DNA of 64,000 bases from positions 1,550,001 to 1,614,000 of the forward strand of contig JAWMAR010000268.1 in NCBI GenBank assembly GCA_036785375.1, given 5' to 3'. This DNA is from Leucoraja ocellata (lineage: Eukaryota). Position 1 is the stretch's first letter. Each line of letters begins with the position of its first letter. Below the pieces are notes generated by a model. It made no database searches. It worked only from the letters and a program-made list of their open reading frames with translations, and was not told the origin of the DNA. Positions 1 through 64,000 of the stretch are shown here, in pieces. Made by a program: the position numbers and the translations under genes.

Positions 1-230
1 ATCAATAGTGATAATTGAATCATCGCTTGGCCAGAGGAGAAAAACCAGTCACTTCAAACAGTTTTACTGCCACATAAATGGGATAATTCAAGGTTAGCAA
101 ATATGGGGATTGAATCTGATGCAGTACTGTGCACTGAACCTGAAGGCCAGCAGGCCACAACACCTCTCACTCTGTGCAGTGCTGCTAAAGGGATGAATAT
201 GGGCGAGCAGTTTTTACCCTCCCATCACTA

Positions 231-975
231 TAGGGTGATTTCACCAAATGTCAAATGAGCGTAGATCCCCCCTCACGTGAGCGAAAATTTTAACTGGAGG
301 ACAAATGTCACGTCGGTACATGTTAGTGAATGGGGAAACACGCACTTTCCCACCCGTTAAAAACATGGAAAACGGCCGATTTTTGAGCTGAAATTTTCTG
401 TGCTAGTTGGGGTGACCGTGAAGCACAGCGACCTAAATTTTCAGGCAAAAAAAAAGATAGAAAGTAAGGTAATTACAAGAGGGAACTGAAGGTGGAAGTG
501 AACAGCCGGCATTTGCCGTGGACAATTAAAGATCCAAAATATCGGGAATTATCGCATTTGCTCGCTGAATTTCATCAAAAGTAAGTTAATAATGCCTTGT
601 TAATTAATGCCTTACTTTTGATGAAATTCAGCGAGCAAACGCAATAATTCCCGATATTTTGGATCTTTAAATGTCCACGGCAAATGTCGGCTGTTCACTT
701 CCGCTGTTTTCCACCTTCAGTTCCCTCTTGTAATCACCTTACTTTCTATCTTTTTTTTTGCCTGAAAATTTAGGTCGCTGTGCTTCACGGTCACCCCGAC
801 TAGCACAGAAAATTTCAGCTCAAAAATCGGCCGTTTTCCATGTTTTTAACGGGTGGGAAAGTGCGTGTTTCCCCATTCACTAACATGTACCGATGTGACA
901 TATGTCCTCCAGTTAAAATTTTCGGTCACGTGAGGGGGGATCTACGCTCATTTGACATTTGGTGAAATCACCCTA
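231..975. mobile_element. Fold-back (almost fully palindromic) non-autonomous DNA transposon/MITE, TA or TATA target duplication
   Basis: TA-TAGGGTGATTTCACCAAATGTCAAATGAGCGTAGATCCCCC at 229 is the reverse complement of the end at 977. Arms of about 355 bp pair almost throughout around a short centre (~586-609), with one ~11-bp indel. Confidence 0.9.
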
Positions 976-1573
976 TACTGAAACAATGCCATGATTAACA
1001 TAAATCTACTCGGCAAAAGCTCACCGTCAGTGCTACACCTGTGTCAAAGGAGACTAGAGTATTTTTAGCGAGCATCATTATTATTTTACTGAAGTAACCC
1101 AGAGATATGAACCGTATAAAACATCTATGATAAATGGAGAATTTAATGCAAGCAAATTTGAAATAATAGAATTGACTAATAAATATCTGGAAATAAAAGC
1201 GAATAAGATAAAGGATAGCCACAAAATCACCATCATTGACATTCAGGAAAGGGAAACTATAATACTGGGTTGTCTCATGATGCACTCAGTTCAAGAACAC
1301 AATTAGGGATTGTCAATTATTCTTGGCTCAAGGACTGATATCCACGCCATATGAAAGAACAATGTGTTTATGAATCCAAGCAATTACAAACTGAAAGTAA
1401 CCATTCATCCAAATGGAACGAGTCAGCCAACATTTGAGACATTTTCATTCACCTCTATCTTCATCACAATTCTACATTTGGCAACCAAACAAACCGTTTA
1501 GGTTTAATTAGCAGCAAATTACCATGTCCTGGTTGAGGTATTTTTGGAAAAGTCAAATGATGGTAGTACTTAC

Positions 1574-1602
1574 TGAATCAACTCCATCGTCCTCTTTGTC
1601 TT
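1574..1602 (-). CDS. AKAP8: AKAP8-family gene A, acidic micro-exon (EDKEDDGVDS)
   Basis: ttttag|AA GAC AAA...GAT TCA|gtaagt; phase 1 to 0, the same as paralog exon 34665-34699. Confidence 0.75.
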
Positions 1603-1807
1603 CTAAAAATAAAACAAAATAATTGCCCGAGTGGTTATTATGTCTGACCAACACAGAAGGGTTCCAACTAAATAAGATTAAGTGCCAATTCGTTAATTAA
1701 ATCATGATATTTGTTCACTGACAGACATAACTTGGATTTCACAAAATTAATGTAATTTGCATATATCCAAGACAAATATTTCACAGCCTACTTACATAGC
1801 AACAAGA

Positions 1808-2022
1808 AGGTAGACACAAAATGCTGGAGAAACTCAGCGGGACAGGCAGCATCTCTGGATAGAAGAAATGGGTGAAGTTTCGGGTCCAGACCCTTCTTCT
1901 GAAGAAGCGTCTCGACCCAAAACGTCACCCATTCCTTCTCTCCAGAGATGCTGCCTGTCCTGCTGAGTTACTCCAGCATTTTGTCTACCTTCGATTTAAA
2001 CCAGCATCTGCAGTTCTTTCCT
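1808..2022. mobile_element. Palindromic Penelope-derived short element with hammerhead-like core
   Basis: Inverted arms (tagacacaaaatgctggagaaactcagc / gctgagttactccagcattttgtcta); core CTGAAGAAGCGTCTCGACCCAAAACGTC at 1899-1926; flanked by imperfect direct repeat tacatagca(a/c)caaga. Confidence 0.8.
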
Positions 2023-2481
2023 ATACATAGCACCAAGAGGTCCCCAATTCATGTTTCTATAACTACCACATTGGAAATATCTCCATCCAAATTATTAAAA
2101 GCACAAACCTATAAACTTTAACTGATTATACGTACAATGTCCTGCACCACAGTAGCCAGCATTATTTAACATATTTCATGAAAACTCCATACAAATTAAA
2201 GATCAATCTGCCACTCATAAAATCTAATAAAGCAACCAAAACTATTGGTAAATTCCAAGTGTAGTCTCAAACATTTTTTTTTACAGTCATAGCAAGGCTC
2301 TTCCACTTCCTTTCTCCACCCCATTTGTAGTAAAGGGCAATATTCGATTTGCTAACCCTCTGCACCTGAGCCTGCTCAGCATTTATTCTCAAGCTCAAAT
2401 AAAGAGGCCAACATCCACATGACTCCTCTCACTGCCAAGAGAATACAAGGTTCAAATAAGTAAAAAAGTAATGTCCAGTAC

Positions 2482-2596
2482 CAGCATCTTCTTCAACCTC
2501 ATCATCATCTGTTTTTGCTTGCTTGTTTTCAGGGTCTTCAGTACTACTTGTTGACTGTTTCCTCTTTCTGCCTGGACCACCTATAACCTTCTTTCT
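2482..2596 (-). CDS. AKAP8: AKAP8-family gene A, NLS-containing exon (RKKVIGGPGRKRKQSTSSTEDPENKQAKTDDDEVEEDA)
   Basis: tcag|AGA...GCT G|gtactg; 115 nt, phase 0 to 1; homologous to plus-strand exon 33316-33421 and to the AKAP8 GRKRKQ...EPDTK motif. Confidence 0.9.
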
Positions 2597-3457
2597 CTGA
2601 TAAGAAACAAAGATAGCCTGCACTGAAATCAGATTTCAAACTATTAAGCATTTAACTCGTTAAATAAAAGGCCATTTAAAATTAATTTCAGGGTTTCTTT
2701 GGGTATAATTTAACCAAGGCCAGACGACAAAAAACGTTTAAAAATAAAACCCTATACATTTTACATCACACCAGTGTTGGAAACATGTTAATCTGCAATT
2801 CAAACCAGAACCAGACTAGTGCTGGTGTACCAATTACTGCTTGAAAATGCAAAATATTAGATTACAGTAATAATTTATTTCCCCCACAATTGTGAGGTTT
2901 TTTTTGTTTAATCACAGCATGGTATAATAAACATTCTTAAAAATGCTGATCAAAATGTTTTTGCCCAACCCAACTTTCCCCAATACAAGGACGACCCTTC
3001 CCCCCTCCCCCACCACTGTTAATCAGCTATGACCTAGTTTATATCTGAACTGCAAAGTCCAAGGACAACAGGTACTGCTTTGAGGGATGGGGCAAGTAAG
3101 AGTAAAGAGGAAAAACAAATCTTTTACAGTGTTACAACAAATTAAAACACTGAAATGCTGCACAGAATGAATTACTTTGAAGATGGTCGCACAAAGCTTG
3201 AAAACAATTAAATCATCTTAAAATCTGAACGTTTAATCAAATTCTAAATGCAGCTACAAATTCTTCCACAGATCGGAAAGATCCCTGAAAATTATATTTA
3301 TAGTCAAGCACATTAGCAGAATGAGAACCTGATTTAATATTAAAAAAAGGTTGATGGGCACTGCATTTCTAACTTGGCTTTTTTGCTCTTTCACTAATTA
3401 TACCCACTGGCCACTGAGTAAAATAAAAATGCTTTTGTTTTTAAGAAAGGTACTTAC

Positions 3458-3920
3458 GCCTCTGGTTCGAATCTTGTCTCTCCTTCGCTGTCTGCCACCA
3501 AACGCTCTTGCCGAGCCTTGAGCTCGGAACAGGTCCATTGGGATAATGTTTGGGGAGAAGAGCGAAGGGAGGTTTCTGGTGGAGGGGGCAGCATTGTAGC
3601 CTCTGCCTCCCATTGGCATCTCATTCCAATGTGCAGACATCCGCCTGGAACTTCCAGGCTGCATGTAGGGGTCATTCCAGTTTGCTCTCCTATTTGGAGC
3701 CCAGTCTCTAGACCAGTTCTGACCCCGTTGGCTACCATATGCTCTGTTGTGGTACTGATCTCTGCGAGTCCCGTAGGAGTTGTCGTAGTGGTCATAGTGA
3801 CCTCCATAGGAATCGTTATAATTAGGTCCAGAATCACCGTAACCATAGCCGTAGCCAGATCTGTACGGATCATGGTCATTCATTGAAGACCTGGAGTCAT
3901 AGGACTCATAAGGTGTAAAC
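3458..3920 (-). CDS. AKAP8: AKAP8-family gene A, large Y/G/R-rich exon (RFTPYESYDSRSS...LPSLFSPNIIP...IRTRG)
   Basis: ttcag|G TTT...GGC|gtaagt; 463 nt; ESYDSR and PSLFS motifs of AKAP8/AKAP8L. Confidence 0.93.
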
Positions 3921-4780
3921 CTGAAAGAGTTGCAGAGCAAGCAAGGAAGCTAATCAGTAGCTGGAAAGGACGATGGCACAAGCCTGCCAATCAGTGAAAG
4001 CAGACTAAAGACTAAACAGGATATTTCAGGTAATCATGGTGCTTGAGGTTTTATGTTGTCTGTAACATTGTCTAAATTACTAACTGCAGTAACTAGTGAT
4101 GGCTGAGCAACCAATACATCAAATATATCAGTAATGGAGCAAACAGCCTCTAGATGTTTAATGTTAAAATTGTTCTGTATGGGAATGGGTAAATACCCAA
4201 ACTTTGGCCACTTTTAAAAAGATAAATGATCCAACTATCCAACATTCACTGCAGTCCCAATTACATGTTAATTTGCTGTAAATCTCACCTAATTATTGAA
4301 AAAACTGTGCATTTTATAACAAGTTACTACAAACTATACTCATCACATTACCAAGCACAGGTTGCATTGCAGATGAAAATCCTTGGAGACCCATTCACGC
4401 TGCTAAAACAATTAACCAAACCTAGGGTCAATTATGCCGACAATCCTGGTGGTCTGAAAATGATTCGAATGTCTGGCACAAAATACCAAGTGAGACATAA
4501 GCTGAGTTAATTTAGATTTATACAATGTTGGTTAAATCTACGTTGAATCCATGCTTAAACAAGTTCAAGTTAAATATGGCAATATTAAAATATAAAATTA
4601 ATAAACCAGTGTTTTCTCACCATACTGGAGGCAAACACCAGTTTCTCTTTGGGGTTGGGCGGTGGAAGAGTCAACAGGGTACTAGCCTATTTATATTTAA
4701 AGTGCCACATCAATGCCGTTTCCAATTTGTCAACTTATTCCGTACAGTATTTTACCATCTAGTGACTCTCCAGAAGATAC

Positions 4781-4994
4781 CTGTTGAATTGGCCTGAAGA
4801 CCGAGAAGAGCCTGGTGTGTTATCACACTCTAGATGAGTGAGCATGTCCAGGCGTTGGTTGATCTTAGCGACGATGGAATCTGTGTTGGGGTTTTTAGGA
4901 GCATCCCAAGCCTTATTGCCAGAGTTATAGCCATAATTTCCTGAATAATCTCCTGAATTATCTTGGTTGTAATTGTAATCATAGCCATCATACC
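4781..4994 (-). CDS. AKAP8: AKAP8-family gene A exon (GYDGYDYNYNQDN...DSIVAKINQRLDMLTHLE...FNR)
   Basis: ttag|GG TAT...AAC AG|gtatct; 214 nt; AKINQRLDM is an AKAP8-family signature. Confidence 0.93.
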
Positions 4995-5136
4995 CTAACA
5001 GGAATAAAATACACATAATCAGATATTCAGATTATAAAAACACAAAAACTCAACAATAGAACCAGACCCATCAATTATCCCACAATTTAATCAGATCATG
5101 ATGGTTCTGCTCTTTACCCAATACTGAGATCATAAC

Positions 5137-5336
5137 GAAACACATAAAGTGTTGGGAGTGTAACTCAGCAGGTCAGACAGCATCTCTGGAGAGCGTGAAT
5201 AGGCGACTTTCAGTCAGGATCCTTCTTCATTCTGTCAGGCACGTCTGAAGAAGGGTCCCGAACCAAAACATCACCTATCCATGTTCTCCAGAGATGATGA
5301 CTGACCTGCTGAGTTACTCCAGCACTTTGCCTCTTT
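5137..5336. mobile_element. Palindromic Penelope-derived short element
   Basis: Same arms as 1808-2022; core CTGAAGAAGGGTCCCGAACCAAAACATC at 5245-5272. Confidence 0.75.
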
Positions 5337-5531
5337 TATTACAAATGTGAATATCTTCATTAACTAGATTAACCAAATTAAGAGCTGTACAAAGCACTTT
5401 ACATTCAAATCATATTGCTTCAAATACAATACATAATGTATTATGCAGGTAAAATATTTTAAACAGAACAATTCTAACCCCATTAAGCCCGCATGCTAGA
5501 TCTTATCAATAAAAGTGCTAAAGATATTCAC

Positions 5532-5579
5532 CTTGACCATCGTCTCCGCCTGCGTTCCAAGAATCATCCTCTCCGTACT
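5532..5579 (-). CDS. AKAP8: AKAP8-family gene A exon (YGEDDSWNAGGDDGQ)
   Basis: ttttag|AG TAC GGA...CAA G|gtgaat; 48 nt, same length and phase as paralog exon 23288-23335. Confidence 0.85.
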
Positions 5580-7984
5580 CTAAAAGAAACGGAATCAGAC
5601 AATAATTGTGTTGGTTATATCAACTAATAACATAAAAAAGCAAAACTTATGCTCCTCCACATTAGGATACAATTCCAGGGTACAACTGTTTCCTCAGATG
5701 ACCACTGTTCATGCAAGTCTAGCCAATGAACACTTGGAGGCGGTCGTCAGATAACATTTTTTTTAAAACAGAACCAGTGAAAACCACTGGTAAATTCATG
5801 GTGATCTTCAATTTAATTACACAACTCATACATCTATATAATAGATATGGTGGCCACAAAATTCCCAGCACATACTCCTTCTCATCCAGATAGTTTTGTG
5901 CCTTTTGCAATGTATTATGTGCCGGTTTGTGATGAGGTAAACATAATTAACTGGATGGTTATCTTGATCTGTGTTGTTTATCATATCAATGTTATTTAAA
6001 CCTTTAGGGTGGTCCTGTACGTCTGATAGGTAGTACACTGGGATGTAAGATTAAAAAAAGTATGGGGTGGTGAGGGGTGACAAGCTTTTACCTCCATAAG
6101 AAATCACGTTAAACAACAAATTAGATACTTTATTACTGAAACAATTCAAATATATTGAAGATAACCACGTAGCAGCAAAAAATAAGTTACAGGAGCAATT
6201 TCAAATAAGTTGAATATAGAACTTTATATATATTGAATACTGAATATGAATGGTAAGCTGTTATTGCAGACCTGATACAAACTGACCCCAATAAATGATA
6301 TAAATCTACAAATCGTGGAGCAGAATGTGACAAGAGGGAAAATACCATGTGTGAATATACTTGTGTAATGACTACACCAGGAAGAGACACACGTTTTTCT
6401 CTCTGGTAAGTAGATCTTCCTGTAGCAATGGCTGCAAAAGTTACCCACACACAATTAAAACATGTTCACACAACTGCATTGGCGTAGTAGAGAATACATG
6501 AACAACAGAGATCCTTTGAAGATTTTTCATTTAAATCTGCTGAAGCTAGGAGAAGCAGTCAAACTCAAGCCAGATATTTCAAAAAAGACCATTTAGGCAT
6601 TCTGATGATTTTTAGCCCTCAAACTTGCCAGAGATGCATTTCAACATCCTACATATAAACTTAATAGAAAACAGGTACAAGCTCTTGTTTCGAGTCAGAG
6701 GGCAAAGGGCAGCAAGTAACATAACCATTCTTAAACGTGCAGATCATGTACTGTAGCTGATGATGAATTCACATACATTACAAAGGTCAGTAAAACAGTG
6801 AATGATTGCTTGGTGGGTTGCCAACAAAAATAATTTCCAAAGGGGGGCAAGAATGAGAGCAAAGCAAGAGAGAGGGAAAGGGGACAGGGACAAGTTATAA
6901 GATCAATTATGAAAATGTCTTGAGTTCGATTAAATAATGGAATGGGCATTTCAGTTCTATTAGATGGCAAGTTAGTTCATGGGAACATCCATTTGAACTT
7001 CATGGTCAGGATAACGTGGTACGACAATTTTTGCCACAAAATGTCTGCAAGTTTCTGTTCTGATCTTTCATAATAAGTCAAAACAGTATGGCACCCACCA
7101 GAGTGGACCTGTACCATTAAATAAGTAGAACAAGCAACTGTGGGTCCCTTCATGCAAGCAATGGAGGCACCCTTACTGATAGTCTAAAGCAAAGTGCAAG
7201 GGAATAGTCTTAAAAAATCCTCAAATTCCTACATTTTTCAAAGACCACGTCGCAAAGAATTGGTAAAAGTCACTTAAGAATCAGCATTGTATGACAATCC
7301 CATGTACATTTGAATTGACATGTCCAAGCCTTTTGGATATGATATACAAGTACTGAAACATCAACATTAATGCTTCTGAATCTTATGTTCCCCAGCAAGA
7401 TACTTTTAGATACAAGATCCTGATAAAGCAAGGGAATTCTCGTAACTCCTTACTTTCCACATTTAACTGTACATATCAAGAAGCCAAAGATTCTGGGGAA
7501 ATGGATTCATTAACGATGAACCCCAGCGTTCTTATCACAATTTATGGCAACTGTATAAACATTCAAAGCTTTTGTTTTCACCGGCCAAATGATGTAGTGG
7601 CATGGGTTGGTAATTGAATTAGACATATAACCCTATTCACCCCACCCTATCTATCACCCCAAAGGACAAGCAATAGGATCTCCATACAAAACACAACGAA
7701 ATAACATATTAAATCTGCAAAGTATTATCACCCAGAGAAAGATAGTTATATATAATCAAGTGAAAAAATCTAAAGTGACCTCAAGATTGTGCAAAAGAAT
7801 GAGATTATTTTCAGTAACATAAAAAATGCTTGTTGCAAGTTAAAAAAAAAATTAAACCTACATTTAAAAATAAAATGCAAATGCATGAAACACAGATGCT
7901 GCATTTTTATGGACTATCAGAATGGCAGTCACCTAGCAGCATTGTGTCAACAACCTTGCCCTCAATGTCAGCAAAACAAAATAA

Positions 7985-8215
7985 TTGGTCATCAACTTCA
8001 GGAAGTGGGGTCTAGTGCATGCTCCAGTTGTATCAATGGTGATGGAATCGAGATGACCATGAGTTTCCAGTTCCTGCATGTAAATATCACCAACAACTTG
8101 GCCTGGTCAAACCACCTTTGTCACAGGCAAAAACACCTCTACTTCCCCAGGAGCGCAAGGAAATTCAGCATGCCTCCAATGACTCTTCCAAATTTCTACC
8201 GTTGCACCATAGTAG
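7985..8215 (+). mobile_element. Degenerate Rex1/Babar-type LINE fragment
   Basis: Translation INGDGIEMTMSFQFLHVNITNNLAWSNH...HLYF..RKF...NFYRCTI resembles the post-RT region of Rex1/Babar LINEs. Confidence 0.7.
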
Positions 8216-8980
8216 CATTCTATCCTATACTAAGTCCCAGTACACTGATTTTGTTTTAAAGTTTAAAATGAGGGAGGGTGAATAAGGCGAAATAAGCAGC
8301 CCCTGCGCATTGGGGGGGCTATGGGTGAGTGATGGAATAATGTGTTGGAGAACCAGGTTTCCCGTGGGAGCTATGGGTGAGTGGTGGAATATTGTGTTGA
8401 ATGGGTTGCGTTGTGGGATCAGACCTCCCGTGTGGTGTGTGTGTGTGTGTAATAACTAACTGAAACTCTCGTCTTGTTTGGACGTCTGTCTGCGTGCATG
8501 ATCCAGAAATTACGTCAAAACAGTACACACTAGCACTAAAACCAACAAATTTCGTTCAGATTGATGTTATATTTTACAAGTTAATAACATTTTTAGCTTT
8601 ACAAATTCCCACTTCGAGACCAATAACCGTGCTGTGCCAGTTGCAGCTATGACGTCACAATGGGATCTCATTTGCAACAAAGTTGCAATCATAGAACACT
8701 TAGTCCTGGCAGAGTGAAACTGAACTGGACAGGCATGAGACAGGGAAATTTTTAATTTTTAAAAAAAATAGGTATTCCAAGGGGCAATGCTCTGGTGGGA
8801 ATAAAAGTGGCCAGTGCCCCCTTTATGCAGTTTAAAAAAAAAAGATTATACCTTGCAATGACACCGTTCGCTCCACCAGGCCTCGCCTTGTCCCGCCCCC
8901 GGTCACCTTCCTCCGCCAATCAACGCTCGTTATTCTCAACCCTGCACCCCCACTTCCAGCTCTGTACGCCGCCTCCCTCC

Positions 8981-9789
8981 TAGGGGTGCTGCACTGGCAG
9001 CAGCCTCTACCTACAGCCTGTCTGTTATTTTTATCTTTTTTTTATTTTTAGTTAGTCTAAAGTCTTGTGTTGGGGGAAACTTTTACTTTTCTATGTGTGG
9101 GAGGGGTGCAGGGTAAGGGGGAAACTGTTTCCCAGTGTCTTCCTGGCGGGGGCACGACTATTTCTCCGAGTCGCGTCCTACCAGTTGGATCGGAGCGGCC
9201 TTTCCTGCCTGGGACCGGGAACCGGGCTGCTACAGCGGCGACGCAGCGCCGGAGTCACCTCGGAGCGGGCGATGCCTACCTGGGTTGCCATTTGGAGCTC
9301 CGGAGCGTTGCTCCAACATCGTGGAGCTCTGGTGCGGAGAGCTTCCAACGCGGGTGGCGCTGACCGCCATCGTGGAGTCCTGGGGCGCCTTGCAGCAGCA
9401 GTCTCCACCCGGCGCGGCCTGCGGACTTTGGAAGCCGCCGACTCCGGTAGGAGGGGGGCCAACTCCGGTGTCCATGCCGCTGAGGACGTCCCGCAGCCCC
9501 GACGTCGGACTTACAACACCCCGCCGAGCGGTCCTGGACATCGTGCCGCCCGTAGCGGCAACTGCGGAGGGCACGGGGAGGCCCTGACCACGGGGAATAA
9601 TGGAGGAAGAGACTGACTTTGGTGCCTTCCCACACAGTGGGAAACTTTGATTCTGCTGTGTGGGGATGTTTTATGTCAAACCTTATAGTGTGTTGTGTCC
9701 CTTTTTTTATTGTATGGCTGTATGGGAATTTCATTTCACTGTGCCATCTGGCACATGTGATGAATAAATCTATCTTGTATCTTGTATCC
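8981..9789 (+). mobile_element. Non-autonomous retroelement with CpG-rich body and Rex1/Babar-like 3' tail
   Basis: Ends in atttcactgtgccatctggcacatgtgatgaataaa plus (tatcttg)n, similar to the LINE tail at 18335-18388; no recognisable protein. Confidence 0.55.
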
Positions 9790-10020
9790 TCCAATCATCC
9801 CGCTGAATCATCATGTCCCGCCACCCCGCTGACCTTCGCGTCCAATCGGTGCGATCATCAGACTCGCGGAAAGTCATTTACAGATTTATAGAGATTTAGA
9901 TTTTTAACGAATTACAAAATATGCGGGGAAATCTCATGTCTGACAGAAGGGGGAGGGGCACAGTGAGGCTGAACAGAAAAGGGGTAGGGAGTGCTGGGGA
10001 AGGCACACACATATATACAT

Positions 10021-10140
10021 GCTAGACCAAGTGGGACCCATTCCCTAAAGCGGTGGGGGGGGGGGGGGGGGGGGGCGCACAGCGTCATAGGGGAGTGCTG
10101 ATCCCCGAACGCAATACTCCAATACGCATCACTCCCTAGA
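10021..10140 (-). mobile_element. Helitron-like non-autonomous element end
   Basis: CTAGACCAAGTGGGACCC reads GGGTCCCACTTGGTCTAG on the minus strand (CTAG 3' terminus); related terminus at ~11255-11283. Confidence 0.4.
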
Positions 10141-10939
10141 GAGTTTGAGAATCATAACCTCCTGCTTCTTGCCATCAACCATGTTAGTATGTTGTGTTGA
10201 TGCTCCTGTAAAGTTGCAGCAAGTAAGAATACAACTCTTATGAATTTCAAGACAAAGCAGACAACCGACTTCAAGACAGCCTTAAATTGGGAGATAGCTG
10301 GAGGCTGGATTTCACGGAAAAAAAGAACAAAATTACAATGGCAAGGACGATAAATTAAGAAAACCTATGGACAGTAAACAAGCCTATGAATGAAACATAT
10401 AAGTGGCAGTACTAGTTACATAAAGTTGGAGACATCTCAGGAACTCTATAAATTAACGAGGAAAGCTGTTTATATGAAAAATGCAATGTTACACAAATCA
10501 TATCTAATATTCAGATATGACGTAGGCCCGATGAAGGCTTTTTAACCCAACGCTTGTTCAAAAATGTATGTTTGAGACTTAAAATGATTATTTGCTGGAT
10601 TTGTCAGCTCTCCAACCCGCCCCTCCACAGAAGTCCTTCTGAAAAGCGCAATTGGAGTGTTGCACTTTCTTTCCTTTATAATTAAAACATTAAGGTTGGA
10701 AACATACTATGATAAGGCATTCGCCGTATTAGGTGGCTATAGGAATAAATATACACTGTTTCCACATTGCAACAATCAATACTGACACGCCTCAAATATC
10801 ATCTTGGCTGGGCCACGTTTGCATATGCAATACCTATGTCTTTTTCCAACTGTGAATACAGAAGACGAGCCTAATCTCTATATTACTAAAATTCTCACCT
10901 TGATTATTTACCCGAATTGTATTTGCAAAAAAAAAAAAA

Positions 10940-11283
10940 AAAACCCTCCCCAACAGCCCCACCTCAAGCATTCTCCCAGGAGGATCACCCCCCCCCCCCC
11001 CCCGCCTCCCCCAGCTCCAGGCCGCTCGTCCTCGCCCCCCCCCCCCCCCCCGACAGAAGCCCTCCCCGGCTGCAAAACGCCCCCCCCCCCCCCCCCCCCC
11101 CCCCCAGACAGCCCCTGCCCGAGGCGCAGTTGAGGGAGGGTTGCCACGTCTCGCGTCATAACCGGAGTCTCTGGCATCACAACGGGAACCCCATAGCCAC
11201 CCCATCAAAGTTGGGGGCTATGGGTGAGTGGTGGAATATTGGGTTGTGGGAACTGGACCCAACAGGTACCACTTGGTCATAGT
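10940..11283 (+). mobile_element. Helitron-like element with poly-C tracts
   Basis: Ends ggacccaacaggtaccacttggtcatagt (degenerate hairpin + CTAG-like end). The motif gggctatgggtgagtggtggaatattg recurs twice at 8315-8400. Confidence 0.4.
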
Positions 11284-11786
11284 TCCTAAAAAGGAACCCT
11301 GATCACACCAGCTAAACAAGTACAACCTTTAGTAAACTGAATCAATTTCAAATCAACAAAACCCCAAAAGCAGTCCAGTGCACAAGTTTATCACCAAAAT
11401 CAACCACGTTTTTTCATTAAAATTTCTTAAATTTTTCATTAAATTTAAGAACAATTTACCTCACCGATGTCATAATTCAAAACATCCAAATCACAGAACA
11501 TTTTGCATTACTCCATGTGGTTTCCTTTTTTAATGGTGAAGGACATATGCAGTGGAGACTGTATAGTATTTACCCTTACATATGTTTCAACAGGTGATAC
11601 TAGATGAATTTCAGCCCAGAAATCAATTAGATAAATATTTAGATGACAATGAACTTCCAAAAAGCATATTGAAAAGCCAAGATAGCCAGATTGCTAAATT
11701 GATCAGACATTTACAAGCACATCTGTTTCTCCTTCTGTCAGTCCTCCTGTCCTAACCTCACAGTTTTGATTCATTGATTGAAAGAC

Positions 11787-12071
11787 ACAGAATGGTAACA
11801 GACCCTTTGACCGACCATGTTCGCGCTGGCTATTAATCAGCCGTTCTATGTCATCCAGCTTTCAAGTCCACCCCCTACACACCAGGCAACTTATTGAGGC
11901 CAATTAACTCACAACCCTGCACATCTTTGGAATGTGAGAGAAAATCGGAGCACCCGGAGGTAACCCCCACGGTCACATGGAAAACATGCCGTCTCCACAC
12001 AGACAGCTACTGAGGTCAGGATTGAACCCAGTCTCTGGCGCTGAGTCTACCAGCTGCGCAATTGTGCCGCC
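11787..12071 (-). mobile_element. tRNA-derived V-SINE-like element (HE1-type)
   Basis: Reverse complement starts ggcggcacaattgcgcagctggtaga...ggttcaatcctgacc (Pol III A/B boxes), then the cgggtgctccgattttc central domain. Confidence 0.8.
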
Positions 12072-12669
12072 TTTGCTCCCCTGAGAGTACCTGATCCCAC
12101 ATTACTGAACAAGCATGTTCAGGAGCAGGTGCAGCAAACTAAATGATCAGACAAGAGCAAAATTAAAATTACAGATCCAATAAATCTCAAATAATAAAAA
12201 TATATATAAAACACTCAACATTTAAGGACATCAGAGTGGCAACACTGCTCCAGAGACCCGGACCTTGGATGCTTGCAGTGCGGGATTTGCATGTTCGCCT
12301 GTCACTATACAGATTTACTTCAGGTGCTCAAAACTCCTCCCAGATTCAAAAGGTGACTCGTTGCTGCAAATTGACTCTTGGTGCAAGTAATTGCCAAAAT
12401 AATCATAAAAGAAAGTTGGTGGACATATGTGAATACTTTCCAGCAGTGATGAGACCATTCTGCAGAGAACTGCCTTGGACTTCATGACATTGTGTGCTGT
12501 GGGTATGTTAATACATTCAACACCTTGCCCGAGTAGCTGAGCATTAATGTTTGATTGATCTTCACATCAGGAACCAATGTTTCAGGAAAGCTACAAGAGG
12601 CTTCAGCAATGCTAAGGTAATGGTCAAAAGCAACAATCTTGTGGGCAACTAACTAACTAATAAACAACA

Positions 12670-14420
12670 AAACACAAAATGTGAGCAAGTCAGCCAGTCA
12701 GACCTTTGAGGAGGGAATGGACAAGCAACATCAGGTCCAACTGCCGCCAGGACATCAACCACCTCAAATTTTCCACTCCCCTCACCTACTCTAACCCCCC
12801 CCCCCCCCTGATTTTATCGTCTCCCCAAAATCCACAAGCTGAACTGTCCTCGCAGACCCATTGTTTCTGCTTGTTTATGCCCCACCAAATTAATTTCCAT
12901 GTTCATCCTATCCCCTCCCCCCCCCCCCCCCCCCGGTCCAATCCCTCCCTATGTCCAAGCTGCATCACACGCTCTTCGTCTCTTTGATTACTTCTGTTTT
13001 CAAGGCCCTCACTCTCTCATCTTTACTATGGATGTCCAGTCAATCTATGCCTCCATCCCCCACCAGGAGGGTCTTAAAGCTCTCTGTTTCTTCCTCGACT
13101 GCAGAACCAGCCAATTTCCGTCCACTAATACTCTCCTCCGCCTAGCAGAGCTGGTCCTTACCCTCAACAACTTCTCCTTCAACTCCTCCCACTTTCTCCA
13201 GATCCAAGGCATAGCTATGGGCACTCGCATGGGCCCTAGCTATGCCTGCCTCTTTGCAGGGTACGTCGAACAATCCCTGTTCCAGGCGTACACTGGCCCT
13301 ATCCCCATACTCTACCTCCGCTACATTGACGACTGCATCGGTGCTACCTCCTGGACCCATGCAGAACTCACTGACTTCATCAACTTCACCACTAATTCCC
13401 ATCCTGCACTCTTATTCACATGGACCAACTCTGGCATCTCCCTACCGTTTCTAGATCTCATCGTCTACAGCACAGGAAAACAAACTATTGACCGACATCT
13501 ACTACAAACCTGACTCCCATAGCTATCTTGATGACACTTCTTCCCACCCTTCTTCTTGTAAAGACTCTATCCCCTACTCCCAATTCCTCTGTCGACACCG
13601 CATTTGCGCCCAGGACGAAGTTTTTCATACCAAGGCATTGGTGGTGTCCTCATTAGACACTAGGTGCAGGAGTAGGCCATTTTGCCCTTTGAGCCAGCAT
13701 TCTTTAGGGAACGAGGATTCCCCTCTTTCATTATAGATGAGGGCTCTCACTAGGGTCTCCTGGAAATCCCGCAGCTCCACTCTCAGTCCCTCTCTCGTAA
13801 CAAGGAGAGAGTCCCGCCTGTCCTCAACTTCCACCCCATCAGCGGTCGTATACAACATATAATCCTCCAATATTTTCGCCACCTCAAAAGGAATCCTACT
13901 ACTGGCCATATCTTCCCATCTCCACCCCTTTCTGCTTTCCACGTAGACGGTTCACTCTGTAACTCCCTGGTCAACTCGTCCCTTCCCACCCAAACCAACC
14001 CCTCCCCAGGCACTTTCCCCAGCAACCACAGGAGATGGAACACCTGTTCCTTTACTTCCCCCCTCGAGTCCATCCAAGGAACCAGTCTTTCCAGGTGAGG
14101 TTGAGGTTAACTTGCACCTCCTCCAACCTCATCTACTGCATCCGCTGTTCCAGGTGTCAAAAGTCTCTACGTCGGCGAGACCAAGCACAGGCTCGGTGAT
14201 CGTTTTGCTGAACACCTAGGCTCAGTCCGCCTTAACCAAGCTGATCTCCCAGTAGCCCAGCACTTCAACTCCCCCTCCCATTCCCAATCTAACCTTTCTG
14301 TCCTGTGCCTCCTTCATTGTCAGAGTGAGGCCCAGGGCAAATGGGACTAACCGCATCTCATATTTCGCTTGGGTAGTTTACACCCCAGCGGTATGAATAT
14401 TGACTTCTCTAATTTCAGGT
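12670..14420 (+). mobile_element. Decayed Penelope-like element: reverse transcriptase plus GIY-YIG endonuclease, with an inverted terminal fragment at the 5' end
   Basis: MDVQSIYASIPH, GIAMGTRMGPSYACLF and YLRYIDD motifs (ORF 12899-13513); downstream frameshifted NLIYCIRCSRC...YVGETKHRLGDRFAEH...VAQHFN...IFRLGSLHPSGMNIDF. Confidence 0.92.
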
Positions 14421-14460
14421 GTCCTTGCTCTCTCTTCCTTCTCCACCTACATTCTTTCTT

Positions 14461-14760
14461 TAGAAACATAGAAATTAGGTGCAGGGGTAGGCCATTCGGC
14501 CCTTCGAGCCTGCACCGCCATTCAATATGATCATGGCTGATCATCCAACTCAGTATCCCGTACCTGCCTTCTCTCCATACCCCCTGATCCCCTTAGCCAC
14601 ATCTAACTCCCTCTTAAATATAGCCAATGAACTGGCCTCAACTACCCTCTGTGGCAGAGAGTTCCAGAGATTCACCACTCTCTGTGTGAAAAAAGTTCTT
14701 CTCATCTCGGTTTTAAAGGATTTCCCCCTTATCCTTAAGCTGTGACCCCTTGTCCTGGAC
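14461..14760 (-). mobile_element. CR1 LINE 3' fragment nested in the Penelope 3' UTR
   Basis: SRTRGHSLRIRGKSFKTEMRRTFFTQRVVNLWNSLPQ (CR1 ORF2 C-terminus) and an (ttctatgt)-type tail. Confidence 0.9.
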
Positions 14761-14794
14761 GCTGGAAAATAGAGCTGAGAGGCAGGACAAAAAT

Positions 14795-14905
14795 TGTAAG
14801 AGGGATCCTGATCCAAAACTTCTATTCCTTCCATAGATGCTGCCTGACCTGTTGTGTTACTACAGCACTAAGTGTTTTACTCAAGATTGTAGCCTCTGCA
14901 GTGGC
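14795..14905 (+). mobile_element. Penelope 3' terminal segment, same sequence as the short palindromic element arm
   Basis: ggatcctgatccaaaac...catagatgctgcctgacctg...ttactacagcac continues the Penelope element after the CR1 insert. Confidence 0.7.
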
Positions 14906-15078
14906 CTCAAGTGCAACAGGAAACAGGTAACCACATATATAAAACCAAAATGTAACTAATTAATATCCCCAATGCTAGTGCAAACAAAAACAAAGTGCAC
15001 CCAAAGACAGTCCACAGTTGAGGTTAGTGTTGTGTAGCAGTCCAAACCTTGCTGGGTGTTGGGACGAACCTATTATTG

Positions 15079-15512
15079 CAGAATACAAAGTACTGGAGAA
15101 ACTCGGCAGGTCAGGCAGCATCTCTGAACATGAATAGGCGATGTTTCGGGTCGGGACCCTTCTGGCTTTGCTAACCAGTTATCAATGTTCTCCAGAGAAG
15201 CTACCCTGCTGCCCAGTTACTGCAGCACCTTGTCTTTTTTAAAAACCAACATCTACAGTTCCTCGTGTCTTGATCTGCGGAGGGCATGGATTGGCGACGT
15301 TTCAGGTACGGAACCCTTCTTTGGAGGTCCCGACCCGAAACATCGCCTCGTCATGCCCCCCAGCATCTGCAGTTCCGCGTGTATACTCGTGTCGTTTTCA
15401 CCTTGCCCTTCCATATCTCTAGTCTCCCTATCCCCTTACTCTGTCTGAAGAAGAGTGTCGACACGAAATATCGCCCATTCCTTCTCTCCCGAGTTACCCC
15501 AGCACTTTGCTT
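15079..15512. mobile_element. Cluster of three Penelope-derived short elements
   Basis: Arms and cores at about 15079-15260, 15280-15375 and 15440-15512 (core CTGAAGAAGAGTGTCGACACGAAATATC at 15445-15472). Confidence 0.7.
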
Positions 15513-15559
15513 CTACGAGCTCTGCTTGTACCTCCATTAATGAGAAGGAAATGGAGACG

Positions 15560-16520
15560 GAATGAAAGAGACCGCCGAGATTGCCGCAGGGCCGCTTCAA
15601 AAAGGCGCGCTACGCGCAACACCGGGACCCCCCCTTGTGCCCGCCCGCGTGCACGAGTGCGCGAGGCCGCGCCCAGGACGGGGGAGGGAAGGAGACGCCG
15701 CCATTTTGTGGCGTTGAAGCGAGCGGGAGGGCGCGGGCCCTTTCCACTCACCGTCCTCCCGCTCGCTCGTAAACCCACTGGAAAAACAGATAATATTTAC
15801 ACCACCCGCAAATCTAGCCTAGAACCCGAACCAAAAAAAAAGTTTTATAAGCGTTATTTAAACTGGAAAGTGATTTACTTAGCACGTGGAAAGCGCGCGC
15901 CACACACATTTCTAACACGAGTTGGGGGGTGGGGAGCGGTCCTTTAATGAAAAGGAACTCGGCTTTCTCTTCAAAGTGCAATATCCATGTATTTTAGTGT
16001 TTGCTTTTTACACGATAGGAGTAAAAGAGAAAAGGCGTTCACCCAAAAGAGTGAGCCAGCCATGCTGGCGGGTAGATTGACAGCGGCAGCAGCCTAACGC
16101 ATGAGGCGCTGGTGGCAACTCGACCCAGTCAGCGGGCGACATGGGGAAAGGCCCGCCTGTAACTAAGGCTAGCCTAGCGAGGAAAAAAAAGGATTTGCAG
16201 CGCACGGGGTGGGAGCGACACCGAAAGCAATACTGGCGAATAGTTGGCGATTGCACCACTGCGAGCTTTATGAGCGCATTAAAGAACAATTCCAGAATAA
16301 TCCCGATCAGACTAACCTCCGTAGCGACCGTCCATTGTGATCCCGCTTCAGCCAGGAACACTCGGGCCTCGGCGACGTGGTTACGTCAGACGCATGTTGG
16401 GTCACGTGAGTCGTCGGCGTCGCCACCGTCGAGTGGTCACGTGGCTGCAATCAGTGCTATGGTCACGCGAGCTTCACTGTCGACCAAAGATGGCTACTGC
16501 GCTCTTTTCCCACAAGGTCG
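15560..16520 (-). promoter_or_regulatory. CpG-island promoter and first-exon region of gene A
   Basis: CpG-dense; E-box/CRE-like motifs GTCACGTGAG, GTCACGTGGC, GTCACGCGAG and TTACGTCA at 16381-16471; YY1 motif at 15697-15714; Kozak-like gccagcATGG on the minus strand near 16063. Confidence 0.75.
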
Positions 16521-16569
16521 GAAAGTCCACAATTGGTGGCTTAGAGTCTTAAAGTTTTGTAAATTCTTC

Positions 16570-17065
16570 TCATGGTCGGAAAATGATCTTGAACTAAATA
16601 TATTATTAATCATATTTCGCTTGGGCAGCTTACAGCCCAGTGGGGTATGAATATATAGATTTATCTAACCTTAGGTCACTTCGACAAACATTCATATTCA
16701 GATTCAACTTTCATTGTCAGTGTACAGTACAGAGACAACGAAATGCAGTTAGCATTTCCCTGGAAGAGCGACATAGTATGTGAAAACCCTTCCCCTCTTC
16801 ATTAAGTCAGTTCACTAGTTCACAACTATGTATCCCCCTTGGGCTCACACCTATCTCCAGCCAACAGTCAGTGTATCAGGAACCTCCTTGCCTGGGGTCA
16901 TCTCTTGCTGGCCCTGATTTGTCCTGTTTTTCCCGCATTTCCAATTTTTTGCCCCACTCTCCCTACAAAAAGTCTGAAGCAGGGTCCTGATCCAAAACGT
17001 CACTTACCCATTTTCACCAGAGATGCTGCCTGACCTGCTAAGTTGGTCCAGCATTTTGGATCTAT
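16570..17065 (+). mobile_element. Penelope 3' fragment (end of ORF plus 3' UTR with hammerhead-like core)
   Basis: IFRLGSLQP ORF end homologous to 14358-14420; core CTGAAGCAGGGTCCTGATCCAAAACGTC at 16974-17001; small unrelated insert at about 16690-16790. Confidence 0.75.
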
Positions 17066-17539
17066 ATTTAACTTAAAAACAATAGTCTCATTTGAAGTTG
17101 AGAGAAAATTCTTCATACAGAAAAGTAAATCTTTGGAATTTTCTTTCTAAACACTTGGAGTTACAAGGATAAAATGGAAAAGTGGATCTGAGGTACAGAA
17201 GAGAGCAAGTAAAGGCTAAACCAGCTTGCATTATTATGTTCTTTAAACATTTCCCTTTGTCAAGTTTATACACTGTAAGAATGTGCATGGTACAATGGCG
17301 CATTTTTGCGATAAGGATGCAACGTAAATGAATGTTGTTTCAATTAGAGATTACAAAAAGTAGTGGACTCCACTCGGTCCATCGTGGGTACTGGCAATCA
17401 CCTCCATTAAAGGGATCTGTAGAAGGTGCTGCCTCAAAAGTGCAGAGGGGAATTAATTATATTACAGAGTACACCAGGCAAGGATGGTGCTACAGACTGA
17501 ACCGTTCAATAAAGTATTGTGTTTAATTATTGGGTGAAC

Positions 17540-17725
17540 CTCTGAGTTACTCCAGCATTTTATGTCTACATCCAGATATGCTGCCTGCCCCGCTGAGTTA
17601 CTACAGTGCTTTATGTCTATCTCCATAGATGCTAGACACAAAAACGCAGGAGTAACGCAGCAGACAGGCAGCATCTCTGGAGAGGGGGAATGGGGGACGT
17701 TTCGGGTCGAGGCCCTTCTTCGGAC
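17540..17725. mobile_element. Penelope-derived short element arms
   Basis: gagttactccagcatttt repeats; minus-strand core CCGAAGAAGGGCCTCGACCCGAAACGTC at about 17696-17723. Confidence 0.7.
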
Positions 17726-18682
17726 TCCAGAGCCCGCTGAGTCGATCTCCAGAGATGCTGCCTGACCCGCTAAGTCCAGCTCCAGAGATGCTGCCTGACC
17801 CGCTGAGTCCAACTCCAGAGATTCTGTCTGACCCGCTGAGTCGATCACCAGATATTTCCGGAAAGCATCTTGTCCAGAAATATCACGATTTGGTTTGGGA
17901 ACTGCTCTGCCCAGGACAAGAAGGCTTTGCAGAGAGTAGTGCGTTTGGCCGAACGCACTAATGGAACTTCACTCGCCCCTCTGCAGGATCTATACATCAG
18001 AAGGTGTAACTCCAGAGCCAATAAGATCCTGGGAGACCCCTTCCACCCCTGCAATGGACTGTTCCAGCTGCTACGGTCAGGCAAACGCCTCCGTTGCCAT
18101 GCTGTGAAAACAGAGAGGTTGAGAAGGAGTTTCTTCTCAGAGGCCATTAGGACTGTAAACTACCTCACCAGGGACTAACTTTACTGTACCATTCTACTGT
18201 TTTGTTTTTTTTTAAATTGCTGTTTTTTTCCTTTTTCCTTCCTCCCACAATATGTAATATGTAAAATATGTGATTCTGTTCCATTCTGTTTGTAGTTTGT
18301 TTGTTTTTCGCACAAAGTCCACGAGCATTGCCACTTTTCATTTCACTGCACATCTCGTATGTGTATGTGACGAATAGACTTGACTTGAGATGCTGCCTGA
18401 CCTGCTGAGTTGATCTCCAGAGATGCTGCCTGACCCGCTGAGTCCAGCTCCAGAGATGCTGCCTGACCCGCTGAATCCAACCTTGGAGATGCTGCCTGAC
18501 CCGCTTAGTCTATCTCCAGAGATGCTACCTGACCAGCTGAGTCTATCTCCAGAGATGTTGCCTGACCCACTGAGTTTCTCCAGAGATGCTGCCTGACCCG
18601 CTGAGTCTATCTCCAGAGCTGCTGCCTGACCCGCTGAGTCTATCTCCAGAGATACTACCTAACCCGCTGAGTTGCTCCAGCG
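17725..18682 (+). repeat. 33-bp minisatellite (CTCCAGAGATGCTGCCTGACCCGCTGAGTCTAT), about 12 units, split by a LINE
   Basis: About 3.5 units at 17747-17852 and about 9 units at 18387-18682; the unit is a segment of the Penelope-derived arm. Confidence 0.9.
17853..18386 (+). mobile_element. 5'-truncated Rex1/Babar-type LINE
   Basis: ITIWFGNCSAQDKKALQRVVRLAE...DPFHPCNGLFQLLRSGKRLR...TERLRRSFF; 3' UTR and (gactt)n tail. Confidence 0.88.
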
Positions 18683-18719
18683 CTTTCTTGATACAATGAT
18701 GCATTATGCAGATTAGACG

Positions 18720-19680
18720 CTGCAACGCATCTTGAACGATGGTTGAAGCGGCCAATCAGAAACAAAAGTTCGGGCGCGTCGCCACAAAGGGCGGCCCAAT
18801 GTGCGGCAGAGGGCGGTACTTCCGCTGCGAGGCCAGTCTCCGGGAGCGGGCGAGAGCCTTTTTGAATTTAACGAAATCAAAATGGATTCTTGGTACTCAG
18901 GTAAACTATGGAGCGCTTTTGTTTAACTTTTCAAAAGATCCTCGTTCAGCTTTTGAGCCTCACTTCTGTTTAAATTGCGCTACTATAAGATACTGTTGTT
19001 TGGCGGCCGTAGAGGGGAGGGATGATTAAATAATTGTCCTTAATTTCCGCCTGGGACGCTTCGCTTTAACGTGAGACCAACCTAACTTGGTGGCACCGGA
19101 TGTCCCGCCCCCTCTAATCTCATTGGCCAGGAGGCTGCAGGTCGCCTGAATGCCGACGTACCATTGGTCACTCCGCCTGGCAATCAAACCACTGCGTTAG
19201 GTTTACCGGAACTTGTGTCGTATCTTTAAACGGATTTTTTAATCAAGAGCTTCAGAAACCCATTAATCATAAATGTTATAATTTACTAAGTTTTTTAAGC
19301 ATTACACATACTCCTTCTCGAGCTAAATCGGTTATTATCGGTCGTCATGTTGATTTTGGTGATTGATTCTACAAATGTATTCCTTTTTTCCCGGCTGTGT
19401 GTACGATTTTCGGTGCCTTGTGTTGAAGGCGGAGTCCCGCCGCCGGTTCCACGCACACATTGTGAGCGATGTGCGTTGTGAGTGTTAGGAGAGGGCATTT
19501 GTTTGAAACGGTTCAGGACGCCACAAAATGGCGGCAGCTGATCAGCGTGGATTGTTCGGGTCGCGCGCCCCCGGCTCGCGCCCGTGCGCGCCGCCGACGT
19601 CTGACGTGCGCGTGGACCCGGCTCCAACGCGAGCCCGCTTGGTTGGGATCAAAGATACTAGAGGTTGGGATTCGCCGTGG
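18720..19680 (+). promoter_or_regulatory. CpG-island promoter, exon 1 and intron 1 start of gene B
   Basis: CCAAT boxes (~18752, ~18796), GGGCGG boxes, ACTTCCG ETS-like site (~18818), intronic ATTGG boxes, YY1 motif CAAAATGGCGGC at 19524-19535. Confidence 0.78.
18882..18900 (+). CDS. AKAP8L: AKAP8-family gene B exon 1 (MDSWYSG)
   Basis: aaaATGG context, G|gtaaac donor; 19 nt, phase 1; resembles the AKAP8 start MDQGYGG. Confidence 0.8.
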
Positions 19681-19684
19681 TTTA

Positions 19685-20746
19685 AGGTCCTGTCCCACTT
19701 TCACGACTTAATTCAAAGCCTCTGCCGAGTTTAACGGTCCTTAAAAAAAAAAAATCAAGATCGTGGTAATACAATACAATACAATTTATTTGTTGTCATT
19801 TGAACCCAGAGGTTCAAACGAAATTTGGTTTCTGCAGTTGTACAAACAAGAAGAAGAACCAAGACACAACACAATTTACGCAAACATCCATCACAGTGAA
19901 TCTCCTCCTCACTGTGATGGAAGGCAAAGTCTTATCTTATCTCTCCCCTGCACTCCTCGTTCTCCTCCCGATGTCAGAGTCATGCGACCTTCCACGACTA
20001 TGTTCACGAACTCCTACAAGTATGTCTACGAATTCCCACAACTATTTCGATGCCCTCTTTACGAGTAAAAAGTTGCAATTTTTTTATCGGGCTGGAAAAA
20101 ACGTCCCGACTTACCTGATGCCACGAGTACCTACGACTAGCAAAACGAGCCGCTACAATATATTTACAAACTCCTCAAGATTCAAGAGCGTTTATTGTCC
20201 CCGATAGGACAATGAAATTCTTGCTTTGCTTCAGCACAACAGAATATAGTAGGCATAAATACAGAACAGATCAGTGTGTCCATATGCCATTATATAAATA
20301 TATACACACGTGAATAAAATAACAGATAAAGTGCAAATAAACATAATGGTTTATTAATATTCAGAGTTTTGTTTGAGTTGCAAATTACAGGTAATGGGTT
20401 ATTAATAATCAGAGTTTTGTCCGAGCCAGGTTTAATAGCCTGATGGCTGTTGGGAAGTAGCTATTCAGGCTCCTGTACCTTCTACTTGAAGGTAGCGGGA
20501 AGATGAGTGTGTGGCCAGGATGGTGTGGGTTCTTGATGATGCTGCCAGCCTTTTTGAGGCAGTGACTGCGATAGATCTCCTCTATGGTAGGGAAGACAGA
20601 GCCGTTGATGGACCGGGCAGTGTTTACTACTTTTTATAGTCTTTTTTGTCTTTTTGGAGCTCTCCTACGAACTCGTTACGAACATTCTGCGAATTTGAAT
20701 TAAGGGGAAAACTCGTGAATTACCTCGTGAAAGTGGTACAGGCCCT
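19685..20746. mobile_element. PIF/Harbinger-type MITE with TTA TSD, carrying two nested retroelement fragments
   Basis: TTA-AGGTCCTGTCCCACTTTCACGA ... TCGTGAAAGTGGTACAGGCCCT-TTA; nested (aatac)n-tailed fragment at ~19768-19975 and minus-strand Rex1/Babar fragment at ~20175-20650. Confidence 0.8.
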
Positions 20747-20778
20747 TTACTTTACCGAGGTACAGTGACAAGCTTTTG

Positions 20779-20942
20779 TGTAGGAAGGAACTGCAGAGTG
20801 CGGGTTTAAACCGGAGATAGACACAAAATGCTGGAGTATCTCAGCGGGTCAGGTAGCATCTCCGGAGAAGATCACCTATTCCTTTTCTCCGGAGATGTTG
20901 TCTGACCCCGCTGAGTTACTCTAGTTTTTTGTGTCTATCTTC
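20779..20942. mobile_element. Palindromic Penelope-derived short element, core deleted
   Basis: Inverted arms; flanked by a 16-bp imperfect direct repeat cagtgacaagcttttg / cagtggaaagcttttg. Confidence 0.8.
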
Positions 20943-20999
20943 AGTGGAAAGCTTTTGTTGTGTGCTAACCAGTCAGCGGAAAGGCAACACATGGTTATA

Positions 21000-21285
21000 A
21001 TGGCGTAGCTCAGCGGTATACCCTCACAGCGCCAGAGACCCAGGTTCGATCCTGACTATGTACTGACTATGTATGCACGTTCTCCCCGTAAACCCGTGGG
21101 TTTTTCACCGGATGCTCCAGTTTCTTCCCACACTACAAAGACAAACAGATTTGTAGGTTAATTGGCTTCGGTAAAATTGTAAATTGCCCCGACTGTGTGT
21201 GTAGAATAGTGTTAATGTGCGTGGGGATCGCTGGACGGTGGGCAGAAGGACCTGTTTCCACACTGCATCTCTAAACTAAACTTAA
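21000..21285 (+). mobile_element. tRNA-derived V-SINE-like element
   Basis: TGGCGTAGCTCAGCGGTA...GGTTCGATCC A/B boxes, central domain, ctctaaactaaact tail. Confidence 0.85.
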
Positions 21286-21974
21286 ACAATCGAAACATTC
21301 ACAGTGTATATGGGAATAACGTTTATCGCAAGATAAAGCCAATCATGTCCAATTAAAGGGACTCCCAATGAAACGGATAGTTAATCAGGGCTGCTCTCTA
21401 ATTGTGTTAGGATTGTTCAGTTGTGTGATAACAGTTAGGAAGTGGAGAATGGACAGATCTGAGAGGAGATCATAGTTAAAGTAAGAAATGTTGCTGTAGG
21501 TGTAGAGATTTTAAAATGTGGAGCGATTGTAATGTGTGATTGGAGATCCGCTTTTGTGACGAGCAACACAATAGTCGCCTGGGTTAAGCGCCATCCAGTC
21601 GTGTTTGAATCCTCACTTGACTTTCTGAAGATTGCGACCTAAATGTAAATAGCAATGGGGGTGAAATTGGCATGTAATTTCACCATCTCTTGCACACCTT
21701 GGCCATTTAGTTATCCTTGACCTCACTATCAGCTCACCGCTCACCATCAGTGAGTGTGTATGATTGAATCTTTTCTGACCTTATAGTTTGGGTATTAAAT
21801 ACAGGGCATTGTCCGAAAATGCTCATCCATAAACACTTTGTCCACTTGCCCCTTTCAATTTCTTAAGTTTCGTCAAGCGTTGGCCTCTACACATTGTCTG
21901 AGGAAACGTTCCTGAACATGTTTGACAAATTCTACCTCGTTTAAATCGTTTACACTGACATTCCCAGTAAAGTA

Positions 21975-22068
21975 AAGTTTGAAGAAGGGTCTCGACCTGA
22001 AGCATCACCCTTTCCTTCCCTCCAGAGATGATGCCTGTCCCGCTGAGTTACTCCAGCATTTTGTATCT
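21975..22068 (+). mobile_element. Penelope-derived short element, single arm
   Basis: ttgaagaagggtctcgacctgaagcatc...ccagagatgatgcctgtcccgctgagttactccagcattttg. Confidence 0.75.
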
Positions 22069-22740
22069 ATTCCCGATCAATATTGGGAAAGTTAAAATCC
22101 CTTATTACAAAAACCTTATTAATCCTGTAATTGGCTGCAATCTCCTGGCATATTTGTTCTTCTAATTCCTGTTGACTATTTGGGGACCTGTAGTACAGTC
22201 TCAACAAGGTCAACATCACGTTCTTATTTCTCAGCTCCACCCATATAGCATTGCTGGATGACCCATCAGTAATGTCATGTTTGACCACTGCCATGACATC
22301 CCTCTTTATCAATAAAGCAACACCCCCTCCTCTTTTATCCCCACCTCTATCTCTCCTGAAGCATGTACACTGTAACATTAAGCTGCCAGTCCTATCTCTC
22401 TCTTTTAACCAGATTTCTGCAATGGCTAATTCCAGTCGCACATATCTATCCACGCCCAGAGTTAATCGGCCTCTTACATTAAAATAGATGTAAATTAAAA
22501 CATTCCTTCCATGCTCCCTGCCTTTCTCCTACCTATTCTCTTCGCAAAACATTCTTTCATTACCATCCATTATTGTCTTCCAGCCTTTCACCCACCTTGG
22601 TTCTGCATTTGATCCTGGCACCAGGGTGGCAGCACACCATCCTGGAGTCTCAACTGCTGCCATAGGATGTCCTGTCTACACCCTAACTAGAGTCACTTAC
22701 CACCATGGCTCTACCTGATGTTACACTTTCCTGCTGAATC
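22067..22740 (-). mobile_element. CR1 LINE fragment (APE endonuclease, plus probable ORF1 remnant)
   Basis: AIAEIWL...FRRDR...GGGVALLIK...IWVELRNK...YYRSPNS...DFNFPNID. Confidence 0.85.
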
Positions 22741-23287
22741 TGGAATGCATTGGCTAAGAAAGCAGTAAAATCATATCAAAAGAAAATTTGGTAAACCTTT
22801 TACTCAAAAAATGTAGTGGAAGAATATGCTTATTGCTATTCTATAATTATTTTTTAGCTGTTTACACGTGTGTTTAGGTTCTAAGAGCACTACAAATTAA
22901 TTAAGTTTGAGAGGATACCAAATCTCTTTTAATACTTGTAGATTTTCTTTCAGTGGATGCTCAGTCATTGAATGTATTCCAGCTTGAGATCAGTATTTTG
23001 CACTCTTGTGGAATCTGAGTACATGATAGGATACCAGAGCTCAAGCCAAGGGCTTGATGGTCTGACCTGTGTGCCTGTTTCATAATTCAAAGATCCAGTT
23101 AGCTGACTTGGGATGTCGCAGTAATTGAGACGGGTTCAGTGTATAGATAACAATTCAGCTAGGATGAAAATCAAGATCTGTTTTTAATTAAAATTTCATC
23201 AACTTGCATGCATCATAAATTATCCACTACTTGCAAACCATAATATTGATTTGTTATTTAAATGTTCTTGGTTGTATTTTATTACAG

Positions 23288-23335
23288 GCTACGGAACTGG
23301 TGATTCTTGGAACACTGGAGCCACCAATTCGCAAG
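23288..23335 (+). CDS. AKAP8L: Gene B exon 2 (YGTGDSWNTGATNSQ)
   Basis: tacag|GC TAC...CAA G|gtaaga; 48 nt, phase 1 to 1. Confidence 0.88.
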
Positions 23336-23478
23336 GTAAGATAAGCCTAGGTTATAAGTCCTAAAAATGGGTGTCCTTTGATACTGGTTAGTGCTAGTGT
23401 ACAGGGTGATGCACTGGTCGTTGCAGACTCGGTGTGCCAAATTACCTGTTTCCGCGCTATATCTCTAAAGGTCTAAAG

Positions 23479-23915
23479 GTGGCAGCATGGTGCATGTGGT
23501 AAAGCTGATGACTTACCTATCCAGAGACCTAGGTTCAATCTTGATTTATGGCGCCATCTCGTTTGCACATTCTCGTTATAACAATGTGGGTTTTCTGTGG
23601 GTGCTCCGGTTTCCTCCCACATCCTTAAATATGGGTTGGTAGATTAATTGGCTAATATAAATTGCTGCTAATGTAGGCAGTAGAATTTGGGGAGCAGTAG
23701 AATTTGGGGAGGAACTGATGGGAATTTTGGGGCGATAAAAGATGAGTGTAAAAATGAGTTGTTGATAGTTGCAGTGAACTCGCTGAGCTAAATGGCCTTT
23801 TTCTGTGGATAGACACAAAATGCTGGAGTAACTCAATGGGACAGGCAGCATCTCTGGAGAGAAAGAATGGGTGACGTTTCTGGTCTTCTTCAGACTTTCA
23901 TGTGTTGTACTTCTC
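23479..23915 (+). mobile_element. V-SINE-like element with a Penelope-derived arm inserted at ~23808-23895
   Basis: ggtggcagcatggtg...ggttcaatc; gggtgctccggtttcctcccacatcc domain; inserted gatagacacaaaatgctggagtaactc...cttcttcagac. Confidence 0.75.
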
Positions 23916-24899
23916 CAAAATTATAATATGGGGAAAATGTGAGATGGTTCTCTTGGGTAGAAAGTTCAAATGGAGATTTTAAACAGTGATTTGTTACAAC
24001 ATAAGAGAATACAAGTATTAGTATTTGTGTTCAGAAGGGTGTGGATGTCCTTTTACATGAAGTACACAATTAATATGAAATGGCAGCAAGGAGTTCGGAA
24101 GGTACCATCTATTGACCTTTATTTCAAATGGGTTTGCGAACAAGACCATTTTACTGGAATTGTATAGGGTCTGTCGAGACTGCATGTGACGTACTGTACA
24201 CTATAACGGGAGTGCAATGAGCACCAGAATGATTGATGGGGTGGTGGGTCTTGGGGTTCTATGAACTCAGTTTAAGCAAACTGGGCCTATGCTTTGGAAA
24301 AATAAGCGATGATCTTGCTGAAGTATACAAAACTCTTGGGTGGGGTTTTACCAAAGTGAATTTGGGTATGACATTGGTATTAAGTTGTCCCTGATGCGCT
24401 GTCTGCAATGAGTGATCACAGTCTCAAAGTCTGCTGTAAGAACTGAGAGGATAAATTAATTTTTTCAGAGGAGAATGATTCTTTTGAATTCTGCAGCCAT
24501 AGGTACTCGTACTCAAAACTGATACATTTGTTGGCTTTGAGGAGATGTGCTGTTGATTTAAAAGATCAGCATTGTGTAACAAGCAGGGCATCTGAATGCC
24601 CTGTTTATTAATGTTCTTGTGTTGACCATGTTAATGCTTTAAATTTGTCATTGTGTTAAGAAAATCCAATGTATTCCATTCTAATCTTAAAGAGCCATTA
24701 GTGGTTTAATGTAGGAAACATTATTACGATATATCTAGTAAATGTCAAGTTATTTAAATGATAACGGCATCATTATGGGAAGTGAGCATATGCTTATAAA
24801 TTTGGATCTGATGCTTTAGGAAAAATGTGCATGTACTGGAGAGAGTTCTAAAGTCTATACATTTTATTTCTAACCCAAAAATATATATTTTTATTTCAG

Positions 24900-25104
24900 A
24901 GTATGATGGCTATGATTACAGTTATACCCAAGATACCATACCCAGTACTGCAACAAATTACGGCTACAATGCTGGCAACAAGTCTTGGGAAGTTCCCAAA
25001 AATACAGCTACGGATACCATCATTGCTAAGATCAACAAGCGCCTGGATATGCTTTCTCAATTAGAGACTGAAAGTCAGGTGCAGGATACATACCAGGACA
25101 ACAG
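24900..25104 (+). CDS. AKAP8L: Gene B exon 3 (EYDGYDYSYTQD...DTIIAKINKRLDMLSQLE...QDNR)
   Basis: ttcag|AG TAT...AAC AG|gtattt; 205 nt, phase 1 to 2. Confidence 0.93.
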
Positions 25105-27311
25105 GTATTTGCTGGAATGTTGGAGCAAACAGGAAGAGTAATGTAATACGCAAGTTATTTTTAAAGGCATCACACTCACGAGAAGGCATTTCCCCTGCCT
25201 CAGTGTATTTTTGTTTGGAGAGGTTTTGTTGCTTAAAGAAAATTCACGTTTAAAGGCAAACTTTTAAATGCTGGAAAAATAACCAATTTTTGTGACTATG
25301 ACACTTGCTGTGTTTAATATCTACAGTTAATGTATACATTGCCTCTTCTCCAATGGTAATATTTTCAGTGTGTCATGCGAGGTATATGATGTAGAAGAGT
25401 ATTGGAAGCATTAAGAAATTCATTGCTCGGAAAAAATACAGGATTACAATTCCTTTTAGGTTGATGTTGTTTGACTTAAATAAGTTTCAGTTGGCTGTTT
25501 GATCGTTACATAAACATTTCAAATCTTATATTTTGAATCAGTAGAATTAAAGTTGTGTTGGTATTTCCATATATATAAAATCAATATTTTTACCAAACGG
25601 ATTAATTTCTCGGTTGAACTAGTAAATTGCTTTCAATTTATTTTCAAAATGAATAACCAGATTTTTATTGAATTATGTAATCTATAAATTTTAATTACGA
25701 GTTGCTAGTTTCTGCAATAATTGCACGAACATCAGTTTTGTTTACAATTTTTGAAATGCATGGTAAGGACTTGTTATATGCTAGCTGAAATGAATAAACT
25801 GATGAGAAATTAGTTGAGTGAAGTCTGTATATTGAAATTCAGAAGATTCTGAGCACCAGGAAAATAGGATGGGTTCATTTTGTTTTTAAATAGTAATGGT
25901 TATCTTAGGCATGTATGTTGAGGGTAATGAAACCAAGGCAGGTAGATGAAGATATGATGCAGATGTGTGACAATCCAATTGAATAGCCTGATGGGAAAAC
26001 TAACTTACTTCAGTTCACCTATTGGGACTGAAGTAGGCTAGTTATTTTTAGCATTCTTGCTGGTACATTGTAAACCAGTTGCAACATGCTTCATGGCTAT
26101 AAATCTTTAATACGTTTCAGCGAAATACTTCAATGAATTTTGGAAGAAATATTGGAACTTTACCAAACAAGGCTGATTTGTCTTCAGGAACTCTTCAGTA
26201 TTTGATGGAGTAGCTGTCTTGCAGAGTTGGAAAACAAAAATTTATGAAGATATTTAAATTCAACATTTTATTTTGTATCATCATTGATAGTTAGAAGCAA
26301 GGTGACAGTTTCTCCACATTTCTGTACACATTTGGCTTCTCATTATCTGTAGTGCATTTGACTGAAATTTGAAATTTGCACTATTGGTATATAGTGTAGT
26401 TGGACCTAAATGTTGAAAGGTTTCTATGCTGTGCACACCACAAGTTACTTGGACTGCATGTGCTCAAAGACCCTGGCGTAGTTTCAATCCCGCTTCACTA
26501 TCAGATCAGTTACTGGTGCAAGTCTGGCCTTGCTTGTGCTCTGAATATCTTTTCTTTGCTGTTTTGGATCCATTATAACATACGCAATCAATTTAGGAGG
26601 TGTAATTAAAATAGGGGCGTGAGACTGGATGTGAAATTGGCATTGTAATTGGGGCTTTAGTGGATTATTTGAAGAGAAATTTGTACTTGGCATAGAATGT
26701 GTAGCATGGTGGAAAATCCCATTGTTTCTGCTGGCTGCAAAGGTGAGATCTGTTTCATTAATATCCCCATGGACCTGCTCGATGATGTAATAATATTGAA
26801 GTCAAAATTTTGTTCTGTCATTTTAAGGTTGCCATTGAGTTCATAGCTTCTGTAATACCTTCCTCCACTCTATTCCTCATAACCCCATCCATCCTTCACC
26901 TGGCCATCACCTCCCCATGGCATATAACTTTAAAATGGCTAAAATCCAAAGAATGGTGGATTTTTCCATTCTGCTGTTAGCTGTATTGCAACATTCTAAT
27001 AAGTAGCAGTGTATACACTTCTGACTTCACTGCCTAAACAAAACTGTAGAACCTGCACCATAAAAAGGAATTTTGAAGTTTGTCAGTTAAACTTTTCAGA
27101 GTCCCATTTGCTCTAGTTTAGTAATTGCAATAGAAGTGTTTGTTAGAGGCTGGCCATTTCAGCCAGTACTATTTATTGCAAATCACATATGTTCTGTGAT
27201 TAGCTGAAACTGTTGTTTAGTTTTTAGTCTGCTGCAACAACTTGGCAGACTTGTACCATCATGCTTTCCACCTACTGACCAGATTCCTTGCTTACTGTGC
27301 GACTCTTTCAG

Positions 27312-27792
27312 GTTTACACCTTACGAGTCCTACGACTCCGGGTCTTCACTGAATGACCGTGATCTGTACAGATCTGGCTACGGTTACAGTGAATATGGGC
27401 CTGATTATAACGATTTCTATGGAGGTCGCTATGACCACTACGACAGCTCCTACGGGACCCGCAAAGATCAGTTCCAGAACAGAGCACGTGACTCATACGG
27501 CCCTACTAACCAGTGGGGCCAGAACTGGTCTAGAGACCGTCCTCAATATAACAGACCCAATCGGAACGACCCCTACATGTCACCTGCAAGTTCCGGGCGA
27601 ATGTCTGCACGCTGGAATGAGCTGTCGATGGGAGGCAGGGGCCACAACGCCGCCACCGCCTCCTCCTCAAGGAACCTCCCTTCGCTCTTCTCCCCAAACA
27701 TTATCCCCATGGACCTGTTCAGAGTTCAGGGATATGGAAGATCGTTAGGAGGTGGCAGACAGCGAAGGAGAGACAGGATTCGAATCAGAGGC
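27312..27792 (+). CDS. AKAP8L: Gene B exon 4 (FTPYESYDSGSSLNDRDLYRSGYGYSE...LPSLFSPNIIP...IRIRG)
   Basis: ttcag|G TTT...GGC|gtaagt; 481 nt; RDLYRSGY.YSE and LPSLFS.NIIP match AKAP8L. Confidence 0.93.
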
Positions 27793-30284
27793 GTAAGTAC
27801 CTTTTTTTTTTAATACTTTTTATTTTAAGCAGTAATGACTAGGGAAAATGAGGGAATTAATTTTTTTTATTGTTTTCTTATACCAGGCAGGTTGTCCTTT
27901 TTTTTTGAATTAGGATAGGAATTTTATTTATTTTCATGCTGAGGTGAGCCAATGTGATTTTGTACAAATGCTTTGCATCTTAGTGCAGCGTTTTTAGCTG
28001 TCTCAAATTCCTTTGTGGAAAGGCAGAAATCTTCAGTGTTCTTGAATCAATATGGTTATTAATTTGTGGAGAGTTGATAAAACTGAGTAATATTAATTTC
28101 CACTACCTTAATTTAGGAATATATCAACTAAGAATTGCTATTCAACCCAGGGTATGAGCACGTAGACACTCTTTGCACTTAAAGGACAATTTGTAAAACA
28201 GACATTATGGTTTTGTTTCCAATGAAAAAAACTGAGCATATCCTTTTCATTGTATTTATAATATAAGATTCAGAATTTCAGTGTTTCATACAACATACTG
28301 AGCACAAATTAAACAGCTGAATTTCCACAGCTAAATTGCTAGCGTTTCCACAGATTGATAAAACAAGGTTGTAAAGTGTTTTTCTGAACTTTTGCCTTTA
28401 ATCTTCAGCAAATTATATTCCAATTGTCATATTCAGTAATTAACTAAAGTACAATGTAGTACTATTTCCCTTATTGAACTGAAGGTCTACTTGTAGAGTA
28501 TGTGTAATGTTAGTTTAAAATGTAAGGGTGTCATACCTTTTTAAACAGTTTTCTAAATGTTGACTGTTTTAGTGAGATTATTAAATACGCACTACAGCCA
28601 TTCTGTTAGCTATTTGGGAGGCCGTAATATTTGTTTGTCAAGGTTCAAATTTGAAAGAAATTTCAGAAATATGAATTCCTTTCTGAACGTGGTAATCTGT
28701 TATTAAAATTATAAAAATAGTTGTATTGGTTTTGGGGTGCATGGCAGTGGTATCAGGGTAAGCCCTGATTTCTGCTGATAGTGGCCTGCTTTCGCTGATG
28801 AAAAATATTGTCGGGATGGATGCCTCGTTGATCCATCTTGCACATTTCAGTTTTCTCTTGATGCATTTCCATTGTCTTCAATCTCATTAATTGACATGAT
28901 CTTGCTTTTATCCTTGCTTTGTTTTGTTAACGTAAATCCACTTTTTCAAATTTGAGTTTGTCCAGAGTTTCATTTTGTATATAACAAAATGCTTTCGGGA
29001 ACAAATATGTCCAGGCCTTTCATGGTTTTAAACTTTTTTTTGAGATTCAGGTGTCTATCTTCTTCCACATACTGCTCATTTGAGTTACGTGATCAGCGTT
29101 GTAACTGTTTTTGTACTTCCATCAACTGTATCATTAGGAGATCAGAACTATATGTAATACTCCAGATATAGAGATTGTATCCTTCAGATATAGATCTGTC
29201 TGATGCTGGATTATCTTTTTGAATCTAGAAATTGCTCTTGTGTGGCTGTGCATCTCTACTTTGTGGTTAAAGGCTTAGAAGGCTTGTGTTTTATTGTTAA
29301 CTTTGTCCACTGAAACCTCACAATCTTGCTTTCTAATATGCTTCATGTATTGTAATTTGTCTCTAATTTGTTCAGATCTCCTTTCTTTCAAATTTCATTA
29401 CTATTTATTAAATTGCATCTTTTCGTCATCAACTGCTTAAAATTTGACATAATGTGTAAATTTGAACATAATTTTGTCATTTATGAAACCAGATATAAAT
29501 GACACTAGCTTTTATGTTAAATCTTGTGGTACTCCATCGTGTATTTGGTAACAGATTGCCATGCAAGATAAAGGTTTGATTGAGTAAAATGAAAATCGGA
29601 CCCAGCCTTAGCCAATTCAGGCCAGAACCTAAGTACCAAAAGTGGAGTGAGAAAATGCTAGCTGTGCTGCATGTGTATTATTATTCATCGAGAATGGAAG
29701 AAATAAGGGAGGGCTCATTGAGTAAAGTATGGATCTAGGCTGTTCTATCAGAAAATGTACCATAACATGTGCATAGTTGGGCTCTGATCTGGAGGCCAGG
29801 CTCAGTGGTGAGGCTGCAAAATATTATTGGAACGTAGGTAGTTGAATGGATTTGGAGTACAGATCACCCATGATGAAATTAAATGGTGGAACTGGCTGGA
29901 ATGGTATGTTATTATTCTTGTTCCAGACAGATCCTAGGCAATCTGCAGACCGATCACTTATCAATCTAGTTTAATACATTGCTTTCCATCGAATGGGTTA
30001 GTCCTTGTATAATATCCCCATAGTAAGCTCCTCTACATATGAATTGGCTCAGGGGTATGCCATTTGGCTCTTTGAGCCTGCTCAGCCTTATAATAGAGAT
30101 CGTGCCCAATCAGATTGTAATGTTGTCTTTGCATTTCTGCCTACAGTTCCCATTCATTCACTTATTGGCAATTTATCTATATCCGCCATATCGTTGAGAC
30201 ATTAAGCTTCATTTGAGGAAGAGACTCATGAACCTCTGAGAAAATGCATTTTGCCTCACTTGTCTTAAATTTTATTTATATGTT

Positions 30285-30542
30285 GAAGAATAAGGGGTAA
30301 GCCATTTAGAACGGAGACGAGGAAACACTTTTTCTCACAGACAGTTGTGAGTGTGGAATTCTCTGCCTCAGAGGGCAGTGGAGGCAGGTTCTCTGGATGC
30401 TTTCAAGAGAGAGCTAGATAGGGCTCTTAAAAATAGCAGTCGGGGGATATGGGGAGAAGGCAGGAATGGGGTACTGATTACATTGAATGGCGGTGCTGGC
30501 TCAAAGGGCCGAATGGCCTACTCCTGCACCTATTGTCTATTG
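30285..30542 (+). mobile_element. CR1 LINE 3' fragment
   Basis: WNSLPQRAVEAGSLDAFKRELD; 3' UTR gaatggcctactcctgcacc and (ctattgt) tail. Confidence 0.88.
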
Positions 30543-32589
30543 TCAGTGACCTTTAGTTCAAGATTCTCCCACAGTATATCCTCTCCACATACAGTCTTTT
30601 AATGAGAACTCAATCACAGGCCTTCTGCAAAGCATACACCTTGTCTATACAACATTTCTTCATAAGGCCACACCTATTACAAATATCATTCCATATACTA
30701 AATTTTGAGTAAGTGTGAAATGGACAATTTCTCCCAAAATTGCAATGTGAAATCTTTAGTCTCGAAGACCCTTGGGGACAGAATTACAAAGAGTAGATTG
30801 GTGAAGACCAGCATGGGTGGCTTTTTTATCACTGTGAACAGATACATGCCATTTTGTCTAAATGGTGGAGGAACGGGAGGAGAAGCTGATCTGAAGGTCA
30901 ATGAGAAAACAATCAGCAGTTTAATAACGTTAAGAAAGTTACACTACCGAGAAGTGGCTCAAGGTTCATAACGATTAATCTTGCATGAAGGAGATTTTGG
31001 AGAAGGCATTGGCTTTTTCTCTGGGTCCAATCTACAATGTTTTATGGCAAAGTGATTTGAATACCATTCCAAGAGCAGAGTCTGGGCGAAATTACGTAAA
31101 GTTGCACATTCGTAAGTCATGTCTTCTGTAACCTGGGAATAAGACTTCCCTGCACTTCATTACCAACCCTTTCCCCTTTTTACTTAACCAGTCTATATCC
31201 CTTTGTAGCCTACAATGTCCTCTGCTCAACTTATTTTCTACCTATGTTTATCATCAGCATATTTGACATCAGTACCTATGGTGTTTTCATGCAAGTCATT
31301 TGTGTAATTAATTTTATAAAATTTCCCATGACATCTCTCTAATGATTATGGTTCATATCAAATGTCTTCTGAGCTGACTTGACACTCTCCACTTTTTGGC
31401 CAGATTTACGAAGGAATATATTAACCATGTCAATAACGTCCCTTCTTAAAAGCAATGTTGATGCGTGCCCCACTTGAAACTGCTTGATGCTTTCAAGCAC
31501 ATCAAACTCTTATAAAGTTAACATTTGACCTGTGCCTTTTCTAGCTTTGAAGATGGATGTCATGTTTGCTGTTTTTCAATCCATTCAAATTTGGCCGGGG
31601 TGCAGTGGACTTTAGGGAGAAATATCCATCTGCTCTGCATTGAATCTGTTCTTTCAAGATCATGAGATAAAACAAAAAGTAATTGCTGCCTTCAGCTTAA
31701 ATTGCCTCTACAATGTTCCACTTCTCATGATTTTGGTTTATTTAATCTATGTTCATATTCAATTTTGTAATTTATTCTTTCTTTTGGGAATATAACAAGT
31801 CTATCCTGCAATCTCCTGTCTTGCTGCCTCGCTGTTATATTCTGTGGTCAGCCCCACTCATTGCTTGCACTTACGTTTGATGCTTGTTTTGTAATTAATA
31901 TGATTAGTTAAATTGTGGAATAATTGAACTGCAATGCTTTGTCATCTGATTTGCAGGAATTGGACATAATTGAAAGTTAAAAAAAAAAAGATTAATTTTC
32001 TTGGCTTGTAGGCATAGTTCAAAGCATGTTGACAGCCTATTAATTAGTGAAATTGTGTATAGTAACAAAAGAAATGCTACATTCTTGACTTGTGATCAGT
32101 CAGTCACAAGTTAGGTTGCTTACTTTAATTCAGTGTAAAATATACTGGATACTTTATGAGTGAATGTATTAATCAATATAACACACTTATTTAAAAATAG
32201 TTGAAATACATTTCATTTTGTTTGGACAATTCAATGTATTTTCTACTCTGACAACTATCATTTCCAGCATTTGACTGAAGAGAGTAACAAGTTTCTGCAT
32301 TACTGAGTCATATAATAATTATAGATATTTGATCTGTCAACGTCTCGTGAATTCACTCCATATTTGTGGCAACTAACTTTATAAGCAGTATCTGGATAAT
32401 GACTTGAGTTATATTTCTAGGCCATGTGTGGGTATTCATTTGTATATGCCATGTTATCTATTAACTGGGAGAAGCATTTTTTATGGGATGTTTCAAAATG
32501 GTGACAGATATAGTTCATCACAAACATAAGCTGTCAGGTCCAGAATGCTGAATGACAATAAGAACAATACTGCAGCACTTTCAAATACT

Positions 32590-32845
32590 TTTTTAAGGGA
32601 AACGTTTAATAGGAACCCGGGGCAACTTTTTCAGAGGGTGGTGGGAATTTGGAACGAGCTGCCAGTGTAGGTAGTTGAGGCAGGTACCATAACATGTAGA
32701 AGGCATTTGGACAGGTACATGGATAGGAAAGGTTTAAAGGGCTAGAGGCCAAATGCCGGCAGGTGGAACTGGTGGATGGGGCATCTTGGTTGGCATGGGC
32801 AAGTTGGGCCAAATTGCCTGTTTCCATGCTGTATGACTCTATGAC
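32590..32845 (+). mobile_element. CR1-type LINE 3' fragment
   Basis: cagagggtggtgggaatttggaacgagctgcca...cctgtttccatgctgtatgactctatgac tail. Confidence 0.8.
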
Positions 32846-33315
32846 ATGGCTGATGCAGTCAACGTATGATGGAACTACAGCATACTTCTGCAGCTAGTCC
32901 AAAAGAGTGATGGTTTAGAGCTTCCTTTAACCACAGCATTCAGTTTCAAGTAGTGCCCTTAAACTTGTTGTTTGTTAGCAGTGACTTGGCCGTGGCATAT
33001 TTATGAAACATATTAGAAGAGCAAATTATGGTAAACTTCAATTGCCAATTACTGTAGATTATTGAGGAATAAGCTACCTCGGGGTCAGAAGCTCTGATTC
33101 CTAGAGGACACCAAAGTAATTGAATTAGAAACAGTAATTGCATTTGTTTTGTGCTCACTTGTAGTCACGTCACTAAAACTTAAAACTGGACCATGGTTTG
33201 AAAAAATATATACAAGCAACATGGGAGGTTTTGTTCGCCATAGTTTTTGCTTGAATGCTTTTTAAAAACAGTGGCTGCCTAATTTGTAGAAATTAAATAG
33301 TCTGATTTTCAACAG

Positions 33316-33421
33316 ATGAAGAAAAGAGATGCGGGATTTGGGAGGAAGAGGAAAATGTCTACGGATAGTGCTGAGGAGCCAGAGAACAAACAGGCGAAAA
33401 CTGAAGATGGGTCCGATGCAG
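33316..33421 (+). CDS. AKAP8L: Gene B exon 5, NLS (MKKRDAGFGRKRKMSTDSAEEPENKQAKTEDGSDA)
   Basis: aacag|ATG...GCA G|gtatgc; 106 nt, phase 0 to 1. Confidence 0.9.
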
Positions 33422-34276
33422 GTATGCTTGCATCCCACCTCAACCAACTTCTCTCTCTTCACTTCTCTCTTCTGGAGCCTTGAAATCATTGACTTTCCTA
33501 GGTATGGCGGGCAAAATATTTAAATGCATGTAGCACCATATTTAGCCCAATTCCATCATGTTGTTTTCACATGGACTTTTCTAATAAGGTTAACAAAATG
33601 GCAGTCAAAGAGGTTTTCTTGTAAAGTCTTATGTATTTCCCCTCTCCACATTCAAAGGGTGGCCAGTATTTGTGTATAAAATGTATAGGTTTTCCTCTCA
33701 AATTTGATATTCGTCTGTGTTTAAGTACGGATTGTACATTCAGGCCAATTTAATACTTTAGTTCCTTGCTTTACATTTTTTTTTCACTGATGCCCTCTTC
33801 TTAATTCGGTACTGTACCAGTGACTGTCATATGCATCTATTCCAAAGAAGGCCTGTTCATCCAAGGCTTCGTGTCATAGCAAGGTGGGTCACAAAGAATT
33901 GTGAAACTGCTATGTTATTCCCCCCTATTTGGTGTGCTACTGCAAGCGGTGATCAGAGGTTTGGTTCAAATTTGCAGTTGTGGACTAGAAATGTCATTGT
34001 ATTGTTGTCCATTAAGTAGGTTTGACTGTGATTTCTTTTGTTTTGACTGGTCTGAATAGAGAAGGTAGTACAGTTGAGGGGGAAAATTGCTGTGTTCCTT
34101 CATTTATTAAAATAGAGTGGCTTTTGGAAGTTCATAATGATGCTGGGATAGTCGTGTACAGACCAACAGTATTATAAATTTGTCTTTATCACTAAACGGT
34201 TTAAATAGCTATGGGAATTGCTAACATGTGTAAGATTTTGCTGCAGCCTGCAGTTAGTCAACAAATGATATATTTA

Positions 34277-34454
34277 AGACGGAACTGCAGATGCTGGAAA
34301 ATCGAAGGTACACAAAAAAGCTGGAGAAATTCAGCGGGTGCAGCAGCATCTATGGAACAAAGGAAATAGGCAACTTTTTGGGCCGAAACGTTGCCTATTT
34401 CCTTCGCTCCATAGATGCTGCTGCACCCGCTGAGTTTCTCCAGCTTTTTTGTGT
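34277..34454. mobile_element. Palindromic Penelope-derived short element, subfamily B, 16-bp TSD
   Basis: Near-perfect inverted arms; exact direct repeat acaaatgatatattta at 34261-34276 and 34455-34470. Confidence 0.88.
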
Positions 34455-34664
34455 ACAAATGATATATTTAGCTTGCCTGGTTTTGATTTGCACAATATCT
34501 TGCTGTATCTTAAACTCTCACATATTTGTTACAGATTGAGTTTTTTTTTTAAAAGGCTCTTAAATATTTGATTGCAATTATTGTTCAATTTTAATAGACT
34601 ATCCCATGAAATTCATGAAACGTATTACTAGTTTTGTATACAATTGTCCTGTGTTTTGTTTCAG

Positions 34665-34699
34665 CGGAAGATGATGGTGCTGAATCTGGTGATGGCGGT
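34665..34699 (+). CDS. AKAP8L: Gene B exon 6 (AEDDGAESGDGG)
   Basis: ttcag|CG GAA...GGT|gtaagt; 35 nt, phase 1 to 0. Confidence 0.8.
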
Positions 34700-35594
34700 G
34701 TAAGTAATATCTAGATGCTATTATTTTGTATTACCTTAAAAGCACAACTTGTCTGCAGTATGGTGAAGAAATTGGCCCATTTCATACAATTTAAGCTGTG
34801 CATGGTTTTGAAAAATGTACTAAACTGTAGTACAAATGAGTTTGAACAGTTCACAAGCTTGCTTCTGCCATCTTGTGGTGGAGAAGGAGAAGTGAAAGAC
34901 AATTCTTGGAACCACCAGTAATTAATATCTAATGTATTGGACAACATCTGAATGTACCACAGGGTCGGTTTTTAATGCTCATCTTTTAAAGGGGAGATAG
35001 AGGTAAACCAAATAATTACAAGACAATTAGTTTCCCTTTAAAGAAGGGAAAATTATGGAAATCCATTTTGGGATAAACCTTCATTTTGTGATTGATAGAA
35101 GGATTAAATTCGAGGATGATAGTAAGGATATGAAAGTGTGGAGGAGACAAAAAAACTAATCACATTTGAACAATGCTTGGGTGTGTATTTGAACACCCTG
35201 ACCTGCAGAACTGTGGAATTTATGCTGAGACCAGGCAGGAGAGCTCTTTGATATGATGGGCCAATGAGCCACTGGATAGATTTCCTATGATTTTTGTCTT
35301 AATGTGGAGGACCTGAATACTTAGTTGTGCTGTGATCAGTAGACCTGTAGCAGTCTTAGCTTTTCCTTTGAATCCAGCTGAGTAAATGACTGAACCTGTA
35401 TGGGATTAATTGTGGAGGTAACTTTGCTGTCAATCCTTGCACCATACCACCACCGCCACAGTGGGGAGGTTTGGAGAAACTACATTTACAGGCTTTGCAA
35501 TTTTTAAATGGTTAAATGTAGAATACGTTTCTAATATTGTTAGTTAAAGCACGGGAGCACGGATAGTTTTTAAAATGATCTCTTTTGATTCCAG

Positions 35595-35637
35595 ACTGGC
35601 GATGGTAAGGATTCTGAGGACAAGAAACCAAAGCGCT
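35595..35637 (+). CDS. AKAP8L: Gene B exon 7 (TGDGKDSEDKKPKR)
   Basis: tccag|ACT...CGC T|gtaaga; 43 nt, phase 0 to 1, needed to join exons 6 and 8 in frame. Confidence 0.75.
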
Positions 35638-36730
35638 GTAAGATCAACTTGTTTTAAATGTGACATTCTCAAAAACTGTTTTCCTTCCTTAAACCAATGG
35701 GTTTTTTTTGTTCAATGTTCCATCTGGGAAGAGTGTCATATAAATATCCTGGGTTGTTTGATGTTTTTGCTCATTGAATAAATGATTAGGAATTAGAAAT
35801 TGTGACAGGAAATAGAGTTATCTTGAAGTTGGGGAGTATTGCAGTTGAGGAGGTGCTAGAACTAGCATTGCATTTGAGGATGTTGTAGACATCTTAAGGT
35901 ATTTGAAGATGGATTAAACTTCTGGGTCTGATCAGAGATCCTCTCGCATCACAAAGATGTGGTTTAGTAGGTTAACTGGCATAAATGTGAATAGCCTGAG
36001 TGTGTAGGGAGTGAACATAAAGTTAGTGTGAAAGGGTGATCGATGGTCAGTCAGCGTGGACTCAGTGGTGTATGCTGTATCTTCATTTTGTTTTGTAGAC
36101 AATCTGTATAAGTGGGTTAGAGTAGAAATGGCAATTTATTGAAACACACACACATAATTTTAACAGTTTTAATAATATGTGACAGTCAAATGCAAAATAG
36201 TAATCAGTGTGAGGTATAAACAAATCCTTGCACTTGAGCTACCAAATCAACAAAGCTTAACAATTGGTCACTTTCATTTAAGTTAGAAATGGATCTAGAC
36301 ATTGGAGAGGAGGGGGAATTGGATAGTAATTTTAAAGGTTGATTCATAATGGCTGAAGACCTTAGGCAGGTGGTTGAAGGGGAATACACAGCTTGGTTAG
36401 CATCAGGTGAACCCTAAAATTCAGCAGACCAGGTACTTTGATTTACTCTAGCAAGGTGGGAATATCAGATTCTCGTTATTGGTCATCGCTGGAGTATTGT
36501 GTAATGGGGATAATTTATTCAGCTTTGTTTAAAATTGATCACTAACTAGTTAGAGATGGTTGTATCTTCAGGAGCATTACAGAAGGAGAGCTATGTCGAG
36601 TGATATGGATGGGGATCTAGTTTTGTATTGGCCAGTCAAACTACTAACTGATGCGTGAAGATGAGTAGAGGAGCTGTGTACGTATTTTGTTGATGTTTTT
36701 GTGCTGAAATTTGTGGTTTGTTTTAATCAG

Positions 36731-36797
36731 TTCCCACAATGCAAGAAAAGAAGAAGGCAAACAAACCAAAAAAAAATCGGGACCGTCTTGCAGAAAG
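36731..36797 (+). CDS. AKAP8L: Gene B exon 8 (PTMQEKKKANKPKKNRDRLAER)
   Basis: atcag|TT CCC...GAA AG|gtgatt; 67 nt; matches the RDR..(D/E)R segment before zinc finger 1. Confidence 0.85.
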
Positions 36798-36890
36798 GTG
36801 ATTGTCAACAGCGCAGGAAGAAATTCCTCGACTCTTGAGTTATTCACACCGTGCAGTCCTTCCCTTGACGTGCATATCTTTCTGTTGCAG

Positions 36891-37032
36891 GATAATGTAT
36901 GCTTGCTCTGTTTGCAAGTTTCGTACCTTTGAAGATGAGGATATTACTACCCATGTGGACAGTAAATACCACAGTGAAACCTTCAAATTCATTGCGTCCA
37001 AACTCGACCAGCAGACAGCTGACTTTTTGCAC
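36891..37032 (+). CDS. AKAP8L: Gene B exon 9, AKAP95-type zinc finger 1 (IMYACSVCKFRTFEDEDITTHVDSKYHSETFKFI...FLH)
   Basis: tgcag|G ATA...CAC|gtatgt; 142 nt; C-x2-C...H-x5-H. Confidence 0.95.
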
Positions 37033-37244
37033 GTATGTATTGTGGTTCTCTTCATCTTTGGAAAAAGCAGCTGTGCTACAGAAAAACAATGTGATGTCTA
37101 AATACTTCTAATTATGCTTGTGTATGAATAATCAATGTGCAAATGTTTATTGAATAGTAGAGGCAAGGTCTATCTATGCCTTATAATTTTTCTAATAAAC
37201 GCAGTAGCAATATCCTGTGTGCATAATATCTGAATCTGTTTTAG

Positions 37245-37350
37245 GAATACATCTTGAACAAGATTCAGAAAACACAGAAGCGTCGAGAGCAAATTGGAGA
37301 TAAAACAATTCTGAAGAAGCAACTAATGCAGCAGCAAGATTTGCTGCAGG
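37245..37350 (+). CDS. AKAP8L: Gene B exon 10 (EYILNKIQKTQKRREQ...QQQDLLQ)
   Basis: tttag|GAA...CAG G|gtaagt; 106 nt. Confidence 0.92.
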
Positions 37351-37459
37351 GTAAGTTGTAGAACATTGGTTTTATAGCTAACATAGATTGGTGCCTACAA
37401 CCTGTTGGTCCTCTCTATCCGAATGTAAACTGTTTCTTGAGGATTATCGAACTGTGTTA

Positions 37460-37815
37460 GTCATAGTCCCACTACACGGAAACTGCCTTCAGCCCAACTC
37501 GTTCATTCCGACCATGGTGCCCCATCTAAGCTAGTCTGCGTCTCTAAACTAGTAAACTAATCCCATTTGCCTGCATTTGGCTCGTCTGCCACTAAACCTT
37601 TCCCATCCATGTACACGTCTAAATGTCTTTGAGCGTCTATATTCCCTCTTTCTAACCTGTCCATCAATTTCACAAGGTCAGTTAACCCGCCAACAGGGTT
37701 TTGGGAAGAAGACTGAGCACCCTGGAAACCCACCCACGTGGCCACAGGGAATGTGCAAGCTCCAGGAGATCAGCGTGCATGAGCTTTGAGGCAGCAGCAT
37801 CACATGCTGCTCCAC
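37460..37815 (-). mobile_element. SINE/CR1-tail composite fragment
   Basis: Minus-strand CR1-like 3' end followed by the V-SINE domain (gagcaccctggaaacccacc...acagggaatgtgcaagctcc). Confidence 0.6.
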
Positions 37816-37861
37816 AGCTAGCTTCTTGGCTGCATCTAATCATTCATCATTTCTATTGCAG

Positions 37862-37992
37862 ATGTTGGCTTGGACCACTTCATGAAGAAGATAGAGGCAG
37901 CGCATTGTGTGGCCTGTGACCTTTTTATACCAATGCAGAATGCTCTCCTTGCGCGTCATCTGAAAACTGGTGACCATGGCTGGAACCGCAAG
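37862..37992 (+). CDS. AKAP8L: Gene B exon 11, AKAP95-type zinc finger 2 (DHFMKKIEAAHCVACDLFIPMQNALLARHLKTGDHGWNRK)
   Basis: tgcag|AT GTT...AAG|gtaagt; 131 nt; CDLFIPMQ..HLKT.DH is AKAP8L-like. Confidence 0.95.
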
Positions 37993-38429
37993 GTAAGTGG
38001 TACAGAGAGATGGAGGGCGGATTTGAAGATCATTGATGTAGAAATCCAAATTGGATTAATGTTTACAGAGTAACATGGGGAAAACACAACACATATGTTT
38101 TATTGTGATGTAATTTTCATAAGCCTAAACACATAAATTGCTTATGAGCAATTAAGCCAATTAGCAACTGATTAGGCCACTTGACCCTTTAATTCATCTC
38201 TGCCATGCAATAAGATAATCATTTGATTGCAACCTTGATCTTGACTTGGGGTTACTTGCTGTAACTTCATTCTCTTTGCAAACTTATCTGTCCCTCTGCC
38301 TTAAAATAGATTCAAAAATAGTTTCCACAGTCTTTTGAGAGTTTGTAGGTTTAAATTATTACAACAAATAATCATTTTGTACTAAGTTAATCTTCAATTC
38401 TGCTTGAGGGATTTGTTTAATTCACAGAA

Positions 38430-38620
38430 TTTAGACACAAGGAACTGCAGATGCTGGAATCTTGCCTGGAACATAGTGCTCATGTAACAGTGGGTCAGGC
38501 AACATCTCTGGAGGATTTGGTGACATTTCAGATTGGCACCTGTCTTGGGACCGGAAAAAGACCCAACCCAAATCGTCACCTCCAGAGGTGCTGCCTAACC
38601 CGTTTGAGTTACTCCACTTT
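38430..38620. mobile_element. Diverged Penelope-derived short element
   Basis: ggaactgcagatgctggaatc...ggtgacatttc...ccagaggtgctgcctaacccgtttgagttactcca. Confidence 0.65.
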
Positions 38621-39283
38621 TACGTGGTGTACAGAATTGTTATATCGCTGGTCTAACATTTGAGGTACATAAGAAGTCCATGAAAACCAATTATCTTCTC
38701 ATATAGCTTCGAATTAAGTTTATTCTCCTGTTGCAGCTGATTTAATGTGCTCAGGTCTTGAACAATACTGCATTTTCATGGAACCTGATTTAAAATCAAT
38801 GCTCTCCAAGTACATTGGCATCAGTTAGCCCCCTTCACTTATCTCGGAAATCATTCTTATGTGGTTTACAATTATTTATTACTCAAATACATTATTTTTT
38901 CCACTTCTGTAGTACTTCCTTGAATTTGCTTTCTACGGGTTTCTGAAATTTAGCCCGAGTTTACCTGTAGAGAGGTTATAAATTTAATTGAACAATGGAA
39001 GGTACATTTTATTCTCCAAAATGGAATCAAGTATCTCAAAGCCCTCATCTGGGAGTGGCGTAGGTAAAGATGTTGTCCAGCATCTCTCCACCTAAGATTC
39101 CAATATGGCCTGTTCTATAATGTGATTTTAAATAGTATTGGGGTTGGTCCTTTTCTTGATGTGTAAAGAAAATGAACACTTTGTGCCTATTAATTACAAG
39201 ATTCAAAACAATATAAACACAGAAATCTAATTGTAAAGTAGCTGTCTTTGTTCCTGGTTTACCATTCTTTGCTTCCTCACCAG

Positions 39284-39379
39284 ATAATGTTGGAGAAAGC
39301 CAAGAAGGGCAGCCTAGTTGTCGCCCGGAGTGTCCTGAACAACCGCAACATTGCAGCAATGCTAGAAAAGTATAAAAAG
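39284..39379 (+). CDS. AKAP8L: Gene B exon 12 (IMLEKAKKGSLVVARSVLNNRNIAAMLEKYKK)
   Basis: accag|ATA...AAG|gtacag; 96 nt; matches the VA(K/R)S(V/I)LNN...LE(K/R)Y motif. Confidence 0.93.
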
Positions 39380-40925
39380 GTACAGAGCTGGTCAAGTGTA
39401 ATTTGGCTGTGTATTTTTATTGCTTAGATAAAAAGTAATGTATGTATTGATGGAAGGAACCCTTGGGAAAACTGGTTGTGTCTTCTACTTTTGAAGCGTG
39501 TGGAGAATATGGTAGGTTTGTATCCAGTTGATCTCATGACCAGGCCTCGACCTTGCCCTGATCTTGATGTTCTATGCCGGCCTCAACTCCTCTTCTGTAC
39601 CTGTTCCCCAAAACCTTCAATTCCTCCATCTTACATGTATCTTGATATCAGGTATCCATTAAGACAGGGATTCCAGAGATTCACAGCTCTCAAATATTTT
39701 TTATACTCAGTTTTTAATGATCTGCCCCATTACCTTATAACTGTGTATTTTCGTGATTCTCCCACTAGTAAACACATCTCAAATGTCAATCTTATCAAAC
39801 CCCCTCAGGATCTTGTATGTTTGAATAAGGGGACTTGTCATTCTTTCCAAACTCCAAGGAAGACGGACCAAAACTGTCCCGACTTCTCTTGATAAGGACA
39901 GCCCTCTCAGGAATCTCCTTCGGACCAAATCTCAGACCCAAAATTTGAGCAGGTTTTCCAAACTTTCATAAAACCATGTTGACTATGTTTGATTATATTC
40001 AATAATTTGTTATTTCATCCTTGATTACTGACTTGAGCATCTTGCCTGGAGTTTGCAGAATTTTTTTTCCCTTATTGAACAAGGGGGACATTACCTGTTT
40101 TGAAATATTTCGACCAATGGTCCTTGTCTCTGCAGCTGTTTCCTTTAAATCCTTGGATGCAGGCTGTTGAGTCCCAGCGATCGATTCTGCATAGCCACCA
40201 GTTCTGTTTTCTGTTGTTAATTCACCAGCCTCGTTCTCCTGAGCGATACCTTACCTATTTTAGTTTCAGTCTTGGAGCTTTTAGCTGCTGGATCATTACA
40301 TTTCCAGTCCTCCGTCCTATAACCAGCCCGTGCCACTTTGTCACCACTCTTCAATTCAACATAATCATTGACCTCCTTTTGTTAACCACAGTTTGTGTGC
40401 CTTTCTCATCAGTTTACCCCAATTAGGAATACATTTTCTATTGATTGTCATAAACCAGCTGTTCATCTATTGACCTGCCTCTTGGCTCCTGCTACCAGTT
40501 CACCTGGAACAATTCCACGCTCATGCCATAATTGCCCTAATTTAAGATGGTCAGTAGTGTTGGTCTTGTGGTATTCACCTTTAAACTACACCTGGAATTC
40601 TATCGTATTGTGGTCACGACCTGCGAAGGAATATTTGACCCCAAGATCTCTGATGTTTCCTCGTTACTCATGAGTAAATCCAAAATTGGTTTGTTCTATA
40701 ACCTGCTGTTCCAAGAAACAATTCCTGACACACTCACAAATTATTGTTCTGCAAAACCCTTGCCGGTTTGGTTTGTCTAATCAATAAGTAGAAATCTCCC
40801 ATTGCAATTGCAGTTCCCTTCAAGCATGCCCCTGATATCTCTCCATTTGTGCTCCATCCAGTGGAGATATTGGGGTTCTACAGACTATTCCCATCATCTT
40901 TCCGTGACTTTATCTATTACTATAG

Positions 40926-41196
40926 ATGACACAGTTGTGCTGCTGGTAGAGCTGCTGTCCCACAGCGACCTGGGTTTGATCCTGACCTTGGGTGCTGTGT
41001 GTGTGGAGTTTGCACGTTATCCCTGCGACCTAGTGGGTTTCCTCCCACATCCCAAAGATGTGCAGGTTTATAAGTTAATTGGGGTCTGTAAATTGCTCGC
41101 TAGTGTGTAGGGAGTGGGATAACATGGAACTAGTGTGGATGGTCAACATGGATTCAGTGGGCTGATGGGCCTGTTTCCATGCTTTATCTCTAAACT
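40926..41196 (+). mobile_element. tRNA-derived V-SINE-like element
   Basis: ctggtagagctgctg...gggtttgatcctgacc; ttcctcccacatcccaaaga; ctctaaact tail. Confidence 0.8.
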
Positions 41197-41933
41197 ATCC
41201 ACTGCCTCATGACTCAACACCACTCTGATCAACCATCTTGCCCTTCCTCCTCCCCCTTTTGGTCATTGTATCACTTGGAATATTGAATACCCAGTCTTGG
41301 TCACCCTGCAACTATATTCCCATAATGGCTATCAGAACATACTCTTGTTATCTATGCTGCCGTCTATCTTGTTAAAAATATTACGCATTCTAATAGACAC
41401 TTTGATTTTGTTTTGTATGTATCTTGCTCTGTGCCATTTCCATTTTCTGCCCCAGCATGTTGCACAGCCAACGTGTGCCAGCAATATAGGTTGAGAGGTG
41501 TGAATGTTAAAAATATAGAGATGGCTTACAGATTGTAGGGGGTATATTTACCTCAATCCATATGATTATCTTTTTAGTTCCCTCTGCTTTGGGTTTTATT
41601 TTGTTTATAGCTTTTTAAGAGCTTTGTTACTTTTCTGGGTGCTGTCTGAAACCCCTTTCCTCAAATATTCAAGTTCTGATCTTCATACAAGAAGGAAAAC
41701 AATAAAGTAGTTAGTGTGAATTCTACTTTTTGTCGAGATCTGATTTTAGCTTAATCCAGATTTATCTCAACATCTTAACATTTTCATAAATTCAGAGATG
41801 TGTGCATCTTTTGAGTTTTAAATGTTGTGATGATGGTGTGATAAAGCATGTTTCTGTTTCTGGTCATGAACAGCTGACCACTTTGATCCTGTGGAGTCTA
41901 ATCTATTCTAATTAAAACGCCCTCCTTTTCCAG

Positions 41934-42413
41934 GGTGAGAACCCATTCACTGATGAGGACAAAGACGAAGAAGATGCTGGCGATGAGACTGCTGAGGGCG
42001 AGGCTTTGAAAGATGCCTCCATCGATGTTGAGGCCAAAGAAGGGGAGAATGAAGATAATGACAGCACAGTTAGAATAAAGGAAGAAGTGGATGACCCGTT
42101 AGAAGAAAACATTGGGGAGACGAGGAAAGAGGAGTCTGGGGAGGGGGCTGGAGCGGAAGCATTGGGACGGGGTTCAGGGGAGGAGGGCGAGGCAGCACTA
42201 GGGACTGACAGGGTAGAGGCAGAAGAGAAAGGGCCTGGAGGGGAGACAGAAGTGGAAGGGAAGAGAGATGCTGAGGGAGAGACGGTGCACGCAGCAGAAA
42301 AGGCTCTTGGGGAAACAAAGGGTGCAGCGGCAGCGGCAGAAGAGAGGGAGGTGGAATTGACAGCTGAAGAGGAAGATGAGATGCTGAAGGGAGAAGAGGA
42401 GCAATTGGAGTAA
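41934..42413 (+). CDS. AKAP8L: Gene B terminal exon 13 (GENPFTDED...acidic tail...EEEQLE*)
   Basis: tccag|GGT GAG AAC CCA TTC ACT GAT; 480 nt to TAA. The 13 exons total 1959 nt = 652 aa + stop. Confidence 0.93.
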   Translation, partial: GENPFTDEDKDEEDAGDETAEGEALKDASIDVEAKEGENEDNDSTVRIKEEVDDPLEENIGETRKEESGEGAGAEALGRGSGEEGEAALGTDRVEAEEKGPGGETEVEGKRDAEGETVHAAEKALGETKGAAAAAEEREVELTAEEEDEMLKGEEEQLE

Positions 42414-43359
42414 ATTTTAGGCTGATTTCTGCAAACATGCAGGTATAATTCTATCCCATACCAATTATTGAGGTTTATACTAGTTTAAGAATTTCAGTGT
42501 TTTTAACTTGCCAGTAGATTTGTGTTCACTTGCTGTATTTCAGTTTCATCCCATGTGGCTGACAAAGTCAAATTTTCTCTCACCTTCTCACATTTAATGT
42601 GAATTTTTTTAAAATAAATTTGGTTTCTGTAATGTGATTAATGTGGTATTCAATTGACCCTACAAAGTTGAGGACTGGCATGAAGTTTGTTTGCAGTAAT
42701 CTACGCTTAAGTGATCTGTAATTTGTACGATCTGGTGTCTTGATTCCAAGCCACCCAACTAAGAATTATTACCATTTGGTCCATTAGAACAGTTACTTAA
42801 CTAAGATACTGGTTTAAATTTCTCATTTGGTTTGTGTACAGGTGAATTGTAAATATGCAGCAGGTTAACTGGTTTATTTTGTTATATTAATTAGTTCTGC
42901 ATGAAGGTGGGTGGCACTTTTGAGCATGTTGCTTTGCTTTAGATCTATAAATGCCAACATTGAAATTCATTGGATTGGTTTGGGAGCCTAAATACTGCAT
43001 TCCCACAGGGTGTGGGCTTCCTCATAACCTGGTGAATCTAAGCCGGACTTGACTTTATTGAATTTGCACCTGTTTTCAAACCAAATGCAGATCCACTTGC
43101 CTATGAACCATAGTGCTAGGTGATTCAAGTACACTTGAGTATTGAACAATGTTAAATTAAAAGCAGACATGGCTTAGCTCAGTTGGAATGTGTAGTTTAG
43201 CATTGTGTAATCTGCAGAAAGTAGCAGCATTATTTCCCTCCTCCCTGATTTATTCTGCCCTTGCTTTTCTATGCTATAGCTTTATTTAGGCTACTTATAT
43301 GTACTTGAACTTTGTTTTCAATTTTATACACAACTGTAAATCAGTTTGTAGCACTGTCA

Positions 43360-43395
43360 ATTAAAACTTCCAATGTATCATCAGTGTCTTGGCTT
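43360..43395 (+). terminator. Probable polyadenylation signal of gene B (ATTAAA plus downstream GU/U-rich tract)
   Basis: ATTAAA at 43360-43365 followed by cagtgtcttggctttt; a proximal AATAAA lies at 42613-42618. Confidence 0.5.
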
Positions 43396-44136
43396 TTAAA
43401 TATAATCTAGTCCTAATAATTTGTCTGCTTCTGTCAGACCATTACATGTGAGATTTTGCATTTGTAGTGGGAAAATAGTATTCTAGATGCTGGTCCCTTG
43501 ATTTGCACTTGCTATTTTTTGTCTTGAATAGCATAATGATATCATATTTACACGGACCAAAAGCTTGGCTAATAGTTGATGGCTAATTTAAGGACATTAA
43601 TAACACTGAGATAACTCCATGTGGGAGTGGAGGCTCTTTCAGAGGATGAATATGGTCTTTGTACTGGAAAGGAATCTTGGATCATAATTGAATCACAGGG
43701 TGGCAGGGTTCCTGATTTAGCTTACGTGAAATTGTATGGCAAAAGCAATCTTTCTAGAGTAGCTAGTCACTTTGGAAGGATAACACTTGTGTACACAATT
43801 TGAACATGGAACTGCCACAAATATGTTAAAGATCTAGTATTTTTGGTAAAAGCTTTCCCAGCTTCACTTGTAAAACTAAACAAAAGTCATTCAGGAGAGA
43901 TTTATGGTATAATTGGGAAGCCATTTCCGAATCATTCAGAGATGAGAAGGTTAGAGACTGCAACATAACCTTTGTTTTGGATGATGGCATCAGTGGTATC
44001 GTTAGAGTTGAAATTAATCTGGACCTGCACTGGAGCAATTTAAAATTGCAAGTACAGTACACATCCTTACAAATTCTCACTTAAGCAGGGTACTGTGTTC
44101 AAGGTCTAACATACTAAATTTACCAGTCTGAACATT

Positions 44137-47100
44137 TTTATTTTGGGTTTTGTTTATTTGGAGTAAATGATACACAACCTTCAGTAACATGTACAGCAGT
44201 AACAGTTTATACCTCTGAGGCACCAGCTTCCAGTTTGGTTTGTTTAACCTTCAACAGTTTAAGAACAGAAGTTAGTGTGGAAAGTTGAGTTAACATGTGT
44301 TGTACACATCTTCCTTAGAAGCTTTACCATATACTAAATTTATAAATGACTCCATTACAAATCAGTAAATACAGCCCTATACAGCTGTGTGCGCAATCAA
44401 GTTTACATATTTAAAAAAAATTATAAAATGCAGTGTCTACCTAATTACAAATGTGTTCCACTGACCCCAGCAACAGAACAGGAACGGTGCAGGATACAAA
44501 TAAGCAGCAGTAGAGACTAAAGGTTGAATTTCAAATATTTCACGCATCAAACCTGAGCACAGGAAATTTCACCATAGCTACTGAATTGTAGCTTACGATA
44601 GTATTTTAAAACCATGGACAACAGCATTCATTATACAATGATTAATCTCTACTGGTCCTCATTATGTACCAAGAGAAAATGGCAGTTAGGATCGTGCCCT
44701 GCAGTAATATCTATATACTGAGCTTTTCGGTTTAATCCTTCATCCAGCTAGAGTGTTGTCAAATATCTATAGAAATCTTGCATCTTAATATGCAGGGTGT
44801 AATACTGAATGAAAACTCAGCCTTGAACATTAATGCTAGTCCTGTACCTTATTTCACTTTGGTAAAGGGAAGCTTCTAGCTTGAATGTGGCTACAGTTTG
44901 ACCTCTTCCCATTAAAAAGAAACAACCTCCCTGGATGTCAAATGAATTTGACCTAGGAGAGAGGAAGAAAGGTAATACTACCCAATGCAAGGAAAATAAT
45001 CCAAGCAGTACTCACTTGTTTAGTTATGACAGTGACCACATGATTAAGATGCAAAAACATTAACACCTATTTAGATACTAACGAGGAGCATATTAAAGCC
45101 ATGCCACAAGGATTCCATAGGGCATACCTTAGATCTGCTCCACTCTTTGTTGGGTTACACCTATATTATATCAAGCCTAACTACCCTTTAATATTTTATT
45201 CACCACATCTTGGTACAAACTAGGTCAAGAACTGCAGCTGAATACAGGAACTCAAACTATTTTACACCATGCAACAATTTCTTTTTACAATATCTCAACA
45301 TGAATATCAGGCTAATGCGTTGACAATTTTTTCAAAAAATGTGTCTGTAGTGATCCTGGCTTCCATATAAAGGAGCTTGTCCAATACTTTATCATCCTGT
45401 GGCTGGCATCAGTGAAACACCTTAAGACCATGAATTAAAATTCCAAGTGTAAAAGTGACTTTTTAAACCTACAAAATACATTATACAAAAGCAGAATGAC
45501 AACCTTAACAGTACTGTGCATGGGGAGAGGAGGGGGACAATCAAAGGAATGGACTGAGTATCATCACACATTCAGGGAAGCTTTCAATCCAGAGTTTCTA
45601 ATCAGGAAAAATAAATAAATTAACCACAGTGTGCTACATTGATATTTAAGAGATTAAAAGATTTGAAAAACAGCATCTGCAACTGAACTGTTGCTTTGTG
45701 CACTTCAAGGTTGTACTTTTTCACATTTCCAACATCTGTTGTATTCCTTCCAACATATACCTGCCTCAAAGAAAATAAGCACAGAAAGATAGCTCTAGTC
45801 ACAGTTAATGCATCTTCCCCCTACATGCCCAACCCCACCTCAGAATTTCAAGAGTTGACCTTGTGATCGATCACTCAGTATTTTTTTTTTTTAATGCTGC
45901 AAGATCACCAAAATACAATGTATTCAAACCGTGATGGTCCATATGACGATTGCATACTCTTCTTATTCTAGCTACTCCTAGTTGAGAGTGAAAAATTGTT
46001 CTGGAATTCAGGAACAAGATGTTTTGGGCAGCAACAATATTCAGAGCATGTCCATTGGAAATGACATGCAAAGTTTTCTATTATAGTGTTCTTTTTAATT
46101 AAAAAAAACATAGTTCCAATCTGTATAACAGTGATAGCTACAAAAACGGAACCCTTGTACTGCAATTTCAGTCATGAAACACCTGCTCAACATGTAGATT
46201 AATCGTCCTGGGTACTTTTACCATAATTTTAGCATTTAGGTATAGTCCCCTGATAAGCAGCATTTTACTGGAAGAAACTGGATGGCAATGTAGTTTAACA
46301 TTACATGTCTAATCCAAGAACTACTGACCTCACACAGCATGTGGACTTTACTGCACCTGTCTCGGGTAGAACATGCAGATCAACCGAACACAAAAACCCA
46401 CACTTCCACAAATTGTAACTGTCTGCAAGGATCTCCAAACTAAACAACCCAAGCCCTCCATTGATTTTCCACAGAATATGAGGCCTAATGGAGTCAAGTT
46501 TCTCTTCAGAATCTTAAAGCAAAATCAGCAGGGGAACTGGGAAAAGTGGGACGGCATCACTCCAAGCAACATTTCAGAAACTTACACGGGTAATTGTTCA
46601 GATTCAAACCTGTGCATTTGGATAGCTCAAAAGTCATGAATGTTTCCTCAATTCATGGAAAGATTCATAGCGGATGCCCTAGACAATATATTTACTATTG
46701 CCGCAGATGTCCTAGCCCTATTTACAGTGCAGAACAATTCACTTAGTCATGTTGAGGTAAAACAGGTCATATGAGGCCATGCCCAATAACTCTAAGCAGC
46801 TATCCACTCATAATCTAACTGGCTAGCCCAACTGATTAAATGGCAAAGCCAGTGACCTCCATGTGGTTGCAGGAACATCGTACGGGTTCTTAATATATCC
46901 TTACTATGGTGTCCCGAGACAACATAAAGTATTTTGTTTTGCTGGAGATGAGTTTCTCATACATTACTTGGATCCGGTCAGAGGATGTTAGCAAGTTAGT
47001 GAGCCATGGGAACCATCAAAGCCAAAGTGAGCGTCAGCAAGAAGCCCACGATTTAAGTCTCCCAGGGGTTAACTATTAAATATGAAACCCTAACAAGCTT

Positions 47101-50100
47101 ACAGAGCCTGACCAACAGTCTAGAGAGATTGGAGAAATCGATAAATCTGAACATTCCAGTCCAGAGTAAGCACTACACAACAAAGGCAGCTGAAAAGGAT
47201 GCGGGATCTGCATACATGATCAAAAATCAGACTGAAAAATAATCAGAACTACAACTAGATTACAAACATTCACTCAGGATTGCCATGATGCACTGTGGAT
47301 TGTTGGGTACATATCAACATTCCTTATGTGGCTATTCTTGTAGCATTCAAAGTGGAGCAGCTTTGCAGAACCACAGATTCTCCAGAGTACATTTTGAATA
47401 AGACAATTCACATTTTGAAAGGGGACAAAACAGTGAAATGATCAAGATAATTCCAAATCCCAACCAGCATTGCTCCACCAATTGCCTGGTAACCTAATTG
47501 CTGGAATCTAAGCCACTATACACCTACCTACACTCCTAACATTTACATCTGAGAATGGTTTGGGCCTCATTCCATGTGATTTAAACATTAACACATGGCT
47601 GTTGAACTCATTACTGATTGGTTTGATGTTAAAATTCCCATGTGTTCACCTTAAAAAATACTTTTCCAGCAAACGATATCAAAGTTTAACAAAAAGAACA
47701 ATTAATGGGACTGCCTATTATAATCTGGGAATTAACACAAAACCCAAGGCTGCCCACCTCACTGGCTACAAACCCAGTTACTCAGTATGATTCACAAACT
47801 CAAATCACATTTCTGCTACGAGGCGAGTTGGCTGAAACAAAACTTCTGAAATATCACTCTGCTTTGGAAACGTTCATCTGCACAGACCGATCGTGCAGGA
47901 CGTTTTTGCCAGAAGATGGTGATCAAAACGGTTTTACTCCATATCCTCAACACTCCATGTATTAACAAAAGGGAAATTAAAGCTGTGAAGCTGCAAGCTG
48001 CGCAAAATTAAAATTCACTTTTATTGTGGTAGCCGTAATACTTTTTTAAAAAAAGGAGTGGGTTAAAATACAAAGGGTTGAGAATCAGTAATATTCAACA
48101 GCACATGCAAGAACAAGTTGGGATACAGAATAAAAAGCATTTTTATGAAGTTACAACTACATCAATAAAACAAAAAGCAAAATCTCATTATAGTAACCAC
48201 CACCAGAGAAATCATTGATGTCACAACCCTATGTAATTAAATATTTGCACTACCAAAAAATTATTCTCAAATACATTTCAGATTCTTGGAAGGCAATAGC
48301 AACCACGTTCAGAGCCAATAGCCGATTCCTTTCACCACCTCTTCACTGATTTAGTCACAGACGTTACCTCCCTGGTACAATCTTCAATCGCAACAACCAG
48401 GACAAACAGACACTGCCAACTACCCAAGAGATTCCTTTAAAGTTTCAAGTAAAAGATAAACCTACAAAGATTGATCATCAAACCTAACAGGAATAGATGG
48501 AGGAAAATAATTCTATTCAGAACGAACAGTGAAGTGGGATTGATTGACTTAACTCTTTCAAAGCCTCAGCACTAGGTCCAAACATTACTCTCTTAACATG
48601 CTGCTCTCCTAAAAACCACCTGACTGTTGAATCAACTCCCATGCCTTTGAATTTGATGGGAAGAGTTATTGTTGAAGCAGATAAAGATTTATTTCACACT
48701 GCCATTAAATGTGATCAGACCATCAACAAGACTGGAGATCTCCAGGTAGTCTCAAAAGCCAAAAGAACATTCTCGTGGGCTGCTAACAATCAGATTGCAC
48801 AACAAGCAAACTTCAGAAAAGAGGCAACTCCAAGTCTCCACTGGCAACAAGGTGACACATTGGTATTACTACCATAAGAGTTCCCAGTTCAGGAAGACTC
48901 ATTTGAAATATAATCAAGATCTGCTCTATTTAAAATACTCCACACAAACCCAGATTGAAAATACACAAACGGCACAGAAAATTTGTATTTACTCCCTGGG
49001 TTGTTCTGGGAGTGGGCTGGGATTACGAGGGAAAGACCGAGGGGACCCCCAGCGAACAGGAGCAACCAAAATCCCAGGATTTACACAGGTGGTTGCGGGT
49101 TCAGACAAACTTAATAGCGGGCATGTAGAAACAATAACCGTGAATCTGTGTGGCTCAGGGTCTGAGGAAGTGTGAGAAGTTTGTCAGCGGTGGAGAGTAG
49201 TGAAGGGTCTTGCCTCCATCTTGCAAGTACCAGACCCAAGGTGAAGGAGTGGCAGTGACAGTTTGGCAGTGAAGATGGGAAGTTCAGAACTAAAATTAAA
49301 AGGTTCAACACAATACTAAAATGAAATATTCAAAATATATATTTTGTTACCAATACACTAAAAAACCCACAACAATAAACTACCCAAATGACCATCGGAA
49401 GGGGATTTACGTACAATGAATTTCCACTGGTTCAATGAAGGGTTGTGTAAATGTGTTGAGACACAGTCCATTCTGGAAAACAAAATCTTTTTCTATGATA
49501 CCCAACAACCAATTTCATAGCACCTTTGGTTATGAAGGTATATTTCAGTACACTCCAAGTTACAATACACAGTCACAGGAACAAACAGGTAACAAGATAT
49601 TTTTTTTTGGTCACAGAGTCCAACTGCATTAGATGCATAGACCTACATCACAACACTGAAAATAGATAGTGATCACAAACAATAGGTTTTAATTCAAACA
49701 GTCAATAAAAACAAATCAACCATTTGTAGTCCACTTACAAATCAGAAGTGGTGGTTCTGAGACTGATTTTTTTTTGTTTTGGTGGAGAGAGGAAAGAGAG
49801 ATTTGAATTTGACGAATATCTTTCTAATGAGCAGCCTTGAGAGAACTCCCTCCTCTTCCTCCCCACAGCATCATTACCTGGCTGGCTAAAGGACCAGTCG
49901 ATCACCCCAGTAGCAGGGAGATCTCTTCGATGCACAACCGATGGAGCAGGCAGGTGACCCTGCTGGCAGCAGTGGCTGGGCTGGTTCCTGTGGGAGAAGC
50001 TTGCATCTATCTGCTCGTCAGACACAAAGTGACAAGGGGTCCACGGACGTGAAAGGGAGCACAAGAGATTCAAGGACCTGCTTTACACTTTGCTAAAATC

Positions 50101-51535
50101 AACCATCATCCAGCACACGTACAAGACGACAAAAGGAAAAATAAGGCATCTGTACAGTACAACTATCAAGTATACCTACATCTTTCTGCGCAAATGCACT
50201 GCCACTTGGTGACCTAAACACATTAAAAGCAAATAGCCCCTTCACTAAATATTAAAATTGCAACTAAATTCTGAAACATCTATGACCAAAATGCGAAATT
50301 AGTGGCTTGGACTACGAGGAATAAACGTCCCCCTTTTGGACTCGCGTTGCCCCCCCCCCCCACCCACAACCCACCCACCCTCACAGCCACATGTCCGCTA
50401 GTTGAGAAACAGAATTGTGTGACTCGATCCACACGTGGCAGGAGTGAGGCAAAATATACAACTGTGGGAGGAGAGATTCTGTTTCAAAGGCTTTCCGACC
50501 TAATGGAAGCGGAAAGCAGGTTTCCTGCTAGCGGACATACCAACGTTTCAGTTAAACCAGGCAGACTGTGAAACTGAAGTACTCCGTATTGCCTTTGAGC
50601 AGGGATTGATGTATACATAGCTGTCTGCACTCTGCTATCTGAAGAGCCCATTGTAACACAGCACCCTTTCAGATCCGGAGGGAGTTGCTGTCCACTCTGC
50701 TGGAGAACCCACTGCCCACTTTTGGACTGGAGGCTGGCAGCAATGCAAGTGAACCCCCCCCCCCCCCCCCCCGGGCTATGGGCCAGATATGCCAGTGGAC
50801 GCGCCTCAGCCTTGGACATCATGCCAGGCAGGACCAGGTGACCTGTGCCTTGTATCCAAACCAGCACAGCCCCCTTTCACTCACCACAGCAATGGCCACG
50901 TCCACGCCTCTGTGTCACAGCTGCCTGTATCTGCCTCAACGCAACAAGCAGGAGGAGGGCAGCCTGCAGAGGAGTCCTTTTGTTTATCTTTAACTGCGAC
51001 ATGTCAAATTTAAGCTTCACTCACAACAATTTAACAAGTGGTATGTTATTAAAAATGGACTAAGTTACTGTCATCCATCTGCCTTGTGTTGCCTTCCGTC
51101 TTTCCCAAGGCACAAATTAATGCAGGATTCCTTGCCTGGGGGTTTAACGGCAGGCGGCCAAATGGATCTGGAGCAAGCTGTGGCCCCGGCTACATTAGTG
51201 CCACATACTTCAGCGCCCTCTTGACACTGCGGCTCTCCTCGACAGGACTGTGGCACGTGACTGCTTCTAGACTATACAACATTAATCAAGGCTAAGCTGT
51301 TCTGCGCGACATTCTAATTGTATGAGGTGAATGCAGAATTACTCTATAAGGAAACCCACGTAAGGCAGATACTTTCATTACTACACAGGGACTTAAACGT
51401 TCAAAGGCAAAGAAGAACCTTTCCAAACTTCACTAAACTAGAACATAAAAAATAATGGCATGTGCCTTGGAGAGAGACTGCGCTTGTCGATCTGACCCCA
51501 TCTACCCAGGTTTCTACACAGGCAGCAGATTCAAC
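44137..51535 (-). other. Putative long 3' UTR of the WIZ-like gene
   Basis: About 7.4 kb without the SINE/LINE fragments common elsewhere; minus-strand AATAAA at 48020-48025, 45195-45200, 44153-44158 and 44137-44142. Confidence 0.45.
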
Positions 51536-51680
51536 CTATTTCTCAGGCTCAGCAGACGTGGAGATCTCTTCGCGAACAGCCTCCACCTTCGGGAAGTTCA
51601 CGTCCAGGATGTGTCGTTGAAGGTGTCTCACCCATTCTTCCTGAATTGAGAGAGGCCCATGGAACTCCACATCACAAAAC
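51536..51680 (-). CDS. WIZ: WIZ-like gene, terminal coding exon ([30 protein letters not shown]...)
   Basis: aaag|G TTT TGT...TAG; 145 nt; near-identical to the WIZ C-terminal finger [30 protein letters not shown]. WIZ neighbours AKAP8L in human. Confidence 0.9.
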
Positions 51681-51981
51681 CTTTTGGGAAGGAAAGATGC
51701 CACTGTTAATCTAATCAACTCACGGTTTGGCTGAATTGTTATCACACCATCCCACCCAGCAACTGCCTCTCAACTCATCCACACCCACAAATGTTGTTCT
51801 GCAACACTATTACCACAGCAGAAAGGTGTCACTGGTTACAAATCCTGGAATTCCTGTTGTAACACCATTATGTTCAAGGATGTTCTGAGAGTTAGAGATG
51901 AGCAAAAAACAAAACTCACCCAGGCCCAAATTTCACGGACCAATGGTTAAATGCATTTCACTGTGAAGGCGGCGCACTCAC

Positions 51982-52186
51982 CTGCATTTCAGAGTATAGA
52001 TGTTTCCTATAAATTTCACCAGTGAGAGCGGCTCAGGTTTCAGGACTGGAAAGATCACAGGCCTGACTCGGAGAGGTTTGGGTTCCTCTGACTTTGACCT
52101 GAACGTCTTTGTCTCCTTCCCCTCCTCTCGTTTCGGTGACAAGTTCTCTGTGTATATCGCTGGCTTTTGTTGCTTACGCTCATTGT
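51982..52186 (-). CDS. WIZ: WIZ-like gene, penultimate coding exon (...RVRPVIFPVLKPEPLSLVKFIGNIYTLKC)
   Basis: ttcag|AC AAT...TGC AG|gtgagt; 205 nt; SLVKF(V/I)GNIYTLKC is a WIZ signature. Confidence 0.9.
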
Positions 52187-53418
52187 CTGAACACGAAAGA
52201 GAAACCGTTAGCTTATCATCTTATTGAAATACATACACATTATATCCATTAAACCTTATGCAGAAGACAGCTTCAAAAATAATTTCAGATGTGGTAAACC
52301 TGCCTGTACACTTAAACCCTCCAAAGATCACTGCTTAACGAGCACTACATTACTCCCATGCCGTGGTTTATAGGGTTAAATATTTGCCAGTACAAAAGGC
52401 ACTTAGGCACTATTTAATTAAGAACAGTATGTTGACAAATATCTGATCCCATACCACTGGCTAAATGAAAAAAGACAAAATTATTCGAGCATCTGTGGGG
52501 ACTATCGTGCAGGGGGGGAAAATCATTTAACTAGAACAGTAATCCAATTACAATTCCAATGCAAGCTATATTCAATCTAATTGTGCAGAAACATATCAAG
52601 TTATTAGATTTCAGCTATACTGAATGGTCGTGTCTATTGTAGAGTTTTGGATGGGGGAAAAAAGTAACATTATTAGAATATTTACTTTTTTTTTAAAGAA
52701 TAAAAACTCTGGTTAATGCAAGTGGTAATTTAGAGGGTTTAACTGCTTCTACTGGACAGGACAGACAATTACTCCACATGTGCCAGGAATCAAGCAGGTA
52801 TAACAGTAATGCCATTTATCAGAAAGGTGTTCCCACAACACACGTTCAGATTTAGTGCCAAATGAATTCTTTAAAGTTACACTCTTTAAAAGGACAGAGG
52901 GAGTCAGTACAATCCATTTCTTCTACTCTCCTAACTGTTAACCAACCTTTCTCTGAATTCGTTGGAATCTGAAAATTGCGCTTGTGAGGTGAGTCACCAA
53001 ACCGCATGCAAACGGGGCTTGATTTCAATCTTATACCGGATTAACTTACTTACACATTACAATGAATTAAGCACCTTGGCTCCGTTTCTATACAGAAAAA
53101 GAGTGCAAGAACAAAAGGCACAATAAATACAATCCACTCACGTGCAAATTAAAACAAAAACTTACATACATAAGCAAGCAAAAGCTGCATCTAGTCCCTG
53201 AACTTCTAGGGTTAGGCTTTGCATTCTCAAGCACGTCATGGAATAGACGCTTAACTTCATTAGTGGGGACCAACTTCGTGTCTGGATTACAGCATGTATC
53301 ATCACACACAGTTTCCTTTCACAGTGCAATTGCAATTTAACAAGCTTTCTCTTCGGCACTGTCAAAGTTCACATTTAGTTTTTTTTTGGTTAAGTTATAC
53401 AAAGCCAAAGGGTCTCAC

Positions 53419-53592
53419 ATGTGTCGGTGAGTGCAGGTTCAGCCTTTTCGTGGAGTTCCTCAAACTGAGACAGACTCGGTAACTTCCTTTTCAATCCAGA
53501 TTTCAGATGGCCACGCATATGGTTGGAGAGGCCTACACCCGTGGTTAGTGTCACTCCACAATACTCACAGGTTCCTAACTTGACTGGGTGCT
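53419..53592 (-). CDS. WIZ: WIZ/ZNF644-type C2H2 zinc-finger exon (TCEYCGVTLTTGVGLSNHMRGHLK); not in the ORF track
   Basis: aacag|AG CAC CCA GTC AAG TTA GGA ACC TGT GAG TAT TGT...; a candidate donor ACA T|gtgaga gives 174 nt, phase 1 to 1, compatible with the next exon. 3' boundary uncertain. Confidence 0.65.
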
Positions 53593-53947
53593 CTGTTGTC
53601 CAAAATGAAATTAAGATTCAGTTACCACCCTGCCTTCCACAGTTTAATTCCTAATTTAATTTGAGGTTCTGGCAGGTCTCAGCCTAGTTCCTAGTGGACA
53701 AGAGCCCACAGCACTTCAAAGGCTCATTAATTTAGCAATGATTGTCTGCAGATTTCTTTTAGCGGATGGTGTGTGAAATGGAAATAGAAATTAACACATA
53801 CCACTTGGGGCTGCTCTTGGGACACCTGGGGGAAACGCAGGCAAGGAGAGAGAGCTAGTGGGCACTCTGCATCACGGGCGAGACCCTCTCTGACTAGGGA
53901 GTTCTCAACGACTGCAAAGCAGAAAAATGCTCCACTTTCACTCGCAT

Positions 53948-53949
<2 letters not shown>

Positions 53950-54023
<74 letters not shown>
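53950..54023. repeat. (CA)n microsatellite, about 36 units
   Basis: Uninterrupted AC run. Confidence 0.98.
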
Positions 54024-54026
<3 letters not shown>

Positions 54027-54300
54027 TCGCACATTCATTCCTCATCCATGCATCATGCCAGATATTTGGAATGGGAAAAAGATGCAAAGTAAAGGAAGCC
54101 CCAGAGCCCATTCAACCATCAGCATTTAGTCCACTCAACGATCAGCATTTTCTATTGAACAATTATTTCCTTCCAACTTATCAATGTTCTTCAATGCACC
54201 GTTTTTTGTTTTAAATTACTGCGAGATTAAATCTGGATACAAGGTTTACATTCAAATATTTTGATCCAGTCTTCGTCTTATTATTTGAGAAATTAACAGA

Positions 54301-54360
54301 TTTCAAACCTTTCAGAATCCAGCGCTTCTAATGAAGTGCTGGATTCTGAAAGGTTTGAAA
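54301..54360. repeat. 60-nt near-perfect inverted repeat (28-bp stem, 4-nt loop)
   Basis: tttcaaacctttcagaatccagcgcttc-taat-gaagtgctggattctgaaaggtttgaaa; one non-Watson-Crick pair. Confidence 0.9.
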
Positions 54361-54467
54361 ATTGAAAAGACCCCGTAACTGGAGAAAGGATTAATAATGT
54401 TAGCATGCATGGATATTTTCCAATAATTTAGCACACGGGCCTATATCTGTTAATTAGTATTGTTTTG

Positions 54468-54558
54468 GAAATAACTGCAGATGCTGGTTTAAATCGAAGA
54501 TAGACACAAAATGCTGGAGTAACTTAGCAGGACAGGCAGAATCTCTGGAGAAGGAATA
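54468..54558 (-). mobile_element. Penelope-derived single arm with ~11-bp TSD
   Basis: aactgcagatgctggtttaaatcgaagatagacacaaaatgctggag; flanked by tagtattgttt on both sides. Confidence 0.75.
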
Positions 54559-54874
54559 GTATTGTTTCTCAGCTACGATACAAACCCATTCACCCTGCTG
54601 GAATGAGCTATTACTGCATACAGCTCCCGCCCACCCAAGTTTGGCAACACATAGAGTAGTCCCCCAACCCTGTCCACAGATGGCCCACCTTAGTGCAGCA
54701 CCTTTTGGTCAGGCCCCAACCAGAAAGTCCCATTACATTCTCATTTTACCCCCAGAATTTCCATAATGGATAGACCTCAACATACATGGTGCCTCTAACG
54801 TAGCAAAGACATCCGTAAGCATTTTACAGGAGAGTTACCAAATACAAATATGATACCAAGCTAAGTAAGGAGAA

Positions 54875-55032
54875 AGGACACAAAATGCTGGAGTAACTCA
54901 GCATCTCTGGAGAGAAGGAGTAGGTGAAGGAGTCTGAAGAAGGGTTCAGACCCGAAACATCACCTACTCCTTTTCAACAGAGATGCTGCCTGACCTGCTG
55001 AGTTACTCCAGCATCTGCAGTTCCTTCCTACA
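54875..55032. mobile_element. Palindromic Penelope-derived short element with the best-preserved hammerhead core
   Basis: CTGAAGA-A-GGGT-TCAG-ACCC-GAAAC-ATC at 54934-54961 between inverted arms. Confidence 0.8.
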
Positions 55033-55419
55033 CAAGAAGAAAAGGACAACAGCCAAAAGACAATCCAAATGGCAGAACGCAAGGAATGCCTCGGTGCAGG
55101 CAAGAGCCTGAAGCAAAGTTGAATGATTTGCAATTCCAGAATTTAGGGCCTCAGCGTTGAAGGTGTAGCTTCAAATGGTGCAGCAATTACATTTGGGAAT
55201 AAAAAGGAACGCAGGAGAAAATGGGCTGCTGGAGGAACTCAGCGTGTCAGGCAGCATTTGTGGAGGGAAATAGAATGGTGGCATTTCAGGTTGAGACCAC
55301 TCATCTGGACTGAAAGAGATGAGATGGCCGTATAAAGACGTGAGGCAAATCTGTGATCTCCTGTCTTCACTTGAATGATCCAAGACTATATGGTGCTAAA
55401 GGGCCATTGGGATTTGTCA

Positions 55420-55515
55420 AGTCTGAAGACTGGTCCTGACCCAAAACATCACCTAGCCATGTTCTACAGGATGCTGCCCGACCCACTCAGTTACTTCAGC
55501 ATTTTGCATTTTTCC
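55420..55515 (+). mobile_element. Penelope-derived single arm with 12-bp TSD
   Basis: Starts just upstream of the core (tCTGAAGACTGGTCCTGACCCAAAACATC); ggatttgtcaag on both sides. Confidence 0.75.
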
Positions 55516-57129
55516 CAGGATTTGTCAAGCCCTGGAAGGGATTTAAACATACGGGAGCCAAGTGGGTAAGCAAGTTCAATGGGACGATGTGAAGAAGGTT
55601 ACAGACACCTTAAGCTTGGGCCGAGTTGAAAAAGAGGGGCCAAGCATGCACTGGAATTGGTGAGTCTGGAGATAACAAAGTCATAAGACTTCAGATGCAT
55701 AAGACTACAGCAGCATACAGCAACATTACCAGAGTTGAAATAGAGGTACTGGAATGGCAGCACATGGCTTGAAACACTACTGTGGGTCATGTAATAAACC
55801 AAACTGGCAAATGGCCGTGTTCACTTTCAGATACATTTCCGGGAGAGGGAAGGAGTCAACAGCTAAGAAACAGAAGCATGGCCTTAATCTTCCCAATATT
55901 TACTTGAAAAACATTTATGTTTACCCAGCCATGGATTCTGACAAGCTCTAATAGTTTAAAAACTGTAAAACGATGTCGGGGAGAAAACACTTGGGCCATG
56001 TGTTTGCAAGTGAAAATTAAAACCGTGATTTTCACTGACAGCTTCTTCCCTATAGTAACCCACTAAAGTCTAGCATACCCCCTTTGTGCATTCACAACAA
56101 CAATCTGGAAGCCAGTCAGATTCTCAACTCCAACATAAAGAGTATTTGGGCTATGTTCTTGGCCAGTTTAAAAACCCCAACCAGAACATTCTGCGGTTCA
56201 ATGAAATCTCAACTGAAATCACAACCAGTGACTACATTCAGTTTGTGGTAAGGAGATCTCAAGATCAGTGCTTGACATGAGATACAAGCCATTTTAAAAG
56301 CAACACCCATTGAGATAGATACATGTCAGAGCAAAACCTTGCAAGCCATGAATAAACACAGATATGATGCACTGCCTCAACTCAATCTCTACTTCGTTTC
56401 AATATTTAAAGAGATATCATGTTTCCTCGTAGCATAGGTTTAAATAGACTAAACTTCTGGGGCAGTTCCCAGCTTTTCTAATGGACAGATTAAAAGCAAA
56501 TACCAGCAAGGGCAAATTTCAGCTTCAAATTTTTGCTCTCATTTAAAATCGTAGGGAGGCAGTAACTAAACTGTTGAAAGGTATTTTGGAATACACTAAG
56601 TTCCCTCCCTTCACCTCCATTCCGTGCAGTTCAAATTCAGGCATCTGCTGAGGAAAAATGTTCTCAGTGATGGGACTATCAATGCAACGATACAATTAAA
56701 AAGTTAAAAGCTAATCCACTGATATACAAGCAAAGTTGCAGCTCACAACCAGGACCACAGGATCGGTTTTGCTGTATTTTGTGGGGAGGGCTAACACAAA
56801 GTATTGCTGCTAACTCAAATGTGGTAGCAAATTTGTTAAAACATTAAAATAACTACTCCTGCCACTCTTATCCAATCAGTTCCAGTAAGAATGTTTTAGA
56901 CCAGGTAATATTAATTTTGGTATGAAGATATTTTAAACAAACAAACTGCTAAAAAAGCAGCATGAGTAATAAACGATTACAAGTAAGTAGCAAAGAGGAG
57001 GATGACCGAATGTTTAGTGCAGAAGGCAACAGCTTATTTTCTGGGTGAGAAATTGCATTCGAAACAGTTCACCTGAAACAAGAATTAATCATTTCCTCAA
57101 TGGCGAATTCCTAAACATATAGCATGTTG

Positions 57130-57349
57130 TTTAAGAAGGAACTGCAGATGCTGGAAAATCGAAGGTAGACAAAAGTGCTGGAGAAATTCAGCGGGTGCAG
57201 CAGCATCTAGGGAGCAAAGGAAATAGGCAACGTTTTGGGCCGAAACCCTTCTTCAGACTGAAGAAGGGTTTCAGCCCAAAACGTTGCCTATTTCCTTCGC
57301 TCCATATATGCTGCTGCACCCGATGAGTTTCTCCAGCATTTGTGTGTAC
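57130..57349. mobile_element. Palindromic Penelope-derived short element, subfamily B, cores on both strands, 14-bp TSD
   Basis: ...ccgaaacccttcttcagaCTGAAGAAGGGTTTCAGCCCAAAACGTT...; direct repeat catatagcatgttg at 57116-57129 and 57350-57363. Confidence 0.88.
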
Positions 57350-58187
57350 CATATAGCATGTTGAGCAGCACCACACAGGAACAAGCCATTTAACCGATAA
57401 TGTCCATGCTGATCATGATACCAAGTTAAACTGATCTCTGCTTGCACGTGATTCACATCCCTCTATATCCATGTCCCTATCTAAAAACCCCTTAAACACC
57501 ACTTTTGTATCTACCTCCACCCCTGTTTAAGAAAAACTAGCCCCTGCACACGTTTAAACTTTGCCCTTCTGGACTTAATCTATGTCCTCTAGGCTGTGTC
57601 ATTTTCGTCTACCCTATCATAATTGTACGTACTTCCATCAGGTCTTAATGGATCCACAGGGAAAAGCAGCAGACTGAATCGGAAAGTGTGAGCAAGCATC
57701 CGGTGCCATTAATAAACGGTAACTTGAGCCACAGTGTCTGGACTTGCGATCAGAGAGAAGCAATCACATTTGTATTATGTCAGAAATCATCTTGTTGATT
57801 AGCTGAAACTACTGGTCAGGATAGCAACTCTGCACTTCCACCTATGGACTGCTAACAACTGGCTGACAAGCTGCTAGGAAATCACTGCATTACTGCAAAT
57901 AGTATTCACATGCTTTATATTAATAAAGGTCATTGCAGTTTTAATAAATTCCACCTACTTCCAAACTCTGAACTTCATCGCTTGGAATTTTCTGTTTGAA
58001 ACCAGAACTTATTTAAATAGCCAGAGGGGGAAACATTAGAAATCAGGAAGGTGAAGGTTACCAACCAGAAGGGAAGCATTAACTCTTTTTCTCTCCACAG
58101 ATGCGACAGTTTTATTATTAAATCAATGAAAGAAAGAGGGCAAGACAAGTACATGGATGATTTTAAAACAAGGGCATAAACATTTAA

Positions 58188-58634
58188 AGGGCATGTCCCA
58201 CTCGGGCGACCTAATCCGTGAGTTCTGGCGAGTTTGCCCTCGACTCACACTCGCAGCATGGTCGACACGAGGTCGTAGGAGGTCTTCGTAACTCTCCTTC
58301 ATGCTCGACAGTGGTCTCCACGTACTCGAGGCCTCAGCTAGTAAAAAAAGGTCGCCATGGAAAAAAATCTATACTTTTTTTACTCGTAGGTTTAGTCGTA
58401 GTAGGTCGGCATGTTAGTCGTAGGTAATCGAGGGTAGTCTAAGGTAGTCAAAGGGAGGTCGAAGGAGGTTTCACTCTCCACTATTCGGAGTCCAATTTTC
58501 CCGAAGTTAGTCGTAGCTAGTCTTCTACATAGTCGAAGGAGGTCTTCTACATAGTCGAAAGAGGTCGTCAACATGGCATTTTTTTTGAACTCTTCTAAAC
58601 TCGCCAGTTAGGTCGCACAATTGGGATAGCCCCT
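58188..58634. mobile_element. PIF/Harbinger-type MITE with TAA TSD
   Basis: TAA-AGGGCATGTCCCACTCGGGCGACCTAA ... TTAGGTCGCACAATTGGGATAGCCCCT-TAA; terminal repeats related to the 19685-20746 element. Confidence 0.82.
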
Positions 58635-61494
58635 TAAGTCTATGTCTTGTTATATTCTGAGTAACCCTAGTATTTTATGTTTCTATTTCAAATTCACAGC
58701 ATTTATATGATTTTGCTTTTCAACATTCTACTTGCAATTAGTCTATCAACGTACTGAGTAATCAGTTAAATATTGTGCCATCAAGTCAACAATTCCGTAG
58801 ATTATTTTTTCATTCAAGGACTATATACGCATTCAAACATTACGAAGTAAAGAAATCACAGGAAATCATTACGATTCAAGATTGGACATCAAATTAAAGA
58901 AATATTAGGGCAGAAGACCAACATTTTGGGCAAAGGTAAGTTTTAAAACATCTTGCAGGAGAGAGAAATTGATTGATATAGAAAGAGAATTCCAAGTGAT
59001 GAAATCTAGATTACAGACAAGGATATAATTTCTTTAAGTACAGGCATCATAGTTTTAGAAGTAAAGGAAATTAAAGCAAGAGGATGAGACAAGGACGTGG
59101 AATGATTTAAAACAATGGCACAAACTTTTAAGTCTTTGTCTTGTTATGTTATGACCCATTTAAAAATAAAACTTATTAGTAGGTTGGATGTCACTGGCGT
59201 CACCGGCATTGACTGTCCATTCTTATTTGCCCCTGAAATAAGAATGTAACTAAAAATCCACAACATTGAGAGAACGGCCAAACGAGCAATGGGCCCTAGG
59301 GCAAGTTAAGACAAGCGTAGCAGGGTATGGGAGAATGGCGACAACAGAAATAGTTTAGAAGTGTCTAGATGAATAACGGGATGGATGAAAGTTACAGCAG
59401 GGGTGATGCAGGTAAAGTTATAGAATTCAAAGTATAATGAAGGGCTGACCAGCGGTAGAAGCTTATTTCAGGCTCAAGTACAACACCAAGGTTGTGTAAA
59501 CTTTGATTCGGCCTTCGCTTATTGCCAGGAAGTAAAATTGAGTCAATGCCTTGGGAACTGAGTTTGGTCCGAAAACAATGGCTTCTAACAAGAGCATTTC
59601 CTTTTATAAACTTCTCAATTGTTGTCTTGATCCATTAGGATTCAAATTATGAAGCAACATATGCACCAACAACTGCAATAAAAATGGGTTTTTGTGAAGG
59701 CAAAATTCCAAGATAAAATTTGGCAACTTTATTAGAATGCCAAATAAAACACAAAAGATGAGCCGCAAGATCTTAGAAAATCTTTGTTATTTGCAACAAA
59801 GCTAAGCTGCACTAGTCTATCTTCTGAAGGAATAAATCCAAGTACTAAACATGAATTAGACATAATTAGGTTTACCCAAACCAAAATGAAGGCAAACAAA
59901 ACTCTACATTTCAGCTTCTTTCATTAAGTTGATATGAGGATACTGATCTCAAGTATGGGTTTTGAGTTAATTTGCTGGAGATAATTCCAGGTTGCAGAGA
60001 CGTGGTAAATTACAGCTTCAGTGCAGAAACTAATAGAGTTATTAAATGCAGTGTTGTTGAAACAGTCATGCAATCAAGAAAAAATGTCTAACTCTAAAGA
60101 AATCTCTGGAGCATCTGCAATCATCAGTAACTAGCATGCAGTCCTCCAATCTTCAAGGAAATAAATCTTGCACAACATAAATATTTGTGGCCATGCTGCT
60201 GACCAAGTTATAGATCTAAAAAGAGCCACATTAAATGGTGAACTTCCATCAAATCAAAATGAAGAGTCTCTGACTATAAAAGTAGAGGTTAGCTTACCTT
60301 CTATTATGAACTTAAATATTTTTATGAATTTAAATTATGAATGACATTTTTTGATACTTTTATGCATTCTTGGGTCAAAACTTTTATCCTTCCAGCTTAT
60401 AATGAAGCACATGTCACTATTTATCTTACTTGAGAACGTGCACTAAATTAAATAGCTTTTTAATGTAGATTTCCTTGCAATATTAGTTTTTGTACTTTTT
60501 TTAAAATCGTTTACTTGCATGAATTAAAACGTTTACTGGGTTTTATCCCTCAAGTTTATTTTACAATGGATAGTGTCAAACAATTAGAAATTCAAAAGTC
60601 AGAAATACCGCTGGAATATTTAATATTTAAAAATGCCTTAATTATGATCTCCCATTCCTCACTTCTAGGTTTGCCATTACCTTTCATAGCTTTTGACAAT
60701 TCATAGAACTTAATAAATTTAGTGAAGTGTTTGGTGTGGGATTAAAAAAAATGTATACTGATTTTTTGTTTGATCAATCATCTCCCAAGCATCTATGGCA
60801 GAACTGGAAACCAAAATGAAAAGTAGGAATTTTCTCCGGGTGCTCTCAAACAAAAGTAATTTAGGCCTGCAAAAATACTTGCATAATACCAAGTAAATGA
60901 GTATTGTTGTTTTATTCAATGAATCTGACATCAACACCTGAACCTTCTGAATATGTACAGCTTAAGAGTTTGATAAATCATTTTGGCTGCTATTAACGGA
61001 TGCAGCTGGTTCCTCTTATTATTTTATTGTTCCTTCACTCCTATCCAATTTTAGAATAATAAAGTCTGAACAAGTCTATTGAATCCTGAGTGCAAAGTCC
61101 ACATTTTCAACACCAGAGGGCTGAAGATTTACCTGAATATTAACCGACCGTGAACTTTTAATGTTTAAAGCTAGCTTTACATAAAACGAGAGACCCAGAA
61201 AAAAAATCAAATTTCACATGGGTACCTCCATGAAGTAAAGATTAAAGCTTCCTCTGGTCACTAATTCCTCTGCTATATTCCACTGTTCACTTCAACCATT
61301 CATCTCACTTTGACAAACTTTCTAACCTTAATCAGCAAGGTGGAAAAAGAGGCATCTCCTCATGAAGCATTATTCGCAATAATTAACTATCTGTGTTTAT
61401 GCTAGAAACACGATGAGGAAATATCTATAATGTTACTCCCATCCATTCCATGGGGATAAATAACTAACATATCATATGGAAAATAACCATACTG

Positions 61495-61680
61495 TCACAG
61501 AGTCATACCCTTTGGCCCAACTTGCCCATTCTGACCAAGATGCCCCCCACTAGTCCCACCTGCCCTCCAAGCATTTCCTATCCACATACGTGTCCAAATG
61601 TCTTTTCAATATTGTTATAATACCTGCCTCAACTACTCTCTTCTGGCTGCTGGTTACATTTACCCACCCTCTACGTGGAA
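61495..61680 (-). mobile_element. CR1-type LINE 3' fragment
   Basis: Reverse-complement homolog of 32640-32845 (ggcccaacttgccc...accaagatgcccc...tacctgcctcaacta). Confidence 0.75.
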
Positions 61681-62880
61681 ACAACCACTTGGAACAAGTA
61701 CCAGATAAATATCAGCCAGTAATAGCTTAACCACAATCCAAAGTGATGAAAGACATGGTGGGGGACTAAGAATACGCTTAGATGGACATCTAATTTGGGA
61801 AAGTTATTAGAATATGTATATCAGCACTGAGCACAAAGCACTTGCAGAAATTTAGGTAAATTAAAGACATAAGCCAGGGTCGATCAGTAAGGCATTCTAC
61901 ATGACAACAATAAAAACCGAGGAGATAAATTGTGACATGGAGTTGTTCATTAATTTATTCTTGACTAAGTTCCAGAAAGTTCAGAGTCTACCGAGTTAAA
62001 ATAATGCTTGTATTTGAAGGTGGAAGGCAGACTGCAGGGATAGTGGGCATGGAGTCAAAGTGAAAGGTTACGGGAAGAAGGGGTTTGAGGGGGGGGGGGG
62101 GGGGAATAGATCAGCCATCACCAAATAGTGGGGCATGTTCGATGGGATGAATGGCCTTTCTCTGCTCCTATGTTTTATGGAAAGTGACGAGAGGAATTTT
62201 AAAAGGCTCTACTTGGGAATTCCACTAATTAATGATTGGGATAATATATTAGAGAACCAAACATCCAAGTTTGTTAACTACGTTAATGGAATAGTAAGTA
62301 GTGCAAACAGAAATACAAAATCACAAAATGATGTTGACTGATTTAATGAACAGGTAAAACTGTGGCAAGTGCACTTCAACACATTGATTAAAGGAAGGGC
62401 TATCTACACAAAAATCAGACAAGTACTTGTAAGTGGAATGTAAAGGAAAAAAATGGGAATTAGTATCTATTACATCAGCTCATCTACACTTTGCTAAAAT
62501 ATCTATCTTTATGTGCAAGCAGCTAAAATTGCTGCCAACACCATGGATGTCATATGTATTGTGACTAAACCCTAACATATCACTGCAACTAAACCCAAAT
62601 AAAAGGACAAATTTCCTGGTCTGTACATATCGAGGTAAACTAATAACACTACCAACATTGTGGATGTCACAACATGGCCAGTATATTTTTATCATTGATA
62701 AATGTTGTCCTTTCAAGTCTGCTCCACTTCGAAGGGCAATGGTGTGCCTCTCACAAGAACAATGCAACGGCAACACCGCTTGCCAAGCCTGTCAATACAT
62801 GTAATCAGGGCTACTTAATGAAGTAAGATGTTCTTCCTCAAGTACCCAACTGCAGTCACACACTCTAGCTAATACCTGGC

Positions 62881-63092
62881 TTTAGTTTAGTTTAGAGATA
62901 CAGCGTGGAAACAGGCCCTTCGGCCCACCGAGTGTGGGAGGAAATCGAAGATCTCGAAGAAAACCCAAGCAGGTCACAGGGAGAACTTACAAACTCGGTA
63001 CAGACAAATACACGTAGGCAGGATTGAACCTGGGTGTCTGGCAATGTTAGCGTTCTAAGGCATCACCTCTATAGTTGCGCCACTGTGCCACC
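62881..63092 (-). mobile_element. tRNA-derived V-SINE-like element, internally deleted
   Basis: tttagtttagtttagagatacagcgtggaaacaggccc tail; caggattgaacctggg B box; gttgcgccactgtgccaccc head. Confidence 0.85.
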
Positions 63093-64000
63093 CAGTCCTT
63101 ACAAATGCATTGGTCCTTATAAAAGTGATAGCTTATTCCTTCCACGTTTTTTCATCACTTGCCTATTTCCCAGTGCAGAACATTCACTTGTGAATTATCC
63201 CGAGTAAAATTAACTTGAAGCAATGACTGGGAGTAATTACATGTATTCATCCCTGTGATGTGCACTGTGTTGGGAGAAGGCACGAGAATGTGGTTAGGAG
63301 GAAGAGATAGATTGGCCATGATTGAATGGCCGAATGGCCTAATTCTATTCCTATCACTTATGATCTTTTGATGATTCTGACCTAGGGTGCTGTCTTTGTG
63401 CATATATGCACGTTCTCCGTGCGTCTGCATGAGTTTCCTCCTGGTGCTCTGGCTTTCATTAACTACAGTTATGACAAAGCTTCAATGTTGAGAATTCAAT
63501 GTTTTGCAGTTCTCCAGCATGATTGCCGTGTAAAAATAATGCAACTGATGAGTGCCCAACAAATTGCTAAAGAGGACAATACAAAATCAAATTCCAGATT
63601 TTATTTTATATTTTAATTTAATATTTTTTTTAAAAAGGGGAAATGATTTGAGAACATGATAGTTGAAAGCCATTTTGACTGCTGAAACGAAATGGGTCAA
63701 ATGGCCTTTTATTCTGAACACTGCTGAGATTTGCAAGCAGTTGGTGAAATATCAGTCTCCTCAGGCAGGGAATGGGGAGATACGGATAATGTGCAGATCA
63801 GAGTCGAGACTGCTGTGGGCCGATGGGCTGTTCTGTTCGACATTCATTAATCTGTAGCAAGGCAAAAATAGAGCCATGACAGAAAGCTAAAAAAGGGAAG
63901 ACTGTGGTCCTCGTATAATAACTTCAAAGACTTTTATTTTAATAGTCAGAGCTACACTGCACTTGCAGTAAACATGCAAGTGCAGCAAACACAGAGCTCA

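Follow-up and report, generated by a model that had tools for sequence, protein, structure and literature searches.

Palindromic repeats of Leucoraja ocellata as probable truncated and inverted terminal repeats of a Penelope-like element with mutated minimal hammerhead remnants

Inverted, 5'-truncated terminal repeats (pLTRs) with a tail on one side are known from EN+ Penelope-like elements of the Neptune clade (Craig et al. 2021, PMC8557442; Arkhipova et al. 2013, PMC3846280). Minimal hammerheads are reported in Xena, Poseidon and Neptune elements of fishes; among the published descriptions consulted, no chondrichthyan example of a Penelope minimal hammerhead was found. In PAc, a Poseidon element of Anolis, two starts of reverse transcription bound the tail, and both target strands are nicked (Frangieh et al. 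2024, PMC11167929). Animal non-LTR retrozymes are pLTR-related, non-coding and equipped with a type I hammerhead (PMC7229834; preprint 10.64898/2026.07.22.740005), and they are present in the sole chondrichthyan sampled (preprint 10.64898/2026.07.22.740005).

The skate repeats described here share features with each of these systems. The window, a 64,000-nt stretch of L. ocellata DNA, contains 29 arms of one repeat family at 19 loci (about 1 locus per 3.4 kb), nine of which are head-to-head pairs by profile search; most insertions consist of the pLTR only. The arms, the associated open reading frames (ORFs) and the derived minisatellite are as follows.

1808..2023, head-to-head pair, centre 1900, tail on right arm; 15-bp TSD (1793-1807, 2024-2038), one mismatch
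5136..5340, old head-to-head pair, arms 77% alike; tail and TSD searched, none found
12812..14398, plus strand, broken Penelope-like ORF with RT, degenerate Cys linker and GIY-YIG endonuclease; several stops and frameshifts
14790..14925, plus strand, arm downstream of this ORF relic; CUGA lost, tail degenerate, another repeat of 310 bp (14456-14765) in between
15080..15265, head-to-head pair, inner ends truncated, tail on right arm
15273..15378, short head-to-head pair; an internal deletion joins the right arm to the tail
15380..15515, plus strand, pyrimidine-rich leader and arm with core 15445
16610..17070, plus strand, C-terminus of a second Penelope ORF, pyrimidine-rich 3' region and arm; core 16974 with A9>C and G12>A
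17535..17620, plus strand, two arm ends, both truncated at 5', forming a partial tandem
17633..18690, arm on the minus strand with core 17723 (U4>C), then an arm-derived 33-bp minisatellite
17733-17852 and 18387-18680, the two blocks of this minisatellite, with an unrelated insertion between them
20780..20941, head-to-head pair that lacks cores; left arm with degenerate tail (by eye); 17-bp TSD with two mismatches
21974..22072, plus strand, single arm whose start is the hammerhead 5' edge; changes C3>T and A15.1>G
23808..23897, minus strand, single arm with a deletion of stem II
34277..34454, second subfamily, head-to-head pair with its centre in stem II and a left-arm tail; perfect 16-bp TSD (34261, 34455)
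38432..38630, old head-to-head pair with left-arm tail and a marginal TSD of 8 bp
54466..54556, minus strand, single arm, 5'-truncated and tailed; perfect TSD of 11 bp
54881..55040, asymmetric pair, tail on right arm; core 54934 with 12/12 core letters and 4/4 stem II pairs
55200..55345, minus strand, divergent arm with pyrimidine-rich leader; core 55308
55422..55517, plus strand, single arm from hammerhead position 2.1; perfect 12-bp TSD (55410, 55518)
57130..57349, head-to-head pair, centre 57257 on a 4-bp micro-palindrome; G12>A in both cores, left-arm tail; perfect 14-bp TSD (57116, 57350)

An arm HMM trained on seven of the 29 arms was run against the window and returned 45 matches. The 41 at E<=0.001 comprise the 29 arms and 12 units of the 33-bp tandem; the other four lie at E>=0.39, and the best match in the reversed window, used as control, is also at E = 0.39. 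A 28-nt core pattern with up to three mismatches occurs five times, compared with none in 100 shuffles, and has no exact match. CTGANGA alone is only slightly enriched (47 observed, 34.8 expected; 3 of 100 shuffles as high). The family that the original prediction had put at about 15 copies is confirmed and enlarged. Seven of the nine cores listed there do read CTGAAGA, but the one at 16974 reads CTGAAGC; a minus-strand core was rightly placed near 17696, although that position is its GTC end and it starts with CCGAAGA at 17723. Beyond the skate, a DNA scan of viral contigs gave 0 related loci, and a metagenome scan gave none either: its two loci are 22-nt matches by chance, neither of them set in an arm.

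The arms are linked to a Penelope-like element by position. RT and GIY-YIG homologues align over 12812-14398 (tblastn); the relic matches RVT_1 at E 2.4e-6, and the Pfam GIY-YIG match taken alone is weak and short of the cut-off (E 0.17). A full-length homologue had no match when searched by sequence against the PDB. A CX2-5CxxC linker between RT and EN is present in homologues P0049, P0061 and P0081 and degenerate in the relic; it is common to Neptune and Nematis. The ORF-end motif lies at 14363 and 16615, and both ORF ends in the window have an arm downstream, as had been predicted for 14795 and 16974; at 14795, the arm does stand behind an ORF end, but at the distance and with the loss listed above. 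Upstream of the core, reads and contigs have pyrimidine-rich ends that terminate in CAG, and the leaders at 15445, 16974 and 55308 resemble them. On this sequence evidence, the arm repeat is the pLTR of a Penelope-like element, probably of Neptune type, with the linker feature also found in Nematis.

Insertion anatomy points the same way. A 30-40-nt tail is found on one arm in eight of the nine pairs and never on both (seven by motif search, one by eye). TSDs at arm loci are 11-17 bp long; TSD scores reach 11-16 at six of 13 loci tested, whereas 300 null pairs score no higher than 9; two further loci are marginal, and at four no TSD was found. A TSD-like match at 15251/15365 was discarded, being two tails that repeat each other. 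Like EN+ elements of the Neptune clade, the skate element combines RT, a Cys linker that is degenerate in the relic and C-terminal GIY-YIG, and its insertions show head-to-head inverted pLTRs, a tail at one end, a TSD, a palindrome at the inverted junction and partial tandems. It differs in that insertions are mostly pLTR only, in that 5' junctions cluster at the hammerhead edge and in the length of its TSDs (8-10 bp are quoted for Adineta). Each of these traits, from the inverted and truncated pLTR to the one-sided tail and the hammerhead, has been described before as Penelope anatomy.

Paired arms have a common subfamily and, judging from their sequences, nothing more: homogenisation within pairs is unsupported, since the partner ranks first among the matches of only 4 of 18 arms and among the top three for 12 of 18. 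Inversion centres vary between pairs, even inside one subfamily (34382 and 57257). The 5' ends of 13 of the 29 arms cluster within a few bases of the hammerhead 5' edge and not at the cleavage site. The idea that arms are 3' cleavage products was rejected; arms extend through the predicted cleavage site, and the two that start nearby retain two upstream bases.

The majority sequence of the family supports the minimal type I hammerhead originally proposed, and also the position of its cleavage triplet: it carries the conserved core letters, stem II and palindromic 15.2-16.2 of the published form, with the bulged base after A9 and G10.1-C11.1 as described for Penelope minimal hammerheads. The likeness to those published motifs extends to the core boxes, the extra base between 9 and 10.1, the lack of loop 3 and a mostly single, dispersed occurrence with some opposite-strand pairs; the skate form is unlike them in its 4-bp stem II, a helix I of about 2 bp and N7 = A. 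Stem II had been read as 5 bp. A 5-bp stem II with a 2-nt loop is sterically implausible, and the stem here is 4 bp closed by a tetraloop. It stays pairable, as claimed (87.5% of stem cells paired in 19 arms), but covariation measures are not above shuffles (88-235 of 500 as high), and stem changes between subfamilies are compatible on one side only. G at 1908 is kept in 89-92% and G12 in 56-67% in all four of four runs.

Individual copies are far from this consensus, and "ribozyme-bearing" holds for the consensus only. No arm matches the strict core, and one of 19 aligned arms (15445) passes a relaxed test; ten further arms are without the 5' half. G12, the general base of the hammerhead (PMC6155905), is A in eight of the 19. 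Core 54934 has G16.2>A, which disrupts the palindrome despite otherwise complete core letters. In predicted folds, hairpins bury the core; for each whole element that was folded, palindromes included, stem II has a probability of 0.00. In the Rfam check proposed with the original prediction, sequences other than the majority sequence gave 13, 36 and 3 matches at E<=10; none was to a hammerhead model, and only hairpin-shaped microRNA models appeared, under their thresholds. Family sequence occurs in RNA reads, and an insensitive test for read-end pile-up saw none in two RNA runs.

Copies decay mainly at CpG: changes at C15.2 (12-15%) and G16.2 (18-22%) are at least as frequent as at the loop CpG (11-15%). 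Cells differing from the majority make up 10% in non-CpG core columns versus 30% in other columns, a contrast that fits conservation between subfamily masters and is confounded by subfamily mixing and noisier edge alignment. Mutated or, by prediction, locked in hairpins, the hammerheads of the window copies are likely inactive. If these positions are independent, the product of frequencies gives about 40-45% of copies genome-wide that keep G12, C15.2 and G16.2; a sizeable minority may thus keep the core letters, so inactivity is argued for window copies only. No genome-wide palindrome fraction is derivable from these reads: hairpins distort library composition and interrupt contigs, and the copy used as mapping reference is without four central bases.

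The repeats are probably 5'-truncated and inverted copies of a Penelope-like pLTR with mutated, likely inactive minimal hammerhead remnants. The element's own enzyme likely makes such copies during insertion. By analogy with the anole element PAc, its GIY-YIG nuclease would nick both target strands, and RT would have two start points on the pLTR RNA, of which only one yields the tail. RT would copy uncleaved RNA and would often stop or fold back at the 4-bp micro-palindrome at the hammerhead 5' edge, giving a single arm or a head-to-head pair. The hammerhead would have mattered while it sat in active master elements, where it was probably a weak ribozyme assisted by dimer formation or by protein; in the dispersed copies it would not have mattered. 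As in PAc, the tail is bounded by two end points, insertions cover the uncleaved hammerhead and read ends were not seen at the cleavage site; the skate element belongs to a different PLE clade.

The 5'-end clustering fits fixed-length non-autonomous masters too. The original prediction had called the repeats mini-retroelements, non-autonomous or truncated Penelope products, and the arms and palindromes could be self-propagating units of about 130 nt, retrozyme- or SINE-like, whose hammerhead-processed RNA is copied in trans by Penelope RT. We regard this as unlikely. Arm 5' ends do cluster at one point, head-to-tail joints run from the arm end or tail end to 1898 (20 and 9 contigs in X1), and animal retrozymes derive from pLTRs (preprint 10.64898/2026.07.22.740005). 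However, a retrozyme consists of consecutive units in head-to-tail tandem, each with a complete hammerhead, whereas the skate repeats are head-to-head or single with decayed cores. The window holds no tandem array of hammerhead-bearing units, its sole arm-derived tandem (TRF) being the coreless 33-bp unit; unit ends do not match the cleavage site; and the joints are tens among 221,418 contigs, which ordinary partial tandems fit too. With variable inversion centres and the anatomy of ordinary Penelope insertions, a self-propagating family is not borne out.

Domestication by the host, with the motifs acting as intronic ribozymes that cut AKAP8-like pre-mRNA, is highly improbable. Eleven of the 19 loci are intronic, in two AKAP8-like genes, in a gene-context scan up to 42.5 kb (the stretch beyond it, with 134 ORFs, holds the five loci at 54-57 kb); the predicted placement in host introns holds for these 11 only. 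Family sequence does occur in the RNA reads, but none of the eight arms on the transcribed strand of these genes has an intact core, the best-kept core (15445) is antisense to its host gene, and the G12 replacements, zero stem II probabilities and lack of pile-up in the insensitive read-end test also speak against cutting. That the palindromes are DNA-transposon MITEs with incidental hammerhead likeness is scarcely credible, despite long inverted arms, TSDs and the lack of an Rfam hammerhead match: ORF linkage already largely refutes it, TSD length varies, the tail makes the ends asymmetric, 11 of the 29 arms are single and 5'-truncated, and the majority has the bulge, G10.1-C11.1 and palindrome of Penelope minimal hammerheads. 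The original placement among truncated Penelope products stands.

The known association of Penelope pLTRs with minimal hammerheads is thus extended to a very abundant skate repeat, one that annotation could mistake for a MITE or a microRNA hairpin, and whose long hairpins may supply intronic double-stranded RNA. Since 5' junctions cluster at the hammerhead edge, both the role of the hammerhead and the inverted-pLTR origin are testable by genome-wide counting. A tentative and rather doubtful extension is that Penelope reverse transcriptase is programmed to stop or fold back at this edge. If so, the unit of about 130 nt and the inversion centre would both be set there, by the ribozyme fold, the 4-bp micro-palindrome or a splice acceptor, the hammerhead would be a structural signal in insertion and not a nuclease, and skate genomes would give a very large natural set of junctions for how Penelope inversions and tails form.

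The repeat forms a family spread across the window. An HMM made from 7 arms, each arm being one copy read as the terminal repeat (pLTR) of a Penelope-like element, gives 45 matches in the whole window. For 41 of these E is ≤ 0.001; 29 of the 41 are arms, and the other 12 are units of a 33-bp tandem. In the reversed window, used as a control, the best E is 0.39. The 29 arms fall into 19 loci, 9 of which are head-to-head pairs with 72–93% identity between the two arms. The 28-nt centre described in the original prediction holds only approximately: no site has it exactly, 5 sites carry it with 2–3 mismatches, and 100 shuffles yield 0. CTGAAGA is present at 7 of the 9 cores (hammerhead ribozyme motifs within arms) named there; the exceptions are CTGAAGC at 16974 and, on the minus strand, CCGAAGA in the core behind 17696. 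A separate 757-bp near-perfect palindrome (225–981; arms 98% and 93% complementary), single in the window, has no relation to the Penelope repeat and is possibly a MITE.

A broken ORF at 12812–14398 aligns along homologues with RT and GIY-YIG domains; for its RT piece, the best named relatives come from Amblyraja (82%), rays and sharks. An arm follows each occurrence of the ORF-end motif (14363 and 16615), confirming that the repeat lies behind Penelope ORF ends. Between one ORF end and its arm sits another inserted repeat (14456–14765) that resembles a CR1-type LINE tail; other parts of the window hold 6 pieces related to it. A CX4CX2C linker is found in the homologues and is degenerate in the window ORF. 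PMC8557442 assigns this linker to Neptune and Nematis. Because Neptune and Poseidon are the only vertebrate members reported in a preprint (10.64898/2026.07.22.740005), the window element would be Neptune, an assignment reached by elimination. Of four runs matched against the 1860–2060 copy, the two contig sets yielded 221,418 and 241,968 pieces and the two RNA sets 19,133 and 45,502 reads; these are not copy numbers.

Target-site duplications (TSDs) of 11–17 bp, scoring above the null maximum, flank 6 of the 13 loci tested; 2 have marginal 8-bp repeats and 4 have none. One further TSD-like match was discarded as a tail repeat. Exactly one arm carries a 30–40-nt tail, an extension beyond the arm end, in 8 of 9 pairs (7 by motif search, 1 by eye), and in none of the 9 do both arms carry it. 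Penelope insertions have been described as comprising an inverted 5'-truncated copy with a tail often at a single end (PMC8557442), and as having inverted pLTRs, a one-sided tail, junction palindromes and 8–10-bp TSDs (PMC3846280). The window pairs share the inverted pLTR and one-sided tail, but the 11–17-bp TSDs of the window are longer. In the anole element PAc the tail is the stretch between two RT start sites, both strands are nicked and extended, and insertion proceeds without need for hammerhead cleavage (PMC11167929). Tail-to-tail joints, in which an arm end meets an inverted tail (1984→2016 and 1984→2019; 40 and 17 contigs in run X1), suggest insertion at the end of another copy.

Arm starts cluster at the hammerhead edge: 13 of 29, with junctions judged by eye, lie within −5 to +1 of hammerhead position C3, while 12 begin across the following 57 nt and 4 extend further upstream. 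With 10 independent events the Poisson P is 3.5e-6, a post hoc value that is void if copies descend from truncated masters, the active source elements. The cluster site resembles a 3' splice site, and loose ends 5' of the core in recruited sequences are pyrimidine- or AT-rich, terminating in CAG; in the Drosophila virilis element an intron is reported to end at helix I (PMC4209133). The site is also a 4-bp micro-palindrome, where the pair at 57257 has its centre. The explanation we prefer is that nascent cDNA may fold back at this micro-palindrome. A deletion between short repeats can account for the inversion centre at 34382.

The exons of two AKAP8-like paralogues map head-to-head; the minus-strand gene has its start codon at 16335 and the plus-strand gene at 18882. 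In the minus-strand gene, three short exons are 97–100% identical to an Amblyraja radiata protein, and a fourth, longer match reaches 80%, which suggests a skate-like fish as the host. Each paralogue has a CpG-rich start, and the 2.5 kb between them is mostly Penelope remnants. The expected scatter through host introns applies to 11 of 19 loci, counting 1808 on the assumption that its gene runs on beyond the window; another 3 sit in the stretch that separates the start codons, and the 5 at 54–57 kb are not assigned to a gene. The arm-derived 33-bp minisatellite (17733–17852, 3.6 copies; 18387–18680, 8.7 copies), which lies some 200 bp upstream of the start codon of the plus-strand gene, is split by a 535-bp insertion resembling a LINE 3' end.

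Single copies of the hammerhead are decayed. Among the 19 arms aligned over the core (the other 10, without the 5' half, were left out), all 12 core letters are retained in 3, a relaxed test is passed by 1, and G12 has become A in 8; no copy matches the strict core, and the Rfam hammerhead models proposed as a check return no hammerhead match. CpG changes at C15.2 and G16.2 (12–22%) are as frequent as in loop or tail (11–22%); therefore, the copies are not protected. Folding of 10 element contexts gives a predicted stem II probability of 0.00 each time, and only the isolated 54934 arm is predicted to form this stem (0.7–0.8). In the predicted fold of the majority motif the purine-rich core preferentially pairs with pyrimidines downstream of it; a hammerhead-like dimer that lacks helix I reaches −12.7 versus −20.8 kcal/mol for the best dimer. 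No accumulation of RNA read ends at one place was reported in the runs, a test that decayed copies swamp. A 66-nt head-to-tail junction derived from the arm (1978→1920), present in 101 and 66 RNA reads but in only 2 and 1 contigs, lacks the CUGA half and so does not make up a ribozyme unit. In run X23, single-cell reads over the arm (1895–2027) fall 2–9 times more often on its minus strand, possibly because oligo-dT primes internally on the purine-rich antisense leader.

The majority sequence of the aligned arms has the core boxes, an additional base after A9, a 4-bp stem II opening with G-C, an ACGU palindrome and ~2 bp of helix I, the features listed for minimal hammerheads in PMC4209133. 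Stem II, described in the original prediction as pairable across variants, is present in the majority; covariation among arms is not above that in shuffles. Across the 4 runs G is the majority letter at 1908 (89–92%) and at G12 (56–67%, biased low by the copy used as reference). Dimer cleavage is treated by Lunse et al., as cited in PMC6765202. Titles and abstracts gave no skate or shark account of the repeat; full skate genome papers, Repbase and Dfam lay outside this search, and the PMC4209133 figure supplement may hold chondrichthyan motifs. Every component is already published for other Penelope elements. Variation is lower in non-CpG core columns (10%) than in other columns (30%), a difference that, though confounded by subfamily mixing, would fit selection in the masters.
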